Origin: an uncultured bacterium | Lineage (GTDB): Bacteria > Armatimonadota > Abditibacteriia > Abditibacteriales > Abditibacteriaceae | Assembly: GCA_963843795.1 (NCBI GenBank) | Contig: CAWJLW010000006.1 | Span: 2,108,001-2,172,000, forward strand | Length of the DNA stretch: 64,000 nt | Direction: 5' to 3' | In this document: in pieces, positions 1-64,000 of the stretch | Numbering within the stretch: the first letter of the stretch is position 1 | Layout: each line of letters opens with the position of its first letter | Made by a program: the position numbers and the translations under genes | Notes under the pieces: model-generated | Databases searched by the model: none | Told to the model about the DNA's origin: nothing | What the model saw: the letters and a program-made list of their open reading frames with translations, nothing else

Positions 1-1200
1 GGCCGCGCGTGAGGAAACCATATCTTTGTCGGCTAAGGTATCCTGCAAAGTGTTGAGCCGCGCGCTTTGCAAGGCCGCGCGCGATTGCGCCAAGCTGCTT
101 TTAGACGCAGCCACGCGCGCTTCCTGATCGCGCTGCGCCGCAGATTGCGCTGCGTCCAACGTGTCCAATCGCGTTTGTGCGGTCTGCAAAGTCGAGCGCG
201 CTGAAACCACGCGGTCGCGCGCATCATCGACAATGGTTTGTGCTACATACCCTTTGGCCAGCAAAGTTTCCTGTCGCTTTAAATTGGTCTGCGCCACTTC
301 GAGTTGCGATTTGGCATCGGTGACCCCAGCTTTGGCCGTCACGAGTTCCTGCGGCTGTGTCGAATTGGTTAGTAAATTCAAGGCTTCTTCGGCAGAACTC
401 ACGCTCGATTGCGCGGCATTGGCAGCGGCTTGGGCTTGCTCGATGGCGGCCTGCGACAAAGCGGGTTGATTTTTGGCTTGCAGCACGCTTTGATCCAGAC
501 GCGCCTGCGCCGCTTTCACGCCGCTTTGCGCTTCTTCGATGGCGGTTTGCGAAGTGCGTTTTTGCAGTTCCAACGATTGCTGCGCTGAAGACAAGCTCGC
601 ACGCGCCGAGCGCACGCTCGCTGCCGATTGCGCGACCTGGGCGGGATTGGAGTTGGCTTCGAGGGCCAAGGTTTGTCTGGCCTGATTCAAACGCGCTCGC
701 GCCGCAGACAAGCTGGCTTCCGATTGCTTGATTTGCGGCCCAACCGAAGCCTGCTGCAAACGCGAATTCTGTTCGGCTTGACGCAATGATGAGCGCGCCG
801 CGTCGAGATCGGCCTGCGCCTGCTTGAAAGCATTGTCGGTGTCTTGACGGTCAATTAAGCAAATCAATTGGCCGCGCTTGACCAGCGTGCCTTCTTCGAC
901 CGCCATCTGCAAAACTTTGCCGCCCGCTTTCGATTTCACATCGACTGTTGTAAACGGTTGCATTTTGCCGGTCGCGGAAACAATTTCGCGCACATCTTCA
1001 ATCTTGACGAGCGCGGTTTCGATTTCGGCGTGCGGTATGACGCGCGTACGCGAACGATAAGTCGCGTAGCCGACAATGGATAGAAGCAGAACACCGAAAA
1101 TAAGCCAGCCACGTTTGGGCTTGCGGCGACGTTTGGGCACGACAGGTTTAGTGGCATCAGGTTTTTCGGCGCGTTTCTGGCGCAAATCGGGAAGTTTCAT
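1..1200 (-). CDS. Efflux RND/MacA-HlyD-type periplasmic adaptor (membrane fusion protein), 3' end runs off the window
   Basis: Manual translation from ATG at 1200: MKLPDLRQK...GWLIFGVLLLSIVGY (TM)...IVSATGKMQPFTTVDVKSKAGGKVLQMAVEEGTLVKRGQLICLID (lipoyl/barrel-sandwich motif), then long Ala/Gln coiled coil; directly downstream of a TolC-family gene. Confidence 0.88.
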   Translation of the reverse strand, partial: MKLPDLRQKRAEKPDATKPVVPKRRRKPKRGWLIFGVLLLSIVGYATYRSRTRVIPHAEIETALVKIEDVREIVSATGKMQPFTTVDVKSKAGGKVLQMAVEEGTLVKRGQLICLIDRQDTDNAFKQAQADLDAARSSLRQAEQNSRLQQASVGPQIKQSEASLSAARARLNQARQTLALEANSNPAQVAQSAASVRSARASLSSAQQSLELQKRTSQTAIEEAQSGVKAAQARLDQSVLQAKNQPALSQAAIEQAQAAANAAQSSVSSAEEALNLLTNSTQPQELVTAKAGVTDAKSQLEVAQTNLKRQETLLAKGYVAQTIVDDARDRVVSARSTLQTAQTRLDTLDAAQSAAQRDQEARVAASKSSLAQSRAALQSARLNTLQDTLADKDMVSSRAA

Positions 1201-1247
1201 GATTGGTAAAAGCGCGCTGCAAGTACTTGCAGCGCACAATTTAATTT

Positions 1248-2831
1248 TCAACGTCCTTCGCGTTTCAATTCGACGGGAACCACGATTGGCGCGGTGGGTG
1301 GCGGCGTTTGTCCGGGATCGGCCCACGCGAAGCGACCGACGGCGCGATCCAGATTGGCGCGCGCGATTTCATAATCGTAAACCGCTTGCGTGGCGCTGGT
1401 TTGCGCGTTGAACAATTGCGTTTGTGCGTTCACGATGTCCAGAATAATGCCCAACCCCAAGCGATATTTTTCGGTCGCTGCGGTGAGATTAATCTGCGCT
1501 TGTTCGACCAGAACGCGCGCGTTGGCAATGCGCTCAATTTGACCGGAAATATCGGTGTAACCAGCTTCGACTTCGGCCTCGGCATCTTTTTCCAACTGTT
1601 CCAGATTTAAACGACTGGCCGCCAGTTCATCTTGCGCGGCACGCTTATCGGCGCGCCGCCCACCGCCATCGAAAATCGGCACATTTAGACCAACGCCAAG
1701 CTGCAAACGTCGGTCGCTCGTCGAGCGCGGATCGAGATTAAAACCCGCACTCGCTGTCACTTGCGGCTTTTGTTCGATGCGCGCCAAAGCTACCGAACTT
1801 TCGCTTTGCTGCACTGCAGCACGGCTCTGCACCAAATCGGGACGTAGATTGCGCGCTTGTTCGAGATATTCATCCAGCGTTTCTAATTGCGGCACTTGGG
1901 GCGGCTCAATTTGCAAAATTTCTGTCGCTGCAGGTAACTCGGCCAGTTCCGGCACTTGAGTTCCCGCTTCGATTTCATCAGGCGTCAAAGGCGTGGATTG
2001 GCTGGGAACTTCATTTATTCCAGCGATAGCCGTAATGCGCGGCGATTGTTCTAATTCCAAAGCCGGGCCGCGTCCCAAACCCAACACATTGCGAAAGTTG
2101 ACCCGCGCTACGGCGAGATTTTTCTGCGCCGTGACTTGATCGAAACGCGCCTGTCGCAGCGCGACTTGCACGCTGAGGATATCGACGCGCGCGACAGTTC
2201 CGGCTGCGATTTGCGCGCGCACCTGTTGCACTTGCTGTTCGGCCAAAGCGACTTGTCCGGCGAACTGCTGGCTCAATTTTTCCTGCCGCAATTGTTCATA
2301 AAACGCTTGGGCGACTTGAAAAGCCAAGCTGCTGCGCGCGCTGCCAAAACTGCCGACCGCGCTCTGACTGCGCGCCTGCGCCGAGCGCACGCGCTGTCGC
2401 GTGCGCCCGCCATCGAACAAGCTCTGCGACACGGCAATGTCGGTCGAAGTTGTGCCACTGGAGCCGCCGCTGATAATACCGCCAGGAACGCCGTTGCTAT
2501 CGGGCAGCACGATGACCGAATTGTTGTTGAGATAATCGTAGCCGACGCGCCCGGTAACTTGCGGCGCATAGCCCGCGCGCGCTGATTTGATACTTTCCTG
2601 CGCACTGGATGCTTGCAACTGCGCGGCGCCCGGCCCGCCTTGCGTGCGCAGCGCGATGCGAATGCTTTCTTCCAGCGAAAGCGGACTGGCAAGTACTTGC
2701 TCATCTGCTGGCGAATCGGTAGAAATTGCAAACGCTGGCGCGCTTTGTGGAGGCGCAGTTTCCTGTGCCTTGGCGTGCAGAGAAACGGCGCATAAAGCGA
2801 GCGTGCACTGCAAAGTCGGTGACAATTTCAT
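1248..2831 (-). CDS. TolC-family outer membrane efflux protein
   Basis: Signal peptide MKLSPTLQCTLALCAVSLHAKA; LSLEESIRIAL, SQSLFDGG, NVPIFDGG, EKYRLGLGIILDIVNAQ, ARANLDRAVG OEP repeats; start trimmed to ATG 2831. Confidence 0.9.
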   Translation of the reverse strand: MKLSPTLQCTLALCAVSLHAKAQETAPPQSAPAFAISTDSPADEQVLASPLSLEESIRIALRTQGGPGAAQLQASSAQESIKSARAGYAPQVTGRVGYDYLNNNSVIVLPDSNGVPGGIISGGSSGTTSTDIAVSQSLFDGGRTRQRVRSAQARSQSAVGSFGSARSSLAFQVAQAFYEQLRQEKLSQQFAGQVALAEQQVQQVRAQIAAGTVARVDILSVQVALRQARFDQVTAQKNLAVARVNFRNVLGLGRGPALELEQSPRITAIAGINEVPSQSTPLTPDEIEAGTQVPELAELPAATEILQIEPPQVPQLETLDEYLEQARNLRPDLVQSRAAVQQSESSVALARIEQKPQVTASAGFNLDPRSTSDRRLQLGVGLNVPIFDGGGRRADKRAAQDELAASRLNLEQLEKDAEAEVEAGYTDISGQIERIANARVLVEQAQINLTAATEKYRLGLGIILDIVNAQTQLFNAQTSATQAVYDYEIARANLDRAVGRFAWADPGQTPPPTAPIVVPVELKREGR

Positions 2832-2863
2832 AGTTGTGTCCTGCTGCAAGTACTTGCAACACT

Positions 2864-4012
2864 TCATTTGGCGATGATGCGACCCAGCCACAATGTGTTA
2901 TCGCCTTTGCCCTGACCGATTAAACCGGCAGCGTCCATCACAAAAATTTGCTTGACCTGATCCAAATCGAGTTGATTGTTATTGTCTTTCGAATCATCGG
3001 AAGGCTTGAAATCGGCGAAATCAGCGTCCACCATTTTGGGCTTCACGTCGCCCGCGACGAGCGTTGTGAAATTGTATTTGCCACCGCTTTCTTCTTCCAG
3101 TTGCACGATGAGAACCGCCGGTTTTTCCGAAGCGATTTGAAAGCTCAACTGCTTTTTGCCAGCTAAAATGCCGGTCGTTAGCGGCTTGATCATGGCGGAG
3201 ATGCGCGCCGGTGCCTGTTGATATTTGGCCTGCAAAGCGTTGTTTTCGGGCAATTCTGCTTTGGCGCGTTCGAGCGCGATGTTGCCCATGCCCAGCCACG
3301 AAACCTGCGGGCTCAAAAACTGATCAATACTGATTGCATCTTTGGCAACTTCGGTTTGCGGAGCTTCGGGCAGCGGCTTGCTGCTGAGCCTCACATCATC
3401 GACCCACAAAACACGCGGCCCGGAAGCGATGTCGAGCAATCGCGCGATTGGGCTATTGACATCGCCCTGCACGAAAAGCTGATTAAAATCCAGAAATGCC
3501 AAAGCATCGATTTTCTCCAGGTCGAGCTTGCCGTTGGCATCTTTGGGATCGTCGGGGCCGGTTTGCAACCGAAAATCTTCCACCTTCAACTCCACGGGCT
3601 GCCAGCGATTACTTACCAGCGAAACCGGCACCACGAAACGTCCGCCGCCCTGCTCGTTGAGCGCAACGATGAGCGGCGTATCGTGATCGGATTTGAGCGT
3701 CATTGTCAACGTTTTCAAGCTGCTGAGTGCACCGGTGGCCATCGGCGCGGCCAGCGCGTTGTAACCACCGTTGGCCACTTCGTAATCGAATTGCAGCGCG
3801 CCGGTTCCGACTTTGGTACCTTCGCGCGCCGGTGAGATTTTCCCCTTTTCGCCAATCACAACCCATTCGCCGACACCGTTTTCAAAGTCGCGTGCGTACA
3901 AAGGTTCCGGTAACTGAGGTGGCTGCGCTTGCGCCTCATGTTCCGAAAATGCGGAAACCGAAATCACGCCACTCAGCAATGTCAATAAAGCCAACTTCCG
4001 ATAATTTTTCAT
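2864..4012 (-). CDS. Secreted protein with two tandem galactose-binding-like carbohydrate-binding domains (CBM11/CIA30-like)
   Basis: Signal peptide; internal duplication (LIVALNEQGGGRF...DANGKLDLEKI / LIVQLEEESGGKY...DNNNQLDLDQV). Confidence 0.6.
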   Translation of the reverse strand: MKNYRKLALLTLLSGVISVSAFSEHEAQAQPPQLPEPLYARDFENGVGEWVVIGEKGKISPAREGTKVGTGALQFDYEVANGGYNALAAPMATGALSSLKTLTMTLKSDHDTPLIVALNEQGGGRFVVPVSLVSNRWQPVELKVEDFRLQTGPDDPKDANGKLDLEKIDALAFLDFNQLFVQGDVNSPIARLLDIASGPRVLWVDDVRLSSKPLPEAPQTEVAKDAISIDQFLSPQVSWLGMGNIALERAKAELPENNALQAKYQQAPARISAMIKPLTTGILAGKKQLSFQIASEKPAVLIVQLEEESGGKYNFTTLVAGDVKPKMVDADFADFKPSDDSKDNNNQLDLDQVKQIFVMDAAGLIGQGKGDNTLWLGRIIAK

Positions 4013-4092
4013 CGTATTCTCCTCTGGTTCACCGTCAACTTTACAGTGCGAATAGTAACCCTACGAAATTCGCTCAACAATGCTGCGTTCGA

Positions 4093-5097
4093 TCAATCGG
4101 CGACTTTGACCAGTTGTTTGCCGATATTCTCGCCGCTAAATAAGCCCAGAAACGCCGCCACAGTGTTTTCAAAACCGTGAGCGATGGCTTCTTTGTCTTG
4201 CAGTTTGCCCGCTTCGAGCCACTGCGCTAACTGCTCGCGGCCTTCTTCAAAACGCTCGACGAAATCTCCGACAATAAAGCCTTGCATCCGCGCGCTTTTG
4301 ACCAGCAACTGGGGTTGGACGCGCGGCCCCAGATCGGGCTTTTCCAGATTATAAAGCGCGATTTGGCCGCAAATCGAAGTGCGCGCGCCGTGATTGATGC
4401 GCGCCATCACGGCATCCGAAATTTCGCCGCCCACGTTATCGAAATACACGTCCACGCCATCCGCGCACGCCGCATCCAAGGCTTTGCCAATATCTTCGCT
4501 GTGATAATTGATCGTCGCATCGAAATTCAACTCGTCGCGCAAATAGTCTGTTTTTTCATCGCTGCCCGCGATGCCAACCACGCGACAGCCTTTGATTTTG
4601 GCGATTTGCCCGACCACGCTGCCGACTGCGCCCGCCGCGCCCGAAACCACAACAGTTTCGCCGTCTTGGGGCTGACAAATCTCCAGCAAGCCGAAATACG
4701 CCGTTAAACCGGTCATGCCCAAAATGCCCAGAGATGTCGAAATCGGCGCGCGTTTGGGATCGACCTTCAAGAGTTCTTTCCCCTTTAAAGCCGCGAAACG
4801 TTGCCAGTTCAACTGCCCCATCACGATGTCACCGCGTTGCAAACCGTCGAATTTCGATTCAATCACTTCGCCCACGCCCGCACCGCCAATAGTTTCGTTT
4901 AAACCAAACGGTGGCACATATGATTTGCCGTCGCTCATCCGGCCTCGCATATACGGATCGACCGATAAATAATGCGCGCGCACCAGAACTTCGCCGTCTT
5001 TAATTGCGGGAATTTCCGCATCCACAACCTTGAAGTTGTCCGGCGTCGGCATACCTTTTGGGCGGCTCACCAAGTGAATCTGCTGATTATTACTCAT
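4093..5097 (-). CDS. NADP-dependent oxidoreductase (MDR, prostaglandin reductase/CurA-YncB-like)
   Basis: LSVDPYMRGRM, GMTGLTAYFGL, VVSGAAGAVGS, YFDNVGG, ENIGKQLV; GGAG RBS before ATG 5097. Confidence 0.92.
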   Translation of the reverse strand: MSNNQQIHLVSRPKGMPTPDNFKVVDAEIPAIKDGEVLVRAHYLSVDPYMRGRMSDGKSYVPPFGLNETIGGAGVGEVIESKFDGLQRGDIVMGQLNWQRFAALKGKELLKVDPKRAPISTSLGILGMTGLTAYFGLLEICQPQDGETVVVSGAAGAVGSVVGQIAKIKGCRVVGIAGSDEKTDYLRDELNFDATINYHSEDIGKALDAACADGVDVYFDNVGGEISDAVMARINHGARTSICGQIALYNLEKPDLGPRVQPQLLVKSARMQGFIVGDFVERFEEGREQLAQWLEAGKLQDKEAIAHGFENTVAAFLGLFSGENIGKQLVKVAD

Positions 5098-5183
5098 ACC
5101 GTTGTCTCCTGTTTTCACTACAAGTACCTGCCTGATACATGCCGCGACCTCTGCAGGAAGTTGCGACGAAGTTATACAGAAGT

Positions 5184-6773
5184 CTATGCTGATGTCGGAA
5201 GTTCAATCATGGCGATGCTCACTTGAACGCCGTTATCAATTCGTGCTAATTCCAGTTGCCAATTGTTGGCTTCACAAATGGCTTGACAAATGGCGAGACC
5301 CAAACCGTTGCCGCCGGTTTGCGAATGGCGCGCGGCGTCGGGTCGATAAAAGGGTTGCAGCCATTTTTCAATGGGTTCGGAGTCGTTGGTCACGTTCGCG
5401 CCCGAGTTATCTACCGATTCCACCGCATTCCACACGCGCAGCTGGGGCATCGCATTTTGCAATTCGACTTTGATCTGGCTATCGGCGGGCGCATATTTAA
5501 CCGCATTCTCTAAGAGGTTGCGCGCGAGCATGGAAGCGTGAGTGGGTGCACACTCGATTGCAACGGCATCATCTGGTGCAAGTACTTGCAGGTCGAGATG
5601 GCGCGCATCAATGGTTTTCAAAAGCGGCGAAAGCGCCAAATCGCACACCTCCACTAAATCTAACATCTCGCGCGGCGGCTGCGCGCTCGCTGCGTGCAGT
5701 TGATTGAGCGTGAGTAAATCACGGACCAGATCAGTAAGGCGCTGAGTTTGAACGCTCGCTTCTTCCAACGTTTGCCGATAAGTTTCGGCATCGCGCGGAC
5801 GGCTCAAAGCCACCTGCAAATGTCCCGAAAGCGCTTGTAGCGGTGTGCGCAATTCGTGCGAGGCGGCGGTGTGAAACTGTTCCTGCGCGCGTGCCGAAGC
5901 ACCGACGGCGCTTAGCAATTCGTTGAGCGTGCCAACTAATTCGCGCATTTCAGCATCGGGCGAAGGCGACTGCAAATTAATCTGTGGCGCATTATGTAAC
6001 CCCGCGCTGCGCGCGATGTGACGCGCCTGACCCGATAGCCGATGAATTGGTGATAACGTGCGTCCGACCAAAGCCCACGCGCCCAGTCCCGCCGCTACCG
6101 CCACGACCAGACAAAGCAGCCACAAGTTGCGCGCTTGATCGTTGAGCGTGCGCTCGACGCGTTCCCAAGGCACACCAACCGTAACTTCAAGCGGCCCGAA
6201 AGCGAAATAGGTCGCGCGCCACGCCGCGCTGTTAGTTCTTACCGGCAGTTCGCCTTCGATCACGCGCGTACCGCCGCTGGTAATTTCAACGATCTGCCCC
6301 TTGTCCAAAGCCTTGCCATCTTCACTCCTGAGCCACCGCTGGCCCATCAGCGCGCGCCGATCGGGTGAAAGCGGCGGCGCGCTGCTGAAATTATCCACAA
6401 CTTCTGACCCCGAACGACGACGCGGACGACGTGAATCTTCGTCGCCATTTTCGCTGCTTCGATTTTCATTATCGTTGCTTCGCGGCGGGCGATTGCGCGA
6501 ACGCGGTTGCAGCCACACGACAACATCGGATTCGATGCGGCGCGTTGAAGAACGCGTATTGCGGGCAGCGAGCAAACGCACTATATCGCGCGCATCGGTT
6601 CCAGTTGTTAACTGAGCACGCACATCACGCGATGCGCTACGCAAAATAATTTGCGCGCGATACTCCGAGGCACGCCGCGCGTTCCACACGAGCGCCATCC
6701 CAATCATCGCCATCACGATGACAATCGCCATCACAAAGCCCGAAGTCATGCGCGCTCGAATCGAATGAAACAT
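5184..6773 (-). CDS. Membrane sensor histidine kinase (HAMP-HisKA-HATPase)
   Basis: Two TM segments, ASHELRTPL H-box, NLLENAVKY N-box, GGNGLGLAI G2 box; downstream of a response regulator. Confidence 0.92.
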   Translation of the reverse strand: MFHSIRARMTSGFVMAIVIVMAMIGMALVWNARRASEYRAQIILRSASRDVRAQLTTGTDARDIVRLLAARNTRSSTRRIESDVVVWLQPRSRNRPPRSNDNENRSSENGDEDSRRPRRRSGSEVVDNFSSAPPLSPDRRALMGQRWLRSEDGKALDKGQIVEITSGGTRVIEGELPVRTNSAAWRATYFAFGPLEVTVGVPWERVERTLNDQARNLWLLCLVVAVAAGLGAWALVGRTLSPIHRLSGQARHIARSAGLHNAPQINLQSPSPDAEMRELVGTLNELLSAVGASARAQEQFHTAASHELRTPLQALSGHLQVALSRPRDAETYRQTLEEASVQTQRLTDLVRDLLTLNQLHAASAQPPREMLDLVEVCDLALSPLLKTIDARHLDLQVLAPDDAVAIECAPTHASMLARNLLENAVKYAPADSQIKVELQNAMPQLRVWNAVESVDNSGANVTNDSEPIEKWLQPFYRPDAARHSQTGGNGLGLAICQAICEANNWQLELARIDNGVQVSIAMIELPTSA

Positions 6774-6806
6774 TGGTGAGAAAAGTGAAGTTAAGAAGGT
6801 GGAATG

Positions 6807-6870
6807 GCGAAAATGAAAGCTAAAAGTGCGCTGCAAGTACTTGCAGCGCACTTTTAGCTTTCATTTTCGC
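6807..6870. repeat. 64-bp perfect palindrome centred on GCAAGTACTTGC
   Basis: GCGAAAATGAAAGCTAAAAGTGCGCTGCAAGT|ACTTGCAGCGCACTTTTAGCTTTCATTTTCGC; right arm overlaps the end of the response regulator CDS. Confidence 0.95.
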
Positions 6871-7528
6871 GCATCGAATAACCGGCGCCGCGCACGGTGT
6901 GAATAAGTGGTTTTTTGTGGCCGCGATCAATTTTGCGGCGCAGATAAGAAATGTAAACTTCGAGCACGTTGTCATTGCCATCGAAATCGTATTGCCAGAC
7001 GTGTTCCAAGAGCGCGGCGCGCGTCAAGACCGAACCGGCGTGGCGCATCAGATATTCGAGCAACGTGTATTCGGTCGAAGAAAGCGCGATATTTTTGCTA
7101 CCGCGTTGCGCCTGTCGCGTGGCCGGATCGAGCTTGAGATCATCGACTTGTAACGCGACTGGCGAACTCGCGCCGCGCCGCAACATCGCGCGAACACGCG
7201 CCAAAAGTTCATCGACTTGAAACGGTTTGACCAAGTAATCATCGGCTCCGGCATCCAAACCCTGTACTTTGTCTTCGGTGGTGTCGCGCGCGGTAATCAT
7301 CAAAATCGGCGCGCGGATTTCGCGCGCGCGTAAGCGGCGACACACTTCCAGACCGTTCAAGCCGGGCAACATCACATCCAATAAAATTAAATCGAAAGCC
7401 TGTTCGCTGGCGGTTTGCAAAGCGCGCGCGCCATCGTCGCACAATTGCGTACCGTAACCGGCTTCGCCCAACGCCTGCACCAGAAAGCGCGAAACCGCGT
7501 CGTCGTCTTCAACTACCAAAACGTTCAT
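6854..7528 (-). CDS. OmpR/PhoB-family response regulator
   Basis: VLVVEDD, DLILLDVMLP, GADDYLVKPF, IHTVRGAGY. Confidence 0.96.
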   Translation of the reverse strand: MNVLVVEDDDAVSRFLVQALGEAGYGTQLCDDGARALQTASEQAFDLILLDVMLPGLNGLEVCRRLRAREIRAPILMITARDTTEDKVQGLDAGADDYLVKPFQVDELLARVRAMLRRGASSPVALQVDDLKLDPATRQAQRGSKNIALSSTEYTLLEYLMRHAGSVLTRAALLEHVWQYDFDGNDNVLEVYISYLRRKIDRGHKKPLIHTVRGAGYSMRENES

Positions 7529-7643
7529 AATCGCTCCCGTTTATAGCTCCTTTTTATTTCGTTGGTTTTCATTGTAGCCAACATAGAGTGACCGTATTGG
7601 GTTACTGAAAAGATTCACAGTTTCAAAATTGGCTCGCCAAACC

Positions 7644-7673
7644 TTGGCAAATCTGGCAAGGAATTGTTAAAAT
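7644..7673 (+). promoter_or_regulatory. Putative sigma70 promoter upstream of the thrS leader
   Basis: TTGGCA-18 nt-TAAAAT with extended -10 TG (TGtTAAAAT). Confidence 0.5.
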
Positions 7674-7826
7674 TACAGTTAATCCAAAAGGAGGTGGTCA
7701 GAATTATTAAACAATCTGGACGAGGTGGGTGCGAGTCTTAACTCGCTACTCAGGCTTCACACCTTTGGCGCAAGCCAACTTTGGTTGATGACTGGTTAAG
7801 ACAATCCCACGCATCTGCCGAACACG

Positions 7827-7867
7827 CACGCTCCGATTCGTTCATTCGAATCGGGGCGTGTTTTTTT
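7827..7867 (+). terminator. Intrinsic terminator/attenuator upstream of thrS
   Basis: Stem CACGCTCCGATTCG / CGAATCGGGGCGTG followed by T7. Confidence 0.75.
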
Positions 7868-7998
7868 GTCTCGCGCATTCTTTCTTCGCATAATTTCAAC
7901 AGTTGATCGAACAAGCAGTTGCACACAGCAAGTACTTGCAGCAGGCTTCGCGCCGCCTCTTTGCGCAAAGTGTCACGATTAGCCACACTACAGGAGCT

Positions 7999-9906
7999 AT
8001 GATTTCTGTTTCCTTCCCCGACAATTCCGTCCGCGAATATCCCGACCACTCCACGCCACTTGAAATCGCCCAATCCATCGGCAGCCGTTTGGCCAAAGCG
8101 GTTCTGGCCGCGCAAGTCGATGGCCAGATGTGGGATTTGACCCGACCTTTGCCCGGCGATTGCTCGCTGCGTTTACTCACTTTCGACGATGCTGAAGGCC
8201 GCGAAGTGTTTCGCCATTCGACCACACATTTGATGGCGCAAGCCGTTCAAGCCTTGTATCCCGAGGCTAAATTGACTGTCGGGCCACCTTTGGCCGATCG
8301 CTTTTATTACGACATCGACATGGCACCGATTTCCGAAGCCGATTTCCCCAAAATCGAAGCCAAAATGCAGGAATTCGCGCGTCAGGATTTGCCCATCGAA
8401 CGCGAGGAAATTTCGCTCGAAGCCGCGCGCGAACTGTTCAAAAACGATCAATATAAGCTCGAGCTGCTCGAAGACATTCCTGAAAAGGAAACGATTTCGA
8501 TTTATCGTCAGGGCGATTGGTGCGATTTGTGTCGCGGGCCGCATTTGCCTTCGACCGGTCGCTTGAAAGCATTCAAATTGTTGTCAGTCGCGGGCGCGTT
8601 TTGGCGCGGCGACGCCAATAATCAGCAGCTGCAGCGACTTTATGGCACCAGCTATCCCAATCAGAAAGATTTGGACGAGCACATGAATCGTTTAGAAGAA
8701 GCCAAAGCGCGCGACCATCGCAAATTGGGTCGCGAATTGGGCTTATTCATCGTGTCTTCAGAAGTCGGCGTCGGCTTGCCCTTGTGGCTGCCCAAAGGCG
8801 CAACTTTGCGCCGCACTCTGGAAGAATTCATCCGCGCCGAACTCCTCAAAAATGGTTATCAGCCGGTCGTGACGCCGCACATCGCTCGCACCGAATTGTT
8901 CAAAACTTCGGGTCACATGACGGCTTATGCCGATTCGATGTATCCGACGATGACGCACGAAGACGAAGAATTCGTGCTCAAGCCGGTCAATTGTCCGTTT
9001 CACATCATGATTTACAAATCGCAGATGCGCTCGTATCGCGATTTGCCGATACGCTACGCCGAATTTGGCACCGTTTATCGTTGGGAACAAAGCGGCGAAG
9101 TCGGCGGCCTGACGCGCGTGCGCGGTTTTACACAAGATGACGCTCACTTGTTTCTAATGCCCGAACAATTGGGACAGGAATTCAAGGCCAACGTCGATCT
9201 GGTATTGCTGGTTTTGAATCGTTTGGGGTTGGAGTACACGGCACGCGTTGGTTTGCGCGATCCGGAAAGGTCGGACAAATATGTCGGCAGCGATGAAGCG
9301 TGGCAACAATCACAAAACGCGCTTCTCGAAGCAGTGCAGGAGTTAGGTTTGGAACACGTCGTGGCTGAAGGCGAAGCGGCGATCTACGGGCCGAAACTGG
9401 ACTTCTTGGTGCGCGACGCCATCGGACGCGAATGGCAGTTGGGCACAGTACAAGTTGATTACGTGCTACCGGAACGCTTCGGTTTGGAATATACCGGCGC
9501 TGACGGACAAACGCACCGCCCGGTGATGATTCATCGCGCGCCCTTTGGCAGCTTAGAACGCTTTTGTGGCGTGCTAATCGAACATTTCGCGGGCGCGTTT
9601 CCTCTGTGGCTAAGTCCAGTGCAAATCAAAATTTTATCGATTGCCGACCGCCACGCCGAATATGCACAAGGTGTGGCGCAGGAGTTAATCAACGCGGGCT
9701 TTCGTGTCGAAACCGATTTCGACAACGCCAAAATTGGCGCAAAAATCGCCATCGCCGAAACGCAGAAAGTTCCTTATATGGTGATTATCGGCGATAAAGA
9801 AATCGAAAATAATGGCATCAGTCTGCGCGCGCGCGGCCGACAAGATTTAGGCACTATGGGCCGCAGTGAACTAATAGAAAAACTGGGCACGGAAGTCGCA
9901 CAATAA
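7999..9906 (+). CDS. thrS: Threonine--tRNA ligase
   Basis: TGS domain, FRHSTTHLMAQA, DLCRGPH, RDHRKLG, LKPVNCPFH, RVRGFTQDDAH, YGPKLD, MIHRA; AGGAG RBS before ATG 7999. Confidence 0.98.
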   Translation: MISVSFPDNSVREYPDHSTPLEIAQSIGSRLAKAVLAAQVDGQMWDLTRPLPGDCSLRLLTFDDAEGREVFRHSTTHLMAQAVQALYPEAKLTVGPPLADRFYYDIDMAPISEADFPKIEAKMQEFARQDLPIEREEISLEAARELFKNDQYKLELLEDIPEKETISIYRQGDWCDLCRGPHLPSTGRLKAFKLLSVAGAFWRGDANNQQLQRLYGTSYPNQKDLDEHMNRLEEAKARDHRKLGRELGLFIVSSEVGVGLPLWLPKGATLRRTLEEFIRAELLKNGYQPVVTPHIARTELFKTSGHMTAYADSMYPTMTHEDEEFVLKPVNCPFHIMIYKSQMRSYRDLPIRYAEFGTVYRWEQSGEVGGLTRVRGFTQDDAHLFLMPEQLGQEFKANVDLVLLVLNRLGLEYTARVGLRDPERSDKYVGSDEAWQQSQNALLEAVQELGLEHVVAEGEAAIYGPKLDFLVRDAIGREWQLGTVQVDYVLPERFGLEYTGADGQTHRPVMIHRAPFGSLERFCGVLIEHFAGAFPLWLSPVQIKILSIADRHAEYAQGVAQELINAGFRVETDFDNAKIGAKIAIAETQKVPYMVIIGDKEIENNGISLRARGRQDLGTMGRSELIEKLGTEVAQ

Positions 9907-10003
9907 GCAAAATCCAGCACAACACAAGACTGACGTTAAGAAGTTCTATTATTTTTGCAGAACATCTTGGCATTGGCGAGCCAAAAACGGATAAACTCGC
10001 GCC

Positions 10004-10582
10004 ATGGATAATGTAATGACTTCCGAATCGACCGAATTAGAAACAGCAGTCAACTCAACTCAACAAAGCCGTAAAAAATCTTCGACAGCCAAAAAGTCGA
10101 CGGCTTCATCCAAAAAGAAACTTTCGCGCGCCGATGGCCGCTTGAGCCAGAAAGCACAAAAGCACAAAGCGTCGCAAATACCGACTAGTCAGTTGACAGT
10201 GGAACATTACGCCGACCGTCCCAACCCCGAATTGAGCTGGGCGGCGGCGATATTAAAACGCACCAAAAGCACCGAGCGGCAACGCAAAAAAGCGGCGGAA
10301 ATAATGAGTCGCGCGGGCACCGAGCGCGCGGGCAAGAAACTGTCAGCGTTCTGGCAAAGCATGACTCCTGAACAAAAGCGCGAACTCGCCGCACGCGGTG
10401 GCCGAAGGCGCTGGGAAATTTGGCGCGAAGAACAGGCCGCGCTGCATGGTGACACATCGTTGGATGGCGCGGCTTCGCATAATGGAGTTTCAGCGCATGA
10501 AGCAGATGGTTCACATAATGGAGGGGTGTCAACGGCGGCGCACGAAAGGGCTTTGGATGCGGACGGCGAAAAAACTGCTTGA
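10004..10582 (+). CDS. Basic Lys/Arg-rich hypothetical protein with a KGG-like stress motif
   Basis: 192-aa ORF; FWQSMTPEQKRELAARGGR resembles the KGG repeat (SMDPEKQREIASKGG). Confidence 0.55.
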   Translation: MDNVMTSESTELETAVNSTQQSRKKSSTAKKSTASSKKKLSRADGRLSQKAQKHKASQIPTSQLTVEHYADRPNPELSWAAAILKRTKSTERQRKKAAEIMSRAGTERAGKKLSAFWQSMTPEQKRELAARGGRRRWEIWREEQAALHGDTSLDGAASHNGVSAHEADGSHNGGVSTAAHERALDADGEKTA

Positions 10583-10595
10583 TTTGCGATAAAGA

Positions 10596-10651
10596 TTTTT
10601 GCGCTACCTTCGCGCCTGCAAGTACTCGCAGGCGCGAAGGTAGCGCAAAAA
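10596..10651. repeat. 56-bp near-perfect palindrome around variant core GCAAGTACTCGC (likely terminator)
   Basis: TTTTTGCGCTACCTTCGCGCCTGC-AAGTACTC-GCAGGCGCGAAGGTAGCGCAAAAA. Confidence 0.85.
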
Positions 10652-10813
10652 CCAAAAATCTGGCATACTGAACAAGTCACGCGCGCAGCGTGTCGCTCTG
10701 AGTTCCGGCGAAGATACTTTCGCCGGTTTTGTGTTGAGTGACAGCTAAGGTCGCATTCGATATGCGAAAAGCGTGATAAATTTTGCAACGAGAGACTTAC
10801 GAGGTGATGACCC

Positions 10814-11644
10814 ATAGCATTGCGTCCGCGAGGTAGAAACAGGAATTTCCGCGATCCCCGTCGCGAGCAACCGATGATTAACGAGCGTATTCGCTCGTCT
10901 CAGGTGCGCGTGATCGACGACAAAAACGCTCAGTTGGGAGTAATGGAGACACGAGCCGCCATTGATTTGGCGCGCGAACGTGGCTACGATCTTATTTTGG
11001 TGGCCGCCCAAGCGCAGCCGCCAGTTTGCCGCATCATGGATTACGGCAAATTCAAATACGAAAAAAGTAAGCGCGACAAGCTCGCGCGCTCCAAGTCGGC
11101 TTCCAACGAACTGAAGATGGTGCGCTTGCATCCGCGCACCAGCGAACACGATCGCTCGATTTTGGTGCGCCACGCGGAAAAGTTTCTGCGCGATGGACAC
11201 AAAGTCCGGGTTGTGTGTCAGTTCAAAGGCCGCGAAAATGCCTATCCACAAATCGGACGCGAGCAGCTCGATGCCGTCGCTGAAGAATTGAAGGACATCG
11301 CCATCGTCGAAGGCACCGTTAACAAGCAGGGCCGCGAAATGGCCATGATGCTTAACCCCGTCCCTGGCCTAAAACCACTTCCTAAAGTTTCCAAAGACGA
11401 AGCTGTCGCTCCCAAAACTGGCGACAACACAGACGACCTTGGAGAAGATGTCGTCGATGTCGAAGACATGGAAGGCAGCGAAGACGACCTTGATATTGAT
11501 GACGTTGATATTGACGACCTTGACGACTTTGATGATAGCATTGAAGACGACGAAGACGATGATATCGAAGATGCCGATGACGACGATGACGCAACTATCG
11601 AATCGGAGCCTAACAACGACCCGCCGGAATCGAATCCTTCATAA
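10814..11644 (+). CDS. infC: Translation initiation factor IF-3 with acidic C-terminal extension
   Basis: INERIRSSQVRVID, PPVCRIMDYGKFKYE, FLRDGHKVRV, FKGRE; probable non-AUG start (ATA 10814 or TTG 10820) after GAGGTG. Confidence 0.95.
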   Translation: MALRPRGRNRNFRDPRREQPMINERIRSSQVRVIDDKNAQLGVMETRAAIDLARERGYDLILVAAQAQPPVCRIMDYGKFKYEKSKRDKLARSKSASNELKMVRLHPRTSEHDRSILVRHAEKFLRDGHKVRVVCQFKGRENAYPQIGREQLDAVAEELKDIAIVEGTVNKQGREMAMMLNPVPGLKPLPKVSKDEAVAPKTGDNTDDLGEDVVDVEDMEGSEDDLDIDDVDIDDLDDFDDSIEDDEDDDIEDADDDDDATIESEPNNDPPESNPS

Positions 11645-11707
11645 AATCTTCGTGCAAATAGCCGATGAGTTGAATTTGTTGTAAGCTGTAGTTCTTGCTA
11701 TTCAGTG

Positions 11708-11742
11708 CATCGCGGTGCGCAACAACGCGCCGCGATGTTTTT
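11708..11742 (+). terminator. Hairpin/terminator between infC and rpmI
   Basis: CATCGCGGTGCG-caacaa-CGCGCCGCGATG followed by T5. Confidence 0.55.
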
Positions 11743-11772
11743 GTGTGTTAATTATTTTGAAGAGGTGAAAAA

Positions 11773-11976
11773 ATGGGCAACAAAGCCAAGCCGCGCAAGG
11801 CCGCTACCAAGCGGATGACCGTGACGGGAACCGGCAAAATTAAGCGCCGCAAATGTGGATTGTCGCACTTGCAGACCAAGCGTTCGAGCCGCACTCAGAT
11901 GCGCAACAACGATGGCGCGATGAGCGTCGCCGGTAGCGACCGCGATAACGCGCGCAAATTGCTGGGCGGAATGTAA
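11773..11976 (+). CDS. rpmI: 50S ribosomal protein L35
   Basis: KAATKRMTVTGTGKIKR...HLQTKRSS; position between infC and rplT; GAGGTG RBS. Confidence 0.93.
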   Translation: MGNKAKPRKAATKRMTVTGTGKIKRRKCGLSHLQTKRSSRTQMRNNDGAMSVAGSDRDNARKLLGGM

Positions 11977-12110
11977 ATTCTGATCAGAGTCGGTCACAAA
12001 TCGTAACGAAAATTTAGTGAAAGAAGCCCGGCAGGTTTGAGAAGCGGCGCACTGCAACCAAACAGCGTTGCAAGTACTTGCGGCCCACCCGACCGGCAAA
12101 AGGAAAAAAG

Positions 12111-12470
12111 ATGGCACGCGTAAAACGTGGTGTAACGGCTTCGGCCAAACACAAGAAAATTAAGAAGCTCGCCAAAGGTTATTATGGAGCCAAACATCGC
12201 TGGTTCCGCACCGCTAACGAAGCGGTCATGCACGCTGGTCAATATGCGTATCGCGACCGCCGCAACAAAAAGCGTGATTTGCGCCGTTTGTGGATCACGC
12301 GCATTAACGCTGCCGCGCGCATCAATGGCTTGAGCTATTCTCAGTTCATCAATGGTTTGACCAAAGCGGGCGTCGAAATTGACCGCAAGGTTTTGAGCGA
12401 AGTCGCTGTAGTCGATGCCGCTGCATTTGCTAAAATTGCCGATACCGCTAAAGCTGCTTTGAGCGCCTAA
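12111..12470 (+). CDS. rplT: 50S ribosomal protein L20
   Basis: MARVKRG...AKGYYG...[24 protein letters not shown]...IDRKVL. Confidence 0.98.
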
Positions 12471-12482
12471 TAGCAAAGCCAC

Positions 12483-12516
12483 AAAACCGGCCTGCAAGTA
12501 CTTGCAGGCCGGTTTT
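12483..12516. terminator. 34-bp palindrome with 12-mer core, probable terminator after rplT
   Basis: AAAACCGGCCTGCAAGTACTTGCAGGCCGGTTTT. Confidence 0.75.
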
Positions 12517-12540
12517 TGCGTTTGTAAATTCCTATTTCCC

Positions 12541-13323
12541 ATGAACATCATTTCGTCGCGTCAGCATCCGCTGTGCAAGCGTGTGCGCGAACTGCATTCG
12601 TCCAAAGGTCGCCGCAAGCGCAAATCCTATCTCATCGAAGGCGGCAACGGCGTTGGCGCGGCGATTCAGGCGCGCGCGCCCATCGAGCAAATTCTGGTCG
12701 CACCCGACCGCATCGGGCAAGAATGGCAGGAATTGGCTAGCGCCGTCAGTGTGCCGATTCAATGGGTTGAAGACGATTTGCTGGCTTATCTTAGCGAAGC
12801 CCAAAGCGCGCCCGATGTGATGGCCATTGCGCCACTGCCGAATACGCATAGCGATTGGGAATTGAACGGAATGCTGCTGGTTTTGGATGGCATTGGCGAT
12901 CCCGGCAACGCGGGAACTTTGCTACGCGCAGCCGATGCAAGTGGCGCGCAAGCGGTGATTTTCACACGCGGCAGTGTTGACGCATTCTCGCCCAAAGTGA
13001 TTCGCGCAGCAGCCGGCAGTTCTTTTCATCTTCCGCGCTGGGATCTGGACGGACTGGAAGCCCATGAGATAGTGCAAGTACTTGCCGAGCGCAATATTCC
13101 GATTATCACCGCACAAGCGCATAACGGAACGGATGCTTTCGATTTCGCTTGGCCCACGCGCTGCGCCCTGGTTCTGGGCCACGAAACGCGAGGCATCAGC
13201 AAAGAATTTGAAGCCGCAGCACGCACGCAAGTCACGCTTCCGCTCTATGGCCGCGCCGAATCGCTGAATGTAGCGATGGCAGGCACTCTGCTTTTATATG
13301 CGTGGCGCCAAAATCAGAGTTGA
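12541..13323 (+). CDS. TrmH/SpoU-family RNA methyltransferase
   Basis: LDGIGDPGNAGTLLRAADA, LVLGHETRGIS, AESLNVAMAG SPOUT motifs. Confidence 0.93.
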   Translation: MNIISSRQHPLCKRVRELHSSKGRRKRKSYLIEGGNGVGAAIQARAPIEQILVAPDRIGQEWQELASAVSVPIQWVEDDLLAYLSEAQSAPDVMAIAPLPNTHSDWELNGMLLVLDGIGDPGNAGTLLRAADASGAQAVIFTRGSVDAFSPKVIRAAAGSSFHLPRWDLDGLEAHEIVQVLAERNIPIITAQAHNGTDAFDFAWPTRCALVLGHETRGISKEFEAAARTQVTLPLYGRAESLNVAMAGTLLLYAWRQNQS

Positions 13324-13458
13324 GAGTTGAGAAAACAGAAATGAAAAGGTCTCCCTTTTGAACTGCAAATACTTGCGGGGACGATGAAACTACAATAAGG
13401 CTTTCTGCCCTCTGGTTTCTATCCTCTCAACTCTTTTTCACGTTACACTGGATTTGAT

Positions 13459-13815
13459 ATGTCAACGCAACCAACAAAAACACTGGAAACTTTTCCCAAT
13501 CCGCACCCGAATAATTCTTATACAATTCGCTTTCACACTGAGGAATTCACCGCAGTTTGCCCTTTGACCGGCCAGCCGGATTTCGCGCAAATTACTGTTG
13601 AATACGAACCAAACGAAAAATGTTTGGAATCGAAGTCGATTAAGCTGTATTTGTGGAGCTTTCGCGACGAAGGTCATTTTCACGAAGATGTGACCAACCG
13701 CATTTTGAACGATATGGTTGAAGCGTGCGCGCCGCGTTGGATGACCGTGACGGGCCATTTTAACATTCGTGGCGGCATTGATTTCGTAATTACCGCCAAA
13801 CATCAAGGCAAATAA
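13459..13815 (+). CDS. queF: NADPH-dependent preQ0 reductase (short, Bacillus-type)
   Basis: EFTAVCPLTGQPDFA and ESKSIKLYLWSFRD QueF motifs, HE...RGGI. Confidence 0.93.
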   Translation: MSTQPTKTLETFPNPHPNNSYTIRFHTEEFTAVCPLTGQPDFAQITVEYEPNEKCLESKSIKLYLWSFRDEGHFHEDVTNRILNDMVEACAPRWMTVTGHFNIRGGIDFVITAKHQGK

Positions 13816-13907
13816 GCCGCATTTTGGCGCCGCTCTGCCCTGCAAGTACTTGCAAGTACTTGCAGGGTTTGTTTTAACCGTTATTTCGTTTTTGGAGAAT
13901 TAAATTT

Positions 13908-15119
13908 ATGGCTTCTGTTGAAACTGCGCCGCAAAAACGCAGCGCGCTCAAACCTTCGCTTGACTGGCTTCTCGTTTTCGTGCCGATTTCTATCGCGCTG
14001 CGCTTTATGGGCGAAAGTTACCAAACGTGGCTTTTTATTACTTCCTGTATCGCGATTATTCCACTCGCTGGTTGGATGGGACGCGCAACCGAGCATTTAG
14101 CCGAACAAGTCGGGGAAGGAATTGGTGGCTTGCTGAACGCGACGTTTGGCAATGCGGCAGAATTGATTATCGCGTTGATGGCGTTAAATAAAGGCTTGAC
14201 GGGCGTTGTTAAAGCCTCAATTACAGGCTCGATCATCGGCAATGTTTTGTTGGTTCTAGGTTTGTCTTTTCTCACGGGCGGCTTGAAATTTCACGAGCAG
14301 AAATTTAATCGTACTGCAGCGCGCAGCAGTGCGACAGCTTTGACTTTGGCCGCCATCGCGCTTCTCATTCCAACAGTGTTTCACGTCGTGGCCGACGATA
14401 CGGCTGGAGGCTGGACGCCGCAAAAAGAACAGCAATTATCCTTAGGCATCGCCATCGTTTTAATTTTGACTTACGCGGCGACTTTGTGGTTTTCGCTCAA
14501 AACGCACAAAGGATTGTTCATGGGCAAAAGCGCCGATAGCAGTGTCGCCACGGAAGACGCGGCAGCGCACGGCGAAGACCATTGGAGCATGAAAAAGTCG
14601 GTGATCATTTTGGTCATCGCAACAATTTTTGTGGCTCTGATTTCCGAATTTTTGGTCGGTGCTGTCGAGGCTGCGCGCGCCCAATTGGGGCTGACCGAAG
14701 TGTTTGTCGGCGTGATTGTGGTTGCCATTATCGGCAATGCAGCCGAACATTCGAGTGCCATTTTAATGGCACTGCGCAACAAAATGGATTTATCATTGGG
14801 CATCGCTATCGGTTCGAGCTTGCAAATCGCACTTTTTGTCGCGCCGGTTTTGGTGTTCGCTTCATATGCGTTTGGCGCGCCGATGGACTTGGAGTTCACG
14901 ATTCCCGAAATCGTAGCCGTGCTGGTCGCGGTTGGCATTGTTGGGCAAATTAGTGGTGATGGGGAAAGCAACTGGCTCGAAGGCGTACAACTGCTTTCGG
15001 TTTACGTTGTGCTTGGCATTTTGTTTTTCTTCCTGCCTGAAACCCATCATCCAAAGCCCGGCGCAGCGTCCGATGTAACAAATGTAACGAATTCTGCAAT
15101 TGTGGCACCGCATGAATAA
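13908..15119 (+). CDS. cax: Ca2+/H+ antiporter (CaCA family)
   Basis: [54 protein letters not shown]. Confidence 0.95.
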
Positions 15120-15156
15120 TGGTGCAAGGACTTGCACCACGTTTTCCAATCAATCC

Positions 15157-16440
15157 ATGCCAATCCACATCGCACGATTCCTGCGTTCGCGAGTGTTTTT
15201 GTGGCCCGTATTGTTCGCAGTATTATGGCTACTAGCCACACTCGCGGGCATCATCGCGCCTTCGGAACGATTTCACATCGCGCTGCCGATTTCGTGGCTT
15301 TTCAGCGGATTGTTGTGCGGCGTTTGGAAAATCGAAAAGCTTCGTCATTTAGTTCCTTCAATTCTGATTTGCACCTGCGCGGTTTCGTTCGGTTTGTGGC
15401 AGTTAGTTTCAGAGCAGGCGCGTGCCATTGAAGGCGTGGCCAGTGTAAATGAACTGGTTTGGAAAATATTGCACATCGGCAGCATTCTCGTGCTGTTTGG
15501 TTTGTGGTCGAAGTTGTGGCAACTACCGCTCAAAAATCTCAAACTTACACTTTGGAAAAGTGCGACGCGCGGCATTGTGCGCACGCTGGCGATTGTGAGC
15601 TTGGCGCCGTTTGTCTTTGCGAGCTTCAACGCTCATCGCACCAAAATTGGCAACCGTTTCGACCCCAAAAGTGCCGATAATCTCAATTTTGAAACCATCG
15701 ATTTTCGCGCTGAAGATGGGGCGCGATTGCACGGATGGTGGATTCCCGCCGATAAGGCAACGCGCAAGACCGTCGTGGTGTGTCACGGCGTAGGCGCAAA
15801 CGCTAGCGTTTTTTTGGGCGTCGCGCCGTTTTTGCATCGCGCCGGTTTCAATGTGTTCACATTCGATTTTCGAGGTCACGGCGATAGCAGCGGCCACACG
15901 GTTTCGTTCGGTTTTCACGAGGCTGCTGATGTGCGCGCCGCCTGCAAGTACTTGCAGAACGCGAAAAACCAAAACGCGCTGGCATTATATGGATTTTCGA
16001 TGGGAGGAGGAGCGGTTTTGTTGAGCTTTGCGCCGCGTTTCACAGACGATTACAAAGTGGTGCGAGCGGTTATTGTCGATTCGGCCTTCGCTGAATTCGA
16101 GCCGTTAGTTGAACGCCAGTTTTCAATGATGCCCGCCTCTTGGCGACCGTTGGCGGCGGGCATTGTCGGATTTTGCTCGCAGCTTGAAATTGGAGTGACA
16201 CCTGCGCGCATCGCACCGAAAAGCGTTGTCGCGCGCATTACTCCGCGCCCATTGCTGATTATTCACGGCGACGCGGACCAACTCATTCCCTTGGAACAGG
16301 CACGTCACTTGTTTGCAGCGGCACGAATGCCTAAGCAGTTGCAAATCGTGTCGCGCGCCGGTCATTGTCGTTGTCGTCTGGTAGCGCCCGCGATCTACGA
16401 AAAGCGTGTTACCAACTGGCTTCGAGCGGCATTAAATTAG
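15157..16440 (+). CDS. Membrane-anchored alpha/beta hydrolase
   Basis: N-terminal TM helices; LHGWW, CHG, FDFRGHGDS, GFSMGG nucleophile, IIHGDADQLIP, AGH. Confidence 0.85.
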   Translation: MPIHIARFLRSRVFLWPVLFAVLWLLATLAGIIAPSERFHIALPISWLFSGLLCGVWKIEKLRHLVPSILICTCAVSFGLWQLVSEQARAIEGVASVNELVWKILHIGSILVLFGLWSKLWQLPLKNLKLTLWKSATRGIVRTLAIVSLAPFVFASFNAHRTKIGNRFDPKSADNLNFETIDFRAEDGARLHGWWIPADKATRKTVVVCHGVGANASVFLGVAPFLHRAGFNVFTFDFRGHGDSSGHTVSFGFHEAADVRAACKYLQNAKNQNALALYGFSMGGGAVLLSFAPRFTDDYKVVRAVIVDSAFAEFEPLVERQFSMMPASWRPLAAGIVGFCSQLEIGVTPARIAPKSVVARITPRPLLIIHGDADQLIPLEQARHLFAAARMPKQLQIVSRAGHCRCRLVAPAIYEKRVTNWLRAALN

Positions 16441-16482
16441 TTTTGCAAGCGCGAAATTGTGACACGCATTGGCACGATGCCT

Positions 16483-17031
16483 TCAGTTCCATCCTTGCTC
16501 TTTTTCACTGCGGTTTTTGCCCGGCGTTTCTTTTTGCGGACGGCCTTCTTCTTCGCCACTTTCTTCATTTGCTGAAGGCACAGGCGGAATTTCTTTGAGC
16601 AAGGTGCCCCCGTAAAACATCCGTTCTTTTTGTTGTCGGATACGGCAGGCGCGCTTGAAGGCTTCTTCTTCACCGTATTTGCGAATCGAAACCGTAGTAC
16701 GATCTACGGTGCCCGGACTCGGACTCCACGTCACTTCATAAACCTGCGCCTTGCCTTTTTGAACTTGCTTAACGCCCTGCACGCCGGAGCGATTACGCGA
16801 GTTTTTCGCCGTCACGGTGCGGTCGGTGCGCGGTTTGCCCAACATTTTTTCAAGCTGGTTGCGATGTTTGACCGCACCATTCAGCGCCTTTTGCTTGCCG
16901 CCGTGTGCGGAATCGCTGAAAAACTTGGCATGGGTTTTCCCCATGAACTGAACCCGAACATACCAACCGTGGGTTTTGTTTTTCGTGCTGTCAATGCGAC
17001 TGATACCCTTGTGACCGCTTGCTCCTACCAT
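16483..17031 (-). CDS. Protein with two AP2 DNA-binding domains
   Basis: GISRID...GWYVR...KFFSDSAHGGKQKAL and NRSGVQGV...VSIRKYGEEEAFKRACRIR. Confidence 0.75.
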   Translation of the reverse strand: MVGASGHKGISRIDSTKNKTHGWYVRVQFMGKTHAKFFSDSAHGGKQKALNGAVKHRNQLEKMLGKPRTDRTVTAKNSRNRSGVQGVKQVQKGKAQVYEVTWSPSPGTVDRTTVSIRKYGEEEAFKRACRIRQQKERMFYGGTLLKEIPPVPSANEESGEEEGRPQKETPGKNRSEKEQGWN

Positions 17032-17178
17032 CTGTCTTCTCCCATGAACGACTCCTCTCGTTTCACTTGAAAGGAAAAATCAATATCCGTTATTATATCG
17101 TCTTTACCATGACGATGCGCTGCAATCTATCGGCCCAACGAGTAGGCACAACTTTTGATTCAACCCAATCAAAGAGAT

Positions 17179-17289
17179 TGAATTCAGTGCAGTGTTTAAC
17201 TACTTATTCGTATCTACAAAGCTATGATTTCAGTGCAGTGTTTGGAATTTTCACAGTGAATTGTTAATTATGAATTCAGTACAATGTTT
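17179..17289 (+). repeat. Three 19-bp direct repeats with exact 46-bp period
   Basis: TGAATTCAGTGCAGTGTTT (17179), TGATTTCAGTGCAGTGTTT (17225), TGAATTCAGTACAATGTTT (17271). Confidence 0.85.
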
Positions 17290-17893
17290 GGCTTTGCCTC
17301 GTTCTTTTTATGCTCCCAGTGCGGAAATTGTGGCCCCTGCGCTGTTAGGGCACACGCTGTTGCGGCGCACGCCATTTGGCATTTGCGGAGGGGAAATTGC
17401 CGAAACCGAAGCCTATCTGGTGAACGATCCGGCGTGTCATGCTTACGTGCGCGAAACTGCCCGCAATCGCACGATGTGGGGCAAAGCGGGCGGCGCGTAT
17501 GTGTTTCAAATTTACGGCGCGTATTTTTGTCTTAATCCGGTTTGTCGCGAAAGCGGCGTGGCTGAAGCCGTCTTGATTCGTGCCATCAATCCGAGTTGCG
17601 CTCCCGAAATCATGCAACGCTATCGAGCGGTGCCAAAACTGCGCGATTTGTGTAGCGGGCCGGGAAAAATGTGTCAGGCGCTCGACATCGACCGTTCTCT
17701 CGATGGCAGCGATTTGTGCGATGCCAGCGGTCCGCTGTGGATCGCCGAAAATCCCCAGCGCGAGGCGTGGATAAAGGAAAATGGCCCAACAATTATCTGT
17801 CCACGCATCGGTTTAACGCGCGCTGCCGATTGGCCATTGCGCTTTTATTTGGATAAAGACAAGAATGTTTCCCGTCGGGTGCCAAAAAATTAA
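17270..17893 (+). CDS. 3-methyladenine DNA glycosylase (MPG/AAG family)
   Basis: VAPALLG, IAETEAY, DPACHA, AYVFQIYG, AVLIRA, GPGKMCQAL, PRIGL, WPLRF; exact start uncertain. Confidence 0.93.
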   Translation: MNSVQCLALPRSFYAPSAEIVAPALLGHTLLRRTPFGICGGEIAETEAYLVNDPACHAYVRETARNRTMWGKAGGAYVFQIYGAYFCLNPVCRESGVAEAVLIRAINPSCAPEIMQRYRAVPKLRDLCSGPGKMCQALDIDRSLDGSDLCDASGPLWIAENPQREAWIKENGPTIICPRIGLTRAADWPLRFYLDKDKNVSRRVPKN

Positions 17894-17998
17894 AACCGGG
17901 CGAAATTCTCTGGCAGGTACTTGCATAAGCATTTGCCGACCAGTTGTGATGTGTCACGAGCAGCAGGTTCGCTCGCAGTTGGCTACACTGCCTGCGCT

Positions 17999-18757
17999 AT
18001 GAACGAAAATCATTCTTCTCAATCCAACAACACCCAGGTGAAATACAAGCGCATTCTGCTGAAAATTAGCGGCGAAGCGCTGGCGGGCGAAGCCGGTTTC
18101 GGTTTAGACGGCAAAGTTTTGACGCGCATCGCAGGCGAAATTCGCGACGTGCGTGCGGCTGGCGTCGAGCTGGGCATCGTGTGCGGCGGCGGCAACTTTT
18201 TTCGCGGCATGAAAGCAGCCGTCGATGAAGGCATGGATCGCGCGATGGCCGATTACATGGGAATGCTGGCGACCGTACAAAATGCCATCGCACTGCAAGA
18301 TTACCTTGAACGCCTCGATGTCGATACGCGCGTTTTGAGCGCGATTGAAATGAAAGAAGTCACCGAACCTTTCATCCCGCGCCGCGCCAATCGCCACCTG
18401 GAAAAAGGCCGCGTTGTCATCTTCGCAGCCGGAACCGGCAATCCGTTTTTCACCACCGACACCGCAGCAGTTTTGCGCGCCGCACAAATTGGTGCGCAGG
18501 CGATTTTCAAGGCGACTGACGTTGATGGCGTTTTCGACCGCGACCCGCAAAAATTCGCGGATGCCCAACGTTTTGAACATCTGAGCTATTTGCAAGTGTT
18601 GGACAGAGGTTTGAAGGTTCTCGATTCCACTGCGGTTTCATTGTCAATGGACAACCAGATTCCGATTGTCGTGTTCAACATGGAAGTTCACGGCAATATC
18701 ACACGCGCCGCGATGGGCGAAGCTGTTGGGACGACAATTTCCGACATCGAAGCCTGA
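17999..18757 (+). CDS. pyrH: UMP kinase
   Basis: [42 protein letters not shown]. Confidence 0.97.
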
Positions 18758-18762
18758 TTTTT

Positions 18763-18828
18763 CTGATTTGACGCACCAAAAAAGCCGCTGCAAGTACTTG
18801 CAGCGGCTTTTTTGGTGCGTCAAATCAG
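18763..18828. repeat. 66-bp perfect palindrome centred on the 12-mer, between convergent pyrH and J-domain genes (likely bidirectional terminator)
   Basis: CTGATTTGACGCACCAAAAAAGCCGCTGCAAGT|ACTTGCAGCGGCTTTTTTGGTGCGTCAAATCAG. Confidence 0.95.
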
Positions 18829-18913
18829 CGATTTTCAACGTTTCAGGCGCGCCCGAAAGCGCTGCAAAAATGATGGCGACGAGGTTTCGTCTGCGACTGC
18901 GGTGGAATTGTTT

Positions 18914-19735
18914 TCAGCGGACAGCGAAATCTGCGCTGCTGCCATTGGCGTCGCTTGCGTCATCGATTGGAATTTCGTCATTAAAAACGGCCTGCGCGGG
19001 TGGCGTGGCCGATTCCTGACGCGCGATGCGGTCGGCCAAAGGACGCTCGGGTGCGCTGCGGCTCCATGGATTGCCGCCCCGATTGCCGGCCTGCGACTGC
19101 GTGGCAGCCACCGGTTCGGGATGGCGCAGCGCGTCGTATTTGCGGCGATATTCGGCGTTCGAGGGTTTCAAGCGCACGGCGCGTTCATACATCGCCAAGG
19201 CGACATCGCGACGCTTTTGTTCGGCGTAAATATCCCCGATGCGCACGGCGGCTTCGGCATTAGTTGGGTCAGCGCGCAGAATGTTTTGATACACGCGCAC
19301 CGCATCCTCACTTCGTCCTTCAATGTTGTAGAGCTGCGCGGCTTCAAGAAACATCGCGAGCAGACGTGTGCGCGGGTTATCATCGTTGCGCACTTTGCCA
19401 CCGCCCATAACCTGGCGCACACGCTCGCGTTTTCGCGCTTCGACTTTGGCATCTTGCGTTACCGAGCGCCACTCGCGCGGCCCTGAACGCGTAGATGCAA
19501 CCGGAGCCGGTTCCTGAGAACGCCGCCGACAGCGCTCGTCGTACTCGGCGCGCTGAGTTTTATTGGACAACACCGACCAAGCCGCAATAATTTCCTGAAT
19601 TCTGGCGTGCGCCGCTTCTTTATCGGTCGCGATATCAGGATGATTTTCGCGCACCAAACGCCGATACTGCGCTTTGATAATCGCAATATCAGTTTTGGGC
19701 TCAACGCCTAAAATTTGGTAGTAATCCGGTTCCAT
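18914..19735 (-). CDS. J-domain (DnaJ) protein with TPR repeats
   Basis: DYYQILGV...YRRLVRENHPD...VLSNKTQRAEYD; TPR ADPTNAEA...YERAVRLKPSN. Confidence 0.88.
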   Translation of the reverse strand: MEPDYYQILGVEPKTDIAIIKAQYRRLVRENHPDIATDKEAAHARIQEIIAAWSVLSNKTQRAEYDERCRRRSQEPAPVASTRSGPREWRSVTQDAKVEARKRERVRQVMGGGKVRNDDNPRTRLLAMFLEAAQLYNIEGRSEDAVRVYQNILRADPTNAEAAVRIGDIYAEQKRRDVALAMYERAVRLKPSNAEYRRKYDALRHPEPVAATQSQAGNRGGNPWSRSAPERPLADRIARQESATPPAQAVFNDEIPIDDASDANGSSADFAVR

Positions 19736-19794
19736 AAACTCAATCGCACAGTTTGGCCCTGCAAGTACTTGCAGGGCCAAACTTTTGTCGATTT

Positions 19795-21189
19795 CTACAT
19801 CTCAAAACTGTCCATCATACCGCTATACATTCCCGTGTATTGATCGACGACCGACATACCGATTTTGATAGCCACCAGCAGAAACACCAAAATCGCCATG
19901 ACTTTGACCGCTTGCTTAATCGCAGTTTCGGCGTCGCTTTCCAAAAAATCGGCGACTTTATCTAACTGCTCATCAATATTGCCAGTTTGCTCACCAATAG
20001 CTAGCATTTGCATGGCAACGGGCGGAAATTGTCGCGTGGCTTGGAGCGCGCCAGTGAGAGAATTGCCGTTTTGAACTTGCGGAATCACCCGCTCGATGCT
20101 ATCGCCTATGGCTACGTTATCGCACGCATCAGAAGAAAGCTGCAGCGCGCGATGCGGCGCCATGCCTGCCGACCAGGTCGCACTCAAGGCACGACAAAAT
20201 TTGGCTGTTGCCAATCCGCGTGCGACTTTGCCACCAATGGGCAGCACTAATTTAATGCTGTCGATGGCTCGCTTCCAGCTTTTGGCGTGACCGAGCAAAG
20301 GTGCCACATAAGCCGCAACTTTCCATACCGCCCACGCAACCGCAATAATGATGATTTGCGTGCGCATGCTGATGATCGCAGGGCCAAGACCAAAAAGAAC
20401 CAGTGGAACGACAGCGGGAACGAAAATCGATGCGCCCAGCAACAATTTCGGATACCAAGTTTCGCGTTTGATGGTTTGCTCGAGATGGTAATCGTTTTCG
20501 CAGTATTTTGACAGGCGCGCACAAGTTCGGTCGAGCGTGCCCGAACCTTCGCCCGCCTCAATGATGCCGGTTTGCAATTCGCTGAACAAACCGGGATACA
20601 ACCTCATGCTTTGGCTCCACGGTGTTCCCATTAAGGCACGCTTGCTCATTTCGCCACTCGCCCGTCGCAAAGCCGCGCTGCTATCGTGCTGCGAGGCAAC
20701 TTCCAGCGCCTGACCGACACTACTGCCTGCATGCAACATCGCGTGCATCTGACGGAAAAACAACGATTTCTGCTTGTTGTCGGCGCGCGCCCACCAGTCT
20801 GTTTCTGATTTGGTTTTGCCCGCGTCGGTTTTCGGCACATACGCCACGCCACCATTTTGCGGAGGATTCATATGGGAAGGGCGTGCATTAGGACGTGGCA
20901 AAGCGCCACTGGCAACCGTTGCAGCGCCCTCCCTATCGGATATAAACGTGGCTTGTGGAGCGTAAATTGGCGCGGCCTGCATTGGCGGCTCGATTGTCGG
21001 GGTGGCAACGGTTGCCGTTGCTCCATTTGGCGTGGCATTTAAATGTGCCTTGGGAGCGAGAGCAATGCGGGTGACCGTGAGTTCACGTTCGCTCAGGGTG
21101 TGCAGCAAAGCGTTCTGATCGTCGGCATTGCGCGTGCCGCGCACCGGCCGCCCGGCGCGGTCGCGGGCTTCAAAAGCGAATAAGGGCAT
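19795..21189 (-). CDS. Type II secretion system F / PilC-family inner membrane platform protein
   Basis: MPLFAFEARDRAG, FFRQMHAMLHAG, AGEGSGTLD, IGEQTGNIDEQLDKVADF. Confidence 0.9.
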   Translation of the reverse strand: MPLFAFEARDRAGRPVRGTRNADDQNALLHTLSERELTVTRIALAPKAHLNATPNGATATVATPTIEPPMQAAPIYAPQATFISDREGAATVASGALPRPNARPSHMNPPQNGGVAYVPKTDAGKTKSETDWWARADNKQKSLFFRQMHAMLHAGSSVGQALEVASQHDSSAALRRASGEMSKRALMGTPWSQSMRLYPGLFSELQTGIIEAGEGSGTLDRTCARLSKYCENDYHLEQTIKRETWYPKLLLGASIFVPAVVPLVLFGLGPAIISMRTQIIIIAVAWAVWKVAAYVAPLLGHAKSWKRAIDSIKLVLPIGGKVARGLATAKFCRALSATWSAGMAPHRALQLSSDACDNVAIGDSIERVIPQVQNGNSLTGALQATRQFPPVAMQMLAIGEQTGNIDEQLDKVADFLESDAETAIKQAVKVMAILVFLLVAIKIGMSVVDQYTGMYSGMMDSFEM

Positions 21190-21303
21190 CGAAGTTCTCC
21201 GTGAAAAACATACCGGCAATAAAGATTCTACCCCAAATGTCAATTCTTGCTTACCTCACTCCGCAAACTGCGCCCTGCAAGTACTTGCGGGCAATCGCCA
21301 ACA

Positions 21304-22260
21304 TCATTCCAACTCCACATCGAGCCGATAATTCTTCAATTCTTCACGCAGTTTCAAAACCGCCAAATCCTTGCTTTTGGCTTCGCACATCACATCAAAC
21401 GCGCGCCCACATTTTTGCGTCACCGCATTGACAAATGGCGCGAAAACATCGGCGTCGATAAAATCGGCGTGCTGAGTGGGAAGTGCTTTGGCTTTCATCT
21501 CGACGCGCTTACCAGTGGCTTTATCACGCCGCATAATGACGCGATCTTCGATGCGCGGGCTGGAAAAGTGAATCTTAGGCCGACAATTCTCTGGCCAAGT
21601 TCCTAACATTTGACAACACGCTGTGACCGCATCGCGGCCATCGTTGAGGCAATTGTGATGCTGATGATCGAACACACAGCGAATGCCGGTCGCTTCGTGA
21701 ATGCGCAGCACATCATCGACGCCCCACGAAACGTCATCATTTTCCAATACCAAACGCCGCGCGGCCACATCGGGCAAGGCTTTAAAATGGTCAATAAAAC
21801 GCTGACGTGCCGCATCGCGGTCGCCATAAACGCCACCGACGTGTGTTACAACGACCGCTTCCAACGGTTGCTCCATAATATCGAGCATTTGCGCTTGCGC
21901 CACGAAATCGCGGGTCGAAGTTTCGACCAATTTCGGATTGGGCGCATTAAGCACAATATATTGCGACGGATGAAACGACAAACGCAAATTCAGTTGCAAA
22001 GCGCGACGCCCCAATGCGACCAGTTCATCACGCGCTTCATCCAATTGCTGGTGAAATTGCGGCATTTCGGGATGCGTGAGATAAGGTGCGAAATCGGAAG
22101 ACAAACGATACATTGAGATGTGCGTTTTTTCAAGATAATCGAAAATTTTCTCGACGTATCCAATCGAAACTCTCAAATGCGGCTCGTTTTGCCAGCGTCG
22201 CGCATCGTTGCTTTTCAAACCTGTTTCACCCAAAACTTTGACCGCAAATCCCAACCGCAT
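21304..22260 (-). CDS. uvsE: UV damage endonuclease
   Basis: MRLGFA, YRLSSD, RLSFHPSQY, HVGGVYG, RLVLENDD, FDHQHH, PKIHFSS, HADFI, DVMCEAKSKD. Confidence 0.93.
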   Translation of the reverse strand: MRLGFAVKVLGETGLKSNDARRWQNEPHLRVSIGYVEKIFDYLEKTHISMYRLSSDFAPYLTHPEMPQFHQQLDEARDELVALGRRALQLNLRLSFHPSQYIVLNAPNPKLVETSTRDFVAQAQMLDIMEQPLEAVVVTHVGGVYGDRDAARQRFIDHFKALPDVAARRLVLENDDVSWGVDDVLRIHEATGIRCVFDHQHHNCLNDGRDAVTACCQMLGTWPENCRPKIHFSSPRIEDRVIMRRDKATGKRVEMKAKALPTQHADFIDADVFAPFVNAVTQKCGRAFDVMCEAKSKDLAVLKLREELKNYRLDVELE

Positions 22261-22279
22261 AAATTCCCTTTTCAACTCT

Positions 22280-23029
22280 TCAATCAAACTTCACATCGCC
22301 CGCAAGCACTTGCCTCACACCATTAGTCGTTGTCACCAAAAGCGCGCCACCGTCGTCGACGCCGCGCAACACGCCGTAAAACTTCTCGTTTTCCTGCACG
22401 ATTTGCACGACCTCGCCGCGCCCGTAACAGCGCGTTTCCCAGGCAGCGCGCACGTTTTCCCAATTGCCATTTTGCAGCTGCGTGCAAGTACTTGCCAGGT
22501 GTTTTAAACACGTATTTTCGACTGCGCGCAAGCTCAATTCGCGCTCACATTCCAACCGCAAAGAAGAGGCCGGAAAAATCGGACGTTCGGGCAATTGTCC
22601 GTTTGCGTGCAGCACATTAATGCCGATGCCGACAATCAGAAAATCGACGCGCCCGTTTTTCAGTTGCGATTCGCACAGAATGCCGCCGACTTTCCGATTA
22701 TGAACCAGAATGTCGTTTGGCCATTTCACCTGCGCATTTAACCCACAAACTTCCTCAATCGCGTGCGCCATCGCGACTGCCGCGCCCAAAGTTGCGTGTG
22801 CAACTGTTGGAATTTCGCGTACGACCATCGAAAACAGCAAGCCGCAATTTGGTGGCGAAAACCAATCGCGCCCGCGCCGTCCGCGCCCCGCGCTTTGTTC
22901 GCTCGCGATAACTACCGCTCCGGTTGGCGCATCGTTTTCGGCCCACTCGCGCGCAGCATCATTGGTGGAATCGATGATTTCGTAGCGACGCAAAGGCGCG
23001 CCGTTTGGTGTGGTTTCGCTGGTAAACAT
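22280..23029 (-). CDS. birA: Biotin--[acetyl-CoA-carboxylase] ligase (no HTH)
   Basis: IDSTN, EQSAGRGRRGRDW, KWPNDI, KVGGILCE, VGIGINV. Confidence 0.95.
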   Translation of the reverse strand: MFTSETTPNGAPLRRYEIIDSTNDAAREWAENDAPTGAVVIASEQSAGRGRRGRDWFSPPNCGLLFSMVVREIPTVAHATLGAAVAMAHAIEEVCGLNAQVKWPNDILVHNRKVGGILCESQLKNGRVDFLIVGIGINVLHANGQLPERPIFPASSLRLECERELSLRAVENTCLKHLASTCTQLQNGNWENVRAAWETRCYGRGEVVQIVQENEKFYGVLRGVDDGGALLVTTTNGVRQVLAGDVKFD

Positions 23030-23060
23030 GATGAAAATACTATCGCCACTTGCCTTCACG

Positions 23061-23096
23061 CAAAAGTGCGCTGCAGGTACCTGCAGCGCACTTTTG
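23061..23096. repeat. 36-bp perfect palindrome with compensated variant core GCAGGTACCTGC
   Basis: CAAAAGTGCGCTGCAGGT|ACCTGCAGCGCACTTTTG. Confidence 0.9.
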
Positions 23097-23101
23097 GGCG
23101 C

Positions 23102-23551
23102 TCATTGGGCCAGATTCTGCGCGCCATCAACTTTTTCGATTTTCCACACGCCCTCAATTTTGCGCCAGTTAATTTTGAAATTGCCGCTACGCCGCGAAAA
23201 CGGCTGACTGGTTTCGTTGCGCGTGCTGAGTTCGTAAGTGCCGCGCGAAAACGCCGTGTCGCCTCTGACTTGTACTTCGATAATCTGCATCTGAGTTTCG
23301 ATTTTGTCTGCGGTGAAAAAGAAGCCCGCAAGCTGCGAATTGAGTTCTTTTTTCTTGGTGCCGCCAAAAGTAAAATCGTCGCTGAGCACTGCAGTGATGC
23401 CGCGCGGATTTTTGTTTTCTGCAGCGCTCTGAATCGCTTCCAATTGCGCCACGATTTGCTCACGGTCATCAAGCTTCGGATGTGTATAACGCCACAGCGC
23501 GATGCCGCCCAGCAATATCACAATGACGACGACCAGCCAGCGCAATTTCAT
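23102..23551 (-). CDS. NTF2-like (DUF4440/SnoaL-like) membrane-anchored protein
   Basis: N-terminal TM; VQVRGDTA, WRKIEGVWKI. Confidence 0.7.
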   Translation of the reverse strand: MKLRWLVVVIVILLGGIALWRYTHPKLDDREQIVAQLEAIQSAAENKNPRGITAVLSDDFTFGGTKKKELNSQLAGFFFTADKIETQMQIIEVQVRGDTAFSRGTYELSTRNETSQPFSRRSGNFKINWRKIEGVWKIEKVDGAQNLAQ

Positions 23552-23600
23552 GATTTTCCTCAGTTCTCACAGCAAGTACTTGCAACGTTCAAGTTACGAT

Positions 23601-25136
23601 TTAGAAACCGCAGCGTTGCAAAAGTGCGGCAATTTCATTGTGCGTTGCGCCTACTTTGGCGCGTGCATCAAACAAATCCTGTGCCCGCACCGGATACCAG
23701 TTGCGCCGATTTTTAGCACCAATTCCCACCACATCAAACGGCTTAATAATTTCCGCAATTTGCTTTAACAAAACCGCTTTATCCGACGCGTTTCCAATAG
23801 GCATTGCGTTCGTCAGACACGCGCGCATTTGCGGGCCGAATTGCGGATGATCGCACAGCAAAAACGCGCCCGACAAATGCGATTTGTTCAAACGTCGCGC
23901 GGTTTCGCTAAAGCTCGCGGCGGCGAAATACAACATCGTCAGCGCACTAAAAACTTCGAAATCGTTGAGGTTTTGGTATAGCGCGCCAACCAACTGCTCG
24001 ACCGCGCACAATTCGCGCTGTGTTTGAGCGGCGTACTTTTGCAATGGTTCGTTCAATGGTTTCGTCCAAGCGTTTTCAATGAGACTGCCCAGACGCGCCA
24101 CACCCGCAAGCGCTAAGGGAAAGCCTGTCGACAACAATGGATCGCTGAAACCCGCGCTCGATGGCAACAACGCCCAATCGTCGCCCGCGACTTGATCGCT
24201 GCGAAAGCTCGGCGCGCTGGAATGCGCGAAAGGGCGCACCGGGGTCGCCTTTTCAAACTGCGCTGCCACGCTGGGCAATCGTGCTAAAATGCGCTGCCAT
24301 GCGTTCTCAGCGTCACCCAAATTTAACTCGCTCGCCAAATTGTCGTTAACCGAAATCCCCGCGCTGGTGATGCCATTATTAAAACGCAAAACCCACATCC
24401 AACCGCCATCAAAAACATGGTGCAGCGCGGCATCATCAATCGGAAACGGCACATTGTCGGGCGCATTTATCACATCCGCGAACAAGCGCACATCGCGAAA
24501 ATGCGAATAGAGAACCTGCGTCGGCAAAACTCGCTCGCCGGTCAAACCCAGCGCGCGATGCAAAAAGCCGCGCGGCCCACTGGCATCAATCAACAAGCGC
24601 GCGCACAGTGCGATTTTTTTATCGTGGCGCTCCCCGCTCAAAAACCAATTTTCATCGTCGCGTTGCGGCGCATTTAAAGTCGTTTCGTCAAGATAATCGA
24701 CGCCCAACTTTTGAGCTTCTTTGAGAAGCAAATGATCAAAATCGGCGCGAAACCAGTGCGTGTCGGCAATGTTATTGTTCGGGCTGGCGGCCACTAAAAG
24801 TTCGTTTTCGCGTTCATTTTTCGATTGGAATTTTTGGCCTCTTTGATGATGATAAAACGAAAATCCGCGTTTGAGACCGCAACCGATTTCAGGATAATTT
24901 TTCTGCCAGCTTCCCCATTTCGCCAACGGCAATACGCGCGGCAAATCGTAGCGCAGCGCCAACTCTTCCAAAAGCAAGTTCGCCAAAGGCGTTGAAGATT
25001 CGCCGATGGCAAAGCGCGGATGACGCGACTTTTCCAGCATCACGACGCTATGGTTCAATCGGCGCGCTATCATCGCTAAAAGCGAAGCGGCGTAGCCGGA
25101 ACCGATAATGGCGATGTCGTAATTTTGATGTTTCAT
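23601..25136 (-). CDS. Flavin-dependent halogenase-like FAD oxidoreductase
   Basis: DIAIIGSG, HPRFAIGESS, RADFDHLL, LIDASG, GWMWVLRF (variant of WxWxIP), GFSDPLLSTG. Confidence 0.85.
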   Translation of the reverse strand: MKHQNYDIAIIGSGYAASLLAMIARRLNHSVVMLEKSRHPRFAIGESSTPLANLLLEELALRYDLPRVLPLAKWGSWQKNYPEIGCGLKRGFSFYHHQRGQKFQSKNERENELLVAASPNNNIADTHWFRADFDHLLLKEAQKLGVDYLDETTLNAPQRDDENWFLSGERHDKKIALCARLLIDASGPRGFLHRALGLTGERVLPTQVLYSHFRDVRLFADVINAPDNVPFPIDDAALHHVFDGGWMWVLRFNNGITSAGISVNDNLASELNLGDAENAWQRILARLPSVAAQFEKATPVRPFAHSSAPSFRSDQVAGDDWALLPSSAGFSDPLLSTGFPLALAGVARLGSLIENAWTKPLNEPLQKYAAQTQRELCAVEQLVGALYQNLNDFEVFSALTMLYFAAASFSETARRLNKSHLSGAFLLCDHPQFGPQMRACLTNAMPIGNASDKAVLLKQIAEIIKPFDVVGIGAKNRRNWYPVRAQDLFDARAKVGATHNEIAALLQRCGF

Positions 25137-25168
25137 CGGGAAAATTTTGCGGCGCAAGTACTTGCAGC

Positions 25169-26134
25169 TTATTTTGTTCCGCACAAATCGCACGCAATTG
25201 GTGCAAGTACTTGCTGCGTTTCATTCATCACTTGCAAACGCGCATGCCTTTGCACAAAGCAGTTTGCGCAATCGGAAAAGCGCTGCAAATCCCACAAATC
25301 GGCGAAAACACGCCCGCAGTCCAGGCCAATTCCATAATTCAAAACCTGTTCCAAACTATCGAGTTTTGGCGGCGACCATTCGCCATTTTCGGCCAAAAGT
25401 TCCAGCGCGCCATTGCCCGCGCGCGTCGGAATGAGGGCAGCGACGGTTGCGCCGCAATCGAAAGCGAAATCGAGCGACTGTTTGGCCCACAGAATCGCTT
25501 CGACTTCATCCATGAATGGCGGCTTGAGCAGAATGAAAACGCGCAGAGCGATATTGTTCGCGCGCAGAACCTCTGCCGCCCTTTGAAAATCGTGCAGTGA
25601 GGCGCCTTTATTTAAGCGCGGCCCCACCGTCGGATGCACGGTTTCTAAACCGATGGCGACTTCCAGTTTCCCATTCAGCATTTTTGCAAAACGCAGGCAA
25701 TCTTCGTTAACAAGTTTTGCGTGTGATTCGACGACAATGCGCTCGAAATTGTGCACGCGTTGGGCAATCGCTGCGTAATCTGCGCGCGGAATCGCTGCAT
25801 TATCGAAAAAACTTCCACTATTGTAAAGCTTGACGTGTTGCGCTGCAGGCAAGCGTTGCAACGCGTAATCAATTTGCGCGGGAATCGCGCCAACCGGCAC
25901 ACTTTCTTCCAACGTATTGCGCCACAAATCGCACATCAAACATTTCCACGGGCATTCGCGATTCGTCAAAAAGATCGTCGCAACGGAAACGATTTCGCCA
26001 CTGGCCGCGCGCTCGTTCTCGCACACCCATTCATACGGACGAAAGGCATCGAGTTCGGCGCGTGGCACAGTGCGGCGTTGTGCGACGATCCAACGATTGC
26101 GCTCGGATTGGCTTTGTGGATAAAGCGAAGCCAT
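25169..26134 (-). CDS. Radical SAM protein, RaSEA/TIGR01210-like
   Basis: CPWKCLMC (CxxxCxxC), KLYNSGSFFD, VVESH, LEVAIGLET, LNKG, ILLKPPF, WSPP. Confidence 0.8.
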   Translation of the reverse strand: MASLYPQSQSERNRWIVAQRRTVPRAELDAFRPYEWVCENERAASGEIVSVATIFLTNRECPWKCLMCDLWRNTLEESVPVGAIPAQIDYALQRLPAAQHVKLYNSGSFFDNAAIPRADYAAIAQRVHNFERIVVESHAKLVNEDCLRFAKMLNGKLEVAIGLETVHPTVGPRLNKGASLHDFQRAAEVLRANNIALRVFILLKPPFMDEVEAILWAKQSLDFAFDCGATVAALIPTRAGNGALELLAENGEWSPPKLDSLEQVLNYGIGLDCGRVFADLWDLQRFSDCANCFVQRHARLQVMNETQQVLAPIACDLCGTK

Positions 26135-26137
26135 CAA

Positions 26138-27457
26138 TTACTGATAAAGTGCCAAAAATTGTTTGCGATATTCAATTTCGCGCGCCGGCAAACGTTCGCG
26201 TAGGCTTTCTTTGGGCAGTGCGCCGTGTTGAAAGCGGCGCTTTTCATACGCCGGCATTTTAATTCCTGTTACCTGCTGCACGCCGCTGGCCACAATTTCG
26301 CCTTTGAGCGCATATAAGCGTGGCACATCGTATTCGGTCAGCGTATCAAACGCGATGCGCTCGGCGGCTTCGACAACGTTCGGGCGCGTGAACGGACTAA
26401 AACCCGCGAAATTGAAGTGGCGCATCGGTGCGTAAGTGCGCGCGTAAGAACGGCTGAGGCCGCCGCTGTAAGTCAGAGAATGCTTGATTTTGCCAACACC
26501 CCAACCTTCCTGATACAACATCATGTTGTTGATGACGCTGCGAATCGTGAGTTCGGGATTTTCTTCGATGGGATAATCTTTCAAATTCTCGTCGCCCCCA
26601 TCGCCATCTATCAGATACAGCCAATTCGGATAAAGTTCGCGAATTCCCTTGCACAGCGCTAATCCCATGGCAGCGCACTCGATGTCGAGGGGTTTGTAAT
26701 CTTCAACGATGCGCACCGCTTCCTGCCAGTCCAAATCATCGGCATCGGCTTGAATTGGTTCCAAGAACATTTCCAAATCGACCGCACGCAGAAATTCGCG
26801 TGCCTGTTCTACGTCTGGCCCATCGCCCAAATCCAAGGTGAAGGCTTTCAAACGACTCAGATTCAGACCAAGTTTTTTCATGACGTGGTAAGTCGTGAGA
26901 AACACAGCACCGCTATCAATGCCGCCGGAAAAGCAGACGCCAATCGGTTCGTGGTCGGGGACAGAACGCAGCCATTTCGAGATTTCATCCGCCAATGCGC
27001 CGATATAAACGCGACCAATTTCATCGGTATCAGTCGCGTCCTCACTGCGCTGCGGCGTGAAAAAGCGCGTGTAAATCGGGTCCGGATCGGGACAGCCGAC
27101 CAGTTGAATTTCCGTAATGTAATGCGCGGGCACCATGCGCGTATAGCTGGGATGAAACTGATCGTCCAGGCCATTTTTCACCAGCCAATCGTGAATTGTA
27201 TCGACGCGGTCAGCCACAATCAAAGCCGGGCCAGCCTGCTGTTTGGCCAGAAAATAACGCAACGGACGATCCAAAGAACGCGCCATGCGCACGGTTTTTC
27301 CCTGCCGCGCGACAATAGCGAATGAGCCTTCGATACCTCGCACCTGTTCGGCATCGCCACTGAGAATGCGCGCGCGCGCTTCGTCGATGCTCAGGTCGTA
27401 TAAATGATTCGATTCGGATTGGGTCAAATCGACCAGCCGTTCCACATATTGATGCAT
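26138..27457 (-). CDS. Asparagine-synthetase-like PP-loop ATPase lacking the N-terminal Cys of the glutaminase domain
   Basis: GSFAIV...ARSLDRPLRY, CFSGGIDSG, DGDGGDEN, KRRFQHG. Confidence 0.8.
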   Translation of the reverse strand: MHQYVERLVDLTQSESNHLYDLSIDEARARILSGDAEQVRGIEGSFAIVARQGKTVRMARSLDRPLRYFLAKQQAGPALIVADRVDTIHDWLVKNGLDDQFHPSYTRMVPAHYITEIQLVGCPDPDPIYTRFFTPQRSEDATDTDEIGRVYIGALADEISKWLRSVPDHEPIGVCFSGGIDSGAVFLTTYHVMKKLGLNLSRLKAFTLDLGDGPDVEQAREFLRAVDLEMFLEPIQADADDLDWQEAVRIVEDYKPLDIECAAMGLALCKGIRELYPNWLYLIDGDGGDENLKDYPIEENPELTIRSVINNMMLYQEGWGVGKIKHSLTYSGGLSRSYARTYAPMRHFNFAGFSPFTRPNVVEAAERIAFDTLTEYDVPRLYALKGEIVASGVQQVTGIKMPAYEKRRFQHGALPKESLRERLPAREIEYRKQFLALYQ

Positions 27458-27597
27458 AATTTTCACGCCTTTGATTGAGTTGAAATTGAGTTGCTAAATT
27501 GAATTTGCTGTGTTTAAAGAATGACAAATCTGGAGCAAAAATGCCACAAAAGCGCACTGCAAGTACTTGCAGCGCGCTTTTGTGGGTTCAACTCAAT

Positions 27598-29101
27598 TTA
27601 ATAAGTCGAGGCTTTGGCGACTTCACGTTCAGCGTGACCATTGGAAGTTACCAGTTCTTCGTCGCCCGGTTTCATCCAGCACAGATTCAAACATTTCGCA
27701 GCGTTGGCTTCGTCCAGGCGACCAATCGGCTGCGAGTGCGGCGCGTGGTGCAACATTTCGGCGTCGGTTTCGGCTTCTTTGGCGATCAGTTTCATCGCAT
27801 CGCAAAACGCATCGAGCGTGGCTTTGGTTTCGGTTTCGGTCGGCTCGATCATCATCGATTCTTTGACAATGGTCGGAAAATAAACCGTCGGCGCGTGAAA
27901 ACCGTAATCGGGCAAACGCTTGGCGATGTCCCACGCCGTCACGCCGTATTTGCTTTTCAAAGCGCTCGCCGAAAGCACGCATTCGTGCTTGCACAAGTTG
28001 TCATTCGCCGTGCCATAAGTGTCTTTCAAACGCGCCAGCACATAGTTGGCCGCCAGAACCGCGTTTTCGGAAATTTCTTTCAAGCCGCTATCGCCGTGAC
28101 GCAAGATGTAAGTCAGCGCGCGCAGAATGACGCCGCTGTTGCCGCGAAAACGCGTGCAGTTGGCCGACCGAATCGGGACGGTCGAAATCCATCACGTATT
28201 TGCCATCGCGCTCGACGACGTGCGGCGTGGGCAGAAACGGTTCGAGAATATCGCGCACCGCGACCGGCCCCGCACCCGGCCCGCCGCCGCCGTGTGGCGT
28301 CGAGAAAGTTTTGTGAACGTTGAAATGCATCACGTCGATGCCGGTGTCGCCCGGTTTGACCGCGCCCAGAATCGCGTTCATGTTCGCGCCGTCCATGTAA
28401 ACCAGCGCGCCCTGTTCGTGCGCCAATTGGCACAAAGTTTCGATTTCGCGCTCGAACACGCCCAGCGTGTTCGGGTTGGTAATCATCACCGCAGCCACAT
28501 CCGGCCCTAAAGCTTCGCGCATCGCTTCGATATCAACGCAACCGTTTTCATCCGAATGCACTTGCGTCACGTCGAATCCGCAGCGCGCCGCGCTCGCCGG
28601 ATTGGTGCCGTGCGCCGAATCGGGAACCACAATGCGCGTGCGCGTCGCACCATCTCCGCGCGACTGATGATAAGCGCGAATCATCAGTAATCCGCAAAAT
28701 TCGCCCTGCGCTCCGGCCAAAGGCTGCACTGTTGCGGCGTGCAAACCGGCGATTTTCGCCAAGACATTTTGCGCGCGGAACAACACTTCGAGCCAGCCTT
28801 GCGTCGAATCGTCACTTTGCAAAGGGTGCACAGTGGCGAAACCGGGCATTCCAGCCACGACTTCGTTGATTTTCGGGTTGTACTTCATCGTGCACGAACC
28901 GAGCGGATAAAATTCGGTGTCGATGCTGAAATTTAGCTGCGACAATTTGGTGTAATGACGCACCACGGAATGTTCGTCCAAAGCGGGCAGCGGCAAATCG
29001 TCGCGCATCGCAAAATCGAAAGCGGCTTCCGGCACGTCGAGAGGCGGTAAGTAATCGTTGTATTGGCCGGGCGAGGAAAGCTCGAAAAGAATCGGTTGCA
29101 T
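27598..29101 (-). CDS. gcvPB: Glycine dehydrogenase subunit 2, interrupted by a +1 frameshift near 28147-28150
   Basis: YPLGSCTMKYNP, SAHGTNPASA, HFNVHKTFSTPHGGGGPG, then NAVLAANY, GFHAPT, MIEPTETE in the second frame. Confidence 0.93.
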
Positions 29102-29159
29102 GAGGAAATTTGAGTTTTAAACGCGCCGCAAGTACTTGCAGCGCATCGCTGATGTGGTT

Positions 29160-30497
29160 TTACAGAATTTCGCGCAAGGCTTGAGCAAAGCTATCAATAT
29201 CTTCGCGCGTGTGTTTCTCGGTGCAGCAAATCAGCATCGCTTCCAAGCCGCTGTCATCGCGGCCCAAGTCGTAGCCGCCGATGATACCGCGTTCCAACAG
29301 TTGCGCATTCACGGTTTCGACCGGACGCGGCAAAACCAGAGCGAATTCGTGAAAAAACGGGCGGTTGAAGCGCAATTCGCAGCCGGGAATCGCGGCAAGT
29401 ACTTGCGCGGCGTAATGCGCTTTGTGATGGCACTGCGTCGCGATATCTTTCATGCCTTGCGGCCCCATCGCAGCCAAATAAATGCTCGCCATCAAGGCGC
29501 ACAACGCTTGGTTCGAGCAGATGTTACTGGTGGCTTTTTCGCGGCGAATGTGCTGCTCGCGCGTTTGCAATGTGAGCGTGAAACCGCTGCGGCCCTGCTC
29601 GTCAGTTGTTTGTCCAACCAATCGACCCGGAGCGAAGCGCGCGTATTTTTTGCGACAGCAGAACAAGCCCACGCCCGGTCCGCCAAACGAAATCGGAATG
29701 CCCAGCGGCTGACCTTCGCCAACAGCAATGTCGGCGTCGTAAGCGCCCGGCGCTTCCAGAATGCCCAGCGAAATCGGATTAAAGACCGCAATCACCAAAG
29801 CGCCGACCGCGTGCGCCGCATCGGCCAGAGCGCGCGCGTCTTCGATGTTACCGTAAAAGTTCGGCTGCTGAATCACGACTGCCGCGACGTTTTCATCCAA
29901 CTGATCGCGCAGATTTTCGGGGTCGATAATGCCATCGGAGCTTTCGATGGTTTCGAGTTCAAACGGCAAACCTTGCAGATAAGTTTGCGCCACGCGACGG
30001 CTGAACGGCGACAGCGTTTGCGGCAGCAACAAGCGTTTGCGCTTGGTAATCGCCTGCGCCATAATCAGCGCTTCGGCCAAAGCCGTCGCGCCGTCATACA
30101 AGCTGGCGTTGGCCATCTCCATTTCGGTCAACTGGCAGAGCAGCGTTTGAAATTCGTAAATGACTTGCAGCGTGCCCTGCGAAACTTCAGCTTGATAAGG
30201 CGTGTAAGCGGTCATGAATTCGCCGCGGAGGGCCAAGGCGGGCACCAATGCGGGAATGTAATGATCGTACATGCCGCCGCCCAAGAACGACAGCGCGCGG
30301 TCGCTGCCCAAATTGCGCGCGGCAATCGCGCTCATTTCGCGGCGCACTTGCATTTCGGACAAGGCATCGCCGATGCCCGGCGTGGCCGTTTCGCGCAAAT
30401 GAGCGGGAATATCGGCGAACAAATCGCCAATGCTGGTGACGCCAATAGTTTCCAGCATCGCGGTTTTGTCAGTTTCGGTAAGGGCAGCGTAACTCAT
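29160..30497 (-). CDS. gcvPA: Glycine dehydrogenase subunit 1
   Basis: TAYTPYQAEVSQGTLQ, NASLYDGATA, REQHIRREKATSNICSNQ. Confidence 0.97.
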   Translation of the reverse strand: MSYAALTETDKTAMLETIGVTSIGDLFADIPAHLRETATPGIGDALSEMQVRREMSAIAARNLGSDRALSFLGGGMYDHYIPALVPALALRGEFMTAYTPYQAEVSQGTLQVIYEFQTLLCQLTEMEMANASLYDGATALAEALIMAQAITKRKRLLLPQTLSPFSRRVAQTYLQGLPFELETIESSDGIIDPENLRDQLDENVAAVVIQQPNFYGNIEDARALADAAHAVGALVIAVFNPISLGILEAPGAYDADIAVGEGQPLGIPISFGGPGVGLFCCRKKYARFAPGRLVGQTTDEQGRSGFTLTLQTREQHIRREKATSNICSNQALCALMASIYLAAMGPQGMKDIATQCHHKAHYAAQVLAAIPGCELRFNRPFFHEFALVLPRPVETVNAQLLERGIIGGYDLGRDDSGLEAMLICCTEKHTREDIDSFAQALREIL

Positions 30498-30556
30498 GAG
30501 AATTTCGGAAATTTTAAAGACAAAAAGGCGCTGCAAGTACTTGCAGCGCTCAATTT

Positions 30557-30931
30557 TTAATCGGCGCGATATTCGGCGTACGCTGTCGCGTCCATCAAAT
30601 CGGCGTTGCTATTGCTCGCGCGCACTTTAATTAACCAGCCCTCTTCGTAAGGTGATTCGTTGAGCAACGAAGGTTCATCGACCGCCGCGAGATTGGCTTC
30701 CACAACTTCTCCACTCACGGGCGCGTTCAGTTCCGAAACCGCTTTCACCGATTCAACCACGCCAAAAGACGTGCCTTGCTTAATCGTTGAACCAACTTCG
30801 GGTAGTTCGAGATACACCACTTCACCCAGTTCGTGCTGAGCGTAGTCGCTGATACCGATGGTCACGATTTCGCCTTCGCTACGCAGCCATTCGTCGCTGC
30901 GCGAAAACTTTAAATCTTCGGGAGTGTTCAT
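30557..30931 (-). CDS. gcvH: Glycine cleavage system H protein
   Basis: GISDYAQHELGEV, VESVKAVSE lipoyl Lys, SPYEEGW. Confidence 0.97.
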   Translation of the reverse strand: MNTPEDLKFSRSDEWLRSEGEIVTIGISDYAQHELGEVVYLELPEVGSTIKQGTSFGVVESVKAVSELNAPVSGEVVEANLAAVDEPSLLNESPYEEGWLIKVRASNSNADLMDATAYAEYRAD

Positions 30932-30966
30932 AGCTTTGGTTTCCTTTTCCGCTTTATTATGCTGAA

Positions 30967-32067
30967 TTAACCGGCTTTGCGACCGGCTTCGACGAACGGC
31001 TTCTTGACCACGCGCGCCGAATGCAAACTGCCGCGCACCTGCACTTCAACCTGCTGACCAATCGCAACTTCGGCTGGCAGCATCGCCAACGCGATGCCGC
31101 CGCCCAGCGTCGGGCTGTGCGTGCCAGAAGTGATTTCGCCCACAATTGCGCCATCGAGCAGGACCGCGTAGCCATCGCGTGCAATCGCGCGACTTTCCAT
31201 TTGCAGCGCTTTGATGCGCTTATCGGCAGTCGCGCCTAGCAAGGCGGTTTTGCCGATAAAATCGGGGCTGAAGCTACTTGCGGCATCAGCTGCGGGCTTT
31301 TCGACGGCGAACGAAACGCCGCTTTGCAGTGGCGTCCATTCTTCACGCAACTCGTGACCGTAAAGCGGCAAACCGGCTTCCATGCGCAGCACATCACGCG
31401 CGCCCAACCCGCAGGGTTCGGCACCGTTTTCGATTAACAATTGCCAGATGCGTGGCGCGCTTTCACTATCGCCCATCCACTCGAAACCGTCACAGCCAGT
31501 GTAACCACCGCGCGCTAGAACACCCTCACTCCTATCGAGTGTGCAACGCACGCAATCGCGCCACTTTACCTGCGACAAATCGATGTTGCATAAAGGTTGT
31601 AGAACTTTTTCGCTGTTCGGGCCTTGAATCGCGATCATTGCTTGGCTAGCGTAAGAATTGTGCAGCGTCACGCCATTGAGATGCGCTTTCAGATGCGCTT
31701 CATCAACTTCGGCGCGCGAAGCGTTGACAACCACCAGCCAGCAATCGTTTTCCAAATGGTAGCCCATCACGTCGTCGATTATTCCGCCCTGCTCGTTCAA
31801 AAGCAAACCGTAAGCGACGCGTCCGGCGGGTAAATCGCGCCAGTTGGCAGATACGATCTGGTCGAGTGCAGTCGCGGCATGCGCGCCAGAAACCCAGAGC
31901 TGGCCCATGTGCGAGACATCGAACAGACCGCAATTTTCGCGGACGGCGCGCACTTCGTCGATGACGCCGCCATATTGAACCGGCATTTCCCAGCCAGCGA
32001 ACGGCACCATGCGCGCTTTAGCGGCGAGGTGAGAATCGTAGAGAGCGGTACGTTGGAGATTTTCCAT
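30967..32067 (-). CDS. gcvT: Glycine cleavage system aminomethyltransferase
   Basis: FAGWEMPVQY, LFDVSHMG, GYTGCDGFE, GLGARDVLRMEAG, ITSGTHSPTL. Confidence 0.96.
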   Translation of the reverse strand: MENLQRTALYDSHLAAKARMVPFAGWEMPVQYGGVIDEVRAVRENCGLFDVSHMGQLWVSGAHAATALDQIVSANWRDLPAGRVAYGLLLNEQGGIIDDVMGYHLENDCWLVVVNASRAEVDEAHLKAHLNGVTLHNSYASQAMIAIQGPNSEKVLQPLCNIDLSQVKWRDCVRCTLDRSEGVLARGGYTGCDGFEWMGDSESAPRIWQLLIENGAEPCGLGARDVLRMEAGLPLYGHELREEWTPLQSGVSFAVEKPAADAASSFSPDFIGKTALLGATADKRIKALQMESRAIARDGYAVLLDGAIVGEITSGTHSPTLGGGIALAMLPAEVAIGQQVEVQVRGSLHSARVVKKPFVEAGRKAG

Positions 32068-32234
32068 AATCGCGATGATTTAACCAGTTATTTTCCCAAA
32101 ATTCTACGATGCTGCGAAGGCATCAATTCGCAATAGCAGCTTTTTGATTTCTGTTTTTTGACAGCGTGGCGCGGCGTCTTTTTTGCGCCCTGGTGTGCTG
32201 CAGGTACTTGCAGCACACCATTAAAGGAAATATT

Positions 32235-33212
32235 ATGAACACGCCGATTCGCGTCGCTATCACGGGCGCTGCCGGACAAATTGGATACGCGCTGGCCTTT
32301 CGCATCGCTGCGGGCCAGATGTTTGGGCCAGAAACGCCGGTTATTTTGCATCTACTCGAAATCCCGCCCGCAGAAAAAGCATTGGCGGGCATCGTGATGG
32401 AATTGGATGATTGCGCATTTCCACTTTTGCAAAGCATAGTGCCGACCGTCGATGCCGACGAAGGTTTCCGCAATGTGAACTGGGCGCTTTTAGTTGGCTC
32501 GGTTCCACGCAAAGTCGGTATGACGCGCGCCGATTTACTTCATGTGAACGGTCAAATTTTCGTGACTCAAGGCCAAAATATTCAAGCTAACGCTGCAAGT
32601 GACGTGCAAGTACTTACGGTTGGCAATCCGTGCAACACCAATTGTCTCATCGCCATGCACAACGCGCCCGATGTGCCCCCTGAACGTTGGTTTGCCATGA
32701 CGCGCTTGGACGAAAATCGCGCGCGCACTCAAATCGCTCAGCGCGCTGGAGTTTCGGTGAACGAAGTCGAGCGCATCGCCATTTGGGGCAATCATTCTTC
32801 GACGATGTTTCCCGATTTCACCAATGCACGCATCCAGAACAAGCCCGCGACCGAAAAACTCGAACGCGATTGGCTTGAAGGTGACTTTCTCTCGACCGTC
32901 CAAGAACGCGGACTGGCCATTTTGCAGGCGCGCGGCGCTTCTTCAGCGGCTTCAGCGGCCAATGCCATTATCGACAGCGTAGTTTCGGCCACAACAGAAC
33001 AACACGACTGGCATTCGCTGTGTGTGGCTTCCGACGGTTCGTATGGTGTCGAGGAAGGTTTGATTTCGTCGTTTCCCACGCGCTACGAACATGGCAAAGT
33101 CACAATCGTGCCCGATGTCAGGTTGGAAAAATACGCTCAAGAAAAAATCGCGGCTTCGGTAGCAGAGCTGCGCGCTGAAAAAGCGGCGGTGAGCGATTTG
33201 TTACCGCAATAA
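32235..33212 (+). CDS. mdh: Malate dehydrogenase (MDH type 2)
   Basis: [53 protein letters not shown]. Confidence 0.96.
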
Positions 33213-33230
33213 TTTCACGTATCACAACAC

Positions 33231-33268
33231 GCAAAAGCGCCCTGCAAGTACTTGCAGGGCGCTTTTGC
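33231..33268. terminator. 38-bp palindrome with 12-mer core between convergent mdh and DUF1559 genes
   Basis: GCAAAAGCGCCCTGCAAGT|ACTTGCAGGGCGCTTTTGC. Confidence 0.85.
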
Positions 33269-33278
33269 TTAAGTAAAT

Positions 33279-34070
33279 TTATTGCACGCGGTCGTCTTGC
33301 GGACGAGTCGGCAGTTTGAAACGGTCGTTGTAGACAGCTTGGCTACTGCGGCTGGCGTCCAGCGCCATCGCGCCCTGATTCATGAATTTTACGTGGCCAT
33401 CGGCAAACGCGATGTTGGAACCACCCAAATGGCGAGACAGCTTCCCATCGGGCGCTTCGGGAGCCGCGTAGGTGTTGCCGGTATTGAAGTTGGCGTTGAT
33501 AACACGGCGCGGATCGGTAAACAGATAGAAAGACGAATCGGCAATCATTGGCAACAAGGCGACACCATTTATCCCGGCAGCCGAGAAGGGCGTATTATTA
33601 CCGATTACGCTCTCGTTCGCACCATAATTATTAGCATCAGGAAAGCTCTGACCGTTGGAACCATCAGAGTTAGGAGCCAAGTAAATTCCGGCTCTGGGTT
33701 TAATAGTGCTGGGACAGGTAAAAATTTGTGTGCTTTTCACGTACGGCTGAATCGTGTAACGCCAGTTGCCGTATGTCCAGAATCCGTCGTAATAGCCACC
33801 ATTATTCGGTGGGATGTAAGCATATGGAGCATTGCTGATATTCCACAGTGGATATTGTTCGTCGTAATCCTGAATGTATTGCATGACGCCTAAGCCGATC
33901 TGCTTTAAGTTCGATTGGCAGCTCGCCCGCCGTGCGTTTTCGCGCGCTCTGGCGAAAACTGGAAATAAAATGGCCGCCAAGATGGCGATAATGGCGATGA
34001 CGACTAAAAGTTCAATGAGTGTAAACCCCTTACGTCTCGTCGATTGTTGAACCGTGCTTTTCACTTGCAT
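33279..34070 (-). CDS. Prepilin-type N-methylation domain / DUF1559 protein with C-terminal H-X9-DG motif
   Basis: [60 protein letters not shown]. Confidence 0.93.
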
Positions 34071-34453
34071 AATTTTTCTCCTTAAGTTGCCCTGACTGCT
34101 TAAAAGAATATCGGCCTTATGTTACAAACACATACACGCTGCGTAACTATTTAGTAAATTTCAGGAGGTGAAACTGCAAACTGTTATGACGCGGGATTAA
34201 TATAGATTTTCCTGAAGATTGGGCTTATAAGAGAATTCGAAGAGATTTGTTTTTGCTAATCGGTTTGAAAAATTATTATGTCTCAACATAAATATTTGGA
34301 TTGCACGCAAAAAATGTAAGGGAATTAGAACGTTGGAATAGAAACGCTCAAACGTCTCCAAATATCTTATTTAACTTTGCGAAGAAAACAAAAAGGCTCC
34401 CTAAGTACTTGGAAGTACTTAGGGAGCCTTTTTGTTTCTAGAGTTTAGGTGTC

Positions 34454-34606
34454 TTACTCAGCGGCATCTTTGGGAGCAGCCGAGCTTGCCGGGGTGACAG
34501 CATTGTCAGCAGCTTCGTCGCTACCGCCGCCACAACCCATTACCAGCGCGCTACCAAAAACAGTGGCCAGAACGGCCAACAATGCGAAACGATTGTACAA
34601 CTTCAT
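34454..34606 (-). CDS. Small 50-aa lipoprotein (not in ORF track)
   Basis: MKLYNRFALLAVLATVFGSALVMGCGGGSDEAADNAVTPASSAAPKDAAE*; lipobox VMG-C; RBS GAGGAG; hairpin terminator at 34386-34437. Confidence 0.8.
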   Translation of the reverse strand: MKLYNRFALLAVLATVFGSALVMGCGGGSDEAADNAVTPASSAAPKDAAE

Positions 34607-34756
34607 TTTAATTCTCTCCTCAAACAAATGTGTGCGCAGTGTAAGCCTTCATCACCTGTAGTGCAAGTCATACCTCGAATAAATCAGTTATTACCCGAAG
34701 TTTCGTAAAAAGCGCCGCGATTTGTGGCATAGGAAAAGTTTGCACATTAAATGTGC

Positions 34757-37111
34757 TTAAAATGAACGCACCAGTTCGACTTGCAGCAGGTTCTGCTTGC
34801 TATTGTTATTGGGAATTCCACCCACTCGGTCGGTCGAAACGCGCTGTAAGCGTCCGACCAAAGTCAGCGAACGCGAGAAATCATAAGCCGCACGCATTCG
34901 CAGAGTTTGCTGGCGCGTGGCGTTGACCTGTTCCGAACCCAAATCAGCAAATTCTACTCCGCCGCCCAATCGCAATTTTGGCGTCGCGCGCCAGTAGCCT
35001 TCCAAACGCAAACTTTCTGCACCGCCCTGTAGCGAATCTTGCGTCGGCGCGACCGGATAACCCAACGGGCTGTTGCGATAATAATAATCGCTGTCGCTTA
35101 GGTTCTGCAACGCCAGATAAGTGCGCCCTTGCAAATTGGCATATTCCGCGAATAAGCCCAACTTTGACGGATCGCGCGGCGTAAAGACGTGCAGGCCCAA
35201 CAAAGAACCGATGCGATTGCGCACCAAATTGCTCGAGTTCACGCCGATATCATCGGCCAAAAATTCGGCCCAGCCGCGTACCCCGCGCGCTACGCTCTGC
35301 TCGATATAAGCCTGCACCAGCGAGTTGCCGTTATCGGCAGCCGTGTTGCGCTTGCGCAAACGTTCGACCGTGAACAATGGAATCGGTGAAAAAGTGGAGA
35401 TAAACGACAGTGGATCGAGCTGGTCTTTGGGTAACAACAGCGTTTCGGCGATGCCGATGCGCGTTTGTTTGCCGACCTGAACGTGCAAATTATGACCATA
35501 CAATGAACGCTGCCCGCCCAGCGGGCCACGATTTAAGGGCGCATACAGCGCATCGACCTGATAAGAGCCGCGCTTGAAGCTGGCTTGCAAGGTGTTGAGT
35601 GGGCCGGAAGTGTCGCCCAACAGCAAAGTGCCGAAATGGCCCGGTCCCCACCAAATTTCGTCGCGTCCCGCTCGTAGTTTCAGGCCGCGCAGCAGTTTGT
35701 TGGCGTTGTAATCGACATAAGCGCGTCGCACCAGAAAATTACTGTCGTTACTGCCTTTACGTGCATCGCTGCCGCCTTCGATTTGCGCAAAAAAGCCTAA
35801 CTTATCGCCCGAGGTGCCGAAAATATCGGTACGCGTATCGAAACCGCTGCGCGTGCGTCGCCCACCCTGACGTTCCGAAAACGGCTCGATTACGTTAGCG
35901 GTGTCACCAAAAACCCCGCTCAAGCGCGTTTGCCCAGCGATTCCAAACGTAAAACCGCTGCCCTTGGCGAGTTCGTTCAGATCGGCAACCGGCACGCCCA
36001 GAGTTTGCAATTCGGGACGAAAATCCCGCGTCAAAATTTGCAGTGCCGCGCGCTCTTTGCCATTCAACTCGCCATCGCGCGCATCGACGTTGCCAATCGC
36101 TTGTTTGACCAAACCGGCAATTTGCGCGCGCGAAAGCGTGAAATCTTCCTCACTGCGATGGCGGCGCACGCCATCGTCGCGCAGCAACTGTGCCGGATAT
36201 TGCGTGATGAGCTTCGAGGATGCCAGCGACGCCAGCAATTCGTAAGTCGGCGTATTGAATGGCACCACGGCGTTGGAGACGCCAGTTTCGTAAGCGATGG
36301 GCGCAGTTGGAATCGGGCCGGACGGCGGGTTATCGCGCGTGGTGTCGATAACAACGACCGAGCCATCGGTAATGCCAGTTCCGGGCGCATTTGTCGAAGG
36401 CGCCATCGCCATCAGCGAACCATTGTCGCCAACTTGAACCGTGCCCGCGTTGGGATCAGTCCACACAATTTCGCCGCGACTCTGGTTTTCTTCGACAATT
36501 TGAATGCGTGCGATGCCGATAATTTCGCCATTGCGTGTGATGGGAATTTTCGAGTTCGTCGTCACACCGCGATCCGCACCGGAACCAAAAGTCACGCGAT
36601 TGTCTTCGATTGCTGTGACAATCATCGATTTCATCGGCGCACCCGAAACCGTCGCGGGCATTGTGGTTCCCGTCACGGTCGCCGTTGGCGGAATAATTGT
36701 TACAGGAGTCTTCGCTGGAGGTGTTACCGGCGTCACAACTGGCGGCTCAACAACAACCGGCGGTGCGACAACCGGCGGTGCGACCAGATCTTGCACCGCG
36801 ATGAACTGTCCATTATCGCCCACTGAGACCACGAAATCTTCATCTGATTCGATAATGCGCGCCGTCGATTCGTCGGGACGCACCTCAAGTACTTGCACGC
36901 GCGCCTGCACGCGCCCGTTGCGTGTGATGCCATAAACCGCACCACGCACAGCGCCATCATTGGCGCCGATACCGAGCAGAATTTGTTTGTCCTGCACCGC
37001 AGTAATCAGCGCATTTTTCGGCGGCTCGTTTTGCGCCCAAACCGGGCGCGCGGCGATGGTAGCGTTGAGACAAAGAGCGGCAATGGGCAAAGACAGATAG
37101 CGAAAACGCAC
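34757..37111 (-). CDS. Outer-membrane protein with capsule-assembly Wzi-like C-terminal barrel and repeated N-terminal beta domains
   Basis: GTG start with signal peptide; GRDEIWWGPGHFGTLLLGD Wzi-like motif; terminal Phe; two IGxG..GV repeats. Confidence 0.65.
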   Translation of the reverse strand: MRFRYLSLPIAALCLNATIAARPVWAQNEPPKNALITAVQDKQILLGIGANDGAVRGAVYGITRNGRVQARVQVLEVRPDESTARIIESDEDFVVSVGDNGQFIAVQDLVAPPVVAPPVVVEPPVVTPVTPPAKTPVTIIPPTATVTGTTMPATVSGAPMKSMIVTAIEDNRVTFGSGADRGVTTNSKIPITRNGEIIGIARIQIVEENQSRGEIVWTDPNAGTVQVGDNGSLMAMAPSTNAPGTGITDGSVVVIDTTRDNPPSGPIPTAPIAYETGVSNAVVPFNTPTYELLASLASSKLITQYPAQLLRDDGVRRHRSEEDFTLSRAQIAGLVKQAIGNVDARDGELNGKERAALQILTRDFRPELQTLGVPVADLNELAKGSGFTFGIAGQTRLSGVFGDTANVIEPFSERQGGRRTRSGFDTRTDIFGTSGDKLGFFAQIEGGSDARKGSNDSNFLVRRAYVDYNANKLLRGLKLRAGRDEIWWGPGHFGTLLLGDTSGPLNTLQASFKRGSYQVDALYAPLNRGPLGGQRSLYGHNLHVQVGKQTRIGIAETLLLPKDQLDPLSFISTFSPIPLFTVERLRKRNTAADNGNSLVQAYIEQSVARGVRGWAEFLADDIGVNSSNLVRNRIGSLLGLHVFTPRDPSKLGLFAEYANLQGRTYLALQNLSDSDYYYRNSPLGYPVAPTQDSLQGGAESLRLEGYWRATPKLRLGGGVEFADLGSEQVNATRQQTLRMRAAYDFSRSLTLVGRLQRVSTDRVGGIPNNNSKQNLLQVELVRSF

Positions 37112-37211
37112 GGCAAATTCCTTTTCCGACAAAACGTTGAGTGAACGATTCCTTAAAACTGTGCTCGCAGTATAACAATCGCTTTCGGATAATTGTCGCG
37201 TGCTGCAAGAC

Positions 37212-37241
37212 AGTTGTGCTTCGAAAAGTTGTGCTTCGAAA
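37212..37241 (+). repeat. Perfect 15-bp tandem repeat upstream of the Wzi-like gene
   Basis: AGTTGTGCTTCGAAA x2. Confidence 0.8.
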
Positions 37242-37315
37242 ACCAATGTTGCATTTCAACTTCAAAACAAAAAGCGTGCTGCAAGTACTTGCAGCACGCT
37301 TTTTTATCAATATTG

Positions 37316-38491
37316 TCAATCGTAGCGGTGAAACGCACAACAACGCGCGCAAATGGGATACGGTCCGTTTTGCGCCAATCGCATCCGATGGGCGCGCATC
37401 TTTTCGCCGTTCCAAATCTCCATGAAACTTTGCTCACGAATGTTGCCCGCCACCATGTTAAAGCACGGACTGACATCGCCATTGGGAAAAATCGCGGTTT
37501 GCAGCCACGCGCAACCCGGTGTGCGCGGACGAATCACGGTTTCGGGCTCGTTGTAGTAAATATCGAGTTCTTCACGATTGAGTTCGGGATAGAAAACCGT
37601 CGGAATTTTCGCTTTGCTTTCGACTTCACGCATGATTTCAAACAATTCCTGTGCGTCGATGCCGTTGGTCGAAGAAACGCCGATTTCTTCGGGATCGAGC
37701 GGCATACAATCGCTCCATTGATGATTGTGCGCATCGACCATGCCCGGTGTCATGAACCAGAAATGTTGGAATTGCAGTACATCGGCGCCCAACTGTTCGG
37801 CCACTTCTAGCATCTTCGGCATGTTGCGATAATTATCGCCGGTAATGACGGAATTCAAAGCAATCGCAGGCGAATTGCTGCCCGCTTTCTTTTTCAATTC
37901 GTGCAACTTTTGCAAACCGGCATACGCTTTGTCGAAAGTGCCAGAAACCATACGCAGCTTGTCGTGCGTTTCGCGCGGGCCATCAATCGAAACTTGCAAA
38001 CTCGCGGGTGGCGCTTCCATCAATTCTTCGGCTTTGCGCTCCAAAAGTGTCGCATTAGTGACCATAGCGACGTGCAAACCGTGATGTTTCATGCGCGCCA
38101 GAAGTTTACCGATGCCCGGATACAACAGCGGTTCGCCACCGGTAATCGAGAAATACGGCTTATACGGCGCAACTTCATCGACTAACTGAATCCATTCGTC
38201 ATCGCGGAAATAATCGGCTTTGCCCGCGACCTGTCCGGTCGAAACATAACGACAAAACGAACAGCGCAGGTTGCAGCGGAACGTTGGTTTGATAGTGATG
38301 AAACGCGGATTCTGCGAGCGTCCATCCTGATTGCCCCAAACTTTTTGCTCGAAAGGCAAAGCCAGCGAGCGAATGCGATTGTGCAAATACCACGGCACGA
38401 TTGTCTTGGCGTGTTGGCGCACGCGCTCGGGGTTTTCCAGCAAGGATTTAACCCCAATGTTCTTCACCATCTTTAAAGCATGACTGCCCAT
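37316..38491 (-). CDS. Radical SAM/SPASM (twitch) domain protein
   Basis: CNLRCSFC, TGGEPLL, VSIDG...HDKLR, C...PNGDVSPC...GNIRE...EIWNG...CARCC. Confidence 0.9.
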   Translation of the reverse strand: MGSHALKMVKNIGVKSLLENPERVRQHAKTIVPWYLHNRIRSLALPFEQKVWGNQDGRSQNPRFITIKPTFRCNLRCSFCRYVSTGQVAGKADYFRDDEWIQLVDEVAPYKPYFSITGGEPLLYPGIGKLLARMKHHGLHVAMVTNATLLERKAEELMEAPPASLQVSIDGPRETHDKLRMVSGTFDKAYAGLQKLHELKKKAGSNSPAIALNSVITGDNYRNMPKMLEVAEQLGADVLQFQHFWFMTPGMVDAHNHQWSDCMPLDPEEIGVSSTNGIDAQELFEIMREVESKAKIPTVFYPELNREELDIYYNEPETVIRPRTPGCAWLQTAIFPNGDVSPCFNMVAGNIREQSFMEIWNGEKMRAHRMRLAQNGPYPICARCCAFHRYD

Positions 38492-38546
38492 AGTATTGTT
38501 TTACGCCCCGCAAGTACTTGCAGAGCTTATTTTGAAAATGACGACA

Positions 38547-38894
38547 TTATTTGGCGTCGGATTTCGCCGGTGCCGCGTCGCTTTTACTGCTGCTATCGCT
38601 GCTTTTGGTTTCGGTTTTGGAAGAATCGCTTTTGCTTTCGGCCTTAACTTCACTGCTTTTCGATTCACCGCTCGATTCGCTTTTCTCACCTTCTTTTTTG
38701 CCGCTTTTGGCAGCCTGTTCGGAGCGCAAATCGGTGAGATAAAAGCCACTGCCTTTGAAAATGACGCGCGGCGGCTGAAACACTTTTTTGGTTTGGGATT
38801 GACATTCCTCACACGGCGGCGGGGGCGAACCCACTTCCTGCCAGATGTCAAATTTATGCTTGCATTCAAGGCATTGATATTCGTAAGTCGGCAC
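38547..38894 (-). CDS. FmdB-family zinc-ribbon regulatory protein
   Basis: (M)PTYEYQCLEC...CEEC...VIFKGSGFYLTD plus Ser/Lys low-complexity tail; GAGGAG RBS. Confidence 0.9.
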   Translation of the reverse strand: MPTYEYQCLECKHKFDIWQEVGSPPPPCEECQSQTKKVFQPPRVIFKGSGFYLTDLRSEQAAKSGKKEGEKSESSGESKSSEVKAESKSDSSKTETKSSDSSSKSDAAPAKSDAK

Positions 38895-39006
38895 GTCTGT
38901 TTTCTCCTCTACTCGGCTCTGACAATTTTCTAAAAACAACTGGGAAACAACGCAATTATAGCAAGTTACACCTAACCCGCGATGGAAGCTCAACGGCGCG
39001 AACTTT

Positions 39007-39393
39007 CTACTTGGCAACATCGGCAAGTACTTGCCACGCGCGTTCGCGCACCACATCGGTGATTTTTTCGTCGTGGCCTAAATAATCGCCCATCAAAAAT
39101 TCAACGTTTTCATAGCGCTGCGCAGCATCTTCCAGCAAACCGGGTAAATCGTCGGCGACGTGCGTGCCCGAATGCAGGAAATACGGCACCGCAATTACGC
39201 GCGATGCGCCTTTTTCCACACAAGTCGCAATCGCGGTTGGAATATCGGGTTCGTTAAGTTCCATAAACCCGACTTCGACAATTGGATAAATTGCGCGCGA
39301 GCGAATTCGCTCGACAACTTTGAACATATCGCCATTGGAAGCCGGACGTGGGCTGCCATGCACCATCACTAAAAGTGCTGTGTTTTCGTTCAT
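39007..39393 (-). CDS. CbiX/SirB-type chelatase single domain
   Basis: VMVHGSPR, VGFMELNEP, VPYFLHSGTHVADDLP. Confidence 0.88.
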   Translation of the reverse strand: MNENTALLVMVHGSPRPASNGDMFKVVERIRSRAIYPIVEVGFMELNEPDIPTAIATCVEKGASRVIAVPYFLHSGTHVADDLPGLLEDAAQRYENVEFLMGDYLGHDEKITDVVRERAWQVLADVAK

Positions 39394-39884
39394 GATTTCA
39401 CTTCCGAATCAACTTCAATCCCAGGATTTTTCGGGCATTTCGGCGTGCCAAATAACGGGCATTGCGGATCGCCTTCGCACCATTGCGGCGCAATATTGAT
39501 TAAATCGCGCCACTGCTGCGGCGGCATCGCGCGCTCGGCGCATGCCAGAACCGCGTCTTCGAGCGAAGCGTGGTCGCGCATCGCTTCGGCGATAATCACT
39601 TCAATTTCGGGATGGCGCGCTTGCGCGGGCTCGAGAACTTTGGGCAGTTCGACTTTCACGAAATAGCCCGCAATGAGAAAATAAGGCACGACGATAATTT
39701 GGGTTGCGCCCAAAGCCACGCACTCATCGAAAGCCGATCCAAAGCGAGGCGTGGAATAGTTGAGAAATCCGACGCGCACGATGTCGGCAGCGCCACGCGT
39801 CTCCAATTTTTGCGCCAGCAGTTTCAAAGTTTCGCCAGCTCCACACAACGTCGAGCCGTGCGAAAATAAAATTATCGCGTTCAT
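39390..39884 (-). CDS. CbiX/SirB-type chelatase single domain with Cys-rich tail
   Basis: LFSHGS, VGFLNYSTP, VPYFLIAG; C-terminal C-x5-C-x7-C. Confidence 0.8.
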   Translation of the reverse strand: MNAIILFSHGSTLCGAGETLKLLAQKLETRGAADIVRVGFLNYSTPRFGSAFDECVALGATQIIVVPYFLIAGYFVKVELPKVLEPAQARHPEIEVIIAEAMRDHASLEDAVLACAERAMPPQQWRDLINIAPQWCEGDPQCPLFGTPKCPKNPGIEVDSEVKS

Positions 39885-39985
39885 ATTTAGGTGCTATTTA
39901 AGGTGTAACGCATTGACAAGCAAAGAAAAACCTCCCGCAAGTACTTGCAGCAGGTACTTGCGGGAGGTTTTGTTGATAACTGAAG

Positions 39986-40705
39986 TTATTTGCGCTCTAA
40001 AACCGGTCGGCAGCGCAACGTTTGCCAGAACGATTTAAACGCGACTTTCCACAATTTCCATTTCAAAATTGAAACTGTTCCCGTTCGGCGATCCCGGTAA
40101 GGCACGCGAATGTTAATCAAGCGCAATTTCGCGCGCGCCATCACGCCCGCGATTATTACGTTGGGCGCGAAAGTATCATCGGGAATTTGCGCGATAATGG
40201 GCTGCAACATTTTGCTACGCATCAAACGATAAGGCACATTCACATCTTTCACGCCGCGCCCGAACAAAACGCGCACCGTGATGCGCGAGGCCGCGCTGAT
40301 AACTTTGCGACCCAAAGGCTGCTCGCGACCTCCGCGAATTGCAAAAAGTGCATCGTATTTATGACGGCGATTCCAGAATGCGACGAAAGCGTCCGGCGGC
40401 ATTTCATCGTCGCTGTCACATTGAAAAACCCAAGCCGCTAAATCAACCGCTTTATGATAACCCAACAAAATCGTCGGCCCGTGCCCACTATTGCTTTTAT
40501 TGACAATTTCGATGTGTTCATCGTTCGTGAAGGCTTGTAATGCTGCGCCCGTGCCATCTTTCGAGCCGTCGTTTAAAACGATGAGGCGAAAATTAATGCC
40601 CAAAGCTTCCAACTCATCGCGCCACGAAGCGACAACGGGAACGATACATTCTTCTTCGTTATAAACCGGCATCACGACGACCAATTCGAGCATTGATTTC
40701 TCCAC
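39986..40705 (-). CDS. Glycosyltransferase family 2 (DPM1-like)
   Basis: VVMPVYNEE, NDGSKD, NSGHG, CDSD. Confidence 0.9.
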   Translation of the reverse strand: MEKSMLELVVVMPVYNEEECIVPVVASWRDELEALGINFRLIVLNDGSKDGTGAALQAFTNDEHIEIVNKSNSGHGPTILLGYHKAVDLAAWVFQCDSDDEMPPDAFVAFWNRRHKYDALFAIRGGREQPLGRKVISAASRITVRVLFGRGVKDVNVPYRLMRSKMLQPIIAQIPDDTFAPNVIIAGVMARAKLRLINIRVPYRDRRTGTVSILKWKLWKVAFKSFWQTLRCRPVLERK

Positions 40706-40717
40706 AAACCGAATTGG

Positions 40718-42349
40718 TTACCGCTTGGCAATTGCATAATCCTGCACACTGCGCACACCGACCACGCGCTGCTCGGCCTGCGCACGCAACGCGGTGAGAA
40801 GCGCTTGCGCGGTATCCAGAGAAGTCAAGCACGGCACGCCGTGTTCGACTGCGGCGCGGCGAATGCGTAGCCCGTCGTGATCGCTCGACCGGTCGCGTTC
40901 GGGCGTATTGAGTAGAAAATCGACTTCGGGCGCGGTCAAAACTGTCATCAAATTCGGCGCGTCTTCGCGAATTTTGCGCACCGTTTCACATGCAACATCG
41001 TGCGCGGCAAGTACTTGCGCTGTGCCTTGGGTCGCGTAAATTTTGTAGCCCATTTCGGCGAAACCTTTCACAATCGGCGCACCTTCTTCTTTGTCATGGT
41101 TAGAAAGCGTTACCAAAAGCGCGCCGTGCGCTTGCGAACCGTCGGAATGCGGCTGACCCGGCAGCGGAATATCATAACCGCTGGCGACCATCGCTTTATA
41201 CAAGGCGCGCGGAAACTGGTTATCCACGCCCATAATTTCGCCCGTCGATTTCATTTCCGGACCAAGACCGGTATCAACCATCGTGAGCTTTTGGAACGAG
41301 AAAACAGGTGCTTTCACTGCAACCTGATCGGGTGTCGGATACAAACCGGTTTCATAACCGAGTTCTTTCAAAGTCGCGCCCAGCATCACTTTGGTCGCCA
41401 CGCCGACCATTGGCACGCCGGTGATTTTCGACAGATACGGAACCGTGCGCGAAGCGCGCGGATTGACTTCAATAATATAAGCCTGATCGTTTTCGATGAC
41501 ATATTGAATGTTCATCAAGCCTTTCACTTCCAAGGCTTTGGCCATGCGAATCGCATAATCTTCGATTTGCGCGATGACTTTATCGCTCAGGGTTTGCGGC
41601 GGATAAACCGCCATCGAATCGCCCGAATGCACGCCCGCGCGCTCGATATGCTCCATAATTCCGGGCAACAAACAATCGACGCCATCGGAAATTACGTCCA
41701 CTTCGGCTTCTTTGCCGACAATATATTTATCGACCAGAACCGGACGTTCGGAACTCACATCAACCGCGTTGCGCATATAGGATTGTAAATCTGCATCGTT
41801 CCACACGATTTCCATTGCGCGCCCGCCCAAAACGTAACTGGGACGCACTAAAACGGGATAACCGATTTCACCGGCGACCCTCACTGCAGCATCGCCTTCG
41901 GTCACGGCTTTGCCCGGTGGCTTAGGAATATCAAGTTTCACCAGCAAATCATCGAATCGTTCGCGATCTTCAGCCAAATCAATGGAATCGTATTGCGTGC
42001 CGAGAATTTTCACGCCCGCTTCGGAAAGTGGGCGCGCTAAGTTGATAGCGGTCTGTCCGCCGAACTGCACGACGACACCCAACGGTTGTTCGCGGTCGAT
42101 GATATTGAGCACGTCTTCGGTGGTCAATGGCTCGAAATAAAGACGGTCGGAGGTGTCGAAATCGGTGGAAACGGTTTCAGGATTGTTATTGATAACGATG
42201 GCTTCAAAGCCCAATTCGCGCGCCGTGCGCGTGCAATGCACGCTGGCGTAATCGAATTCAATGCCCTGCCCGATACGAATCGGCCCACTGCCGATGATGA
42301 TGACTTTACCCTGCGTTTTTTCTGCGCTATTCAAAATATCGTCTCCCAA
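40718..42349 (-). CDS. carB: Carbamoyl-phosphate synthase large chain, C-terminal half only (carbamate phosphorylation plus MGS domain)
   Basis: Starts at [82 protein letters not shown]. Confidence 0.9.
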
Positions 42350-42460
42350 CTAACCAATACGATGTGTTTTTGTGATGTGAACCGCAGCAATTTTAGCAAA
42401 ATCGCGCGCATCGAAGTCGAAATTACGCGCTGCAAGTACTTGCAGCAGCGATTGCAAACC

Positions 42461-42503
42461 AAAAATAACGCCGCTTTCATCAAATGGTGAAAGCGGCGTT
42501 ATT
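42461..42503 (-). terminator. Intrinsic terminator after the Cys-rich peptide
   Basis: 16-bp stem AATAACGCCGCTTTCA / TGAAAGCGGCGTTATT with T-run on the minus strand. Confidence 0.8.
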
Positions 42504-42509
42504 GACAAT

Positions 42510-42626
42510 TTACTTCTTGCAGCAATCGCCGCTGCAACAGTTGCTGCCGCAGTTGGGACAACAGGTGCATTTATCGCCGCAGCAACAGCAGGCGGCTTGC
42601 ACTACCAGCATCATGATCGTTTTCAT
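42510..42626 (-). CDS. 38-aa cysteine-rich metallothionein-like peptide (not in ORF track)
   Basis: MKTIMMLVVQAACCCCGDKCTCCPNCGSNCCSGDCCKK*; strong SD AAAGGAGG; own terminator. Confidence 0.8.
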   Translation of the reverse strand: MKTIMMLVVQAACCCCGDKCTCCPNCGSNCCSGDCCKK

Positions 42627-42679
42627 GGTTTCCTCCTTTGAATGGAATGCGGTCATCTCGTGTTTTTCGGGTAAAAAAT

Positions 42680-43129
42680 TCAACCTGAAAACGGTGGAGC
42701 ACGACCGGAAACCGTAGGAGAACCAATTTGCAAATGGGAGGGACTTGGCGGCGCACCGCGCGCCATTATGGATAATAGTGCGGGCCGCAATTGCGAATTC
42801 GGGACGACAAAAAAGCCATCGACAAGAGGCAAAGTTGGCTGGTCAGGCGATTCGGGCGTGAAAAGCGCGGCTTTCAACCAAAGCGCCGCAGGAGCACGAG
42901 TGGCATTTGCACTCTGAGGTGGCATTGACACCGGATGGCAGCATTTGGAAAAAGCCCGGGCACAGTGCGGCGACATTTGGGCACAGACAAGAGTTGCGTC
43001 ACCGATTCGTCCGGTGATAGGGCATGCCCAAGAAGGCGCGGGCAACAGCGAGGCGAAAAAGGCTACCATCGCCAGAATTATTGTCGTCGGCCTGCGCCAC
43101 CTTTGCATTGCCGCTTTCATACGGCTCAT
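42680..43129 (-). CDS. DUF2946-like secreted leader protein with C-terminal RAPP arrest motif
   Basis: Signal/TM IILAMVAFFASLLPAPSWA; Cys/His/Met cluster; ends ...SGRAPPFSG*. Confidence 0.7.
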   Translation of the reverse strand: MSRMKAAMQRWRRPTTIILAMVAFFASLLPAPSWACPITGRIGDATLVCAQMSPHCARAFSKCCHPVSMPPQSANATRAPAALWLKAALFTPESPDQPTLPLVDGFFVVPNSQLRPALLSIMARGAPPSPSHLQIGSPTVSGRAPPFSG

Positions 43130-43223
43130 GAATTTCTAAGTTCCTCAAACAACAACCACTTTTATTACTGTGCGCGCGACATTGCAAGTACTTGCCAGCC
43201 ATAAATTCGCCATACTTTGCGCT

Positions 43224-43796
43224 ATGAAACGCAGCATAGCGACCCGTAACGGCGACGGCGGGCAAACCAAACTCATATACGGCGCACCCATTTCCAAAGC
43301 CGACTTGCAAGTCGAAGCCTACGGAACGATTGACGAACTCAATTCTTTTCTCGGCCTGGCGCGCTCGCTGTGCGAAATGGAAAGCATCAGCCAGGAACTG
43401 GAACAATTGCAGCGCGAAACTTTCGTCGTCGGTGCCGAACTCGCCACGCCTTTGGAAGAACAAGCGAAACTCAAAACGCGCGTCGATCAAACCCTGATCG
43501 CGCGTTTGGACGAAATTGTAGCGCGTCTGGAAGAAATGCCCGGCGTGTTTGGCGATTGGGCTTTGCCCGGCGCTACACAATGCGGCGCGGCGATTGATGT
43601 CGCGCGCAGTGTGGCGCGCCGCGCAGAACGTTGCGCCGTGCGCTGGCATCAAAACGGTGGCAATTTAAGCGCGGAATTGTTGCGTTATCTCAATCGAGTC
43701 TCGGATGTTCTGTGGCTATTGGGTCGTCAATACGAAATCGAACGCGGCAAAAACGGACGTTTGCGCGCAAATCGCAGCGAATCGTTAATAGCTTGA
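43224..43796 (+). CDS. ATP:cob(I)alamin adenosyltransferase (PduO type)
   Basis: TRNGDGGQT, VEAYGTIDELNS, ARSVARRAER, YLNRVSDVLW. Confidence 0.93.
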   Translation: MKRSIATRNGDGGQTKLIYGAPISKADLQVEAYGTIDELNSFLGLARSLCEMESISQELEQLQRETFVVGAELATPLEEQAKLKTRVDQTLIARLDEIVARLEEMPGVFGDWALPGATQCGAAIDVARSVARRAERCAVRWHQNGGNLSAELLRYLNRVSDVLWLLGRQYEIERGKNGRLRANRSESLIA

Positions 43797-43802
43797 ATTA
43801 AC

Positions 43803-43840
43803 ATAAAAGCGCGCTGCAAGTACTTGCAGCGCGCTTTTAT
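43803..43840. terminator. 38-bp palindrome with 12-mer core between convergent genes
   Basis: ATAAAAGCGCGCTGCAAGT|ACTTGCAGCGCGCTTTTAT. Confidence 0.85.
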
Positions 43841-43853
43841 TGATTTGAAGCAT

Positions 43854-45285
43854 TCAACCATGCGCACGCAGCGACCAATTCTGGCAGACCAAGCCGTTGA
43901 GCGTCCACAGATTGAGCGCCGCGCCATCTTGCAGCGCGCAATTGGCAACGTCCAAAGCCAGTTTTCCGCCACCGCTTTTCGGCAATAAAACGTAAGTGCC
44001 ATCGGCGTTGGGGCGCAGTTCCCACAACTGATTGTCTTTGCCATCGAAAGCCGATAAATCGACTTTGGCGCCCGGCTGTGTGGCATCGCCGATGACACTC
44101 AAAGCGCGTTTATCCTCAGCATTGAGAATCGCGTAGAAACCTTCGCTTTGATGCTGCAAACTCCAGCGTTGCGCGGGCAGGTTTTTGTCGTAGAAAGTTT
44201 GCAGCGCGGTGCCTTTGGTATCGCCCGCGCTTTGTGGTGAAAGCAAACCGTGCGTGGGCAGGGCGGAAACGAGGGCTTGCGGCGTGGCATCGAAAAGCGC
44301 GCGCGGCCAACCGTCAGCGTCCCACGAAAGTCGATACAAACTCAAATGATCGGCTCCGCCATAAACGCGCGACCATTCATAATGGAGCGAAACCTGAAAA
44401 TCGTCTCCGATTTTCAAAATGCCCGCGTGGCCCGGCCCGACCAAATCGTCAATTGGCCGTCCGCTCGTATCGTCGAAGCGCGAAGTCAAGAAAATCGTGC
44501 CGCCGCCTTCGCGCAGATCTTTGCCGTCTTTATCGAGATACGGCCCGCGCACATCGCGCGCGCGCCCGACGCGAATGTTGTAACTGCTCGCGGCATCGGC
44601 GCAGCATTTGTCCCAGTTCACCCACAGATAATAGTAGCCATCGTGAAAATAAATTGTCGGTGCTTCGATGGAATTGGCGCGATCATCGGGACGCGATGCG
44701 ATAGTCGTGATTTCGCTGTTTGGCAAGGTTTTTCCCGTAGCTTTATCGAGTTCGACCAATTGCAAGCCGCCAAAAAACGAGCCAAAGCTAAGCCACAGTT
44801 TGCCTTGCGCATCGGTAAAAACGCACGGATCAATGGCGTTGAAACGTTCGCCGCGCTTCGATTGCACGACCATTCCCGCATCTTTCCAGCTGTCGTGGAT
44901 CAAGCGTGTCATTGTGGCGACGACCGATTGTCGAAACGTTGCTGCCGAAAGTCGAAACCGAATAATAGAGAAAATAGCGTTCACCGACTTGATGCACATC
45001 GGGCGCCCACACAATGTTGCTGGTAATTGCGGGCACAGCGGTTTTCACCCACGCGGGCAACGTCTCAAAAACCGAGCCTTGCCGCGTCCAATGCCGCAAA
45101 TCGGTTGATGACCATTGCGGAATTCCGCGTCCGGTACCGTAAACCCAGTAGGTGTCGCCGCGCTTGACAATAGTCGATGGGTCGCGCGCCACTGCATCGG
45201 TTTCGATGGCGGGCGCGGGCGCGAAAAAGCTCAAAAAACACAATGCAAGTACTTGCAGGGCGATGAGACGACAGAAAAGTTTCAT
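43854..45285 (-). CDS. Secreted GH43 arabinanase-like hydrolase with C-terminal ricin-B lectin; frameshifted near 44895-44930
   Basis: Signal peptide from ATG 45285; ARDPSTIV, WAPDV, NAIDP, GSFFGG, IEAP, GPGH; QxW ricin repeats. Confidence 0.88.
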
Positions 45286-46125
45286 TCTTTGCCACTCGAA
45301 AATTTCGCGCCTTCCACGATATAACGCTGCATCAGCAAAAACACGATAACCAAGGGGCGCGACGCCAACTGCCGCCGCCGTGAACAATTGCGCTAAATCA
45401 ATGGTTTGTGCGGTGAGAAACGTTGAAAGCACAACTTGGACTGTCCACGCGGAAGGGTCTTGTCCGATGACCAAGGGCCACAAAAACGAGTTCCAACTAC
45501 CGATAAAAGTGAGAATACCCAGCGCCATCACGATGCTGACCGAGTTCGGCATCAGCAAGCGCCAGTAAACGCCGAAATAGCTCAAGCCGTCCAAGCGCCC
45601 GGCTTCTTCGATCTCGGCGGGAAAGCGCAGATAAAACTGGCGAAATAGGAAAATCGAAAACGCGCTAAAGACGCCGGGCGCGATAATGCCCCAGCGCGTA
45701 TTGACGCCGTTAAGATACGCCATCACCGCATACGACGGCACGAAAGTCACCGCGCCCGGAATCATCAGCGTCGCCACAATCACGAAGAAAACCACGCTGC
45801 GCCCGCGCGCCGGGATGCGCGCCAACGCATAACCGGCCATCGAGGAAAACAGCATTTGCAGCACCAACGTAACGACCGCAATGAACAGCGAATTGCTCAG
45901 TCCGGTCAACATCGGCGCTTCAGGATTGTTGAACAATTTGCTGAAGTTGCCCCACTGTGGCGGACTGGGTAGCCAGCGCCAGGTCGAAGACGTGATTTGG
46001 TCGCTGGTCATCAGAGCATTGCGCACAATGATGTAAAACGGTAGCAGGAACAAAAACGCCAGCAACAATAACAGCGCATAACGCAGCACGGTGCCGATGC
46101 CAGTTTTCGATTCGCGCGTCTCCAT
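45282..46125 (-). CDS. Carbohydrate ABC transporter permease (MalG-like), +1 frameshift at 45354-45357
   Basis: EIEEAGRLDG EAA motif, SWNSFLWPL; removing one C gives APLVIVFLLMQRYIVEGAKFSSGKE*, whose TGA overlaps the GH43 ATG. Confidence 0.9.
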
Positions 46126-46173
46126 AATTTCTCCAAACGGCGCTGCAAGTACTTGCAGCGCCTAAATTCGCTT

Positions 46174-47187
46174 TCAATCGGAATCGCCAAAGCCGAACAA
46201 GCGGCCTTGAATAATTGTCACCAGAAAAATAATGCCGGTTAAAATGAACGCGCCCGCCGTGCCGCGCCCGAAATCTTGATCGCTTAAAGCCAGTGAATAT
46301 AGATACACCAAAGGCGGTCGCGCCAAAGCCTGATTGGCGCCCGCTGCGCCCAGAATATTATAGAATTCGTCGAAGGCTTGAAAGGCGGCGATGAAGTTCA
46401 AGAGCAGTACGGAAATCGTAGTCGCTTTCAATTGTGGCAACGTGATGTAGCGCAAGAGCGGCCAGCCTTGTCGCGCACCATCAACGGCGGCAGCTTCGTA
46501 AATCGAGCGCGGAATTTCCTGCAAGCCAGCCAGAAAAATAATCATGAAAAAGCCAACTTGCAGCCACAAACGCGCCGACACCAAGACCAGCCAATACCAC
46601 GGCGGACTGGCGGTGCCAATCCAGACAATCGGCGCAACGCCAAAGCCTTCAAGAAAGTGGTTAGCGACGCCAAATGATTGCCCGTTGAACAGCGACATTT
46701 TCCACACCAAAGATGCGATGACATAAGAAACCGCCGAGGGAATGAAGAAGACAGTGCGAAAAAACGGCGAACTCCAACCGGCTTTATTCACCAAAAGCGC
46801 CAGGCTAAGCGACAGGCCGCAGGTAAGCGGCACAATAAAAACGGCGAAAATTAAAATCGTGGTGAGCGAGCGCAAAAAAGCGTCATCGGTCAATAAATCG
46901 GCGTAGTTGGCCAGACCGACGAAATGGCCGGGCTTGATGGTATTTTGCGCGTGTGAAAGCGAAAGCAGGAAACCCCAGATAATCGGAATTAGCGTAAAAA
47001 CCGTCAGTCCCAAAAGCGAAGGCGCGACGAACATCCAGAACGCGACTGTCGCGGAGCGGTCGCTGGCCGAACCCTTGCGCGTTTTGCGCGAATGCACGGA
47101 CGCGCTGCTGCCCGGCGTTGGGTTTTCGTGCGCGGCTTCGGCAATGATAGCGGGATTGGATTGTGGAACCGGCTTGTCCATTTTCAT
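46174..47187 (-). CDS. Carbohydrate ABC transporter permease (MalF-like)
   Basis: FVGLANY, FRTVFFIP, SIYEAAAVDGA, ITLPQL. Confidence 0.92.
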   Translation of the reverse strand: MKMDKPVPQSNPAIIAEAAHENPTPGSSASVHSRKTRKGSASDRSATVAFWMFVAPSLLGLTVFTLIPIIWGFLLSLSHAQNTIKPGHFVGLANYADLLTDDAFLRSLTTILIFAVFIVPLTCGLSLSLALLVNKAGWSSPFFRTVFFIPSAVSYVIASLVWKMSLFNGQSFGVANHFLEGFGVAPIVWIGTASPPWYWLVLVSARLWLQVGFFMIIFLAGLQEIPRSIYEAAAVDGARQGWPLLRYITLPQLKATTISVLLLNFIAAFQAFDEFYNILGAAGANQALARPPLVYLYSLALSDQDFGRGTAGAFILTGIIFLVTIIQGRLFGFGDSD

Positions 47188-47267
47188 GATGAAGATGTTG
47201 AAACAATTGAATGATGTGAATCCAAATGACGCGAAGTTGACGCTGCAAGTACTTGCAGCACCGGTTT

Positions 47268-48569
47268 TCAAGCACGGTAACGCAATTCGCGCTGCAATTC
47301 GCGTTCGCATTTGAGCGCTGCGCTCTTAACTTCGGATGCAACGTCGCTGTTGTTTTTCACAATATTACTGACCGCATCATTGAGCGCGGTATTCATTGAA
47401 CCGCTCCACGCCGGTGGCAACGCGTGACCGTATTCCGCAATGCTCTTGAGTGCGACTTTGGGCACTTCGTCTTGCAGCGCTTGAGCACTGCGCGCGATGC
47501 TCAGGCGCGGCGGCACATGAAAGCCGTAACTCAGATTCCAATCGGTTTGAATTTCCGCGTTTTCGATCCACAGCCAGTTGACATATTTCTTGGCTTCTTC
47601 GATGTTGCGGCTGCGCGAATTGACCATCTGCGACCAGCCACCGGCGAAAGTCACCGGCTTGCCTTGCGCATCCAAGGCAGGCCACGGAATCGCGCCCACA
47701 TCGTCGCCCCATTTTTTGTGAATCGCGGGGAACGCCCACAAACCGCCCCACTGCATCGCGCACTGATCGTCGTTGAAGGCCGACGGGTCCCACCAATCGG
47801 TCGGCGCGCCACGCAACAAGGCTTTGGAGGCGGTGAGTTGAGCCAATTTTTTGTAGGCTTCGATGGTGCGTGGCGCATCGAAGAGAATCTGATCGTTTTG
47901 TAAAAATTGCGCGCCCGCCGACCACGGCATCAGGTTAATTAAAGCGCCCACGCCTTCATCGTTGCCTAAATACAAACCTTTGCGCTTGGGCGTAGTCAGG
48001 GCCAGCGCAGCTTGCATCAACTCATCAACAGTGCGTGGTGGCTGCAAACCGGCTTTGGCCAAGAGGCTTTTGCGATAATAAATCAGGCCGGTGTCGTTGA
48101 CCATTTTGACGCCATAGATTTTGCCATCAACAGTATTGACTTTCAGGTCGTCGGGCAGGAAATCTTGGCGAATTTCGGGCGTGAATAAATCATCCAAAGG
48201 CGCGACTTGTTCGGCGCTGACCATCGGAATCGTCAATTGGTTTTTCTCAAAAATGTCCGGGCCGCCCGCAGTCAAAAGCGCGGTGTTGATTTTCGTGTTG
48301 TAATCGCCCGGCACCCAGACGACTTTGACGGCGATGTCGGGGAATTTTTCGGTGTATTGTTTAGCGTAGCGCATCACGGCGTCATGCGTGCCTTCCTCGC
48401 CATATTGGTGATACCATTGGCGCAAAGTGACGCGCGCGCCGGGCACATCGTCGTTGTAACGACAGCCGCTCAGAACGGCACCGGCTGCGACAGTTGCCAA
48501 TTGCAAAAAACGCCGACGCCCAAAATGCGTGGGCGCTTGCCCTGCTGCGATGATTGCTGCTTCTTCCAT
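47268..48569 (-). CDS. Sugar ABC transporter substrate-binding lipoprotein (Tat signal)
   Basis: GRRRFLQ...LSGC lipobox; PDIF, DGKIYGV, YYRKSLL. Confidence 0.9.
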   Translation of the reverse strand: MEEAAIIAAGQAPTHFGRRRFLQLATVAAGAVLSGCRYNDDVPGARVTLRQWYHQYGEEGTHDAVMRYAKQYTEKFPDIAVKVVWVPGDYNTKINTALLTAGGPDIFEKNQLTIPMVSAEQVAPLDDLFTPEIRQDFLPDDLKVNTVDGKIYGVKMVNDTGLIYYRKSLLAKAGLQPPRTVDELMQAALALTTPKRKGLYLGNDEGVGALINLMPWSAGAQFLQNDQILFDAPRTIEAYKKLAQLTASKALLRGAPTDWWDPSAFNDDQCAMQWGGLWAFPAIHKKWGDDVGAIPWPALDAQGKPVTFAGGWSQMVNSRSRNIEEAKKYVNWLWIENAEIQTDWNLSYGFHVPPRLSIARSAQALQDEVPKVALKSIAEYGHALPPAWSGSMNTALNDAVSNIVKNNSDVASEVKSAALKCERELQRELRYRA

Positions 48570-48757
48570 ATTTCTAATCCCGTTGTGGAACGCTGTGTGG
48601 AAGCAGGCAGTTTAGCCGATTTTTCGGTGCGCTTCCGGCATCACAATGCGCGTTTAATCGTTGCCAAATCGAAGCACATAACAAAACGCGCCCTGCAAGT
48701 ACTTGCGCAAGTACTTGCAGGGCGCAATTGTCATTATTCAATGTTCTAAAATCTCAA

Positions 48758-51700
48758 TTACCTTCGAGCGACTAAAGAGCGAGATTTAGTTTCATTTTTT
48801 TTGACGCTTCCCAGTGACTTGAGGCGTTCGCCGTTTTCGATAAGTTCGGCAGCTTTTTCGGCGGCCAACGGACGCGAGAAATAGTAGCCCTGCGCGTAAT
48901 CGCAGCCCAGACGAGCCAGTTGGTCGAGCTGAATTTGAGTTTCTACGCCTTCGGCAACAACTTTCATGCTTAGACTGCGCGCCAGATTCACTACGGTTTC
49001 GATGATTTCGACATTGCTGCCATCTTCACCGATGCGTGCGATGAACGAGCGGTCGATTTTCAAAACGTCCAAGGGGAATTGATGCAGATAACTGAGCGAA
49101 GAATAGCCCGTACCGAAATCGTCAATCGACAAACGGTAGCCCAGTGAGCGTAATTGTTGCAGCGTTTGAGCCGATTCGTTGGCGTTGTGCATCACCGCAT
49201 TTTCCGTAATTTCCAGCCGAACGCAATTGGGGTTTAATCCGCTTTGTTTAGTGCTGTCATGAACGTTTTGCACAATGGTGCTTTGCCCGAAATGGCGTCC
49301 CGACAGGTTGATGCTGATCGTCAGGTCGTGACGATTGAAACGTTCCTGCCACATGCGAGTTTGGCGACAGGCTTCTTGCAAAACCCATTGATCAAGAGCG
49401 ACAATCAGACCGCTTTCTTCAGCGTAAGCGATGAATTCGTTGGGTGGCACAATGCCGCGTTTGGGATCGTTCCAGCGTGCCAGCGCTTCAAAGCCGGAAA
49501 GGTTGCCAGTTTCAATTTCAATAATTGGCTGGTACCAAACTTCGAAATTCTGACGTTCGATAGCGCGCCTCAACTCGGTTTCCAACCGCAACTGCGCTAC
49601 AGCCTGCGCGTGCATAGTGCTGTCGAACAGTACATAACGCGCGCGCCCTCCGGCTTTGGCGCGATACATAGCGGTATCGGCATCGCGCAGTAAATCTTGC
49701 GCATTTTCGTACAACATTTGTGGTTTCTCGTTATTATTAGAAACCGTTTGTGCGATGGCAATGCCGATACTGGCGGTCGTAGAGAAATTGTGATTATCCA
49801 ATTCCAGAGGCTGCGACAACGTTTTCTGCACACGCTCGGCAATCGTGATGACATCCCCGATTTCCAACACATCATCAATCAGCATCGTAAATTCGTCGCC
49901 ACCCAAACGCGCTACGGTATCGCCGGGACGCAAACAGGTTTCCAGACGACGCGCCACGGTTTGCAACAACTGATCGCCCGCCAGATGCCCCAAACTATCG
50001 TTAATCACTTTGAAGCGATCCAAATCTAAAAACAAGACACCGAATTTGTAATCGTCGCGGCGGCGCGAGCGCGCGATAGCACGCTGCAAACGGTCGAGAA
50101 ACAGGGTACGGTTGGGCAGTTCGGTCAATTCGTCCGACAGGGCTTGCTTCAAAAGTTGTTGTTCGGCATTGCGACGTTTGGTGATGTCGGAAAGCGAACC
50201 GGCCATACGCACCGGTCGTTGATATTCATCGCGAATCATGATGCCGCGCGCTAGCATCCAACGATAAGACTCGTCGCGATGCTGCATGCGAAATTCGCAC
50301 TCGAACTGCTCGCTTTTGCCACTGCGATGGTCGTCCAGTTGGGTATGAATCAGTTCACGGTCGGCGACATGAACGCGGTCGAGCCATTCCTCCGGGTGTT
50401 CAGAGATTTCGTCGCCACTATAGCCACACATTTGTTTCCAACGTTCGCTGTAATAAATGCTATCGGTTTGCAGATTCCAATCCCAAATGCCGTCATTGGC
50501 ACCCTGGGCCGCCAGAGCGTAGCGTTCTTCGGCAATTGCAAGTGCCCGCGCATCGCGCGTTTGCTGATAAATCGTGCAACTAATTCCCGTCAGCATCACA
50601 CTCAACAACGAAGCGCCCACCGGCCAATAAAGGTTGTGCACTTGAAAAAGCCACAACGCGATAAGCCAAATCGCCAGCACAATGCTCAGCGTCCATATCA
50701 CGGTCGCGCGCGCGTTGTTGCCGCCGCACACGATACCGGTAAGGAGCGCACAACTCACCAACAGCAAAGCCTGCCACCAGCGCCCGATTTCGACTAAATT
50801 GCGATTGAGCAAAATATCGTCGATGGCATTGGCCTGCATTTCCATAGCGGGCTGAGACGAAGAAAACGGCGTCGCGTGATGTTCGAAGGTGCCCGGCGCC
50901 GAAGTGCCGATAACTACCACACGATTGTTCCAATAGTTGGGCGGAAATGCCAGCTTTCTGATTTCGGGATCGTCCGAAAGCAGGTCTTTCATCGAAAATG
51001 TATTGAAACTTTTGTAGCCACCAATCCAATTGACCAAAGTTTCGCCATGTTCATCCACGGGCACCTTCTGCTTGCCCAGCATCACATCGTTGCCATCCAG
51101 ACCGATCTGCTGCGGCTTGAGATTCAATCCGTGCGCGGCAGCAGCCAACGCTAGCGAAGGATAATAGCGGCCTTTATACAGAATGAGGTGGGGAATGCGG
51201 CGTAGAGCGCCGGTATCGAGTTCAGGAAAAACCGTGACGTGTCCCAGCGCCGCCGCCGACTTTTGCAAACTGGCCTGCGCAGCCAATCCGCCCACCGCAT
51301 TGAGCGCTGGGCCAATGAAATCACTTTTGCCCCGAGCGGGTAAAGCTTTCAAAGCGAAGCGTTCTGGAAAAGTTGGCAGCGCACTGGTCGAACCGCGTGG
51401 CCATTTGTCATCGAGAAACGGCAGATGAAAAGCGCCCGATTGCACAACTCGTCCCGATTTGGCACAGGCGCGCGCGAACTCGGCGTCGTTGTCAGTGGGA
51501 GTGTAAAAAAGAATATCGAAAGCAATAGTGCTAACACCCGCTTGAGTCAAGCGCGAAACCGCACGTCCATAGAGCGCGCGGTTCAAGGGCCAGCCATAAC
51601 GGGCAACGGTATCGGCGTCCACATCAACAATGGAAACGCGCACCGAAGGATGACGCGTGCCACGGGCACGATAAAGAGTATCGAGCGCGAAACGCTCCAA

Positions 51701-51811
51701 GCCACTGGTCAGGTTCAAACCATGCCAACAAAACAACACCAAGGCGCATAAAACACCCCATGTAATGCCCTGCACGCGACCCGGCCATCGTGAAAATCGC
51801 ATCCTCTTCAT
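48758..51811 (-). CDS. CHASE2-TM-PAS-GGDEF-EAL c-di-GMP signalling protein
   Basis: CHASE2 (IVDVD, IAFDILF), DGIWDW PAS, ARLGGDEF, GFEALARW, IDDFGTGYSSL. Confidence 0.95.
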   Translation of the reverse strand: MKRMRFSRWPGRVQGITWGVLCALVLFCWHGLNLTSGLERFALDTLYRARGTRHPSVRVSIVDVDADTVARYGWPLNRALYGRAVSRLTQAGVSTIAFDILFYTPTDNDAEFARACAKSGRVVQSGAFHLPFLDDKWPRGSTSALPTFPERFALKALPARGKSDFIGPALNAVGGLAAQASLQKSAAALGHVTVFPELDTGALRRIPHLILYKGRYYPSLALAAAAHGLNLKPQQIGLDGNDVMLGKQKVPVDEHGETLVNWIGGYKSFNTFSMKDLLSDDPEIRKLAFPPNYWNNRVVVIGTSAPGTFEHHATPFSSSQPAMEMQANAIDDILLNRNLVEIGRWWQALLLVSCALLTGIVCGGNNARATVIWTLSIVLAIWLIALWLFQVHNLYWPVGASLLSVMLTGISCTIYQQTRDARALAIAEERYALAAQGANDGIWDWNLQTDSIYYSERWKQMCGYSGDEISEHPEEWLDRVHVADRELIHTQLDDHRSGKSEQFECEFRMQHRDESYRWMLARGIMIRDEYQRPVRMAGSLSDITKRRNAEQQLLKQALSDELTELPNRTLFLDRLQRAIARSRRRDDYKFGVLFLDLDRFKVINDSLGHLAGDQLLQTVARRLETCLRPGDTVARLGGDEFTMLIDDVLEIGDVITIAERVQKTLSQPLELDNHNFSTTASIGIAIAQTVSNNNEKPQMLYENAQDLLRDADTAMYRAKAGGRARYVLFDSTMHAQAVAQLRLETELRRAIERQNFEVWYQPIIEIETGNLSGFEALARWNDPKRGIVPPNEFIAYAEESGLIVALDQWVLQEACRQTRMWQERFNRHDLTISINLSGRHFGQSTIVQNVHDSTKQSGLNPNCVRLEITENAVMHNANESAQTLQQLRSLGYRLSIDDFGTGYSSLSYLHQFPLDVLKIDRSFIARIGEDGSNVEIIETVVNLARSLSMKVVAEGVETQIQLDQLARLGCDYAQGYYFSRPLAAEKAAELIENGERLKSLGSVKKNETKSRSLVARR

Positions 51812-52210
51812 ATGTTTCGCTCAAGCATCGCCGCTATCTCACCTTGATGACAAATCAATGGGCATCATTACCGTAAAAATCATTGATGTCGTGCAAGTAC
51901 TTGGAAAGCCAACAACGTCACTTTCCACTTTCCCATCGTCTTTCTCAACCACGCGACAGCGTACATCGAAAATACGATCAGCAATCCTATTACTACGTTT
52001 TGGCCAAAGTTGCTAATTGGGGTTCAGCGGGCGAACTTTGATACCCAAGCGTTGGAGTAATAATTAAAACGCCCCACAAGTTGAGATGCAAGTACTTGCG
52101 GGGCGATTTATGCGTGTATGAGAAAGCGTGGCTCATGGAAATTCAATTAATTAACTCATGAATCATAGTTCCGCGCCATCAGATACTTCAAATACTGCAG
52201 ACAATTTTAT

Positions 52211-53257
52211 TCAATTCTTCTCGTTGTTTTTGCCACGCTTTTTTCCGTGTTTGGCGGGTTTGGCCTTTTTGCCCAAAATATCGTTTGGGACATTAATTTC
52301 GACGTGCGGAGTAATGACCGTATTGATAGCAGGCGTGCCGCACGCGACGCGGCTGGTCTCGTTTTTGGATATATCCGTCCAATCTTCTCTGTAGTCGGGC
52401 GAAGCCACATCTTCGCCATTGTAAGTTCCGCTAACCATAATGCGAAACTCTGTGCCCAATGCGCCCGCAGTCGCAGTCGGCGTAGAAACATCAAATTTAG
52501 AACCGTGGTGGACGCTGTACACGACATCTCCTAATGCTTGACGCACTACCGTATAAAGCGTCAATTCGTTGTTCATGACAAAAGATTGCAACACAGTGAC
52601 ATCGCTGCCCGCGCTCAAATCGCAGGTCGAACCATCAGCGAAACGAATCAAAGCTGAACCACCGGTACGAATGCGGTCGGCCCCGTGTAATTCCATCCCA
52701 TCGACGCCCGATATCACTCCCGAACCTGGCCGCTCGACCGAGGTCGCATTGGTGCTCACCAGAATCGCGGGTTTGACAGCGAAATTATGGGTTTGAATGC
52801 CAGCAAAGGCTTGAAAACCTCGCCCGGATTCTTCGTGAAAAGGGCACATAATCGTTGGCACTTCGCCAATGGCCGGTAGCACTTTTTCAAAACGCTTGTC
52901 GTTACGCACCGGACGCTGGATGTAAAAATCGCCGTAACCATCGCTTTGGGGTTCGGGATCGTCAGGACAATGCAACATCGTAGTCGAAACATATTTGCCC
53001 TCAGCTAACTCGCGCAAATATATCGGATAATGTCCTTTTTCCTGCTTGAAAGCATCCAGAGCAACTGCCAGAGATTTCAAATTATTGTCGCATTGAGCCT
53101 GCCGCGACGATTCACCAACGCGATTGAAAGCCCCAAAACTCAACGTCGCCAATAAACTGATAATTGCGATAACCACCAAAATCTCCACCAGAGTGAAGCC
53201 GCGCCGATGCGCACTAAAAGAGTTTTTTAAACCGGGAAGATAGGGATGTCTATGCAT
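52211..53257 (-). CDS. Prepilin N-methylation protein fused to a FecR-like domain
   Basis: [50 protein letters not shown]. Confidence 0.8.
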   Translation of the reverse strand: MHRHPYLPGLKNSFSAHRRGFTLVEILVVIAIISLLATLSFGAFNRVGESSRQAQCDNNLKSLAVALDAFKQEKGHYPIYLRELAEGKYVSTTMLHCPDDPEPQSDGYGDFYIQRPVRNDKRFEKVLPAIGEVPTIMCPFHEESGRGFQAFAGIQTHNFAVKPAILVSTNATSVERPGSGVISGVDGMELHGADRIRTGGSALIRFADGSTCDLSAGSDVTVLQSFVMNNELTLYTVVRQALGDVVYSVHHGSKFDVSTPTATAGALGTEFRIMVSGTYNGEDVASPDYREDWTDISKNETSRVACGTPAINTVITPHVEINVPNDILGKKAKPAKHGKKRGKNNEKN

Positions 53258-53483
53258 AATTCAATCTCAAATTTCAGTCGCCAAACCCTTTCATGCCATA
53301 ACTTGACACGATTTTGAGCAGTTTACAAAGCACCTTCTAACACGTTTGAGCAATTTCTATAAGTGCCTCGCAACACGGGTTGCATCTGTAGATAACAACA
53401 GGGATGCACCAAAATTGCCACACAACAAAACCACGTTGTGCAGTACGTGCCAATCTGTTGGCACGTACTTGCCAGAGACTAAT

Positions 53484-54812
53484 TCACAAGTCGAGCGCGC
53501 CGTCATACAAATCGAGTTCGGGATTCTGGCTGAGAATTTTAAAAGTGTCGCGCACTTGCCGAAAACCGTTTTGCATTAAAAAACCGGCATCGCGGCCATA
53601 ACTTTTAATGCCCAAAACGAAGAAATTCGGCTCGCCGCTATCCAACAAATCCGGTTCATCGGGCGCGAATTTCCATTTGTCAATTGCGGGAACTTTGGCT
53701 TTTTCAGCTTCGTTTTTTTCTTCCTTGTGAGCATAGCCGGTCGAAAGACCAACGCCCGCGCGGTGATTATTTTCAATCAATGCGGTCGCCAAAACGAACG
53801 GACCATCGGTTGCGGGATGAACATGAACTTCAATTTCTTGCCACAGGGTTTTGTCAGGGCGAAAACCAGTGTGCGCGGCGATATTATCAACGCGAATAGT
53901 TTCCAGATGGGTAGTTTGGCCATCGAAAGTCGATAAAGTCGCCTGCAAGTACTTGCCATCGGCTTCGACGGCGTCCAGAACTGTGCGCGGGCGAAAATCG
54001 ACGCGCGCATTTTCCGCAAGCTCGTTGGCGCGTCGGTGCAATTGGTCGCGGTGCGGCGAAGGATCATCTGCAATTAAAGTGTAGGGCAAACCGTGTTCGG
54101 GCACGTCGCGGCGCACGGCCCAGGTAATGCGCGTTTCAGGATCATCGAACAAAGCGCCAATTGAACGCAACGTAGAAGCAGCGGAATGCCCGCTGCCGAT
54201 GACCAAAGTGTGATGCCCTTTGTAGCGCGCCGTATCGCGTCCGGGCAAGTTTCCAGCACCGTCGATGTCGGGAATATGATAGTCAATGCGATTTTGTAGC
54301 TCGATTTCGCCCACAGCGGGCATTCCACCGTTGCCCGCGAAATTGGGAGTGGCGTAAACGCCGCTGGCATCGATCACAGCGTCGAAATGCTCGACGCGCT
54401 GGCCGACCGGCGTTTGAATCAACACGCGAAACGGAAATTCATTTCGTCGATTATCACCGATAAAATCGGAGCGCAAACAGCGTTCGCGTCCCAATTGTAG
54501 AACCGGAGTTTGAGGAAAAATGCGACCGCGCAGCGGTTCCAAACCAGAAAGTTTAGTAACGTAATCGGCCAATTCATCGCCGCTGGAATTGGTTTCTTCA
54601 GCAGGTAAAGTCGCGCCGCGCTCTTTTAACAAACGCGCGGCCAATGGCGAACGATTGCGCTTCCATTCGGTGAAAACATTGACGTGGCCCCACTGACGCA
54701 CATTTTCGGCCAAACGTCCGCGCTCGAATAATTGCACATCGAAACCGGCTATCGCGCCATATAATGCCGCTTCCATTCCAATCGGCCCGCCGCCGATAAT
54801 TGCCACACGCAT
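53484..54812 (-). CDS. FAD/NAD(P)-dependent oxidoreductase (flavoprotein monooxygenase-like)
   Basis: VAIIGGGPIG, VIDASG, VIGSGHSA, TGFRPD, LGIKSYGR. Confidence 0.85.
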   Translation of the reverse strand: MRVAIIGGGPIGMEAALYGAIAGFDVQLFERGRLAENVRQWGHVNVFTEWKRNRSPLAARLLKERGATLPAEETNSSGDELADYVTKLSGLEPLRGRIFPQTPVLQLGRERCLRSDFIGDNRRNEFPFRVLIQTPVGQRVEHFDAVIDASGVYATPNFAGNGGMPAVGEIELQNRIDYHIPDIDGAGNLPGRDTARYKGHHTLVIGSGHSAASTLRSIGALFDDPETRITWAVRRDVPEHGLPYTLIADDPSPHRDQLHRRANELAENARVDFRPRTVLDAVEADGKYLQATLSTFDGQTTHLETIRVDNIAAHTGFRPDKTLWQEIEVHVHPATDGPFVLATALIENNHRAGVGLSTGYAHKEEKNEAEKAKVPAIDKWKFAPDEPDLLDSGEPNFFVLGIKSYGRDAGFLMQNGFRQVRDTFKILSQNPELDLYDGALDL

Positions 54813-54917
54813 AATTTTTCAGAGATTTAAGCAAAGTTGAAATTTGAATGTCCTGCAAGTACTTGCAGGACATTCATTGAAGAAAACGAGTATTAAACTG
54901 CTTCTGTCAACAGCGTG

Positions 54918-55706
54918 TCAAAGTGTATTTTTGCGTTGTGCGACGACCAACGAGCCGAAAGCAAAAATTGTGCACGATGCCAGAACCGGCAGGTAAGGCA
55001 ATTGAACTTTAGCTTGCGTTGCCTTTTGTTTTGTCAACGCTTCCACGCGCGCCAGATTGTTTTTGTTCACGGCTTCGTCGGGGAAATCGCGCACCAAATC
55101 GCGCCACGTTTGCGCGCTGAGCTGCCATTCGCCCGCGTGTTCGGCGCTGTGCGCCAGACGACGACGCAGCATCTGGCTTTCGTTAGCCGGAGCCTCAGCC
55201 GGAAAATGCGCAACGGCCTGACGATAAGCGTTCAAACTTTCGGGCACCATTTTCTGCAAATCGTAATGCTGACCGGCTTCGTCCCACATATCCCAATTAT
55301 CGGGATTGGCCTTGGTGCCGCGCTGAATAAAAGCGACCGCGTCATCTTTTTTGCCCAAGCTCCACAACAACCAGGCACCAACGCTATAGCTTTCCACGTC
55401 GGTCGGATCGAGCGCGACAATAGCGCGGTGCAATTGAATCGCGCGTTCGTAATCGCCCTTATGAAACGCCTCGTCTGATTTGCGCCAGAAATAATCGAGG
55501 TTGCTTTCGGTCTTGGGATCGAACGGTGCGGAGTGCGCGGCGTGTTCTTCATCGCTTTCTTTGGCGTGCGCAGAATACGGACCCACAGCCGGAGTTTTGG
55601 GGTTGCCCGCCGGAGCTTGCGCTTTGCCCATGTTAGCGACACAAAGTGAAAACGCCACACCCGCAATTAAAAAATGTCCCGTTCGCCCTGCAAGTACTTG
55701 CACCAT
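54918..55706 (-). CDS. TPR-repeat exported protein
   Basis: Signal-like N-terminus, TPR helices (FHKGDYERAI...LDPTD; ANPDNW), C-terminal TM. Confidence 0.7.
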   Translation of the reverse strand: MVQVLAGRTGHFLIAGVAFSLCVANMGKAQAPAGNPKTPAVGPYSAHAKESDEEHAAHSAPFDPKTESNLDYFWRKSDEAFHKGDYERAIQLHRAIVALDPTDVESYSVGAWLLWSLGKKDDAVAFIQRGTKANPDNWDMWDEAGQHYDLQKMVPESLNAYRQAVAHFPAEAPANESQMLRRRLAHSAEHAGEWQLSAQTWRDLVRDFPDEAVNKNNLARVEALTKQKATQAKVQLPYLPVLASCTIFAFGSLVVAQRKNTL

Positions 55707-55715
55707 GATTTTCTC

Positions 55716-56750
55716 CTATTCCGCTGTCAAATTGCGCGTTTCGGCCACAACATACGGCGCTTTGTTCTGCGTTTCGTAATAAATGCGCATATTCATTTCG
55801 GCCACTAAGCCCATCATAATCAGCAGCATCGCGGCCACGAAGCTCAAGATGCCCACATAGAACAACGGGTTGCCGTTAATATGATTTTGCGGCTTCATTA
55901 AGCGTTCGATAACCGCAATCAGCCACATCAAACCACCCGCGCCCGCGCACCACAGCCCCATGCCACCGAAGAAGTAAATTGGCTTATTGCCGTAGCCACC
56001 CAGAAATTTAACGACCATTAAATCGAGCATCACTTTGAAGATGCGATTGAAACCGTATTTTGACTGGCCAGCCATTCGCGCGTGATGATTAACCGGAATT
56101 TCCGTGACGCGCGCGCCAACCATGTGTGCATAAGCCGGAATGAAACGGTGCATTTCGCCATAAAGCGAAACATCTTTGATGACATCGGCGCGATAAGCTT
56201 TGAGCGAACAACCGTAATCGTGAAGAGCAACGCCAGTTACGCGCGAGATAAGCTTATTCGCGATTTGCGAAGGAATTTTGCGAATAGTTTTGTCCTGGCG
56301 TTTCAAACGCCAGCCTGAGACTACATCGTAACCTTCGTCGATTTTTTCCAGCAATCGCGGCACATCGGCGGGATCGTTTTGGCCATCGGCATCCAGCGGA
56401 ATAATCACGCGACCGCGCGCCGTTTTCAAACCTGCAGCCATGGCTGCGGTTTGCCCGAAATTGCGCCGAAAACGAATCACCTTAGCGCGTTCGTCGCTTT
56501 GAGCAATCTGGTCGAGAAGAGCGAACGAACCGTCGCGACTGCCATCATCGACGTACAGAATTTCAAAGCTCAAACCCAGCGCTTCGAGCGCGACGACGAT
56601 TTTTTCGTGCACGGCGACGATGTTTTCAGCCTCATTATAAACCGGTACCACAATCGACAATTCAAGCGCGCTGCTTTGGGCCGCAACATCCAACACGGCG
56701 GGCGTTGCGCTTTGCCTTTCAAGCGCGGCGGAAGAAGAAGAACTGTTCAC
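55716..56750 (-). CDS. Glycosyltransferase family 2 (ArnC/DPM-like) with C-terminal TMs
   Basis: SIVVPVYNE, VDDGSRD, RNFGQTAA, LDADGQNDP, HDYGCSLKAYR, GEMHRFIP; start approximate. Confidence 0.9.
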   Translation of the reverse strand: MNSSSSSAALERQSATPAVLDVAAQSSALELSIVVPVYNEAENIVAVHEKIVVALEALGLSFEILYVDDGSRDGSFALLDQIAQSDERAKVIRFRRNFGQTAAMAAGLKTARGRVIIPLDADGQNDPADVPRLLEKIDEGYDVVSGWRLKRQDKTIRKIPSQIANKLISRVTGVALHDYGCSLKAYRADVIKDVSLYGEMHRFIPAYAHMVGARVTEIPVNHHARMAGQSKYGFNRIFKVMLDLMVVKFLGGYGNKPIYFFGGMGLWCAGAGGLMWLIAVIERLMKPQNHINGNPLFYVGILSFVAAMLLIMMGLVAEMNMRIYYETQNKAPYVVAETRNLTAE

Positions 56751-56804
56751 GCACGCCAGTATAGCGCGCGATTGCGCGAAAGTGCGCTGCAAGTACTTGC
56801 AGTC

Positions 56805-57770
56805 TTATTTTTCATCGTTCAACAAGCCTTCATCGCGCAGCCAATCGACGAAATTGGCCAAACCCTGCTCGACTGCGATTTGCGGTTGATAATTCAACAT
56901 TTGTTGCGCTTTAGAAATATCGGCGAAAGTTTCAAACGGTTCGGAATTGGGCGCGGGCACGTTTTGCAAATTAGCTTTTTTGCCCAGCAAATTTTCCAGA
57001 ATCTGCACAAACTGCAAATTTTCAACCGGGCGACCGCAGCCCAAATTCCAAATTTCCCAACTAAATTCCGCATTCAGCATCGCTATCAGGCCGCGCACGA
57101 TATCGTCGATATAAGTCCAGTCACGCTTTAATTTGCCGCCATCGAAAAGCGTAAGTGTTTCGCCACGCTGAATCTGCATCGTCCATTGCCACGGCATCAT
57201 GTCAGGCCGACCGTGAGGTCCATAAACGTTGAAAAAGCGCGCGATGGCAATCGGCATTTGATAGGAAGAATTGAACGCGTGCGCCATGATTTCCATCGCC
57301 CGTTTGGACGCGGGATAAGGCGCGAGCGGATGCACGGCGGGCGCGTCTTCGCGAAACGGCATCGGCGTGTCGCGCCCGTAAACCGAGCCGGTGGAAGCCA
57401 AAATACAGCGCACGTTGCCACGACTGCGCGCTGCATCCAGTAAATTCATCGTTCCCTGCACATTCACTTCGCCATACAAAAGCGGATGCTGAACCGAATA
57501 ACGCACCGCTGCCATCGCCGCGAGATGCACAACCGCTTCAATCGGCACGCTTTGAAATAGTTCGCGAAGGCCAGCTGCATCGCGCAAATCGAGCTGCTGA
57601 AAAGTGAAGTTCTTAAAATGAAGCAAATCGTGCAGATGGCGATCTTTGTGAGCACGGTCGTAATAAGGATCAAAGTTATCTAATCCGACGACGTGTTCGC
57701 CGCGCCCGACTAATTCGCGCGCCAGACGACTGCCAACAAACCCCGCCACGCCCGTAATGAGAATGCTCAT
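56805..57770 (-). CDS. NAD-dependent epimerase (UDP-glucuronate 4-epimerase-like)
   Basis: ITGVAGFVGS, HLAAMAAVRYS, YPASK, RFFNVYGPHGRPDM, RDWTYIDDI. Confidence 0.92.
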   Translation of the reverse strand: MSILITGVAGFVGSRLARELVGRGEHVVGLDNFDPYYDRAHKDRHLHDLLHFKNFTFQQLDLRDAAGLRELFQSVPIEAVVHLAAMAAVRYSVQHPLLYGEVNVQGTMNLLDAARSRGNVRCILASTGSVYGRDTPMPFREDAPAVHPLAPYPASKRAMEIMAHAFNSSYQMPIAIARFFNVYGPHGRPDMMPWQWTMQIQRGETLTLFDGGKLKRDWTYIDDIVRGLIAMLNAEFSWEIWNLGCGRPVENLQFVQILENLLGKKANLQNVPAPNSEPFETFADISKAQQMLNYQPQIAVEQGLANFVDWLRDEGLLNDEK

Positions 57771-57941
57771 AAATTGATTTCCTGAAAATGCCGCTGCAAG
57801 TACTTGCAGCGCAGTTTGCACCGATTTTTGTAGGCACAGAAGTCGCAGCGATTCCAGCGCCCTACCGCTTTGACATCTCTTGTCAATTTGACACCTTCTG
57901 TCAATATGCGGCGGCAAATTTAATTTCAATGGAGTTTGAAT

Positions 57942-58445
57942 ATGTCTCAAGTCACGATGCAGGGCAACCCTTTACAAACCAACGGCGAATTGCCCACAGT
58001 GGGCCAGAGTGCGCCTGATTTTGAACTGACCGCATCCGATATGTCACAAGTGAAGCTCAGCGATTCAGCGGGTAAGGTTCGCATTTTATCGATTGTGCCT
58101 TCAGTTGATACGGGCGTGTGCTCTCTGCAAACCGCGCGCTTTGACCAGGAACTGCAAAAAATGGCCGGCGAGGTTGTGGGATATTCGATTAGCGTGGATA
58201 CACCGTTTGCGCTCAAGCGCTGGTTGGGCGAAGAAGACGCTGAAAAAATCAAGGCCTTGTCGGATTTCAAAGATCATCAAGCTCTGCGTGATTATGGCGT
58301 TTATATCGAAGAAGCGGGCATCGCCGCGCGTTCGGTAGTGATTGTTGATAGTGATGGAAAAGTCGCTTACACGCAACTGGTGCCGGAAATCGCTCAGGAG
58401 CCAAACTACGACGAAGTTTTGTCCAAAGTGCGCGAATTGATTTAA
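57942..58445 (+). CDS. tpx: Thiol peroxidase
   Basis: VGQSAPDF, SIVPSVDTGVCSLQT, ISVDTPFA, ARSV, EPNYD. Confidence 0.93.
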   Translation: MSQVTMQGNPLQTNGELPTVGQSAPDFELTASDMSQVKLSDSAGKVRILSIVPSVDTGVCSLQTARFDQELQKMAGEVVGYSISVDTPFALKRWLGEEDAEKIKALSDFKDHQALRDYGVYIEEAGIAARSVVIVDSDGKVAYTQLVPEIAQEPNYDEVLSKVRELI

Positions 58446-58490
58446 GTCTTTGGCTTGAGCAAGTACTTGCCGAGCGTTTTATCTGATGTC

Positions 58491-58526
58491 AAAGTTCCCA
58501 GCGGTCAATGCCGTTGGGAACTTTTT
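58491..58526 (+). terminator. Intrinsic terminator after tpx
   Basis: AAAGTTCCCAGCGG-tcaatg-CCGTTGGGAACTTT followed by T-run. Confidence 0.75.
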
Positions 58527-58570
58527 GTTGACCGATCTTTTCTTTTTATTGAGCCGAATTTTTCAACATT

Positions 58571-59383
58571 ATGACTTACTCACTTTTTGATTTATCCGAC
58601 CGCACCGCGATTGTCATCGGTGGAACCGGTGCTTTGGGCGGAGCGATGGCGAGCGCTTTGGCCGCAGCGGGCGCGCACGTCGTGGTTGTCGGACGCGACA
58701 GCGAACGCGGTGAGGAACGCGTCACCCAAATTATCGACGACGGAGGGCAAGCGACTTTTCATGAGGCCGACGCGATGCAGGTCGGAGATTTGGAGCGCGT
58801 GCGCGACGAAGTTCTGGAAATGCGACCTTCTTTAGATATTCTAGTCAATGCGGCGGGCGGCAATCGACCCGAAGCCACGCTTCCGCCGGGCGCGGAATTC
58901 GGAGATTTATCGGTTGAAGCGTGGGGCGATGTTTTCGATTTGAATTTGGTCGGCGGTGCGCTGTTGCCGTGCCAGATTTTCGGGACGGCGATGGTTGCGG
59001 GCGGCGCGGGTTCGATTATCAATATCGCGTCGATGTCGGGCATGATTCCGCTTTCGCGCGTCGTGGCTTATAGCGCGGCCAAAGCTGCGGTTTTGAATTT
59101 GACACAATTTTTGGCGCGCGAATGGGCGTTGCGCGGCGTACGCGTCAATGCGATTAGTCCGGGCTTTTTCCCCGCCGACCAGAATCGCGCGCTGTTGTTC
59201 AACGAAGACGGTTCCTATTCACAGCGCGGCGGGCAGATTATCGCGCATACGCCGATGGCACGTTTTGGAAACGCGGAAGAATTGGCCGGAGCCGTCATCT
59301 GGTTGGCCAGCGAACGTGCTTCGAGCTTTGTCACCGGACAAAACATCGTGGTCGATGGCGGTTTTAGTTCGATGACAATTTAA
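58571..59383 (+). CDS. SDR oxidoreductase (D-mannonate oxidoreductase-like)
   Basis: GGTGALG, LVNAAGGN, YSAAK, RVNAISPGFF, VDGGFS. Confidence 0.9.
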   Translation: MTYSLFDLSDRTAIVIGGTGALGGAMASALAAAGAHVVVVGRDSERGEERVTQIIDDGGQATFHEADAMQVGDLERVRDEVLEMRPSLDILVNAAGGNRPEATLPPGAEFGDLSVEAWGDVFDLNLVGGALLPCQIFGTAMVAGGAGSIINIASMSGMIPLSRVVAYSAAKAAVLNLTQFLAREWALRGVRVNAISPGFFPADQNRALLFNEDGSYSQRGGQIIAHTPMARFGNAEELAGAVIWLASERASSFVTGQNIVVDGGFSSMTI

Positions 59384-59439
59384 ATTTCGCGCCTTGCAAG
59401 TACTTGCAAGGCGCGAAATTGGCAAGGCGCTTTCTCAAT

Positions 59440-60018
59440 ATGAAAATTGAAGCCCAACCGGGCGATTTATTTTTGTTCACCAAAGCGCGCGGCATGAACA
59501 AACTGATTACGTGGTTTTCGCAATCGCCATGGTATCATGTCGCGATTTACGCGGGTGGCCCATTTGTGGTCGAAGCGCGCCCCCGCGGCGTGGTGCGACG
59601 CGATTTGCGCGGGCCAGATGGCGATAAAGATTTCCAAGTCGTGCCCGCTCCATGCAAGCGCTCGGTTGCCGTGCAAGCGCTGCATAACGCTGAATCACAT
59701 ATCGGCAAAGGCTACGATCCGCTTAACGTAATAGCGTTGGTTTTGGATCGTGCTTTGTGGGCCAAAATTCCCTCGATTAATAATGAACGCTGGTCGTGTG
59801 GCGAATTGGTCACCGATGCGTTTCGCAACGCCGGTTTCGACCCGCTGCCCGGGATGGAAGCTGAAGATGTGCTACCTTCGGATTTCGCGCGCTATCTGCC
59901 GCCCGATAGCCCGGTTTACCACGGCGCACATTCCGGTCATTGGGTACGCGATTTTCAATGCGAATGGCCCGGCCCATCGTGGGAAAAGTTTCGCCATGGA
60001 CAATCTCACCAAGGCTGA
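59440..60018 (+). CDS. Permuted papain-like NlpC/P60 (YiiX/YebB-like) protein
   Basis: QPGDL, WYHVAIY, VVEA, GKGYD, WSCGELV (His before Cys). Confidence 0.8.
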   Translation: MKIEAQPGDLFLFTKARGMNKLITWFSQSPWYHVAIYAGGPFVVEARPRGVVRRDLRGPDGDKDFQVVPAPCKRSVAVQALHNAESHIGKGYDPLNVIALVLDRALWAKIPSINNERWSCGELVTDAFRNAGFDPLPGMEAEDVLPSDFARYLPPDSPVYHGAHSGHWVRDFQCEWPGPSWEKFRHGQSHQG

Positions 60019-60316
60019 CGGTTTGCATCCAAACCGTGCGCGTTGCCAGTTGTGCGAACGCGCAGTTTCAAACCTGACTTTGCATCATCTGGTGCCGCGT
60101 TCGCGCGGCAAGAAGCGCGGACACAAAGTTCACGAGTTGCCGACCGCGTGGCTTTGTCCCGCCTGCCATCGGCAATTGCACGTTTTGTTTTCCAACCGTG
60201 AATTGGAAGCTCAGGGCGCAACTATCGAACAACTGCGCCGCGACCCGCGCGTCCAAAAATTTTTGCATTGGGTTCGCAAACAAGACCCCGACAAACAAAT
60301 CCGCGTGCGCCGCTAA
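59996..60316 (+). CDS. Small HNH-family nuclease-like protein
   Basis: [25 protein letters not shown]. Confidence 0.8.
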
Positions 60317-60359
60317 AACCCGAAACCCCGACTATCAAAAATCGCTACACTTTATGCGT

Positions 60360-60929
60360 ATGATTTTGATGATCGACAATTTCGATTCGTTCACCTATAA
60401 CTTAGTCCAATATTTGGGCGAAATGGGTTTGGAACTGCAAGTGCGCCGCAATGATGACATTACCTTGGATGAAATCGCGCAACTCAAGCCCTCGCACCTG
60501 ATTATTTCGCCTGGCCCGTGTTCGCCTAACGAAGCCGGCGTTTCGGTCGCGTCCATCGAGCGCTTCGCGGGTGAATTGCCAATTTTGGGAGTGTGCTTGG
60601 GCCATCAAGCCATCGGACAAGCGTTCGGTGGCAACATCGTGCGGGCGCAATCACTGATGCACGGCAAAACCAGCCCAATTCACCACGACAATCGCGGCGT
60701 TTTCAGTAACCTGCCTTCACCTTTCGATGCCACGCGCTATCATTCTCTGGTCATTGAACGCTCGACATTTCCCGATTGCTTGGAAATCAGTGCGGAAACC
60801 GAAGACGGCGAAATCATGGGAGTGCGCCACAAAACCCTGCCACTCGAAGGCGTGCAATTCCACCCCGAAAGCATTCTCACTGGCGAACATGGCAAGACGA
60901 TTTTGCGCAACTTTATCGAGAGATTCTAA
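60360..60929 (+). CDS. trpG: Anthranilate/aminodeoxychorismate synthase glutamine amidotransferase component II
   Basis: [34 protein letters not shown] (could equally be pabA). Confidence 0.93.
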
Positions 60930-60934
60930 GACCA

Positions 60935-61000
60935 AGAGATTGTAAGACCAAAATGCAGGCTGCAAGTACTTGCAGCCTGCATTTTGGTCTTACAATCTCT
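60935..61000. repeat. 66-bp perfect palindrome centred on the 12-mer between convergent trpG and polX
   Basis: AGAGATTGTAAGACCAAAATGCAGGCTGCAAGT|ACTTGCAGCCTGCATTTTGGTCTTACAATCTCT. Confidence 0.95.
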
Positions 61001-61011
61001 CGCATCTTCAT

Positions 61012-62709
61012 TTAACGCTGCGCTTTAGTACGTTGCAGCCACGCTTTTAATTCATCCGCCGATTTACAATTCAGAACATTGGCTTCTTCGCACCACGCGC
61101 GGCGTGCAGTCGTCACGCCGAGTTCGATGTTGCCCAACATCCGCGTCGAGTGTGCGTCGGTGTCGATGCATAGCAAAACGCCCGCATCACGCGCTAATCG
61201 GGCGTTTTCTGCACTGAGGTCGAGGCGCTGGCTGGCATTGATTTCCAGCGCGGTATCGTGTTCGCGCGCGGCGGCGATGAGGGCTTCGACATCGACATCG
61301 TAACCGGGGCGACCGCCCAAAATCCGGCCAGTTGGATGCGCGATAAGATCAACAGCGGGATGAGAAATTGCGCGCACCATGCGCGCGGTTTGTTCTTCGC
61401 GCGATAGGTTGAAAGCGGAATGCACACTGCCAATGACGAAATCTAATTCGTGCAAAATTTCGTCGTCCAAATCTAAAGTGCCATCGCGCAAAATGTCGCA
61501 TTCGACGCCGCGCAGAATAAGCAAATTGGGAAACTGCTGGCGTGCGGCTTCAATTTCCTGCGCTTGTTCACGCAAACGCGCTGCGGTGAGGCCATTAGTC
61601 ATGGCCAGAGCTTTGGAATGGTCGGTGACGGCGAAATACTCGTAGCCACGCGCGCTCATCACTTCAGCCATTTGTGCAATCGTCGCGACCCCATCGCTCC
61701 AGGTTGAATGCGTGTGCAAATCGCCGCGAATGTCGGAAATTTCCAGCAATCGGGGCAGCGTGTTTTGGGTCGCAGCTTGCCATTCGCCGCGCCCTTCGCG
61801 CAGTTCGGGCACGATGAAAGGCACTTGCAGGCTTGCGTAAATTTCCTCTTCGTCCGAACTTTCGGCCAGCAACAAGCCCCACGCCAGACCAAGTTCAACT
61901 GCACGATTTTCGGCCTGCTCCAAATGCGCGGGCGAACCGGTCATCGAAAGGCGTGATGCGCCAAAGTCTGCCGGGCCGCTGCAACGCAGCAGCACTTCGA
62001 AACCGCCACGCACTGTGACGCGCGCGGCACTCATAGTGCGTTCAACGACATCAAGCACGACCGGCAAAGTCGTGAACACATCTAAAGCGCTCCGAAAATT
62101 GTCGCAGCGTGCCAGGAGTTCAATCGAAGGTACGGTTTCACAGCCGCGCCGCACATCGCCAACGATTTCAACGCGCTCCATTATGGGCGCTTGTCGCAGC
62201 AGATCGCATAAAGAATTTGCCAGCGCAAGCGCTTCGCCAAGGGGCAGTTCCTGCGTGGTTTGCTCCAAGCGCTCGATACCTTGCGCGATGTTTTGTAGCG
62301 CTTTGGGTCCGAAACCGGAAACGTCTTTCAACGCGCCGCTTTCGATGGCTTGTTTTAAAGCCGCTACTGAACTGATGTTTTGCTCGCGATACAGTTGCGC
62401 GACGCGCTTGGGCCCAAGGCCGGGTACTCGCAAAACATCGATCAGCCCGGGCGGATATTCTTCGCGCAAACGTTCGAGATAACGCATCTGGCCCGTAGCG
62501 ACATATTCGCGGATTTTGGCGGCGGTTGCTTCGCCAATGCCTTCGAGTTCGCGCAACGATTTTTCTTCGACATCTTCAATCGGTTCGGGATAAGCGGCAA
62601 CGGCTTCGGCGGCGCGCTTGTAGGCGCGAATTTTAAACGGGTTTTCGCCCGCCACTTCCATCAGGGCGGCAATTTCATCGAAGTGTGCGACGATGCGTGC
62701 ATTTTCCAT
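61012..62709 (-). CDS. polX: DNA polymerase X family / PHP 3'-5' exonuclease
   Basis: ENPFKIRAY, VPGLGPKR HhH, PELRE, PHP motifs DLHTHSTWSDG, TDHS, IAHPTGR, DTDAH. Confidence 0.93.
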   Translation of the reverse strand: MENARIVAHFDEIAALMEVAGENPFKIRAYKRAAEAVAAYPEPIEDVEEKSLRELEGIGEATAAKIREYVATGQMRYLERLREEYPPGLIDVLRVPGLGPKRVAQLYREQNISSVAALKQAIESGALKDVSGFGPKALQNIAQGIERLEQTTQELPLGEALALANSLCDLLRQAPIMERVEIVGDVRRGCETVPSIELLARCDNFRSALDVFTTLPVVLDVVERTMSAARVTVRGGFEVLLRCSGPADFGASRLSMTGSPAHLEQAENRAVELGLAWGLLLAESSDEEEIYASLQVPFIVPELREGRGEWQAATQNTLPRLLEISDIRGDLHTHSTWSDGVATIAQMAEVMSARGYEYFAVTDHSKALAMTNGLTAARLREQAQEIEAARQQFPNLLILRGVECDILRDGTLDLDDEILHELDFVIGSVHSAFNLSREEQTARMVRAISHPAVDLIAHPTGRILGGRPGYDVDVEALIAAAREHDTALEINASQRLDLSAENARLARDAGVLLCIDTDAHSTRMLGNIELGVTTARRAWCEEANVLNCKSADELKAWLQRTKAQR

Positions 62710-62842
62710 ATTTCATCAGCGACATTAAATTGAAATTACGCCCCTGCAAGTACTTGCAGAGCCGATTTGGCACGCACGCACCGCAAAAGCCACGCCCAAC
62801 AAACGCGCTGCAGTGCAAGTACTTGCCAGTTGAATGTTAGTG

Positions 62843-64000
62843 TTATGAAACAACTTCGTCGATTTGCCAAAGGAAAAGTGTGACGAATTGCGGTGTGTCG
62901 TCGATATTTTGAACCTGAAGATTGGCGACCGGCTGCGTACCCCACGCGACCAGATAGCTGCTATTTTCGTTGATTTGTGCTTGAGCCAGCGCTGCACTCA
63001 AAGCCGCACTCGCCATCTTCTGCCGCGCATCGGTGCCTTCATCGGGAAAAATCGCTTCGATTTGGCTTTTCGTTAAAATCCATGTGGCTCCGTTCTGACT
63101 GGAAGCAGTGAGGTCAACGCTGTCTTTCGAGGCAACAGTCGCGGTAGCGCCGCTTTTCAAATCGCCCAGCGCACTGGCGCGGCGTTTTTCGATCCAGACT
63201 GCGCCGCGCCAATCGAAAGGCGTGCGATTGGAAACCGAGAATCTTGGCCCATTACGCTGCAAAACCACGCCCCGTCCGCCATCGATAACCGCGTGGCCGA
63301 CGAAAGTTTTGTAATCCCACATATTGATCGGTGCTTCTTCGATTTTCATGCTGCGGTCGATGGCAGATTGCACGATTTCCGAATTATCCAGCGCATCGCT
63401 GCGGCGCGCGTCGGCAAAGGGCGCCACGCTCATGGTCGCCAGATCGTTGCCTGCGGCGTTTTGGCCTTCAATGGCGTAGGAAGTTTTGCGCGGCGAAAAC
63501 AGCCACAGCAGGCTGTCGGCGCGCGCGCGTCCGCTCTCATTGCTGCCGAAAACAATATTGACCTGACGCTGGCGCACCTGCGTGCCTTTGATGCGCAGCG
63601 CGGCCACAAACGACAGCACGGAAAAAACGATGACTACTAAAGGCACAGTCAGCCACGCCAGTTCGCGCCGATCTATCGCGCGTAAAACGACATAGTTCAC
63701 CGGCACCAGAAAGAAAACATACAAGGCCAAAAACCACGCGATAGCCGATGAAGGCGGCGTTTTCAGTTGCGGTGAACGCACCATTTCTCCACGCAGACGA
63801 TCGGCCAACGCCGAAGCCGAACTACTGTCGTTCATGTCGGCAGTGCGCCGGTAATAATTCGCTGAAGAATAATTGCTCGGCCCACCGAAACTTTCCATCT
63901 GCGGATCGACGCCTTCCATACCCAACGTTTGAGAGCGCAGAGCAAAAATATTGGCCCACAGCAAATTTTGTCCGCTCCAACCGATAAACGGTGGCCGCGT
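62843..64000 (-). CDS. Hypothetical membrane protein, 5' end outside the window
   Basis: Long ORF; FLALYVFFLVPVNYVVL...ELAWLTVP TM pair. Confidence 0.7.
   Translation of the reverse strand, partial: TRPPFIGWSGQNLLWANIFALRSQTLGMEGVDPQMESFGGPSNYSSANYYRRTADMNDSSSASALADRLRGEMVRSPQLKTPPSSAIAWFLALYVFFLVPVNYVVLRAIDRRELAWLTVPLVVIVFSVLSFVAALRIKGTQVRQRQVNIVFGSNESGRARADSLLWLFSPRKTSYAIEGQNAAGNDLATMSVAPFADARRSDALDNSEIVQSAIDRSMKIEEAPINMWDYKTFVGHAVIDGGRGVVLQRNGPRFSVSNRTPFDWRGAVWIEKRRASALGDLKSGATATVASKDSVDLTASSQNGATWILTKSQIEAIFPDEGTDARQKMASAALSAALAQAQINENSSYLVAWGTQPVANLQVQNIDDTPQFVTLFLWQIDEVVS

Follow-up and report, generated by a model that had tools for sequence, protein, structure and literature searches.

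In the literature consulted, only two bacterial families are recorded as having sequence-specific DNA uptake. According to it, the DUS of Neisseriaceae and the USS of Pasteurellaceae are words of 9-13 bp that occur in thousands of copies, arise by point mutation and form species dialects with a core (PMC3630211, PMC7811141, bioRxiv 10.1101/2025.10.24.684340), at a density of roughly one per kb for USS (PMC7811141). They are also described as scarce in recently acquired DNA, in rRNA and in genes under constraint, fairly evenly spaced and used in terminators (PMC3630211, PMC7811141). All DUS dialects of the Neisseriaceae share one core (PMC3630211). In H. influenzae, a second USS within 100 bp gives no rise in uptake. 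The HIP1 palindrome of cyanobacteria, whose function is still open, reaches 500-2,500 copies per Mb, with alternate HIPs in some species (PMC4390886, PMC5861425, PMC13756078), and shows a quasi-periodicity of 18-94 kb (PMC5861425); its one-off variants avoid the central positions. The SlmA-binding sequence of E. coli is present at 52 sites with a gap at the terminus (PMC3020112). A search of the literature outside subscription journals found no paper with the 12-mer described below, with an uptake sequence in an Armatimonad or with an overrepresented AGTACT palindrome.

The window, the whole 64-kb stretch of DNA that was analysed and that named homologues assign to the Abditibacteriaceae, contains exactly 48 copies of the 12-bp palindrome GCAAGTACTTGC (1219..62826), and none of 100 dinucleotide shuffles contained any. 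The sequence-only reading had counted about 48, mostly at gene junctions, and had named seven one-base variants; all seven were found in place, four more occur at 22302, 32606, 36885 and 51893, and 38 of the 48 copies are intergenic and 10 coding according to our own gene calls. The genome of 4.3 Mb contains 2,567 copies (597 per Mb, about one per 1.7 kb), against 0.45 expected from an order-4 Markov background, and all 11 contigs carry them, with 47-83 copies per 100 kb of the 3.6-Mb contig when its first bin is excepted. Outside this assembly, the inner 10-mer reaches about 900-970 per Mb in metagenome contigs that belong to at least two other species, at about 70% nucleotide identity. Confinement to one contig or an assembly artefact, the refutation that had been considered, was thus not found, and the observation is confirmed as real and genome-wide. 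Sequencing reads cover the word only at a contig edge and were left out of this argument. A 16-mer scan over all species genomes returned at least 36 single matches in unrelated taxa, which tell us little, the viral sequences scanned gave no doublets and six single matches without enrichment, and local clusters of the 12-mer marked no telling gene.

With gene positions from our own gene caller, the window copies fall at 29 tandem, 5 convergent and 4 divergent junctions besides the 10 in coding sequence. Between convergent genes, the copy at 33244 forms the tip of a two-way terminator-like hairpin (33231..33268) with a GUAC loop, a 17-bp stem and a U tract (-33 kcal/mol, z -8.4, arm 13), and the copy at 43816 has the same position in the hairpin at 43803..43840 (-28.3 kcal/mol, z -7.2). 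Three copies are centred in long perfect palindromes: one of 66 bp with 27-bp arms (18763..18828, copy at 18790), one of 64 bp (6807..6870, copy at 6833), whose right arm takes in the last codons of a gene ending at 6854, and one of 66 bp between convergent genes (60935..61000, copy at 60962). Doublets occur as an overlapping pair with 10-bp spacing (13842..13863) and a tandem pair with 12-bp spacing (48695..48718), both at hairpin tips, and as an exact copy followed at 13 bp by the commonest one-off variant (39937..39961). The copy at 7928..7939, in a divergent promoter region, has neither arms nor a hairpin (z -0.13), which indicates that the word is not only a terminator. Genome-wide, 383 of 548 predicted terminator-like hairpins contain the 12-mer, as their tip, and so do 60% of the convergent junctions in their sequence. 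These numbers are what one would expect if selection on transcripts had spread a terminator or RNA-loop motif, but the word also occurs in 750 coding copies and at 239 of 470 divergent junctions, where it generally lacks arms, and these arm-less copies contradict a terminator motif as the sole cause; Rfam gave no match in the window. We therefore find this explanation scarcely credible. Predicted use in terminators, overlapping inverted pairs included, is a feature shared with DUS and USS.

REP and REPIN elements are intergenic palindromes that form hairpins and doublets, with a conserved element of 20-40 bp and a full RAYT transposase. Transposase-driven spread of a REP-like or miniature mobile palindrome, another option of the earlier reading, would be in line with the intergenic share of 70%, the hairpins and doublets, an identical 32-mer at 45 copies and the inverted pairs of 24-40 bp that make up the elements of two relatives (G006 and G016). 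However, nothing is shared beyond about 10 flanking bases, and 2,563 of the 2,567 contexts are distinct at ±14 bases; the copies of another relative (G007) are isolated singles, and the sole Y1 transposase, a fragment of 131 aa, does not reach the RAYT cut-off. When coding sites were aligned with orthologues, 40 of 48 alignments were gap-free near the site, as were 31 of 33 with closer relatives, which largely refutes a mobile repeat for the coding copies. Gaps near the site in 8 of the 48 distant alignments, against a background of 4.6%, do favour insertion for a minority. The coding copies thus appear to have originated mostly by point mutation in place and in register, as DUS and USS do, and transposase-driven spread is very improbable.

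The word is one of several dialects. A genome of the same genus has no copy of the exact 12-mer, which makes it a species-level word, and 11 of the 27 Abditibacteriaceae genomes carry a word of this kind; this upholds the proposal of a lineage-specific HIP- or uptake-sequence-like repeat system. Seven of the 11 use species-specific dialects of an AGTAC core, three use CAGCCACG and one uses CCACAAAAAATGA, the latter two not palindromic; non-palindromic words occur in G006, G007, G016, G018 and G020. As in DUS and USS, dialects are arranged round a core, but here three unrelated cores are found in one family, and the word described here is a perfect palindrome, of a sequence and phylum unrelated to those systems and with a core different from the DUS core of PMC3630211. 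In four relatives the non-palindromic words occur equally on both strands, with inverted pairs. Chi and KOPS are strand-biased signals and were rejected for these words, since both strands are about equal within 20-kb stretches. In G006, one half is still perfect in 12 of the 20 sites that have 3-5 mismatches, against 4-21% for random placement, a result that suggests that the minimal signal there is one-sided. Sites were shared with G001 in 4 of 18 cases (control 0 of 13), and with closer relatives in 10 of 33, no excess over a same-tripeptide control (10 of 34). The other 16 genomes have no visible tag in samples of 17-110 kb, yet all have ComEC.

The copies also avoid one another over about 2 kb. 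Up to 150 bp from an intergenic copy, coding copies number 0.07 per kb, and at 2-3 kb they reach 0.49 per kb, a climb that three control words do not show, and their median distance to an intergenic copy is 1,068 bp against 686 in the null (99% range 610-767). In genes tagged at one end their positions are shifted towards the opposite end (n=196, mean 0.56, p=0.003). Two 26-kb IS/restriction islands and the 23S rRNA gene (one gene only) contain no copies, and coding copies are least frequent in the most codon-typical genes (0.098 against 0.15-0.33 per kb). Rarity in acquired DNA, rRNA and constrained genes and a relatively even spacing are again shared with DUS and USS, and the genome-wide density is close to that of USS.

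By analogy with those systems, we consider it somewhat probable that the 12-mer is a self-DNA tag maintained through biased transformation, in a third lineage. A sequence-specific protein would read the dialect of the species in the course of natural transformation, either at uptake or shortly afterwards. Fragments bearing the word would then recombine more often, so that point mutations towards it would spread at tolerant sites by molecular drive, and the spread would halt at about one site per 1-2 kb, where further sites are useless. A reader of altered specificity would lead to a genome rewritten into a new dialect. Because the dialect is self-complementary, it would have been recruited to form the tips of intrinsic terminators, with arms that grow by local copying. 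ComEC, a ComEA-like protein, DprA, pilus ATPases and secretins are all present. Of the four options in the sequence-only reading the uptake signal fits best, but the PilC and prepilins cited for it do not distinguish tagged from untagged genomes, between which the pilus operon, ComEC and ComEA show no difference in content. The PilC/T2SSF-family gene (19795..21189, minus strand; PF00482, E 1.6e-43) and the prepilin-like protein with a FecR domain (52211..53257, minus strand; pI 6.1, not basic) are genomic context only. None of 34 prepilin-like proteins has a mature part with a pI above 8.7, i.e. there is no strongly basic candidate, and ComP_DUS (PF16732) was found in none of five genomes, though the control was also silent. 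A PilB and PilT tree of the 14 genomes with both genes in the stretch examined gave no firm position for the genome that holds the window, and the AGTAC dialects may have arisen once or repeatedly. Counting against a tag are further the missing receptor match, the three unrelated cores, the 16 genomes without a visible tag that nevertheless have ComEC, the lack of excess site sharing with closer relatives, the helical phasing described below and the fact that we found no published demonstration of competence for any member of the Abditibacteriaceae.

Close pairs of the 12-mer show helical phasing with a period of 10.5 bp (R=0.345, n=161; maximum of the jitter null 0.22), which differs from DUS and USS and contrasts with the absence of any gain in uptake from a nearby second USS. 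For intergenic pairs at distances of 16-70 bp, R is 0.48 (n=104), and the in-phase half holds 64 of 79 pairs, the phase being fitted from the same data, and G001 has nine pairs near multiples of 10. Phasing of close intergenic pairs suggests cooperative protein binding. The word could accordingly mark sites for an intracellular multivalent DNA-binding protein with a role in chromosome organisation or processing (looping, compaction, or a signal for replication or repair), and selection for roughly even coverage would maintain these sites. The even spacing fits this too, as do full palindromes that far exceed half-sites even in genes. However, phasing was seen neither in coding pairs (n=33) nor in the pooled other dialects (n=34, R=0.15), no MutH match was found, and the best period between 8 and 120 kb (34 kb, p=0.09, by a simpler method than that of PMC5861425) was not significant. 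Site-by-site selection would also hardly account for thousands of sites being completely rewritten from one sister species to another, or for the word being absent from most relatives. We regard such binding sites as unlikely, though deserving of some weight. SlmA nucleoid occlusion in particular is rejected: the SlmA-binding sequence is also a 12-bp palindrome with the same central AGTACT, but there are 2,567 copies here instead of 52, and no gap at the terminus.

The palindrome resembles HIP1 and its alternates in density, in spread by substitution, in having alternates in some species and in the presence of an orphan methyltransferase. The genome has a single PF01555 gene (C6:2517365-2518135), a beta-class adenine methyltransferase related to M.RsrI and M.BceJIV, and no C5 or Dam-type enzyme was found; a single-copy orthologue is present in all seven AGTAC-tagged genomes, in neighbourhoods that are not conserved. 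If this enzyme marked GTAC, methylation-dependent repair or recombination could write and keep the flanks, and HIP1, which also propagates by substitution, increases transformation in its methylated form (PMC13756078). Among 48 short palindromes, only GTAC (median ratio 0.05) and CTAG (0.10) are much rarer in enzyme-bearing genomes, so that this family-wide orphan enzyme may target GTAC, but CTAG fits equally as a candidate target, and the enzyme-less genomes come mostly from a single clade, G016 (0.03) and G002 (0.22) being the exceptions. The methyltransferase does not track the word: an intact copy is present in 10 untagged genomes, none was found in G016, which is tagged, and the words of four tagged genomes lack GTAC although the recognition loops of the enzyme are nearly invariant. 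The GTAC positions have no deficit of one-off variants (60 and 80, where positions 2 and 3 have 40 and 61), so that the central bases have no extra protection as they do in HIP1, which is moreover 8 bp instead of 12 bp long and has a periodicity over tens of kb for which no significant counterpart was seen here. Some relatives also use words that are not palindromes, a further difference from HIP1. Nor would a local ratchet predict avoidance over kilobases. Homologues on plasmids, at most 36% identical, added no specificity, and a PabI-family search gave no match, though its control was silent. The methylation-coupled HIP suggested earlier is thus weakened, as a stand-alone methyltransferase also occurs in untagged genomes, although its presence in all seven AGTAC genomes is retained in its favour; we rate it as rather improbable.

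Returning to the self-DNA tag, the unrelated non-palindromic cores, the spacing and the phasing of the word are new here. Tentatively, and with more doubt than the tag itself, one reader may have switched between unrelated words (palindromic AGTACT types, CAGCCACG and CCACAAAAAATGA), binding duplex DNA at multiple sites along one face of the helix and rewriting thousands of sites and hundreds of proteins per switch; this would be an independent third uptake-signal system that bridges DUS/USS and HIP1. With both palindromic and non-palindromic dialects, a third lineage would offer a natural comparison for finding the reader, and tagged and untagged relatives with the same competence genes a test of molecular drive against selection. 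The dialects could also be used as species barcodes for contig binning and phage assignment in this little-studied group.

Lastly, the word has reshaped the proteome. The 10 coding copies in the window read QVLA (7), KYL (2) and ASTC (1), and QVLA peptides number 562 genome-wide, against 43 for permutations. Protein identity at tagged segments is 35% against 57% for whole genes, i.e. the segments are variable ones. A DNA signal here dictates the choice of amino acids in hundreds of proteins: 499 of the 562 QVLA peptides are written in the word's own codons, where 0.4% would be expected.

The 12-bp palindrome GCAAGTACTTGC, with AGTACT at its centre, had been described in the sequence-only reading as highly iterated in the window, and it occurs there in 48 exact copies against none in 100 shuffles. 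The genome-wide 12-mer count against a Markov background bore this out: the source genome (G000, counted as 4.30 Mb in 11 contigs and 92% complete) contains 2,567 copies where 0.45 were expected. Its assignment to Abditibacteriaceae is inferred from one gene, with named homologues in A. utsteinense (77%) and in an Abditibacteriaceae bin. The word is by a wide margin the top 12-mer of this genome, and its one-base variants number 506, with about 10 expected. Density on the main contig is 47–83 copies per 100 kb, the first bin excepted, and is lower on small contigs where mobile genes abound. C3, a 40-kb contig with phage-tail-like genes, has just three copies. The two largest word-free gaps, of 26 kb each, correspond to an IS cluster and a type I restriction/IS island; the 23S rRNA gene contains no copy and the terminus region shows no gap. 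No account of the word was found in the literature searched, most subscription papers lying outside that search.

Our own gene caller predicted 3,481 genes in G000 (85% coding), which places 1,797 copies in intergenic regions, 750 in coding regions and 20 at edges or contig ends, although a few may be misclassed because some called genes are split by frameshifts. The word is present at 282 of 472 convergent, 1,108 of 2,528 tandem and 239 of 470 divergent junctions. Coding copies avoid intergenic ones: their density climbs from 0.07 per kb within 150 bp to 0.49 at 2–3 kb and is 0.38 beyond; the effect also holds inside genes, and three control words showed no comparable rise. Perfect arms continue for 10 bp or more outside the 12-mer at 437 copies, compared with 3.3 when left and right flanks were shuffled, and 383 of the 548 predicted terminator-like hairpins contain the word. 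Three example copies are predicted to fold into hairpins whose loop consists of the four central bases; an arm-less example has no predicted fold. The ±14 flanking bases are distinct for 2,563 of 2,567 copies, and therefore no larger element surrounds the word; an Rfam search of the window gave no match. The persistence of perfect palindromes longer than 60 bp suggests that the arms are often copied locally. Among perfect palindromes whose arms reach 10 bp or more, 717 have the word at their centre and 85 do not, several of the latter being loop-less terminators or doublets. Four perfect palindromes of up to 58 bp, centred on an alternating AT run, cluster at C4:10140-10330, on a contig that bears restriction and mobile genes.

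Codon alignments with relatives showed no nearby gap at 40 of 48 coding sites and a gap at 8, against a background of 4.6%; with closer metagenomic relatives, 31 of 33 sites had none. As judged from these alignments, coding copies mostly arose in place, without insertion. They fall within variable segments of proteins, and the proteome of G000 bears the imprint of the word: the peptides QVLA, ASTC and KYLQ occur 562, 132 and 107 times (permutation means 43, 3.8 and 5.6), and the word's own codons encode 499 of the 562 QVLA peptides. At 27598-29101 of the window, a glycine-cleavage gene is seemingly split over two frames and forms one reading frame in a relative; such splits affect about 7 of 369 compared genes.

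Exact GCAAGTACTTGC is found 0–3 times in each of 40 relatives and not at all in the same-genus genome. Several relatives possess a hyper-abundant word of their own (a dialect): CAAAGTACTTTG in G001, (TC)GAGTACTC(GA) in G009, G012, G015 and G019 (2,650–4,077 copies) and, in G006, AGTACGGTCGA, which in many cases has a partial inverted partner beside it. Hyper-abundance of RAGTACTY is confined to 6 of 301 genomes of the phylum, all six Abditibacteriaceae; the remaining 295 have at most 396 copies. A core word unrelated to the AGTACT type, CAGCCACG, occurs 2,676–3,503 times in G007, G016 and G018 (stretches L159-L161, L165-L166 and L184-L186) vs 125–529 in the other 24 family genomes, and CCACAAAAAATGA 2,035 times in G020 (3.2 Mb; L173-L175) vs 0–17. 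Both are non-palindromic and lie on both strands; CAGCCACG forms singles in G007 and singles plus inverted pairs with 15–25-base loops in G016, and CCACAAAAAATGA forms singles and inverted pairs in G020. A few contigs from G042, G024 and G041 bear small clusters of CCACAAAAAATGA. Summing AGTAC-type, CAGCCACG and CCACAAAAAATGA genomes, tags are present in 11 of the 27 family genomes; the other 16 showed no dispersed word in samples of 17–110 kb, each covering part of the genome only. GCAAGTACTTGC also occurs on some metagenome contigs whose genes are phage- or plasmid-like. Five metagenome contigs (L146, L149, L148, L132 and L152) do not match G000 at the nucleotide level; L146 and L149, with three and five copies, encode products judged by eye as phage- or plasmid-like (tape-measure-like, helicase, primase-like). 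In L056 (G017 C44:100001-120000) a longer repeat recurs at least 11 times, with short ORFs lying between its copies, and by eye the stretch resembles an integron-type cassette array.

The word matches, point by point, the properties of Pasteurellaceae uptake sequences (USS) listed in PMC7811141. Taken together, the observations fit a self-DNA tag kept by biased transformation, a reading that we consider slightly more probable than not; transformation favouring tagged DNA would then drive the word. The same paper describes overlapping inverted USS pairs as terminators, a possible model for a palindromic dialect. The system would work in the manner of DUS/USS without belonging to them, as sequence, taxon and palindromy differ (background literature: PMC4390886, bioRxiv 2025.10.24.684340, PMC3630211, PMC5861425, PMC1939737, PMC11380664 and PMC3020112). 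ComEC is encoded in 27 of 27 family genomes, and a ComEA-like protein, DprA, pilus ATPases and secretins were also found. Across 21 loci, pilus operon gene content does not differ between tagged and untagged genomes. In the type IV pilus operon of G000 (C6:385799-402501; L176) several frameshifts coincide with single extra bases that contigs of another read set (low depth) lack, and are therefore probably assembly errors. Of the 34 prepilin-like genes in G000, the majority share a near-identical N-terminus of the DUF1559 type.

No ComP-like receptor turned up in a profile search of five genomes, in which the control was silent as well, or among 34 prepilin-like proteins judged by charge, and this lends some weight to a different role, as sites for an intracellular DNA-binding protein. 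Helical phasing of close pairs also points that way: pairs 16–130 bp apart concentrate at 20–21, 29–30, 39–41, 50–51 and 60–63 bp, with phasing at 10.5 bp (R=0.345, n=161, jitter null maximum 0.22; seven periods tried) that resides in intergenic pairs less than 70 bp apart. Nine pairs in G001 hint at phasing; none was seen among coding pairs or in the other dialects pooled (n=34). We regard such a binder as unlikely to explain the word.

A methylation route resembling cyanobacterial HIP1 seems improbable. The candidate enzyme is an orphan beta-class DNA methyltransferase of 256 aa (G000 C6:2517365-2518135, minus strand; L099:5365-6135), with M.RsrI and M.BceJIV as closest solved relatives. It is present in 22 of 27 family genomes (broken in 2 of the 22), and has no conserved gene neighbours; it does not depend on a tag, nor does its presence predict one. 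Many relatives that have the enzyme but bear no tag, or one of another type, almost lack GTAC and CTAG, and this GTAC scarcity hints at GTAC as a candidate target. The HIP1-like and self-DNA-tag readings may merge, since PMC13756078 proposes HIP1 itself as an uptake watermark. Observed/expected GTAC was 0.00–0.06 in samples of G005, G007, G008, G011, G013, G014, G016, G018, G024, G041 and G042, and CTAG was likewise mostly scarce in these eleven. RAGTACTY has likewise been lost in other families of the phylum.

Follow-up and report, generated by a model that had tools for sequence, protein, structure and literature searches.

Why does a soil bacterium repeat one 12-bp word throughout its genome, inside genes as well as between them? 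The question arises in a 64-kb stretch of an Abditibacteriaceae genome (hereafter, the window), which holds 48 exact copies of GCAAGTACTTGC, a perfect palindrome with a GTAC core. Across the 4.3-Mb genome (G000), we counted 2,567 exact copies (chance expectation, 0.1 to 0.4) at a mean gap of 1,675 bp, against 506 one-mismatch copies (sum over the count table; about 5:1). Genes were called with a hexamer or codon model of our own instead of a standard gene caller; on these calls, 741 of 2,563 classified copies (29%) were intragenic, in all three frames, and 594 of 3,234 genes bore a copy, with positions evenly distributed along the gene. One-off copies were synonymous in 75 cases and non-synonymous in 83. 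The word had no match in the published literature, and an Rfam search of the window returned none. A 16-mer scan of genome contigs gave at least 36 loci in unrelated taxa, with a single palindromic copy each; viral contigs gave six loci, also with one copy each and no tagged phage among them. Three DNA runs, as short contigs, were uninformative on how motif sites vary among strains, and the most suitable of them may be the source sample itself.

An initial annotation of the window had placed 12 exact copies and two near-copies in coding sequences. These and three spacer copies are listed below, with strands given for the genes and for one hairpin.

2689..2700, GCAAGTACTTGC in a TolC-family gene (1248-2831, minus strand), read as QVLA at about residue 44; Pfam OEP/TolC
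5578..5589, GCAAGTACTTGC in a sensor histidine kinase gene (5184-6749, minus strand), read as QVLA; Pfam HisKA
13074..13085, GCAAGTACTTGC in a TrmH/SpoU methyltransferase gene (12541-13323, plus strand), read as QVLA; Pfam SpoU/TrmH
15944..15955, GCAAGTACTTGC in an alpha/beta hydrolase gene (15193-16440, plus strand), read as CKYLQ; Pfam match
18790..18801, spacer copy in the gap where pyrH and the following gene converge, with arms aaaaaagccgct and agcggctttttt
22484..22495, GCAAGTACTTGC in birA (22280-23029, minus strand), read as ASTC; Pfam BirA
25203..25214, GCAAGTACTTGC close to the 3' end of a radical SAM gene (25169-26134, minus strand), read as QVLA; Pfam match
27544..27585, minus strand, spacer copy centered in a terminator-like hairpin whose tail is T-rich
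29395..29406, GCAAGTACTTGC in gcvPA (29160-30497, minus strand), read as QVLA; Pfam GDC-P
32606..32617, one-mismatch GCAAGTACTTAC in mdh (32235-33212, plus strand), read as VQVLT; Pfam Mdh
33231..33268, spacer copy in a convergent gap (locus L001), enlarged to a perfect inverted repeat of 38 bp that includes A/T tracts, a predicted bidirectional terminator
36885..36896, one-mismatch TCAAGTACTTGC in a Wzi-family gene (34757-37132, minus strand), read as VQVLE; Pfam Wzi
39023..39034, GCAAGTACTTGC close to the 3' end of a CbiX gene (39007-39393, minus strand), read as QVLA; Pfam match
41007..41018, GCAAGTACTTGC in a gene for the C-terminal half of CarB (40718-42349, minus strand), read as QVLA; Pfam match
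45245..45256, GCAAGTACTTGC in the signal-peptide-like start MKLFCRLIALQVLA of a GH43 N-terminal piece (44833-45282, minus strand), read as QVLA
53945..53956, GCAAGTACTTGC in a flavoprotein gene (53484-54812, minus strand), read as GKYLQ; Pfam match
55690..55701, GCAAGTACTTGC at codons 2 to 6 of a TPR gene (MVQVLAG) if its start is ATG 55706, otherwise just upstream

The exact word was present at all 12 cited positions, Pfam matches backed the gene names, and both near-copies read as described. Ten of the 12 copies were intragenic in the frames given, by our own gene caller; the coding status of the other two depends on start codons. The GH43 gene is frameshifted in the assembly, and its copy is coding or not according to the start codon; for the TPR gene, a start at ATG 55706, which makes the 55690 copy coding, is plausible.

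Codon choice separates the in-gene copies from ordinary coding sequence. Proteome-wide, 496 of 557 QVLA peptides were encoded by CAA-GTA-CTT-GC (2.1 expected from codon usage), 115 of 130 ASTC peptides used the motif codons (0.4 expected), and so did 188 of 309 KYL peptides (12.7 expected). The motif codons are rare in the genome (GTA, 7.5%; CTT, 8.6%), and the peptides are themselves enriched, QVLA about 15-fold and ASTC about 34-fold. In-gene copies were flanked on either side by A/T-rich positions in helical phase (+8..10 and +18..20), in all three frames and relative to frame-matched controls. Their flanks were not shared and had no complementarity above marginal frequencies, and the copies had no arms; in-gene copies are therefore not terminators. 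The earlier remark that copies in coding sequences mostly lack long arms agrees with a mean arm of 0.84 bp there versus 9.5 bp in convergent spacers. The initial annotation had proposed that the core is created or kept at the DNA level irrespective of terminator function, changing proteins as it does so, with over-representation of CAA-GTA-CTT-GC in QVLA as one check; the override of codon usage and the unpaired in-gene copies uphold this.

Spacer copies appear to have frequently grown into terminator-like hairpins, for which a terminator role is predicted. A copy with paired arms occupied 275 of 395 convergent gaps, the pattern expected of a terminator seed to which codon or mutational bias had added the in-gene copies; copies were common in divergent gaps too (237 of 420), however, and for in-gene copies the rare codons and unpaired arms refute the idea, so that as a whole we find it scarcely credible.

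Relatives carry other words at the same places. Among 27 family genomes, 10 were tagged, in at least five spellings: six relatives spelled dialects of their own around a GTAC core, and in three others the word was unrelated. The dialect of G001 was AAAGTACTTT (1,987 copies) and that of G009, G012, G015, and G019 was CGAGTACTCG (1,834 to 3,166 copies), while G006 had AAGTACGGTCGA (652 plus 688 copies, mostly inverted pairs); 24- to 26-bp dyads were seen in G006 and in metagenome loci L133 and L156. The word of G007 and G016, CAGCCACG, is GTAC-free and was not skewed to either strand across 18 sampled stretches of 20 kb. A Chi-type site, for which an asymmetric, strand-skewed word is expected, was rejected, as GCAAGTACTTGC is palindromic and CAGCCACG unskewed. 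In most other family genomes, the 17 counted as untagged, no abundant word was found in the samples screened (about 10 to 70 kb each; the G042 sample in part). A metagenome scan with gcvPA returned 60 loci, 3 of them above 60% identity. A quick, unfinished ComEC tree (22 of 27 genomes, one very long branch) was too weak to decide on a single origin of the GTAC dialects.

Orthologous sites were compared over 117 to 440 kb per tagged relative. Of 1,988 tblastn rows, 801 were used after de-duplication and cutoffs of 45% identity and 80 amino acids. In G009, which belongs to another genus, 8 of 31 aligned codon sites carried that genome's dialect (0.02 expected); the figures were 3 of 18 for G001 and 2 of 13 for G012, and G006 shared 0 of 35 positions. 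Where both proteins read VL, the dialect was present in 7 of 8 cases versus 10 of 173 (p=1e-7). At the birA site (22484), a same-genus relative carried its own word AAAGTACTTTG in a register shifted by three bases, and at the gcvPA site (29395) a metagenomic relative had AAQKLSE instead. Protein identity flanking the sites was 46% versus 58% overall, which corresponds to permissive placement as reported for the Neisseriaceae DNA uptake sequence (DUS) and the Pasteurellaceae uptake signal sequence (USS).

The expectation that sites arise by point substitution with no indel held for most of them: 100 of 142 distinct sites were gapless in at least one relative, the motif wholly faced a gap at 4 of 142, and 68% of site alignments were gapless. 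In 27% of site alignments, however, G000 exceeded the relative in length, versus 6.6% of control windows (by at least 4 residues, 9.7% versus 2.0%), so "point substitution only" is too strong; with a corresponding figure of 54% for the long dyad of G006, some sites may be inserted. These length excesses, the spacer hairpins, and the long dyads in G006, L133, and L156 are what a mobile palindrome of REP or MITE type, moved in frame into genes by an HUH (RAYT-type) or other transposase, could leave behind. REP/RAYT elements are numerous spacer hairpins that are nearly confined to extragenic DNA and come with a cognate HUH transposase. In contrast, 29% of GCAAGTACTTGC copies lie in genes, where they are armless with unshared flanks, mostly gapless, and swapped in place for different dialects at the same codon across genera. 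For Y1_Tnp, G000 had a single weak and partial match (E 4e-7), whereas G006 had no match. We consider mobility very unlikely.

Copies are spaced more evenly than expected (gap coefficient of variation, 0.73 versus 0.81 +/- 0.01). In-gene density rose about sixfold with distance from the nearest spacer copy, from 7.7 to 50 copies per 100 kb, with a flat control, and the gradient persisted in four gene-length classes. Within genes, 87 copies lay near and 132 far from a spacer copy (p=0.003); the 3'-side half of this test alone was not significant (46 versus 63, p=0.13). Gap-filling was reproduced in samples of G009, G006, and G012. In-gene copies did not repel each other beyond simulation, so the pattern falls short of strictly one copy per fragment. 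Those large stretches without the motif that were inspected consist of mobile or foreign DNA, with IS, type I R-M, VirB, and contractile-injection-like genes (identified from their N-termini by eye), and GCAAGTACTTGC is scarce in recently acquired DNA; such islands reach 25 to 33 kb. A metal-resistance island bears the dialects of several relatives.

Over-even spacing, a symmetric site, and bend-prone, hairpin-free flanks in genes would also suit an abundant intracellular dimeric protein (a nucleoid organizer, condensin loader, or nuclease guard) whose site is needed every 1 to 3 kb and is kept by selection and not by transformation drive. Several observations make this quite unlikely. The motif-free islands are tolerated, the words differ among close relatives, most other family samples had no abundant word, and no candidate protein was identified. 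The near-perfect consensus is also unlike regulatory sites; an excess of exact over one-off copies is the USS-type anomaly, and the contrast with such sites is argued for USS (PMC1626085).

The GTAC core leads to a further candidate, a methyltransferase gene elsewhere in the genome.

C6 of G000, 2517368-2518135, beta-class N6/N4 methyltransferase; nearest solved structure, M.RsrI (E 1.6e-36)

This orphan enzyme was found in 22 of 27 family genomes (two copies broken), including all seven GTAC-dialect genomes, with one weak match in 137 phylum genomes outside the family. Its 1.5-kb flanks had no conserved neighbor and no restriction partner. AGTACT occurred only 1 to 33 times in 13 family genomes, 12 of which had the gene. 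It was missing from G010, G021, and G023, the three genomes in which GTAC is not depleted, and G016 was GTAC-depleted with no copy of the gene detected. The enzyme may mark GTAC, a specificity suggested solely by genome composition. It was equally present in genomes without a GTAC tag and its sequence was not visibly dialect dependent, so it cannot set the 12-bp word. A search for an R.PabI-type GTAC glycosylase, run without a positive control, found 0 in 27 family genomes.

Such an enzyme recalls HIP1 of cyanobacteria (GCGATCGC), which, with its variants, is likewise palindromic, found in genes and spacers, evenly spaced, varied by lineage, and associated with orphan methyltransferases. HIP1 differs in being 8 bp and GC-rich versus 12 bp with a GTAC core, and in being common to a phylum, whereas the GCAAGTACTTGC-type word varies between species; it is also linked to transformation, a link that we infer for GCAAGTACTTGC. 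By analogy, methylation of the GTAC core by the orphan enzyme could guide an intracellular repair or recombination step that both makes and preserves the palindrome, without any receptor at the cell surface. The perfect palindrome, the methyltransferase in all seven GTAC-dialect genomes, and the family-wide abnormal GTAC content fit this reading. HIP1, however, goes with DmtA (Dam-type) and DmtC (m5C), the latter part of the HIP1 model (PMC4390886), and here an m5C methyltransferase (PF00145) was absent from G000 and G001, and Dam (PF02086) and MutH from all of five genomes. The enzyme's presence in genomes without a GTAC tag and the depletion of G016 without a copy also count against it, and repair alone leaves the phased A/T flanks, gap-filling, and GTAC-free CAGCCACG unexplained. 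We rate it unlikely, though it partly merges with a transformation-linked reading, since methylated HIP1 is reported to increase transformation (10.1101/2024.09.10.611283). HIP1 periodicity has also been examined for a chromosome-level role (PMC5861425).

On balance, we judge it somewhat probable that GCAAGTACTTGC is a species-specific word kept at the DNA level as a transformation-linked self tag. Tagged kin DNA would be favored for uptake or recombination by a predicted sequence-specific reader, and tagged alleles would keep replacing untagged ones. The cells would be competent, and the reader would bind the double-stranded 12-mer with its bendable flanks, the symmetry of the word suggesting a dimer or an orientation-blind receptor. 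If one tag per fragment of about 2 to 3 kb were enough, gap-filling would be explained. The drive would place the word at tolerant protein positions, giving QVLA, KYL, and ASTC; terminator arms on spacer copies would be a secondary extension; and a shift in reader specificity would lead to respelling of old sites around the GTAC core into a new dialect. ComEC was present in 27 of 27 family genomes, ComEA in 4 of 5, and DprA and secretins in 5 of 5, with comEC, comEA, dprA, and secretin genes intact in G000 (no internal stops). Competence genes were equally present in relatives in which no abundant word was found and so do not discriminate, and no change that tracked dialect was apparent in the identities of ComEC, ComEA, and DprA. 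Against the self tag, ComP_DUS and pilin searches found no candidate reader: the ComP_DUS domain matched 0 of 5 genomes (control genomes also gave no match), and no receptor could be picked out among 55 prepilin-like motifs, of which 45 were of a single repeat-family type. Even spacing is also compatible with chromosome-organizing proteins. To our knowledge, sequence-specific self tags have been shown experimentally in few groups (Pasteurellaceae and Neisseriaceae), HIP1 of cyanobacteria having recently become a candidate, and we know of no competence experiment in the Abditibacteriaceae.

The initial annotation had likened the word to HIP1 and to uptake sequences without choosing; by analogy, the evidence leans to the uptake-sequence type. 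Pasteurellaceae USS (Hin-USS, AAGTGCGGT; Apl-USS, ACAAGCGGT) resemble GCAAGTACTTGC in density (about 1 per 1 to 2 kb), excess of exact over one-off copies, placement in all frames at permissive protein positions, terminator co-option, and clade-specific variants. Phased A/T tracts are described in USS (PMC12616744, PMC7811141), and gapped alignments make up 24% for USS (PMC1626085) versus 32% for GCAAGTACTTGC, indels being mostly absent. USS are asymmetric with one-sided A/T tracts, whereas GCAAGTACTTGC is palindromic with tracts on both sides; USS peptide enrichment is about 2-fold, far below the values above; and uptake specificity is demonstrated for USS but predicted from sequence here. 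The half-site of G006, AAGTACGGT, is one base off Hin-USS, possibly by chance. Neisseriaceae DUS (eight dialects) are read by the pilin ComP, and PpdA/ComN are predicted as further uptake-sequence receptors. DUS share with GCAAGTACTTGC species-level dialects, a spacing of about 1.5 kb (about 1,500 bp in meningococci; PMC2397512), permissive sites, some gapped origins, and terminator use, and they too are missing from DNA acquired recently. DUS terminators consist of two inverted copies, whereas a single palindrome centers the hairpin here. Known DUS and USS are not palindromes (PMC12616744), which also counts against the self tag.

A bolder version of the self tag, which is possible but which we hold only tentatively, is that the family evolved an uptake-sequence system independently, as the third of its sort and the first whose species-level dialects are palindromic. 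It would have a reader of a GTAC-centered word, possibly licensed by the methyltransferase, with repeated in-place respelling that recoded hundreds of proteins, replacement by CAGCCACG in one subclade, and near-total purging of GTAC in untagged lineages. If true, it would link DUS/USS with HIP1 in a single type of system. Because the family includes a named species, Abditibacterium utsteinense, found among the homologues, uptake and methylome tests look feasible. A free-living soil family with at least five spellings would offer a natural series for the origin of a tag and for genome-wide respelling, and the QVLA and ASTC enrichment a case for how far DNA-level drive recodes proteins. The dialect words mark foreign DNA and could aid species assignment of metagenome contigs.

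The perfect 12-bp palindrome GCAAGTACTTGC occurs in 48 exact copies within the window, and every copy cited in the initial annotation was found at its position. Ten of the 12 copies cited as coding lie inside called genes, in the frames and Pfam families named there; the other two are a GH43 copy, which sits in a signal-peptide-like gene start (the gene is frameshifted in the assembly), and a TPR copy, which is coding provided that the TPR gene starts at 55706. The GH43 gene (window 43854-46125), split by a frameshift that probably reflects assembly indels, shares its reading frame with the ABC permease that precedes it. The window also holds a CarB-like gene (40718-42349, 543 aa) comprising the C-terminal half only (ATP-grasp and MGS domains) and a terminator-like hairpin (34389-34434) formed from two shorter TAAGTACTT/CAAGTACTT units, not from the 12-mer.

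The source genome (G000), placed in Abditibacteriaceae by the names of its homologues, spans 4.30 Mb and contains 2,567 exact copies, compared with 0.1-0.4 expected from masked Markov models, plus 506 one-mismatch copies (summed from the mismatch table). Along the main contig, density was mostly 50-80 copies per 100 kb (mean gap, 1,675 bp); this abundance and distribution are real and strong. Among 2,563 classified copies, 1,799 were between genes, 741 in genes (488 read as QVLA, 141 as KYL, and 112 as ASTC), and 23 at edges or ends; 594 of 3,234 genes carry the 12-mer. QVLA peptides numbered 557 (37.7 expected; permutation median, 36) and ASTC peptides 130 (3.8 expected). The earlier proposal that codon choice at QVLA would depart from genome usage held: 496 of the 557 are spelled CAA-GTA-CTT-GC (2.1 expected), and GTA and CTT are rare codons in this genome, yet used at these sites.

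Spacer copies are often extended to inverted repeats with A/T tracts, and 275 of 395 convergent gaps contain the 12-mer (mean arm, 9.5 bp). Some spacer copies score terminator-like; flank pairing around in-gene copies was no higher than marginal frequencies predict, in agreement with the initial view that coding copies are kept regardless of terminator function, and an explanation by terminators or codon bias is scarcely credible. Even so, in-gene copies had A/T-enriched flanks on either side, at +8..10 and +18..20, whichever of the three frames they lay in (versus frame-matched controls). Being unpaired but A/T-phased, they point to a double-stranded, bendable site for a putative protein; spacer hairpins would be a secondary use.

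In-gene density rose from 7.7 to 50 copies per 100 kb with growing distance from the nearest spacer copy, in every gene-length class, so the benefit of one copy seems to level off within about 2 kb. Distance to tag-free gaps (control) had no effect, and the gap CV was 0.73 versus 0.81. Where genes were flanked on one side only, the near half held 87 copies and the far half 132 (p = 0.003; 3' subset by itself, p = 0.13). The gradient was also present in samples of three relatives (G009, G006, and G012), and in-gene copies showed no mutual avoidance beyond simulation. Spacing of this kind might also be read as that of an intracellular organiser site, which we consider quite doubtful.

Exact GCAAGTACTTGC is near-absent elsewhere (0-3 copies per genome in 40 relatives), and six family genomes carry their own GTAC-core word, or dialect: AAAGTACTTT in G001, of the same genus (1,987 copies); CGAGTACTCG in G009, G012, G015, and G019 (1,834-3,166 copies); and AAGTACGGTCGA in G006 (652 + 688 copies, mostly as a 24-26-bp dyad). 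Two metagenome loci (L133 and L156) carry another dyad. The dyad form in G006 (L279-L298), L133, and L156 is GTAC-N4-GAWWTC-N4-GTAC, with GTACs 18 bp apart; the Haemophilus uptake sequence (USS) core differs by one base from the G006 half-site AAGTACGGT. G007, G016, and G018 carry an unrelated non-palindromic word, CAGCCACG (about 2,700-3,500 copies; 89% of those in the G007 sample are genic), with no strand skew seen in samples and, in G016, inverted pairs as well. Tagged genomes number 10 of 27 in the family, including the source, the remaining 17 having been screened for unknown words in samples only. Among other repeats, CCACAAAAAATGAAGCG is abundant in an 11-kb sample of G020 (L269 and L204) as tandem and inverted pairs and is REP-like, and G017 (L089) has repeats starting CAACAAGGCGCTGCACCCGACCGCC, which we take to be similar to integron attC sites, suggesting a cassette array.

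In codon alignments, G009 had its own word at the same codon position as 8 of 31 source-genome sites, where 0.02 would be expected, and the corresponding counts were 3 of 18 for G001 and 2 of 13 for G012; no positions were shared in G006 (0/35), G007 (0/10), or G016 (0/14), and untagged relatives had GTAC at 0 of 37. Shared peptides do not explain the G009 result, because where both proteins read VL its word was shared at 7 of 8 positions versus 10 of 173. Peptides change with dialect (QVLA, RVLE, KVLG; KYLQ, EYSN), in line with the claim that the word reshapes protein sequence. The expectation of point substitution without indels stood in part: 100 of 142 distinct sites were gapless in at least one relative and just 4 faced a full gap opposite the motif, which speaks against a mobile palindrome. 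Point mutation alone fits less well, and mobility better, with the site alignments, of which 68% of 155 were gapless (controls, 89%), the source genome being longer in 27% (control, 6.6%) and shorter in 5% (control, 3.9%); we consider a mobile palindrome improbable. Protein identity flanking sites was 46% versus 58% overall; sites favour loose loops, and some may arrive together with extra residues.

The largest tag-free stretches of the source genome (25-33 kb) contain, as named by eye, IS elements, a type I R-M island, VirB-like genes, and a contractile-injection-like locus. Three regions were noted on its contigs C2, C3, and C6:
C2:1400-17400, heavy-metal resistance island with P-type ATPases and CDF, ZIP, and RND proteins, as judged by eye
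C3:2600-27300, tag-free contractile-injection-system-like locus with sheath, tube, and baseplate components, as judged by eye
C6:3590136-3623414, tag-free contig end, 33 kb, 63% GC, VirB-like genes
In the metal-resistance island, words of the G001, G006, and L133 types form a mosaic alongside a few own copies, and one word, GCAAGTACTTTG, is half-converted. The contig end is a foreign element or an assembly chimera.

Competence-type genes were found (ComEC, 27/27; ComEA, 4/5; DprA, 5/5; secretins, 5/5), also in untagged relatives. A ComP domain had no match in the genomes searched, nor in control genomes. Four minor-pilin-like genes cluster beside a likely prepilin peptidase (source genome, C6:391000-396300), a candidate location for the gene of a DNA receptor; outside this cluster, one repeat family accounts for 45 further pilin-like proteins. 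An orphan beta-class N6/N4 methyltransferase (closest solved structure, M.RsrI), putatively specific for GTAC, occurs in 22 of the family's 27 genomes and is all but missing from the rest of the phylum. AGTACT is almost missing (1-33 per genome; control word, 418-1,172) in 13 GTAC-tag-free family genomes (G005, G008, G011, G014, G042, G022, and 7 others); 12 of these have the methyltransferase gene (exception, G016), and all three genomes without GTAC depletion are without it, counts that come from related, non-independent genomes. CTAG and GGWCC were also strongly avoided in many family samples. Dam and MutH had no match in the genomes searched, nor had a PabI-type enzyme; no m5C enzyme was found in G000 or G001, and a Y1 transposase was seen only as one weak fragment. 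Untagged G010 encodes an N6/N4 methyltransferase (L223; C1:2120135-2123779) with a long C-terminal extension, presumably MutH/Sau3AI-like. A HIP1-type methylation-linked process, which partly overlaps the self-tag reading, is possible though unlikely.

The 12-mer behaves like an uptake sequence and its symmetry is HIP1-like, making it a candidate member of either group (PMC1626085, PMC2817400, PMC2397512, PMC7811141, PMC12616744, PMC5861425, PMC10273834, PMC2588503, PMC4390886, PMC13756078, 10.1101/2024.09.10.611283). No published mention of GCAAGTACTTGC was found, nor, among the search matches listed, of such words in Abditibacteriaceae, and supplements of genome-wide word surveys could contain one; they are apparently unreported so far. 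We lean towards reading the 12-mer as a self tag that is linked to transformation in presumably competent cells, is recognised by a putative reader protein and is subject to molecular drive.

Follow-up and report, generated by a model that had tools for sequence, protein, structure and literature searches.

Long perfect hairpin arms, almost confined to terminator positions, surround copies of a single palindromic 12-bp word, GCAAGTACTTGC, in the 4.3-Mb genome of a member of the Abditibacteriaceae (G000). The explanation that we consider probable is that terminator hairpins seated on this iterated word have had their arms perfected and lengthened by hairpin-primed (intrastrand) template switching during DNA replication.

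The palindrome at 6807-6870 and its companions in the window

A palindrome scan of the window, the whole 64,000-nucleotide stretch of DNA analyzed here, located a perfect, spacer-less 64-bp palindrome at 6807..6870 (unstranded; 32-bp arms; centre between 6838 and 6839), which confirms the coordinates given in an earlier reading made from the sequence only (the sequence-only reading). The core word occupies 6833..6844 (unstranded). The inner part of the palindrome (6822..6855, minus strand) is predicted to be terminator-like and comprises an A-tract that takes in the AA of the regulator stop codon, a GC-rich stem, and a U-tract of just 4 U at 6825-6822. Minus-strand RNA of 6807-6870 has a folding energy of -63 kcal/mol (z=-10.5); Rfam returned zero matches within the window. 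Past the U-tract, the outer left arm (6807..6821, plus strand) is an inverted copy of 6856-6870, the end of a response-regulator gene. This gene (6854..7528, minus strand) encodes an OmpR-family response regulator, according to domain matches (PF00072 and PF00486), and its product ends in MRENES. As had also been claimed, the right arm holds the gene end with its stop codon, amounting to the last 17 nt of the gene.

The partner sensor histidine kinase (PF00512 and PF02518 domain matches) is encoded at 5184..6773 on the minus strand. Its start is likely the ATG at 6773, where the predicted product begins with MFHSIRARMT, a motif common to relatives. Since this start lies 80 nt past the regulator stop codon, the palindrome would fall in an 80-nt spacer within a two-component operon. 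The regulator C-terminus has the same length as in relatives and resembles that of relative L009, which ends in GENER, so the gene end likely predates the left arm. Such sequence comparison favours gene-to-spacer copying at 6807-6870, and we infer that 6807..6821 was copied from the regulator gene end. Several relatives (L007, L094, and L109) have a hairpin of their own between the same regulator and kinase; the inner hairpin may therefore set regulator-to-kinase transcript ratios. In G001, a 63% complete genome, the kinase had no match.

The five further palindromes named in the sequence-only reading are all present, centred on GCAAGT/ACTTGC (the solidus marks the centre), and have unrelated outer arms. 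Two of them have 33-bp arms and join 6807-6870 as the three longest, as that reading had it: one at 18763..18828, between convergent amino-acid-kinase-family (plus strand) and DnaJ-TPR (minus strand) genes, and one at 60935..61000, between convergent class-I glutamine amidotransferase (plus strand) and PolX/PHP-like (minus strand) genes. The remaining three lie at 59383..59420 (19-bp arms, where a short-chain dehydrogenase gene ends), 54845..54876 (16-bp arms), and 19750..19783 (17-bp arms, after a T2SSF/PilC-family gene). The scan also detected core-centred palindromes at 12483..12516 (17-bp arms), 33231..33268 (19-bp arms), 37269..37304 (18-bp arms), and 43803..43840 (19-bp arms), and doubled-core palindromes at 48688..48725 (12-bp spacing, 19-bp arms) and 13838..13867 (10-bp spacing, 15-bp arms). 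At 23061..23096, a palindrome with 18-bp arms has a mirrored double change in its core (GCAGGT/ACCTGC), one of three such cases genome-wide. The hairpin at 27544..27585 (C6:2135564) is typical of an inner-mismatch class described below: its only mismatch lies at position 9, counted from the centre, and its 12-bp outer arm is perfect. All of these features are unstranded. Three of the nine arms of at least 31 bp in the genome happen to fall in the window.

Two side observations concern neighbouring genes. The PolX/PHP-like gene that adjoins the palindrome at 60935-61000 (61012-62709; PF14716, PF02811, and a weak PF14791 match) is probably there by coincidence. Downstream of the glycine-cleavage P-protein gene, window positions 27598-29101 contain two overlapping minus-strand ORFs with an apparent frameshift near 28148, likely a split gene or an assembly error.

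Abundance of the word and length of its arms

Among named organisms, the threonyl-tRNA synthetases (ThrRS) nearest to that of G000 come from Abditibacteriaceae, at 70-77% identity. G000 has 2,567 exact copies of GCAAGTACTTGC, distributed over all 11 contigs, versus 68 copies of the commonest one-mismatch variant, and each of 40 relatives has 0-3 copies. Word dialects were found in G001, G009, G012, G015, and G019; those centred on AGTACT include (C)AAAGTACTTT(G) in G001 and TCGAGTACTCGA, present in 2,261-2,770 copies in G009, G015, and G019. Rough gene calls place 748 copies of GCAAGTACTTGC inside genes. A/T-rich tracts lie about 8-11 and 18-22 bp out from the word, inside genes too. Adjacent cores in G000 are spaced by 12 bp in 20 cases, by 13 bp in 10, and by 10 bp in six. 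Further core-to-core peaks are found near 20-21, 29-30, 39-42, and 50-51 bp, a spacing that suggests helical phasing of neighbouring words. Literature searches found nothing on the 12-mer and, for palindromes in this lineage, only unrelated work.

Other repeats were also seen in the family. G006 is without AGTACT and carries a repeated half-word, AGTACGGTCGA, as inverted pairs in terminator-like hairpins (L137, L142, L147, and L157 in G006; L135 in G012), one of which lies between the same regulator and kinase (L007). Other abundant REP-like repeats are ACACCAGCCACGTCC, CAGCCACGCCG, and GAGGGACGTCCGCC, with loci L106/L107 (G016), L104 (G007), and L093-L096 (G002), and a paired element of about 70 bp is common to G009, G015, and G019 (L098:5930-6001 in G009). 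Within about 200 bp at G000:C4:10127-10330 there are four spacer-less palindromes centred on GTATA/TATAC that have no relation to the core and may belong to a mobile element or an origin.

Perfect arms of at least 20 bp surround 125 of the 1,619 intergenic core copies, and arms of at least 30 bp surround 10; re-pairing left and right halves at random gives expectations of 0.2 and 0.00, respectively. Arm lengths peak a second time at 16-18 bp and then tail off up to 39 bp. According to the gene calls made for this analysis, which are rough, arms of at least 15 bp occur at 181 of 291 convergent sites (62%), 268 of 1,256 tandem sites, 20 of 267 divergent sites, and only six of 748 coding sites (0.8%). 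The 16-18 bp peak consists of the core, a GC-rich stem, and then a U-tract shortly past a stop codon, in the shape of an intrinsic terminator, and long-arm centres lie about 28-36 bp past the stop codon (median range). With long arms placed about 30-35 bp behind stop codons, their inner 17 bp resemble intrinsic terminators, a function predicted from position and shape.

Although a terminated transcript stops at the U-tract, arms continue past it with a per-base extension of p=0.756 (255 arms of at least 18 bp), versus about 0.26 for position-wise matching in shuffled halves. Arms end sharply: among 357 arms of at least 17 bp, runs of at least three pairs past the first mismatch number five, versus 7.6 by chance. 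The idea of a copying process that extends symmetry outward, put forward in the sequence-only reading, thus agrees with extension at about 0.76 per base, sharp ends, a lack of decayed remnants, and an excess over core-less terminators. The same reading had proposed a length cap near 33 bp, which we reject: exact-core arms of 38 and 39 bp are present, as are arms of 38 and 37 bp around a damaged centre, and the geometric tail predicts 2.9 arms of at least 34 bp where two were seen. Arms of 31-33 bp are somewhat over-filled relative to the geometric tail (seven versus 3.8 expected). A limit set by the neighbouring stop codon was rejected as well, as stop-crossing arms numbered 28 versus 29.3 permuted at convergent sites and 16 versus 19.6 at tandem sites. 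Arms showed no trend along chromosome position (rho -0.06, p=0.20), and intergenic length, considered for replacement versus insertion, did not correlate with arm length (rho 0.08, p=0.31). Three convergent gene pairs (G000:C6:1437718, 1009328, and 1987589) have both stop codons within the palindrome arms, each the exact mirror image of its partner, which looks as though the stop of one gene had been the template for that of the other.

Mismatches are unevenly placed along the arms. In 434 perfect and 83 one-mismatch hairpins, 73 mismatches were found among 3,951 pair-positions at 1-9 from the centre (1.8% per position) and 10 among 2,621 pair-positions at 10-30; positions 18 and beyond had one in 384, versus 7.1 expected at the inner rate (p=0.007). 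Mismatches are thus kept at the tip and removed in the arm, and the arm excess over chance involves unique sequence. Inner-mismatch hairpins, of which 45 of 76 have the mismatch in the core, do not differ in length from perfect ones (p=0.63). Mirrored double core changes occur in three hairpins, versus 0.065 expected from independent hits, and copying through the tip therefore happens, but rarely. Apparent frameshifts affect four of the 157 genes tested in the assembly (about 2.5%), and part of the inner mismatches could therefore stem from sequencing errors close to the tip of the hairpin. To judge from these patterns, outer-arm symmetry and mismatch placement are marks of putative DNA-level copying.

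Selection at the RNA level could in principle build the whole arm, if read-through transcripts, above all those between convergent genes, gained from stems of 25-39 bp through RNase III-type processing or 3'-end protection. This account, which we find unlikely, is consistent with the concentration of long arms at terminator positions, with tails that are longer at convergent than at tandem sites (mean 20.4 versus 19.4, p=0.007), and with the stable minus-strand fold of 6807-6870 and the hairpins in the same spacer of relatives. RNA stems tolerate G-U pairs and bulges. G-U pairs are not preferred on the transcribed strand of core hairpins (11 G-U versus nine A-C in the arms), which have a single bulge and no imperfect outer remnants; this argues against RNA selection, as do outer arms that share no sequence and have a geometric length distribution. 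What RNA selection does account for is the inner 17 bp, which template switching on terminator hairpins likewise leaves to selection.

The sequence-only reading had centred the process on the core, and this part of its proposal holds in some comparisons and fails in others. Overhangs of at least 5 bp past the T-run occur in 44 of 331 core hairpins versus five of 124 strictly core-less terminator-like hairpins (p=0.004), and overhangs of at least 8 bp in 25 of 331 versus one of 124 (p=0.003), although the excess is not significant if the T-run has to pair in full (p=0.28 and 0.09). The arms are accordingly not explained as ordinary terminator stems without an excess, with the caveat that significance is lost under the whole-T-run rule. 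By contrast, core-less hairpins with 0-2 nt spacers extend like core hairpins: 14 of 63 versus 130 of 499 have arms of at least 20 bp (p=0.65), and the comparison at 25 bp or more gives p=0.15. Short spacers are enriched among core-less hairpins (63 of 119, versus two of 19 in unrelated bacteria; p=0.0004, with differing arm thresholds, 14 and 15). Since core-less short-loop hairpins extend similarly, we regard the core as an abundant spacer-less seed and not as a proven trigger. Three core-less spacer-less palindromes (G000:C6:452615, 1119442, and 3101178) have a centre that resembles a tetraloop plus its inverted copy (GAAA/TTTC, GCAA/TTGC), a possible U-turn signature.

A core-specific factor, either a nicking or hairpin nuclease or a bound protein that stalls the fork, might instead trigger fold-back synthesis at the word. 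The overhang excess of core hairpins at 8 bp or more speaks for such a factor, as do the 12-bp and 13-bp spacings of adjacent cores, which outnumber the 10-bp spacing expected from slippage at end microhomology. The phased A/T tracts that flank the word even inside genes suggest a bound protein, and protein-DNA blocks stimulate template switching in E. coli (PMC6357072). Against it stand the similar extension of core-less short-spacer hairpins and the undiminished length of inner-mismatch hairpins; in addition, no stand-alone small GIY-YIG protein was found, the two matches lying in 672- and 450-aa frames, and the sole weak Y1 transposase match is without a core cluster. We therefore regard a core-specific trigger as quite unlikely. 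In a further, doubtful version, a reader of the AGTACT word would stall or nick DNA and drive arm conversion, the lineage tag would act as seed and trigger, and about 430 hairpins would record priming over about 9-10 bp and an overshoot of about 4 bp. If true, terminators would renew themselves from a lineage-specific recognition tag that serves both as seed and as trigger.

Repair genes, other genomes, and a proposed mechanism

We considered whether SbcCD or another structure nuclease cuts extruded hairpins, with repair from the other arm making them symmetric. The check for sbcCD called for in the sequence-only reading found sbcD and sbcC side by side with open frames, and sbcC-like matches are present in 26 of 27 family genomes, as this scenario would need; the palindromes are therefore not due to loss of the two genes. 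Extrusion should be easiest in divergent spacers, with their negative supercoiling, yet these have the fewest long arms among intergenic sites. Palindrome cleavage, furthermore, usually leads to deletions and is reported for much longer palindromes, which leaves nuclease-driven symmetrization very improbable.

Missing repair functions were likewise rejected as causes. Loss of sbcCD, mutL, or ExoVII is contradicted by the finding of sbcD, sbcC, mutL, and xseA. In G000, mutS is split by a frameshift, real or a sequencing error, near model residue 635 (G000:C6:2528642-2531330). G001 and G009 have long arms and mutS matches over the cut-off, so mutS loss is not needed, and the apparent frameshift rate of the assembly bears on the split itself. 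ExoI was not found in G000, and exonucleases of the PF00929 family (DEDDh; DnaQ/RNase T/ExoX-type) were not found in G000 or in 35 of the 41 genomes of Armatimonadota that were searched, where a different domain may provide proofreading. The missing ExoI and PF00929 exonucleases may be permissive. As a lineage-specific cause their absence was dismissed, PF00929 being widely missing in the phylum and other Armatimonadota having two arms of at least 20 bp in 380 kb.

Across genomes, we counted perfect inverted repeats (arms of at least 20 bp, spacers of at most 10 nt) in the whole of G000 and in samples of the others. G000 has 206 (48 per Mb). The relatives have four in 125 kb (G001), 12 in 302 kb (G009, some of them paired repeats), one in 160 kb (G010), none in 140 kb (G007), none in 80 kb (G002), and six in 40 kb (G016, several being paired repeats); unrelated bacteria have two in 1.18 Mb. 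At a site shared by G009 (L231, 25 bp) and G015 (L250, 16 bp), the arm sequences differ and each is perfect. The orthologous hairpins L182 and L197, and L184 and L187, also have differing arms, each perfect, and in L187 the left arm agrees with the hairpin's own right flank over four more bases. The nearest orthologous pairs are 73-85% identical (about 80-85% for the three locus pairs with mirrored differences), and mirrored differences could therefore also reflect compensatory selection. One of two g6 orthologue searches yielded no shared hairpin, and within-genome duplicates yielded no usable allele pairs.

The palindrome at 6807-6870 is known from the assembly only. The sequencing runs listed comprise three of DNA, from one study, and none of RNA. 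Contigs from the three DNA runs match the window at 99-100% identity in short pieces, and among the matches listed (24 of 208 contig pieces of sequencing runs) none spans 6807-6870. Along with the apparent frameshifts of an assembly that is probably long-read (11 contigs), this would fit an origin of the long arms in assembly or polishing. Artefacts would be blind to gene orientation, however, and long arms recur in independent, highly fragmented assemblies that are presumably short-read: within 115 kb of G001, arms around a different word measure 30, 25, and 23 bp, and metagenome loci L192, L193, L198, and L175, themselves selected on a 22-bp palindrome, have arms of 24, 23, 23, and 21 bp. 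The complete G009 genome shows arms of 25 and 24 bp. An artefactual origin is thus highly unlikely.

Hairpin-primed template switching, the reading we prefer, can be laid out in four steps. First, the word is self-complementary and occurs everywhere, and every copy is therefore a spacer-less seed. Second, to judge from position and shape, copies about 30-35 bp past a stop codon that have a GC stem and a U-tract would be kept by selection as terminators or 3'-end stabilizers. Third, a nascent strand that has passed the centre would fold back, prime on about 9-10 bp of its own hairpin, and copy the first arm, overwriting mismatches beyond the priming zone and sparing those inside it; sometimes it would overrun the old arm end before returning, which would produce the geometric tail of about 0.76 per base. 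Fourth, at 6807-6870 such an overshoot may have copied the last codons of the regulator into the spacer before the kinase gene, and the outer arm would be a neutral by-product. No dependence on replication direction was detected (26 of 446 co-directional terminators and 16 of 363 head-on ones have arms of at least 20 bp) in a comparison that is blind to the donor arm.

Most work on template switching concerns individual hotspots in reporter genes. The common centre of more than 400 natural hairpins in G000 allows correction and overshoot to be followed position by position: the inner 9 bp are uncorrected, the outer arm is almost free of errors, and the tail is geometric. Should accurate reads confirm it, this pattern would provide a natural measurement of the priming requirement. 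It also serves as a warning that perfect, co-varying stems need not mean RNA function, and shows how an iterated tag can supply a genome's terminators.

Comparison with known systems

Among short iterated words, GCAAGTACTTGC resembles the DUS/USS of Neisseriaceae and Pasteurellaceae, which have thousands of exact copies in genes and spacers together with reading-frame bias, lineage dialects, A/T-rich phased flanks, and a strong association with terminators (bioRxiv 10.1101/2025.10.24.684340; see also PMC3630211). The G000 word likewise has a high copy number, few one-mismatch variants, copies in genes and terminators, a reading-frame bias, phased A/T-rich flanks, and dialects. DUS and USS themselves are not palindromes, and a stem takes an inverted pair of them on either side of a loop, unlike the self-complementary G000 word, of which a single copy forms a hairpin tip. 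The likeness rests on sequence features and any uptake role is putative; ComEC (PF03772) is present in 27 of 27 family genomes, whether or not they have the word.

The word also recalls HIP1 of cyanobacteria (GCGATCGC), a short iterated palindrome with about one copy per 1-2 kb, also in coding sequence (PMC4390886, PMC5861425); GCAAGTACTTGC, too, is a highly iterated short palindrome of about that density that occurs within coding sequence. HIP1 is an 8-bp word, in contrast to the 12-bp G000 word, which has an AGTACT centre and dialects between close genera. Also unlike HIP1, 63-70% of G000 copies are intergenic and seed long terminator palindromes. PF01555 methyltransferase-domain matches were found in 27 of 27 family genomes at the domain level.

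REP/RAYT and NTS/Ssn repeats similarly form many extragenic hairpins, some in operons, with a conserved stem and an oriented asymmetric flank (PMC11893778). In G000, by contrast, only the 12-16 bp centre is conserved and both flanks are symmetric. Identity with these families was rejected given variable arms and a symmetric logo, which pools both sides and could miss a weak one-sided signal. In G000 (92% complete), searches for a cognate gene with repeats on its flanks, of either the Y1 transposase or the small GIY-YIG type, found none.

The closest likeness is to quasi-palindrome correction by replication template switching, the Ripley model, in which mirrored changes and stem extension arise (PMC5941160, PMC8794818, PMC6357072); a switch that jumps backward leaves the loop untouched (PMC8794818). 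Perfect arms of unrelated sequence and an uncorrected zone at the tip fit this model as well. All short E. coli MG1655 repeats, as reported in PMC5941160, are under 20 bp, unlike the at least 20-bp arms found in such number in G000. Listings of openly available literature showed no work in which terminator arms grow out of an iterated palindrome. Most G000 repeats grow from one iterated spacer-less word and hence leave a position-resolved footprint. The process is a known one; what is new is its seed, a palindromic iterated tag, and that footprint. The G000 system probably works like quasi-palindrome template switching acting on terminator hairpins.

Follow-up and report, generated by a model that had tools for sequence, protein, structure and literature searches.

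Archaeosine formation in Euryarchaeota relies on a tightly paired set of enzymes, ArcS and RaSEA (TIGR01210): ArcS transfers lysine and RaSEA then converts the adduct, turning preQ0-Lys into archaeosine (PMC11298593). Among flavin-dependent halogenases, CtcP is a tetracycline 7-halogenase, and PltM acts on phloroglucinol and is inactive when Lys87 is changed to Ala (PMC6424973). The asparagine (AsnB), beta-lactam and carbapenam synthetases (PDB 1ct9, 1mc1 and 1q19) have a common two-domain fold, and beta-lactam synthetase is without the glutaminase Cys. The enediyne UnbV and UnbU relatives (E4 and E5) are essential but poorly understood.

The locus studied here lies in a 64,000-nt window (the whole stretch of DNA that was analyzed) and comprises genes for an AsnB-like ligase, a radical SAM enzyme and a flavoprotein (Table 1), which the initial annotation had described as co-oriented and tightly spaced. 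The layout was found exactly as claimed, with gaps of 3 bp (26135-26137) between the ligase and radical SAM genes and 32 bp (25137-25168) between the radical SAM and flavoprotein genes, and every motif quoted for the three proteins was located in the translations. An upstream hairpin likely separates the glycine-cleavage genes from the trio as a terminator, in a region where a consensus scan counted 9 terminator-like sites versus 10.9 in shuffles, that is, no excess. Further copies of the 12-mer palindrome lie at 23572, 25203 (within the 3' end of the radical SAM gene) and 27559; it occurs genome-wide and is no cassette-specific part. A promoter scan gave chance-level results. Flanking genes of the window were rejected as cassette members, DUF4440 and birA being near 0/160 loci and gcvPB near 1/160.

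Table 1. Features of the trio locus, in window positions
Feature	Position	Strand	Details
AsnB/beta-lactam-synthetase-fold ATP-dependent ligase	26138..27457	-	439 aa from ATG; PF00733
RaSEA-like radical SAM enzyme	25169..26134	-	321 aa; PF04055, TIGR01210
Flavin-dependent halogenase (predicted), PltM/CtcP clade	23601..25136	-	511 aa; PF04820
Likely terminator	27544..27585	-	19-bp hairpin then T run, built on genome-wide palindrome; consensus scan only
Genome-wide 12-mer palindrome copy	25154..25165	.	within the 32-bp radical SAM-halogenase gap

The trio is a conserved cassette encoding a co-inherited, uncharacterized three-enzyme pathway, as the initial annotation had supposed. Its doubt whether the genes co-occur in other genomes is answered by the 74/80 genome loci at which the radical SAM gene has both partners within 10 kb, a grouping that exceeds chance by far; where all three genes matched at E<1e-20 (72 loci), they are adjacent and in the same order and strand at 65. 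The pattern for the ligase and the radical SAM enzyme is that of an obligate pair: among 121 genomes of the host phylum they occur in exactly the same 21, of which 20 also have the halogenase, and their co-occurrence holds even where the two genes are unlinked. Three genomes carry a lone radical SAM gene and two of them encode the ligase elsewhere, and where divergent loci have 400 bp or more of upstream sequence, the ligase is upstream in 65/65. Pairwise distances of the three genes are correlated across 90 loci (Spearman 0.86-0.89, values that kinship inflates). Complex prediction for the ligase with the radical SAM enzyme gave a score of 0.00, which we count neither for nor against their pairing. 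Carriers in which no halogenase was detected (G065, G306, G410 and the genome of L068) have incomplete assemblies.

The trio keeps together in several bacterial groups, and its distribution is both wide and patchy. Radical SAM relatives occur in at least 569 species genomes, and at least 7,700 radical SAM and at least 8,000 ligase homologues are found among the matches listed; within one family 5/11 genomes carry the trio, and in the phylum of G001 the centre genome is the sole carrier (1/171). There are also 11 long fusion records, and five of the six examined look frameshifted; a radical SAM-halogenase fusion (P0400) is clean, in a single record. No carrier was present among the RNA runs listed, viral contigs gave 30 pattern matches and 0 confirmed ones, and a plasmid collection gave 0 ligase matches and only distant RaSEA-like genes of 21-30% identity in unrelated contexts. 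Neighbour clusters recurring at three or more loci include none for an aromatic acid precursor gene or a flavin reductase. A literature search that took in only a minority of subscription papers found no description of this cassette, nor any paper on the roles of the AsnB Arg and Lys residues.

The first enzyme belongs to the asparagine synthetase superfamily by its PF00733 domain (43.7 bits versus a cut-off of 21) and its AsnB fold. Its model superposes on beta-lactam synthetase (Z 24.2, rmsd 4.0, 363 residues aligned) and, nearly tied, on E. coli AsnB (Z 22.7); no clavam or carbapenem cluster genes were seen among the recurring neighbour families scanned. In common with the AsnB, beta-lactam and carbapenam synthetases (Z 21-24), it has the PP-loop and the Mg-binding acidic residues, with the motifs SGGIDS (at 177), GDGGDE and KRRFQ. 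As had been noticed in the initial annotation, the PP-loop occurs without the glutaminase Cys, the first 60 residues containing no Cys at all. Structural alignments begin at target residues 29-42, the first 30-40 residues of the Ntn domain being missing, and a glutamine-hydrolysing AsnB was ruled out by the absent N-terminal Cys, a TIGR01536 score of 37.7 versus 267 bits and an alignment starting at target residue 37-42. Since the Ntn domain is truncated and without a catalytic Cys, the ligase would need an amine from outside. It differs from the known synthetases in its low identity (10-19%), its obligate radical SAM partner and an invariant GCPDP loop, whose family-specific Cys122 lies within the vestigial Ntn domain. 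The Arg of the AsnB TTIR motif, which we take to have a functional role, aligns to E260, where 132/133 homologues have E, Q or D. S177, D181, S182, D289, E290, K406 and C122 are invariant (133/133).

The second enzyme is a radical SAM protein (PF04055, 31.2 bits) whose nearest named family is that of RaSEA, as proposed initially: TIGR01210 matches at E 1.9e-37 over profile positions 6-245 of 313, and the next family, TIGR01212, at only 0.007. The score of 129.2 bits falls below the cut-off of 212.15, and eight further family members score 44-169 bits, so we classify the protein as RaSEA-like and not as RaSEA. It carries CX3CX2C (61-68), SGSFFD (106), VES (135), EVAIGLET (158), NKG (175) and LLKPPF (202). 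The cluster Cys are present in 179/179 homologues, and a C-terminal CxxC...CxxC (289/292/315/318), likely a second metal site, in 151-175 of 179, the misses being mostly truncated matches. Clustering with another characterized family, an outcome the initial annotation had considered, was not seen. In a tree built by a quick method from sequences that include no confirmed RaSEA, 71 rows form a bacterial clade with support of 100, apart from plasmid outgroups and P0391, a euryarchaeal record that is the most RaSEA-like homologue. The model (pLDDT 96) has no close solved relative, and fold searches did not discriminate among relatives, with queuine lyase (Z 16.6), biotin synthase (16.4) and HydE (16.0) tied.

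With the ArcS-RaSEA system (PMC11298593), the trio shares the core motifs and a tightly paired, amine-transferring partner. That partner, however, is an AsnB-fold ATP ligase and not a TGT-derived ArcS, a halogenase is added, and there is no dependence on queC. In the host genome (92% complete) the ArcS profile PF17884/DUF5591 gave 0 matches, the same profile having matched in three control euryarchaea, and no ArcTGT was found, the single TGT scoring 93.6 versus 350 bits against TIGR00432.

The third enzyme (PF04820, 56.6 bits) is assigned to the PltM/CtcP clade of flavin-dependent halogenases as a predicted activity, and by sequence its closest kin are halogenases that act on free phenolic substrates. 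Among solved structures the best matches are PltM (E 2.4e-44) and the tetracycline 7-halogenase (E 6e-39), which match residues 4-408 and have the catalytic Lys, FAD-binding and DPxxSxG in common with it. The catalytic Lys, for which the initial annotation had recommended a check, is present as K89, aligned to PltM K87 and kept in 119/119 homologues. The FAD motif GxGxxG is found in the family (G17 in 34/36 rows), the window protein reading GSGYAA. WxWxIP is a halogenase family signature; here, as first noted, it is replaced by WMWVLR, located at 246, and in the family by WxWxL[RQKH], with W246 and L250 in 119/119, W or Y at 248 and Pro at 251 in only 4/119. The pocket residues Glu49, Trp400, Ser404 and Asn405 of PltM correspond by alignment to L51, Y403, A407 and S408, and the C-terminal region differs from that of PltM and CtcP; these changes point to a different substrate.

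The initial annotation had called the operon an orphan. That label has to be revised, for the trio has a genomic tie to a module of exported FG-GAP/UnbV/UnbU proteins located ~340 kb away in the host. In the sampled genomes the trio is confined to those that also encode large exported propeller proteins. A giant TPR/FG-GAP/UnbV protein is found in 21/21 carriers of the host phylum and in 27/121 of its genomes overall, and in a second phylum, Acidobacteriota, in 12/12 carriers and 61/151 genomes overall. All 21 carriers have at least three ASPIC/UnbV propeller genes; they make up 21 of the 25 genomes with three or more copies and none of the eight with one or two. For uvdE, a control gene of similar frequency, nesting holds in only 10/20. 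UnbV/UnbU relatives lie within 10 kb of the trio at 47/80 and 18/80 loci, in four arrangements, most of these linked loci being from Acidobacteriota and not independent. One convergent arrangement is shared by 39 of the 47, and the module is co-oriented with the trio at L008, L042, L046 and L115. A divergent clade is also linked, with a different giant subfamily (36% identical). The module is also found without the trio: 6/27 and 49/61 giant-positive genomes of the two phyla have no radical SAM gene.

In the host, the giant is a 1154-aa TPR/FG-GAP/ASPIC protein whose unnamed C-terminal domain has no named relative in sequence and atlas searches and 0 matches in the plasmid collection. In two giant proteins, TGA codons that seemed to lie in frame are the normal stops, and selenocysteine was rejected. 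Adjacent UnbV and UnbU homologues are encoded as P0395 and P0394; a Streptomyces clavuligerus plasmid carries their matches in the same order, an adjacent VCBS-repeat gene (27% over 96%) for P0395 and an annotated unbU (31% over 76%) for P0394. The host module differs from the enediyne cassette in having the giant protein as neighbour in place of DUF1702 and a polyketide synthase: no polyketide synthase was found in the 20 kb around it, and PF08012 (DUF1702, E3) had 0 matches in the host, a profile that matched no control genome either.

Our tentative account, to which we give well under even weight while preferring it, is that the trio makes a small halogenated aromatic amide, with lysine as nitrogen source, for use by the exported FG-GAP/UnbV/UnbU proteins. 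The AsnB-fold enzyme would adenylate a carboxylic acid other than aspartate, presumably aromatic, and couple it to the epsilon-amine of lysine. The 5'-deoxyadenosyl radical of the RaSEA-like enzyme would then sever the carbon chain of lysine from its nitrogen, leaving a primary amide, by analogy with the conversion of preQ0-Lys by RaSEA. Before or after this, the PltM-clade enzyme would add Cl or Br to an electron-rich ring, a step that may be optional in some lineages. Co-inheritance, the folds, the retained catalytic residues, the missing glutaminase start and the genomic link with the envelope genes are established here; lysine would probably be the donor on the strength of the RaSEA likeness, with a TIGR01210 score well under the cut-off. 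The host already encodes two full AsnB-family genes, and a costly lysine route needs explaining. The lysine scheme does not account for the invariant Cys122 or the C-terminal four-Cys site.

Those cysteines are central to a doubtful but possible alternative, a small-molecule or cofactor pathway with another radical step, in which Cys122 would form an acyl-enzyme or relay sulfur and the four-Cys site would serve a rearrangement, cyclisation or sulfur insertion. Their conservation favours it, as do the tied nearest folds, which span different chemistries. However, RaSEA is the one named family that strongly resembles the radical SAM enzyme, P0391 shares the four-Cys arrangement, which may be an inherited structural site, and PP-loop sulfur transferases match the ligase model far more poorly (Z 10-11 versus 21-24).

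LodB, GoxB and QhpG mature quinoproteins, and the trio might likewise mature ASPIC/UnbV propellers before export, by forming isopeptides or amides, cleaving through a radical step, and oxidising or halogenating side chains. We regard this as unlikely, although the trio tracks the ASPIC/UnbV expansion, a radical SAM outgroup (P0347) is fused to an FG-GAP propeller, and the flavoprotein weakly matches the maturase profiles, all under their cut-offs (QhpG 76.9/240, LodB 43.4/400 and GoxB 44.9/400 bits). Small-molecule halogenases (E 1e-44) are far nearer to the flavoprotein than the maturases; the P0347-type fusion, outside the core clade, is present in two 100% identical records with no independent second example; alignment of 11 host ASPIC proteins revealed, apart from the repeat motifs, no residue in common that could be the target; and neighbour clusters, scanned for ORFs of at least 70 aa, contain no recurrent short precursor peptide.

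It seems quite improbable that the trio is an independent secondary-metabolite cassette whose association with the module reflects shared ancestry and the lifestyle of soil bacteria with large genomes. The distance between the two in the host, the commonness of the giant family in Acidobacteriota, the single dominant convergent arrangement and the UnbU/UnbV relatives sitting with a polyketide synthase on Streptomyces plasmids, while the plasmid collection has no ligase match, would all fit such a view, but the strict nesting in two phyla and the recurrence of linkage in several arrangements and in the divergent clade argue for a tie to the module.

The initial annotation had named a modified nucleoside as one of two possible types of product. 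That the trio modifies tRNA or some other 7-deazaguanine nucleoside, as a bacterial version of archaeosine synthesis, is very improbable: the idea could draw on the RaSEA-like enzyme, queuine lyase among the top folds, the host's queC and tgt, queF in the window (13459-13815, ~9.8 kb from the trio) and the acceptance even of preQ0 nucleoside by ArcS (PMC11298593), but queF lies within 10 kb at 0/80 and 1/80 related loci (1/160), queC is unmatched in 9/21 carriers and present in 64/100 non-carriers, ArcS and ArcTGT were not found in the host, carriage varies even among members of a single family, and a domain profile search found no RNA-binding domain in any of the three proteins.

The database labels 'archaeosine synthase beta-subunit' and 'asparagine synthase (glutamine-hydrolysing)' are common for these proteins, and both fail the tests applied here. 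We think it unlikely, yet worth stating, that the trio represents a third general route to primary amides, in which an AsnB-fold ligase uses lysine as masked ammonia and a RaSEA-type lyase unmasks it, and in which a widespread machine of the envelope (giant TPR/propeller, UnbV and UnbU), the non-enediyne relative of E4/E5, uses the halogenated product as its substrate or cofactor. The three enzymes should be soluble by prediction and lend themselves to co-expression. If the proposed pathway is true, RaSEA chemistry would reach beyond a single archaeal tRNA base into the amidation of small molecules in bacteria, a new class of halogenase substrate would exist in abundant soil phyla, and the trio would offer a genetic handle on the ASPIC/UnbV and UnbU proteins.

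The trio's ligase, radical SAM and flavoprotein genes are co-oriented with intergenic gaps of 3 and 32 bp, as the initial annotation had described, and every motif quoted there can be located in their sequences. The host genome has one copy of each gene, the GC content of the trio is the same as that of its surroundings, and a 19-bp hairpin followed by a run of Ts lies upstream, between the trio and the glycine-cleavage genes. A scan of species genomes gave at least 569 confirmed relatives of the radical SAM gene. Of the best 80 of these, taken as genome loci, 76 have the ligase no more than 10 kb away, 76 have the halogenase at that distance and 74 have both, so the co-occurrence in other genomes that had been proposed as a check is found. 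The three genes are directly adjacent, and in this order, in 65 of the 72 loci that have all three at E<1e-20. A further 80 loci, from metagenomes, were selected with a divergent alignment (38-59% identity to the window protein); all 65 of them with sufficient DNA have the ligase upstream, and 60 of 68 have the halogenase downstream. The DUF4440 gene downstream of the trio and birA accompany it in none of 160 related loci.

Coordinates of the trio and of other features in the window and the host genome
Feature	Coordinates	Strand	Remark
Ligase gene	27457-26138	-	ORF in window
Radical SAM gene	26134-25169	-	ORF in window
Flavoprotein gene	25136-23601	-	ORF in window
Glycine dehydrogenase subunit 2 gene	27598-29101	-	Overlapping ORFs 29101-28088 and 28104-27598
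Radical SAM/SPASM gene, unrelated	37316-38491	-	In window
Host module operon (giant, UnbV-like propeller, UnbU-like membrane protein)	G000:C6:2473822-2480077 (L085:7823-14078)		
Closest NMT1/SsuA-type transporter copy in host	G000:C6:234464-237035 (L087)		

Across 121 evenly sampled genomes from the host phylum, the ligase and the radical SAM gene occur in the identical 21 genomes, unlinked cases included, and the halogenase occurs in 21, of which 20 are common to both sets. In the phylum of G005, a Blastocatellia record, the radical SAM clade is present in 12 of 151 genomes (counts that take in the unpublished genome G318), and a halogenase adjoins in 10 of those 12. The genomes G410 and G306 contain the ligase and radical SAM genes without a halogenase match. 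Because the first two genes share their distribution and some genomes lack the third, the ligase/radical SAM pair is the core of the system, and most carriers, though not all, have the halogenase as well. The phylum of G001 yielded a match in its centre genome alone (1 of 171), and the nearest named relatives in the tree belong to Abditibacteriaceae, Verrucomicrobiota and Blastocatellia.

Several other features of the region were observed. The glycine dehydrogenase subunit 2 gene is divided between two reading frames, in ORFs that overlap, pointing to a frameshift or an error in the assembly, and the window contains another, unrelated radical SAM/SPASM gene that falls under all family cut-offs shown. 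A palindrome of 12-14 bases is very abundant in the host (2563 copies of the 12-mer core in 4.3 Mb); its 14-mer form has 27 copies in the window (at 12493, 18789, 27558 and 43815, for example), and the palindrome often carries long complementary arms at gene ends, and is also found within coding sequence (25203).

The ligase passes the PF00733 profile but fails the AsnB equivalog, and it is not a member of the glutamine-dependent AsnB enzymes. The host has two additional genes of the AsnB family, both full-length. Its predicted model (pLDDT 83) matches beta-lactam synthetase (Z 24.2, rmsd 4.0, 363 residues), human ASNS (Z 22.9), E. coli AsnB (22.7) and carbapenam synthetase (21.0). Since each of these alignments begins at target residue 29-42, the strand bearing the glutaminase Cys is absent, in keeping with the initial annotation of an ATPase lacking that residue. 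The residues S177, D181, S182, D258, D289, E290, K406 and C122 are invariant among 133 near-full homologues, which have 48-100% identity to the window protein. The profile alignment pairs SGGIDS with SGGLDS, GDGGDE with GEGSDE, and E260 with the Arg of the AsnB TTIR motif, a residue that acts in aspartyl-AMP formation; K406 (KRRFQ) is presumably the counterpart of the AsnB catalytic Lys. A literature search on the roles of this Arg and Lys found no paper. We infer that the ligase is an active acyl-adenylate-forming enzyme with a substrate other than aspartate and dependent on an outside amine.

The family nearest to the radical SAM protein is RaSEA (TIGR01210, E 1.9e-37), as had been proposed, but its 129 bits, against a cut-off of 212, place it outside the equivalog, and eight other members of its family likewise fall below the cut-off. 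The cluster cysteines are invariant (179/179) and a C-terminal CxxC...CxxC is near-invariant. The predicted model (pLDDT 96) has no close relative among solved structures, and its best fold matches, to queuine lyase, biotin synthase and HydE, score almost alike (Z 16-16.6). In a quick maximum-likelihood tree of 76 rows, hand-picked from 179 near-full matches plus six added proteins and containing no confirmed RaSEA, 71 rows form one clade with support of 100; the euryarchaeal record P0391 and three plasmid outgroups lie outside it. Distant RaSEA-like genes occur with P450, SHMT, glycosyltransferase and carbamoyltransferase genes on a Streptomyces plasmid (L104), beside a membrane protein gene on Clostridium pSOL1 (L105), and on a Bacillus plasmid (L106) in a cluster of the fatty-acid/PKS type, where a full asnB lies two genes upstream. 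One protein, P0400, is a clean radical SAM-halogenase fusion, and in two identical records (P0347/P0415) a hydrophobic segment links an FG-GAP propeller to a radical SAM domain of the outgroup.

The closest solved structures to the flavoprotein are PltM (E 2.4e-44) and tetracycline 7-halogenase. The catalytic Lys, a check suggested by the initial annotation, is present: K89 is kept in 119 of 119 homologues and aligns with K87 of PltM, whose alanine mutant is inactive (PMC6424973). The altered WxWxIP motif noticed earlier takes the form WxWxL[RQKH] among the homologues, with Pro in only 4 of 119, and the pocket residues are unlike those of PltM. Judging from its sequence, the flavoprotein is most likely a halogenase whose substrate would be a free, electron-rich aromatic compound. 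Two Blastocatellia loci (L002:3755-6758 and L005) have another, different gene of the halogenase family (~457 aa) upstream of the trio, and in L002 a HemN-type radical SAM gene precedes it.

The commonest neighbours of the trio are a giant TPR/FG-GAP/ASPIC protein, an ASPIC/UnbV propeller and an RnfD-like membrane protein. Of the 80 genome loci, 47 (including 30 of the 42 that are full-length) have one or more genes of this module within 10 kb, as do 18 of the 80 metagenome loci; the linked loci are mostly from Acidobacteriota and not independent. In the 47 loci the module is convergent downstream in 39, divergent upstream in 5 and co-oriented in 3; it is also co-oriented in locus L115. The host module is ~340 kb from the trio, and its genes are 44%, 61% and 57% identical to those of locus L011, from the cultured carrier Acidobacteriaceae bacterium KBS 96. 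A Streptomyces plasmid cassette that includes DUF1702 and a type I PKS has adjacent counterparts of two host module proteins: a VCBS-repeat gene that matches the propeller and an annotated unbU gene that matches the membrane protein. The propeller has the same insertions as the VCBS-repeat protein. We take UnbV and UnbU to be E4 and E5. The enediyne cassette comprises E3, E4, E5, E and E10, many conserved enediyne genes being of unknown function (PMC9682884); it is essential, and iodide is required (PMC11350584).

In the host phylum, the giant is present in 21 of 21 carriers of the radical SAM gene against 27 of 121 genomes overall, and the UnbU-like gene in 19 of 21 against 23 of 121. All 21 carriers have at least three ASPIC/UnbV genes, and they make up 21 of the 25 genomes with that many copies and none of the eight with one or two. 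For uvdE, a control gene of similar frequency, only 10 of 20 genomes fall within the giant set. In the G005 phylum the giant occurs in 12 of 12 carriers and 61 of 151 genomes. The dependence is one-way, as many genomes with the module lack the trio. Searches with the giant's 440-residue C-terminal domain found no named family and no solved relative; it opens with a conserved SCxL motif, and D804-H805-P806, D814-E815-R816 and K1089-D1090 are kept in at least 95% of 67 homologues. In 13 of the 80 genome loci the trio has an NMT1/SsuA-type ABC transporter nearby, which could serve in precursor import or product uptake and is often accompanied by HMA, DUF169 and CMD/AhpD-like genes (transporter loci include L011, L015, L025, L064, L071, L079 and L115); the closest host copy is near another ASPIC propeller.

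The lysine fragment released by RaSEA is known. ArcS adds lysine to preQ0 and is active only in complex with RaSEA, which converts preQ0-Lys to archaeosine (PMC11298593). In the logic proposed for the trio, which resembles this pair, the ligase would form an N-epsilon-acyl-lysine, the radical SAM enzyme would strip the lysine carbon chain so that a primary amide remains, and the halogenase would give a halogenated ring. Given the ArcS-RaSEA analogy and a ligase that has lost its own nitrogen supply and nearly always occurs together with the radical SAM enzyme, this is the most economical reading, although a tentative one. Other radical or sulfur chemistry, through the invariant Cys122 and the four-Cys site, is possible but rather unlikely. 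Maturation of the propeller proteins by the trio is unlikely: the flavoprotein scores far below the cut-offs for the protein maturases QhpG, GoxB and LodB. It is more doubtful still that the trio makes a stand-alone metabolite and that its linkage to the module is incidental. Nucleoside modification is very improbable, with neither an ArcS domain nor ArcTGT found in the host genome. The deazaguanine link, with the queF connection raised earlier, fails: of two sets of 80 loci, one has no queF less than 10 kb from the trio and the other a single case, and queC is found in 12 of 21 carriers and 64 of 100 non-carriers.

The initial proposal of an uncharacterised pathway therefore stands in part: the trio very probably constitutes one such pathway in which archaeosine is not involved, while the modified-nucleoside branch is not supported. 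No published description of the trio was found in the literature covered, which lacks most subscription journals, and the trio is outside every named pathway tested. It is a real, widespread system, in which an acyl-lysine intermediate may be the source of a primary amide.
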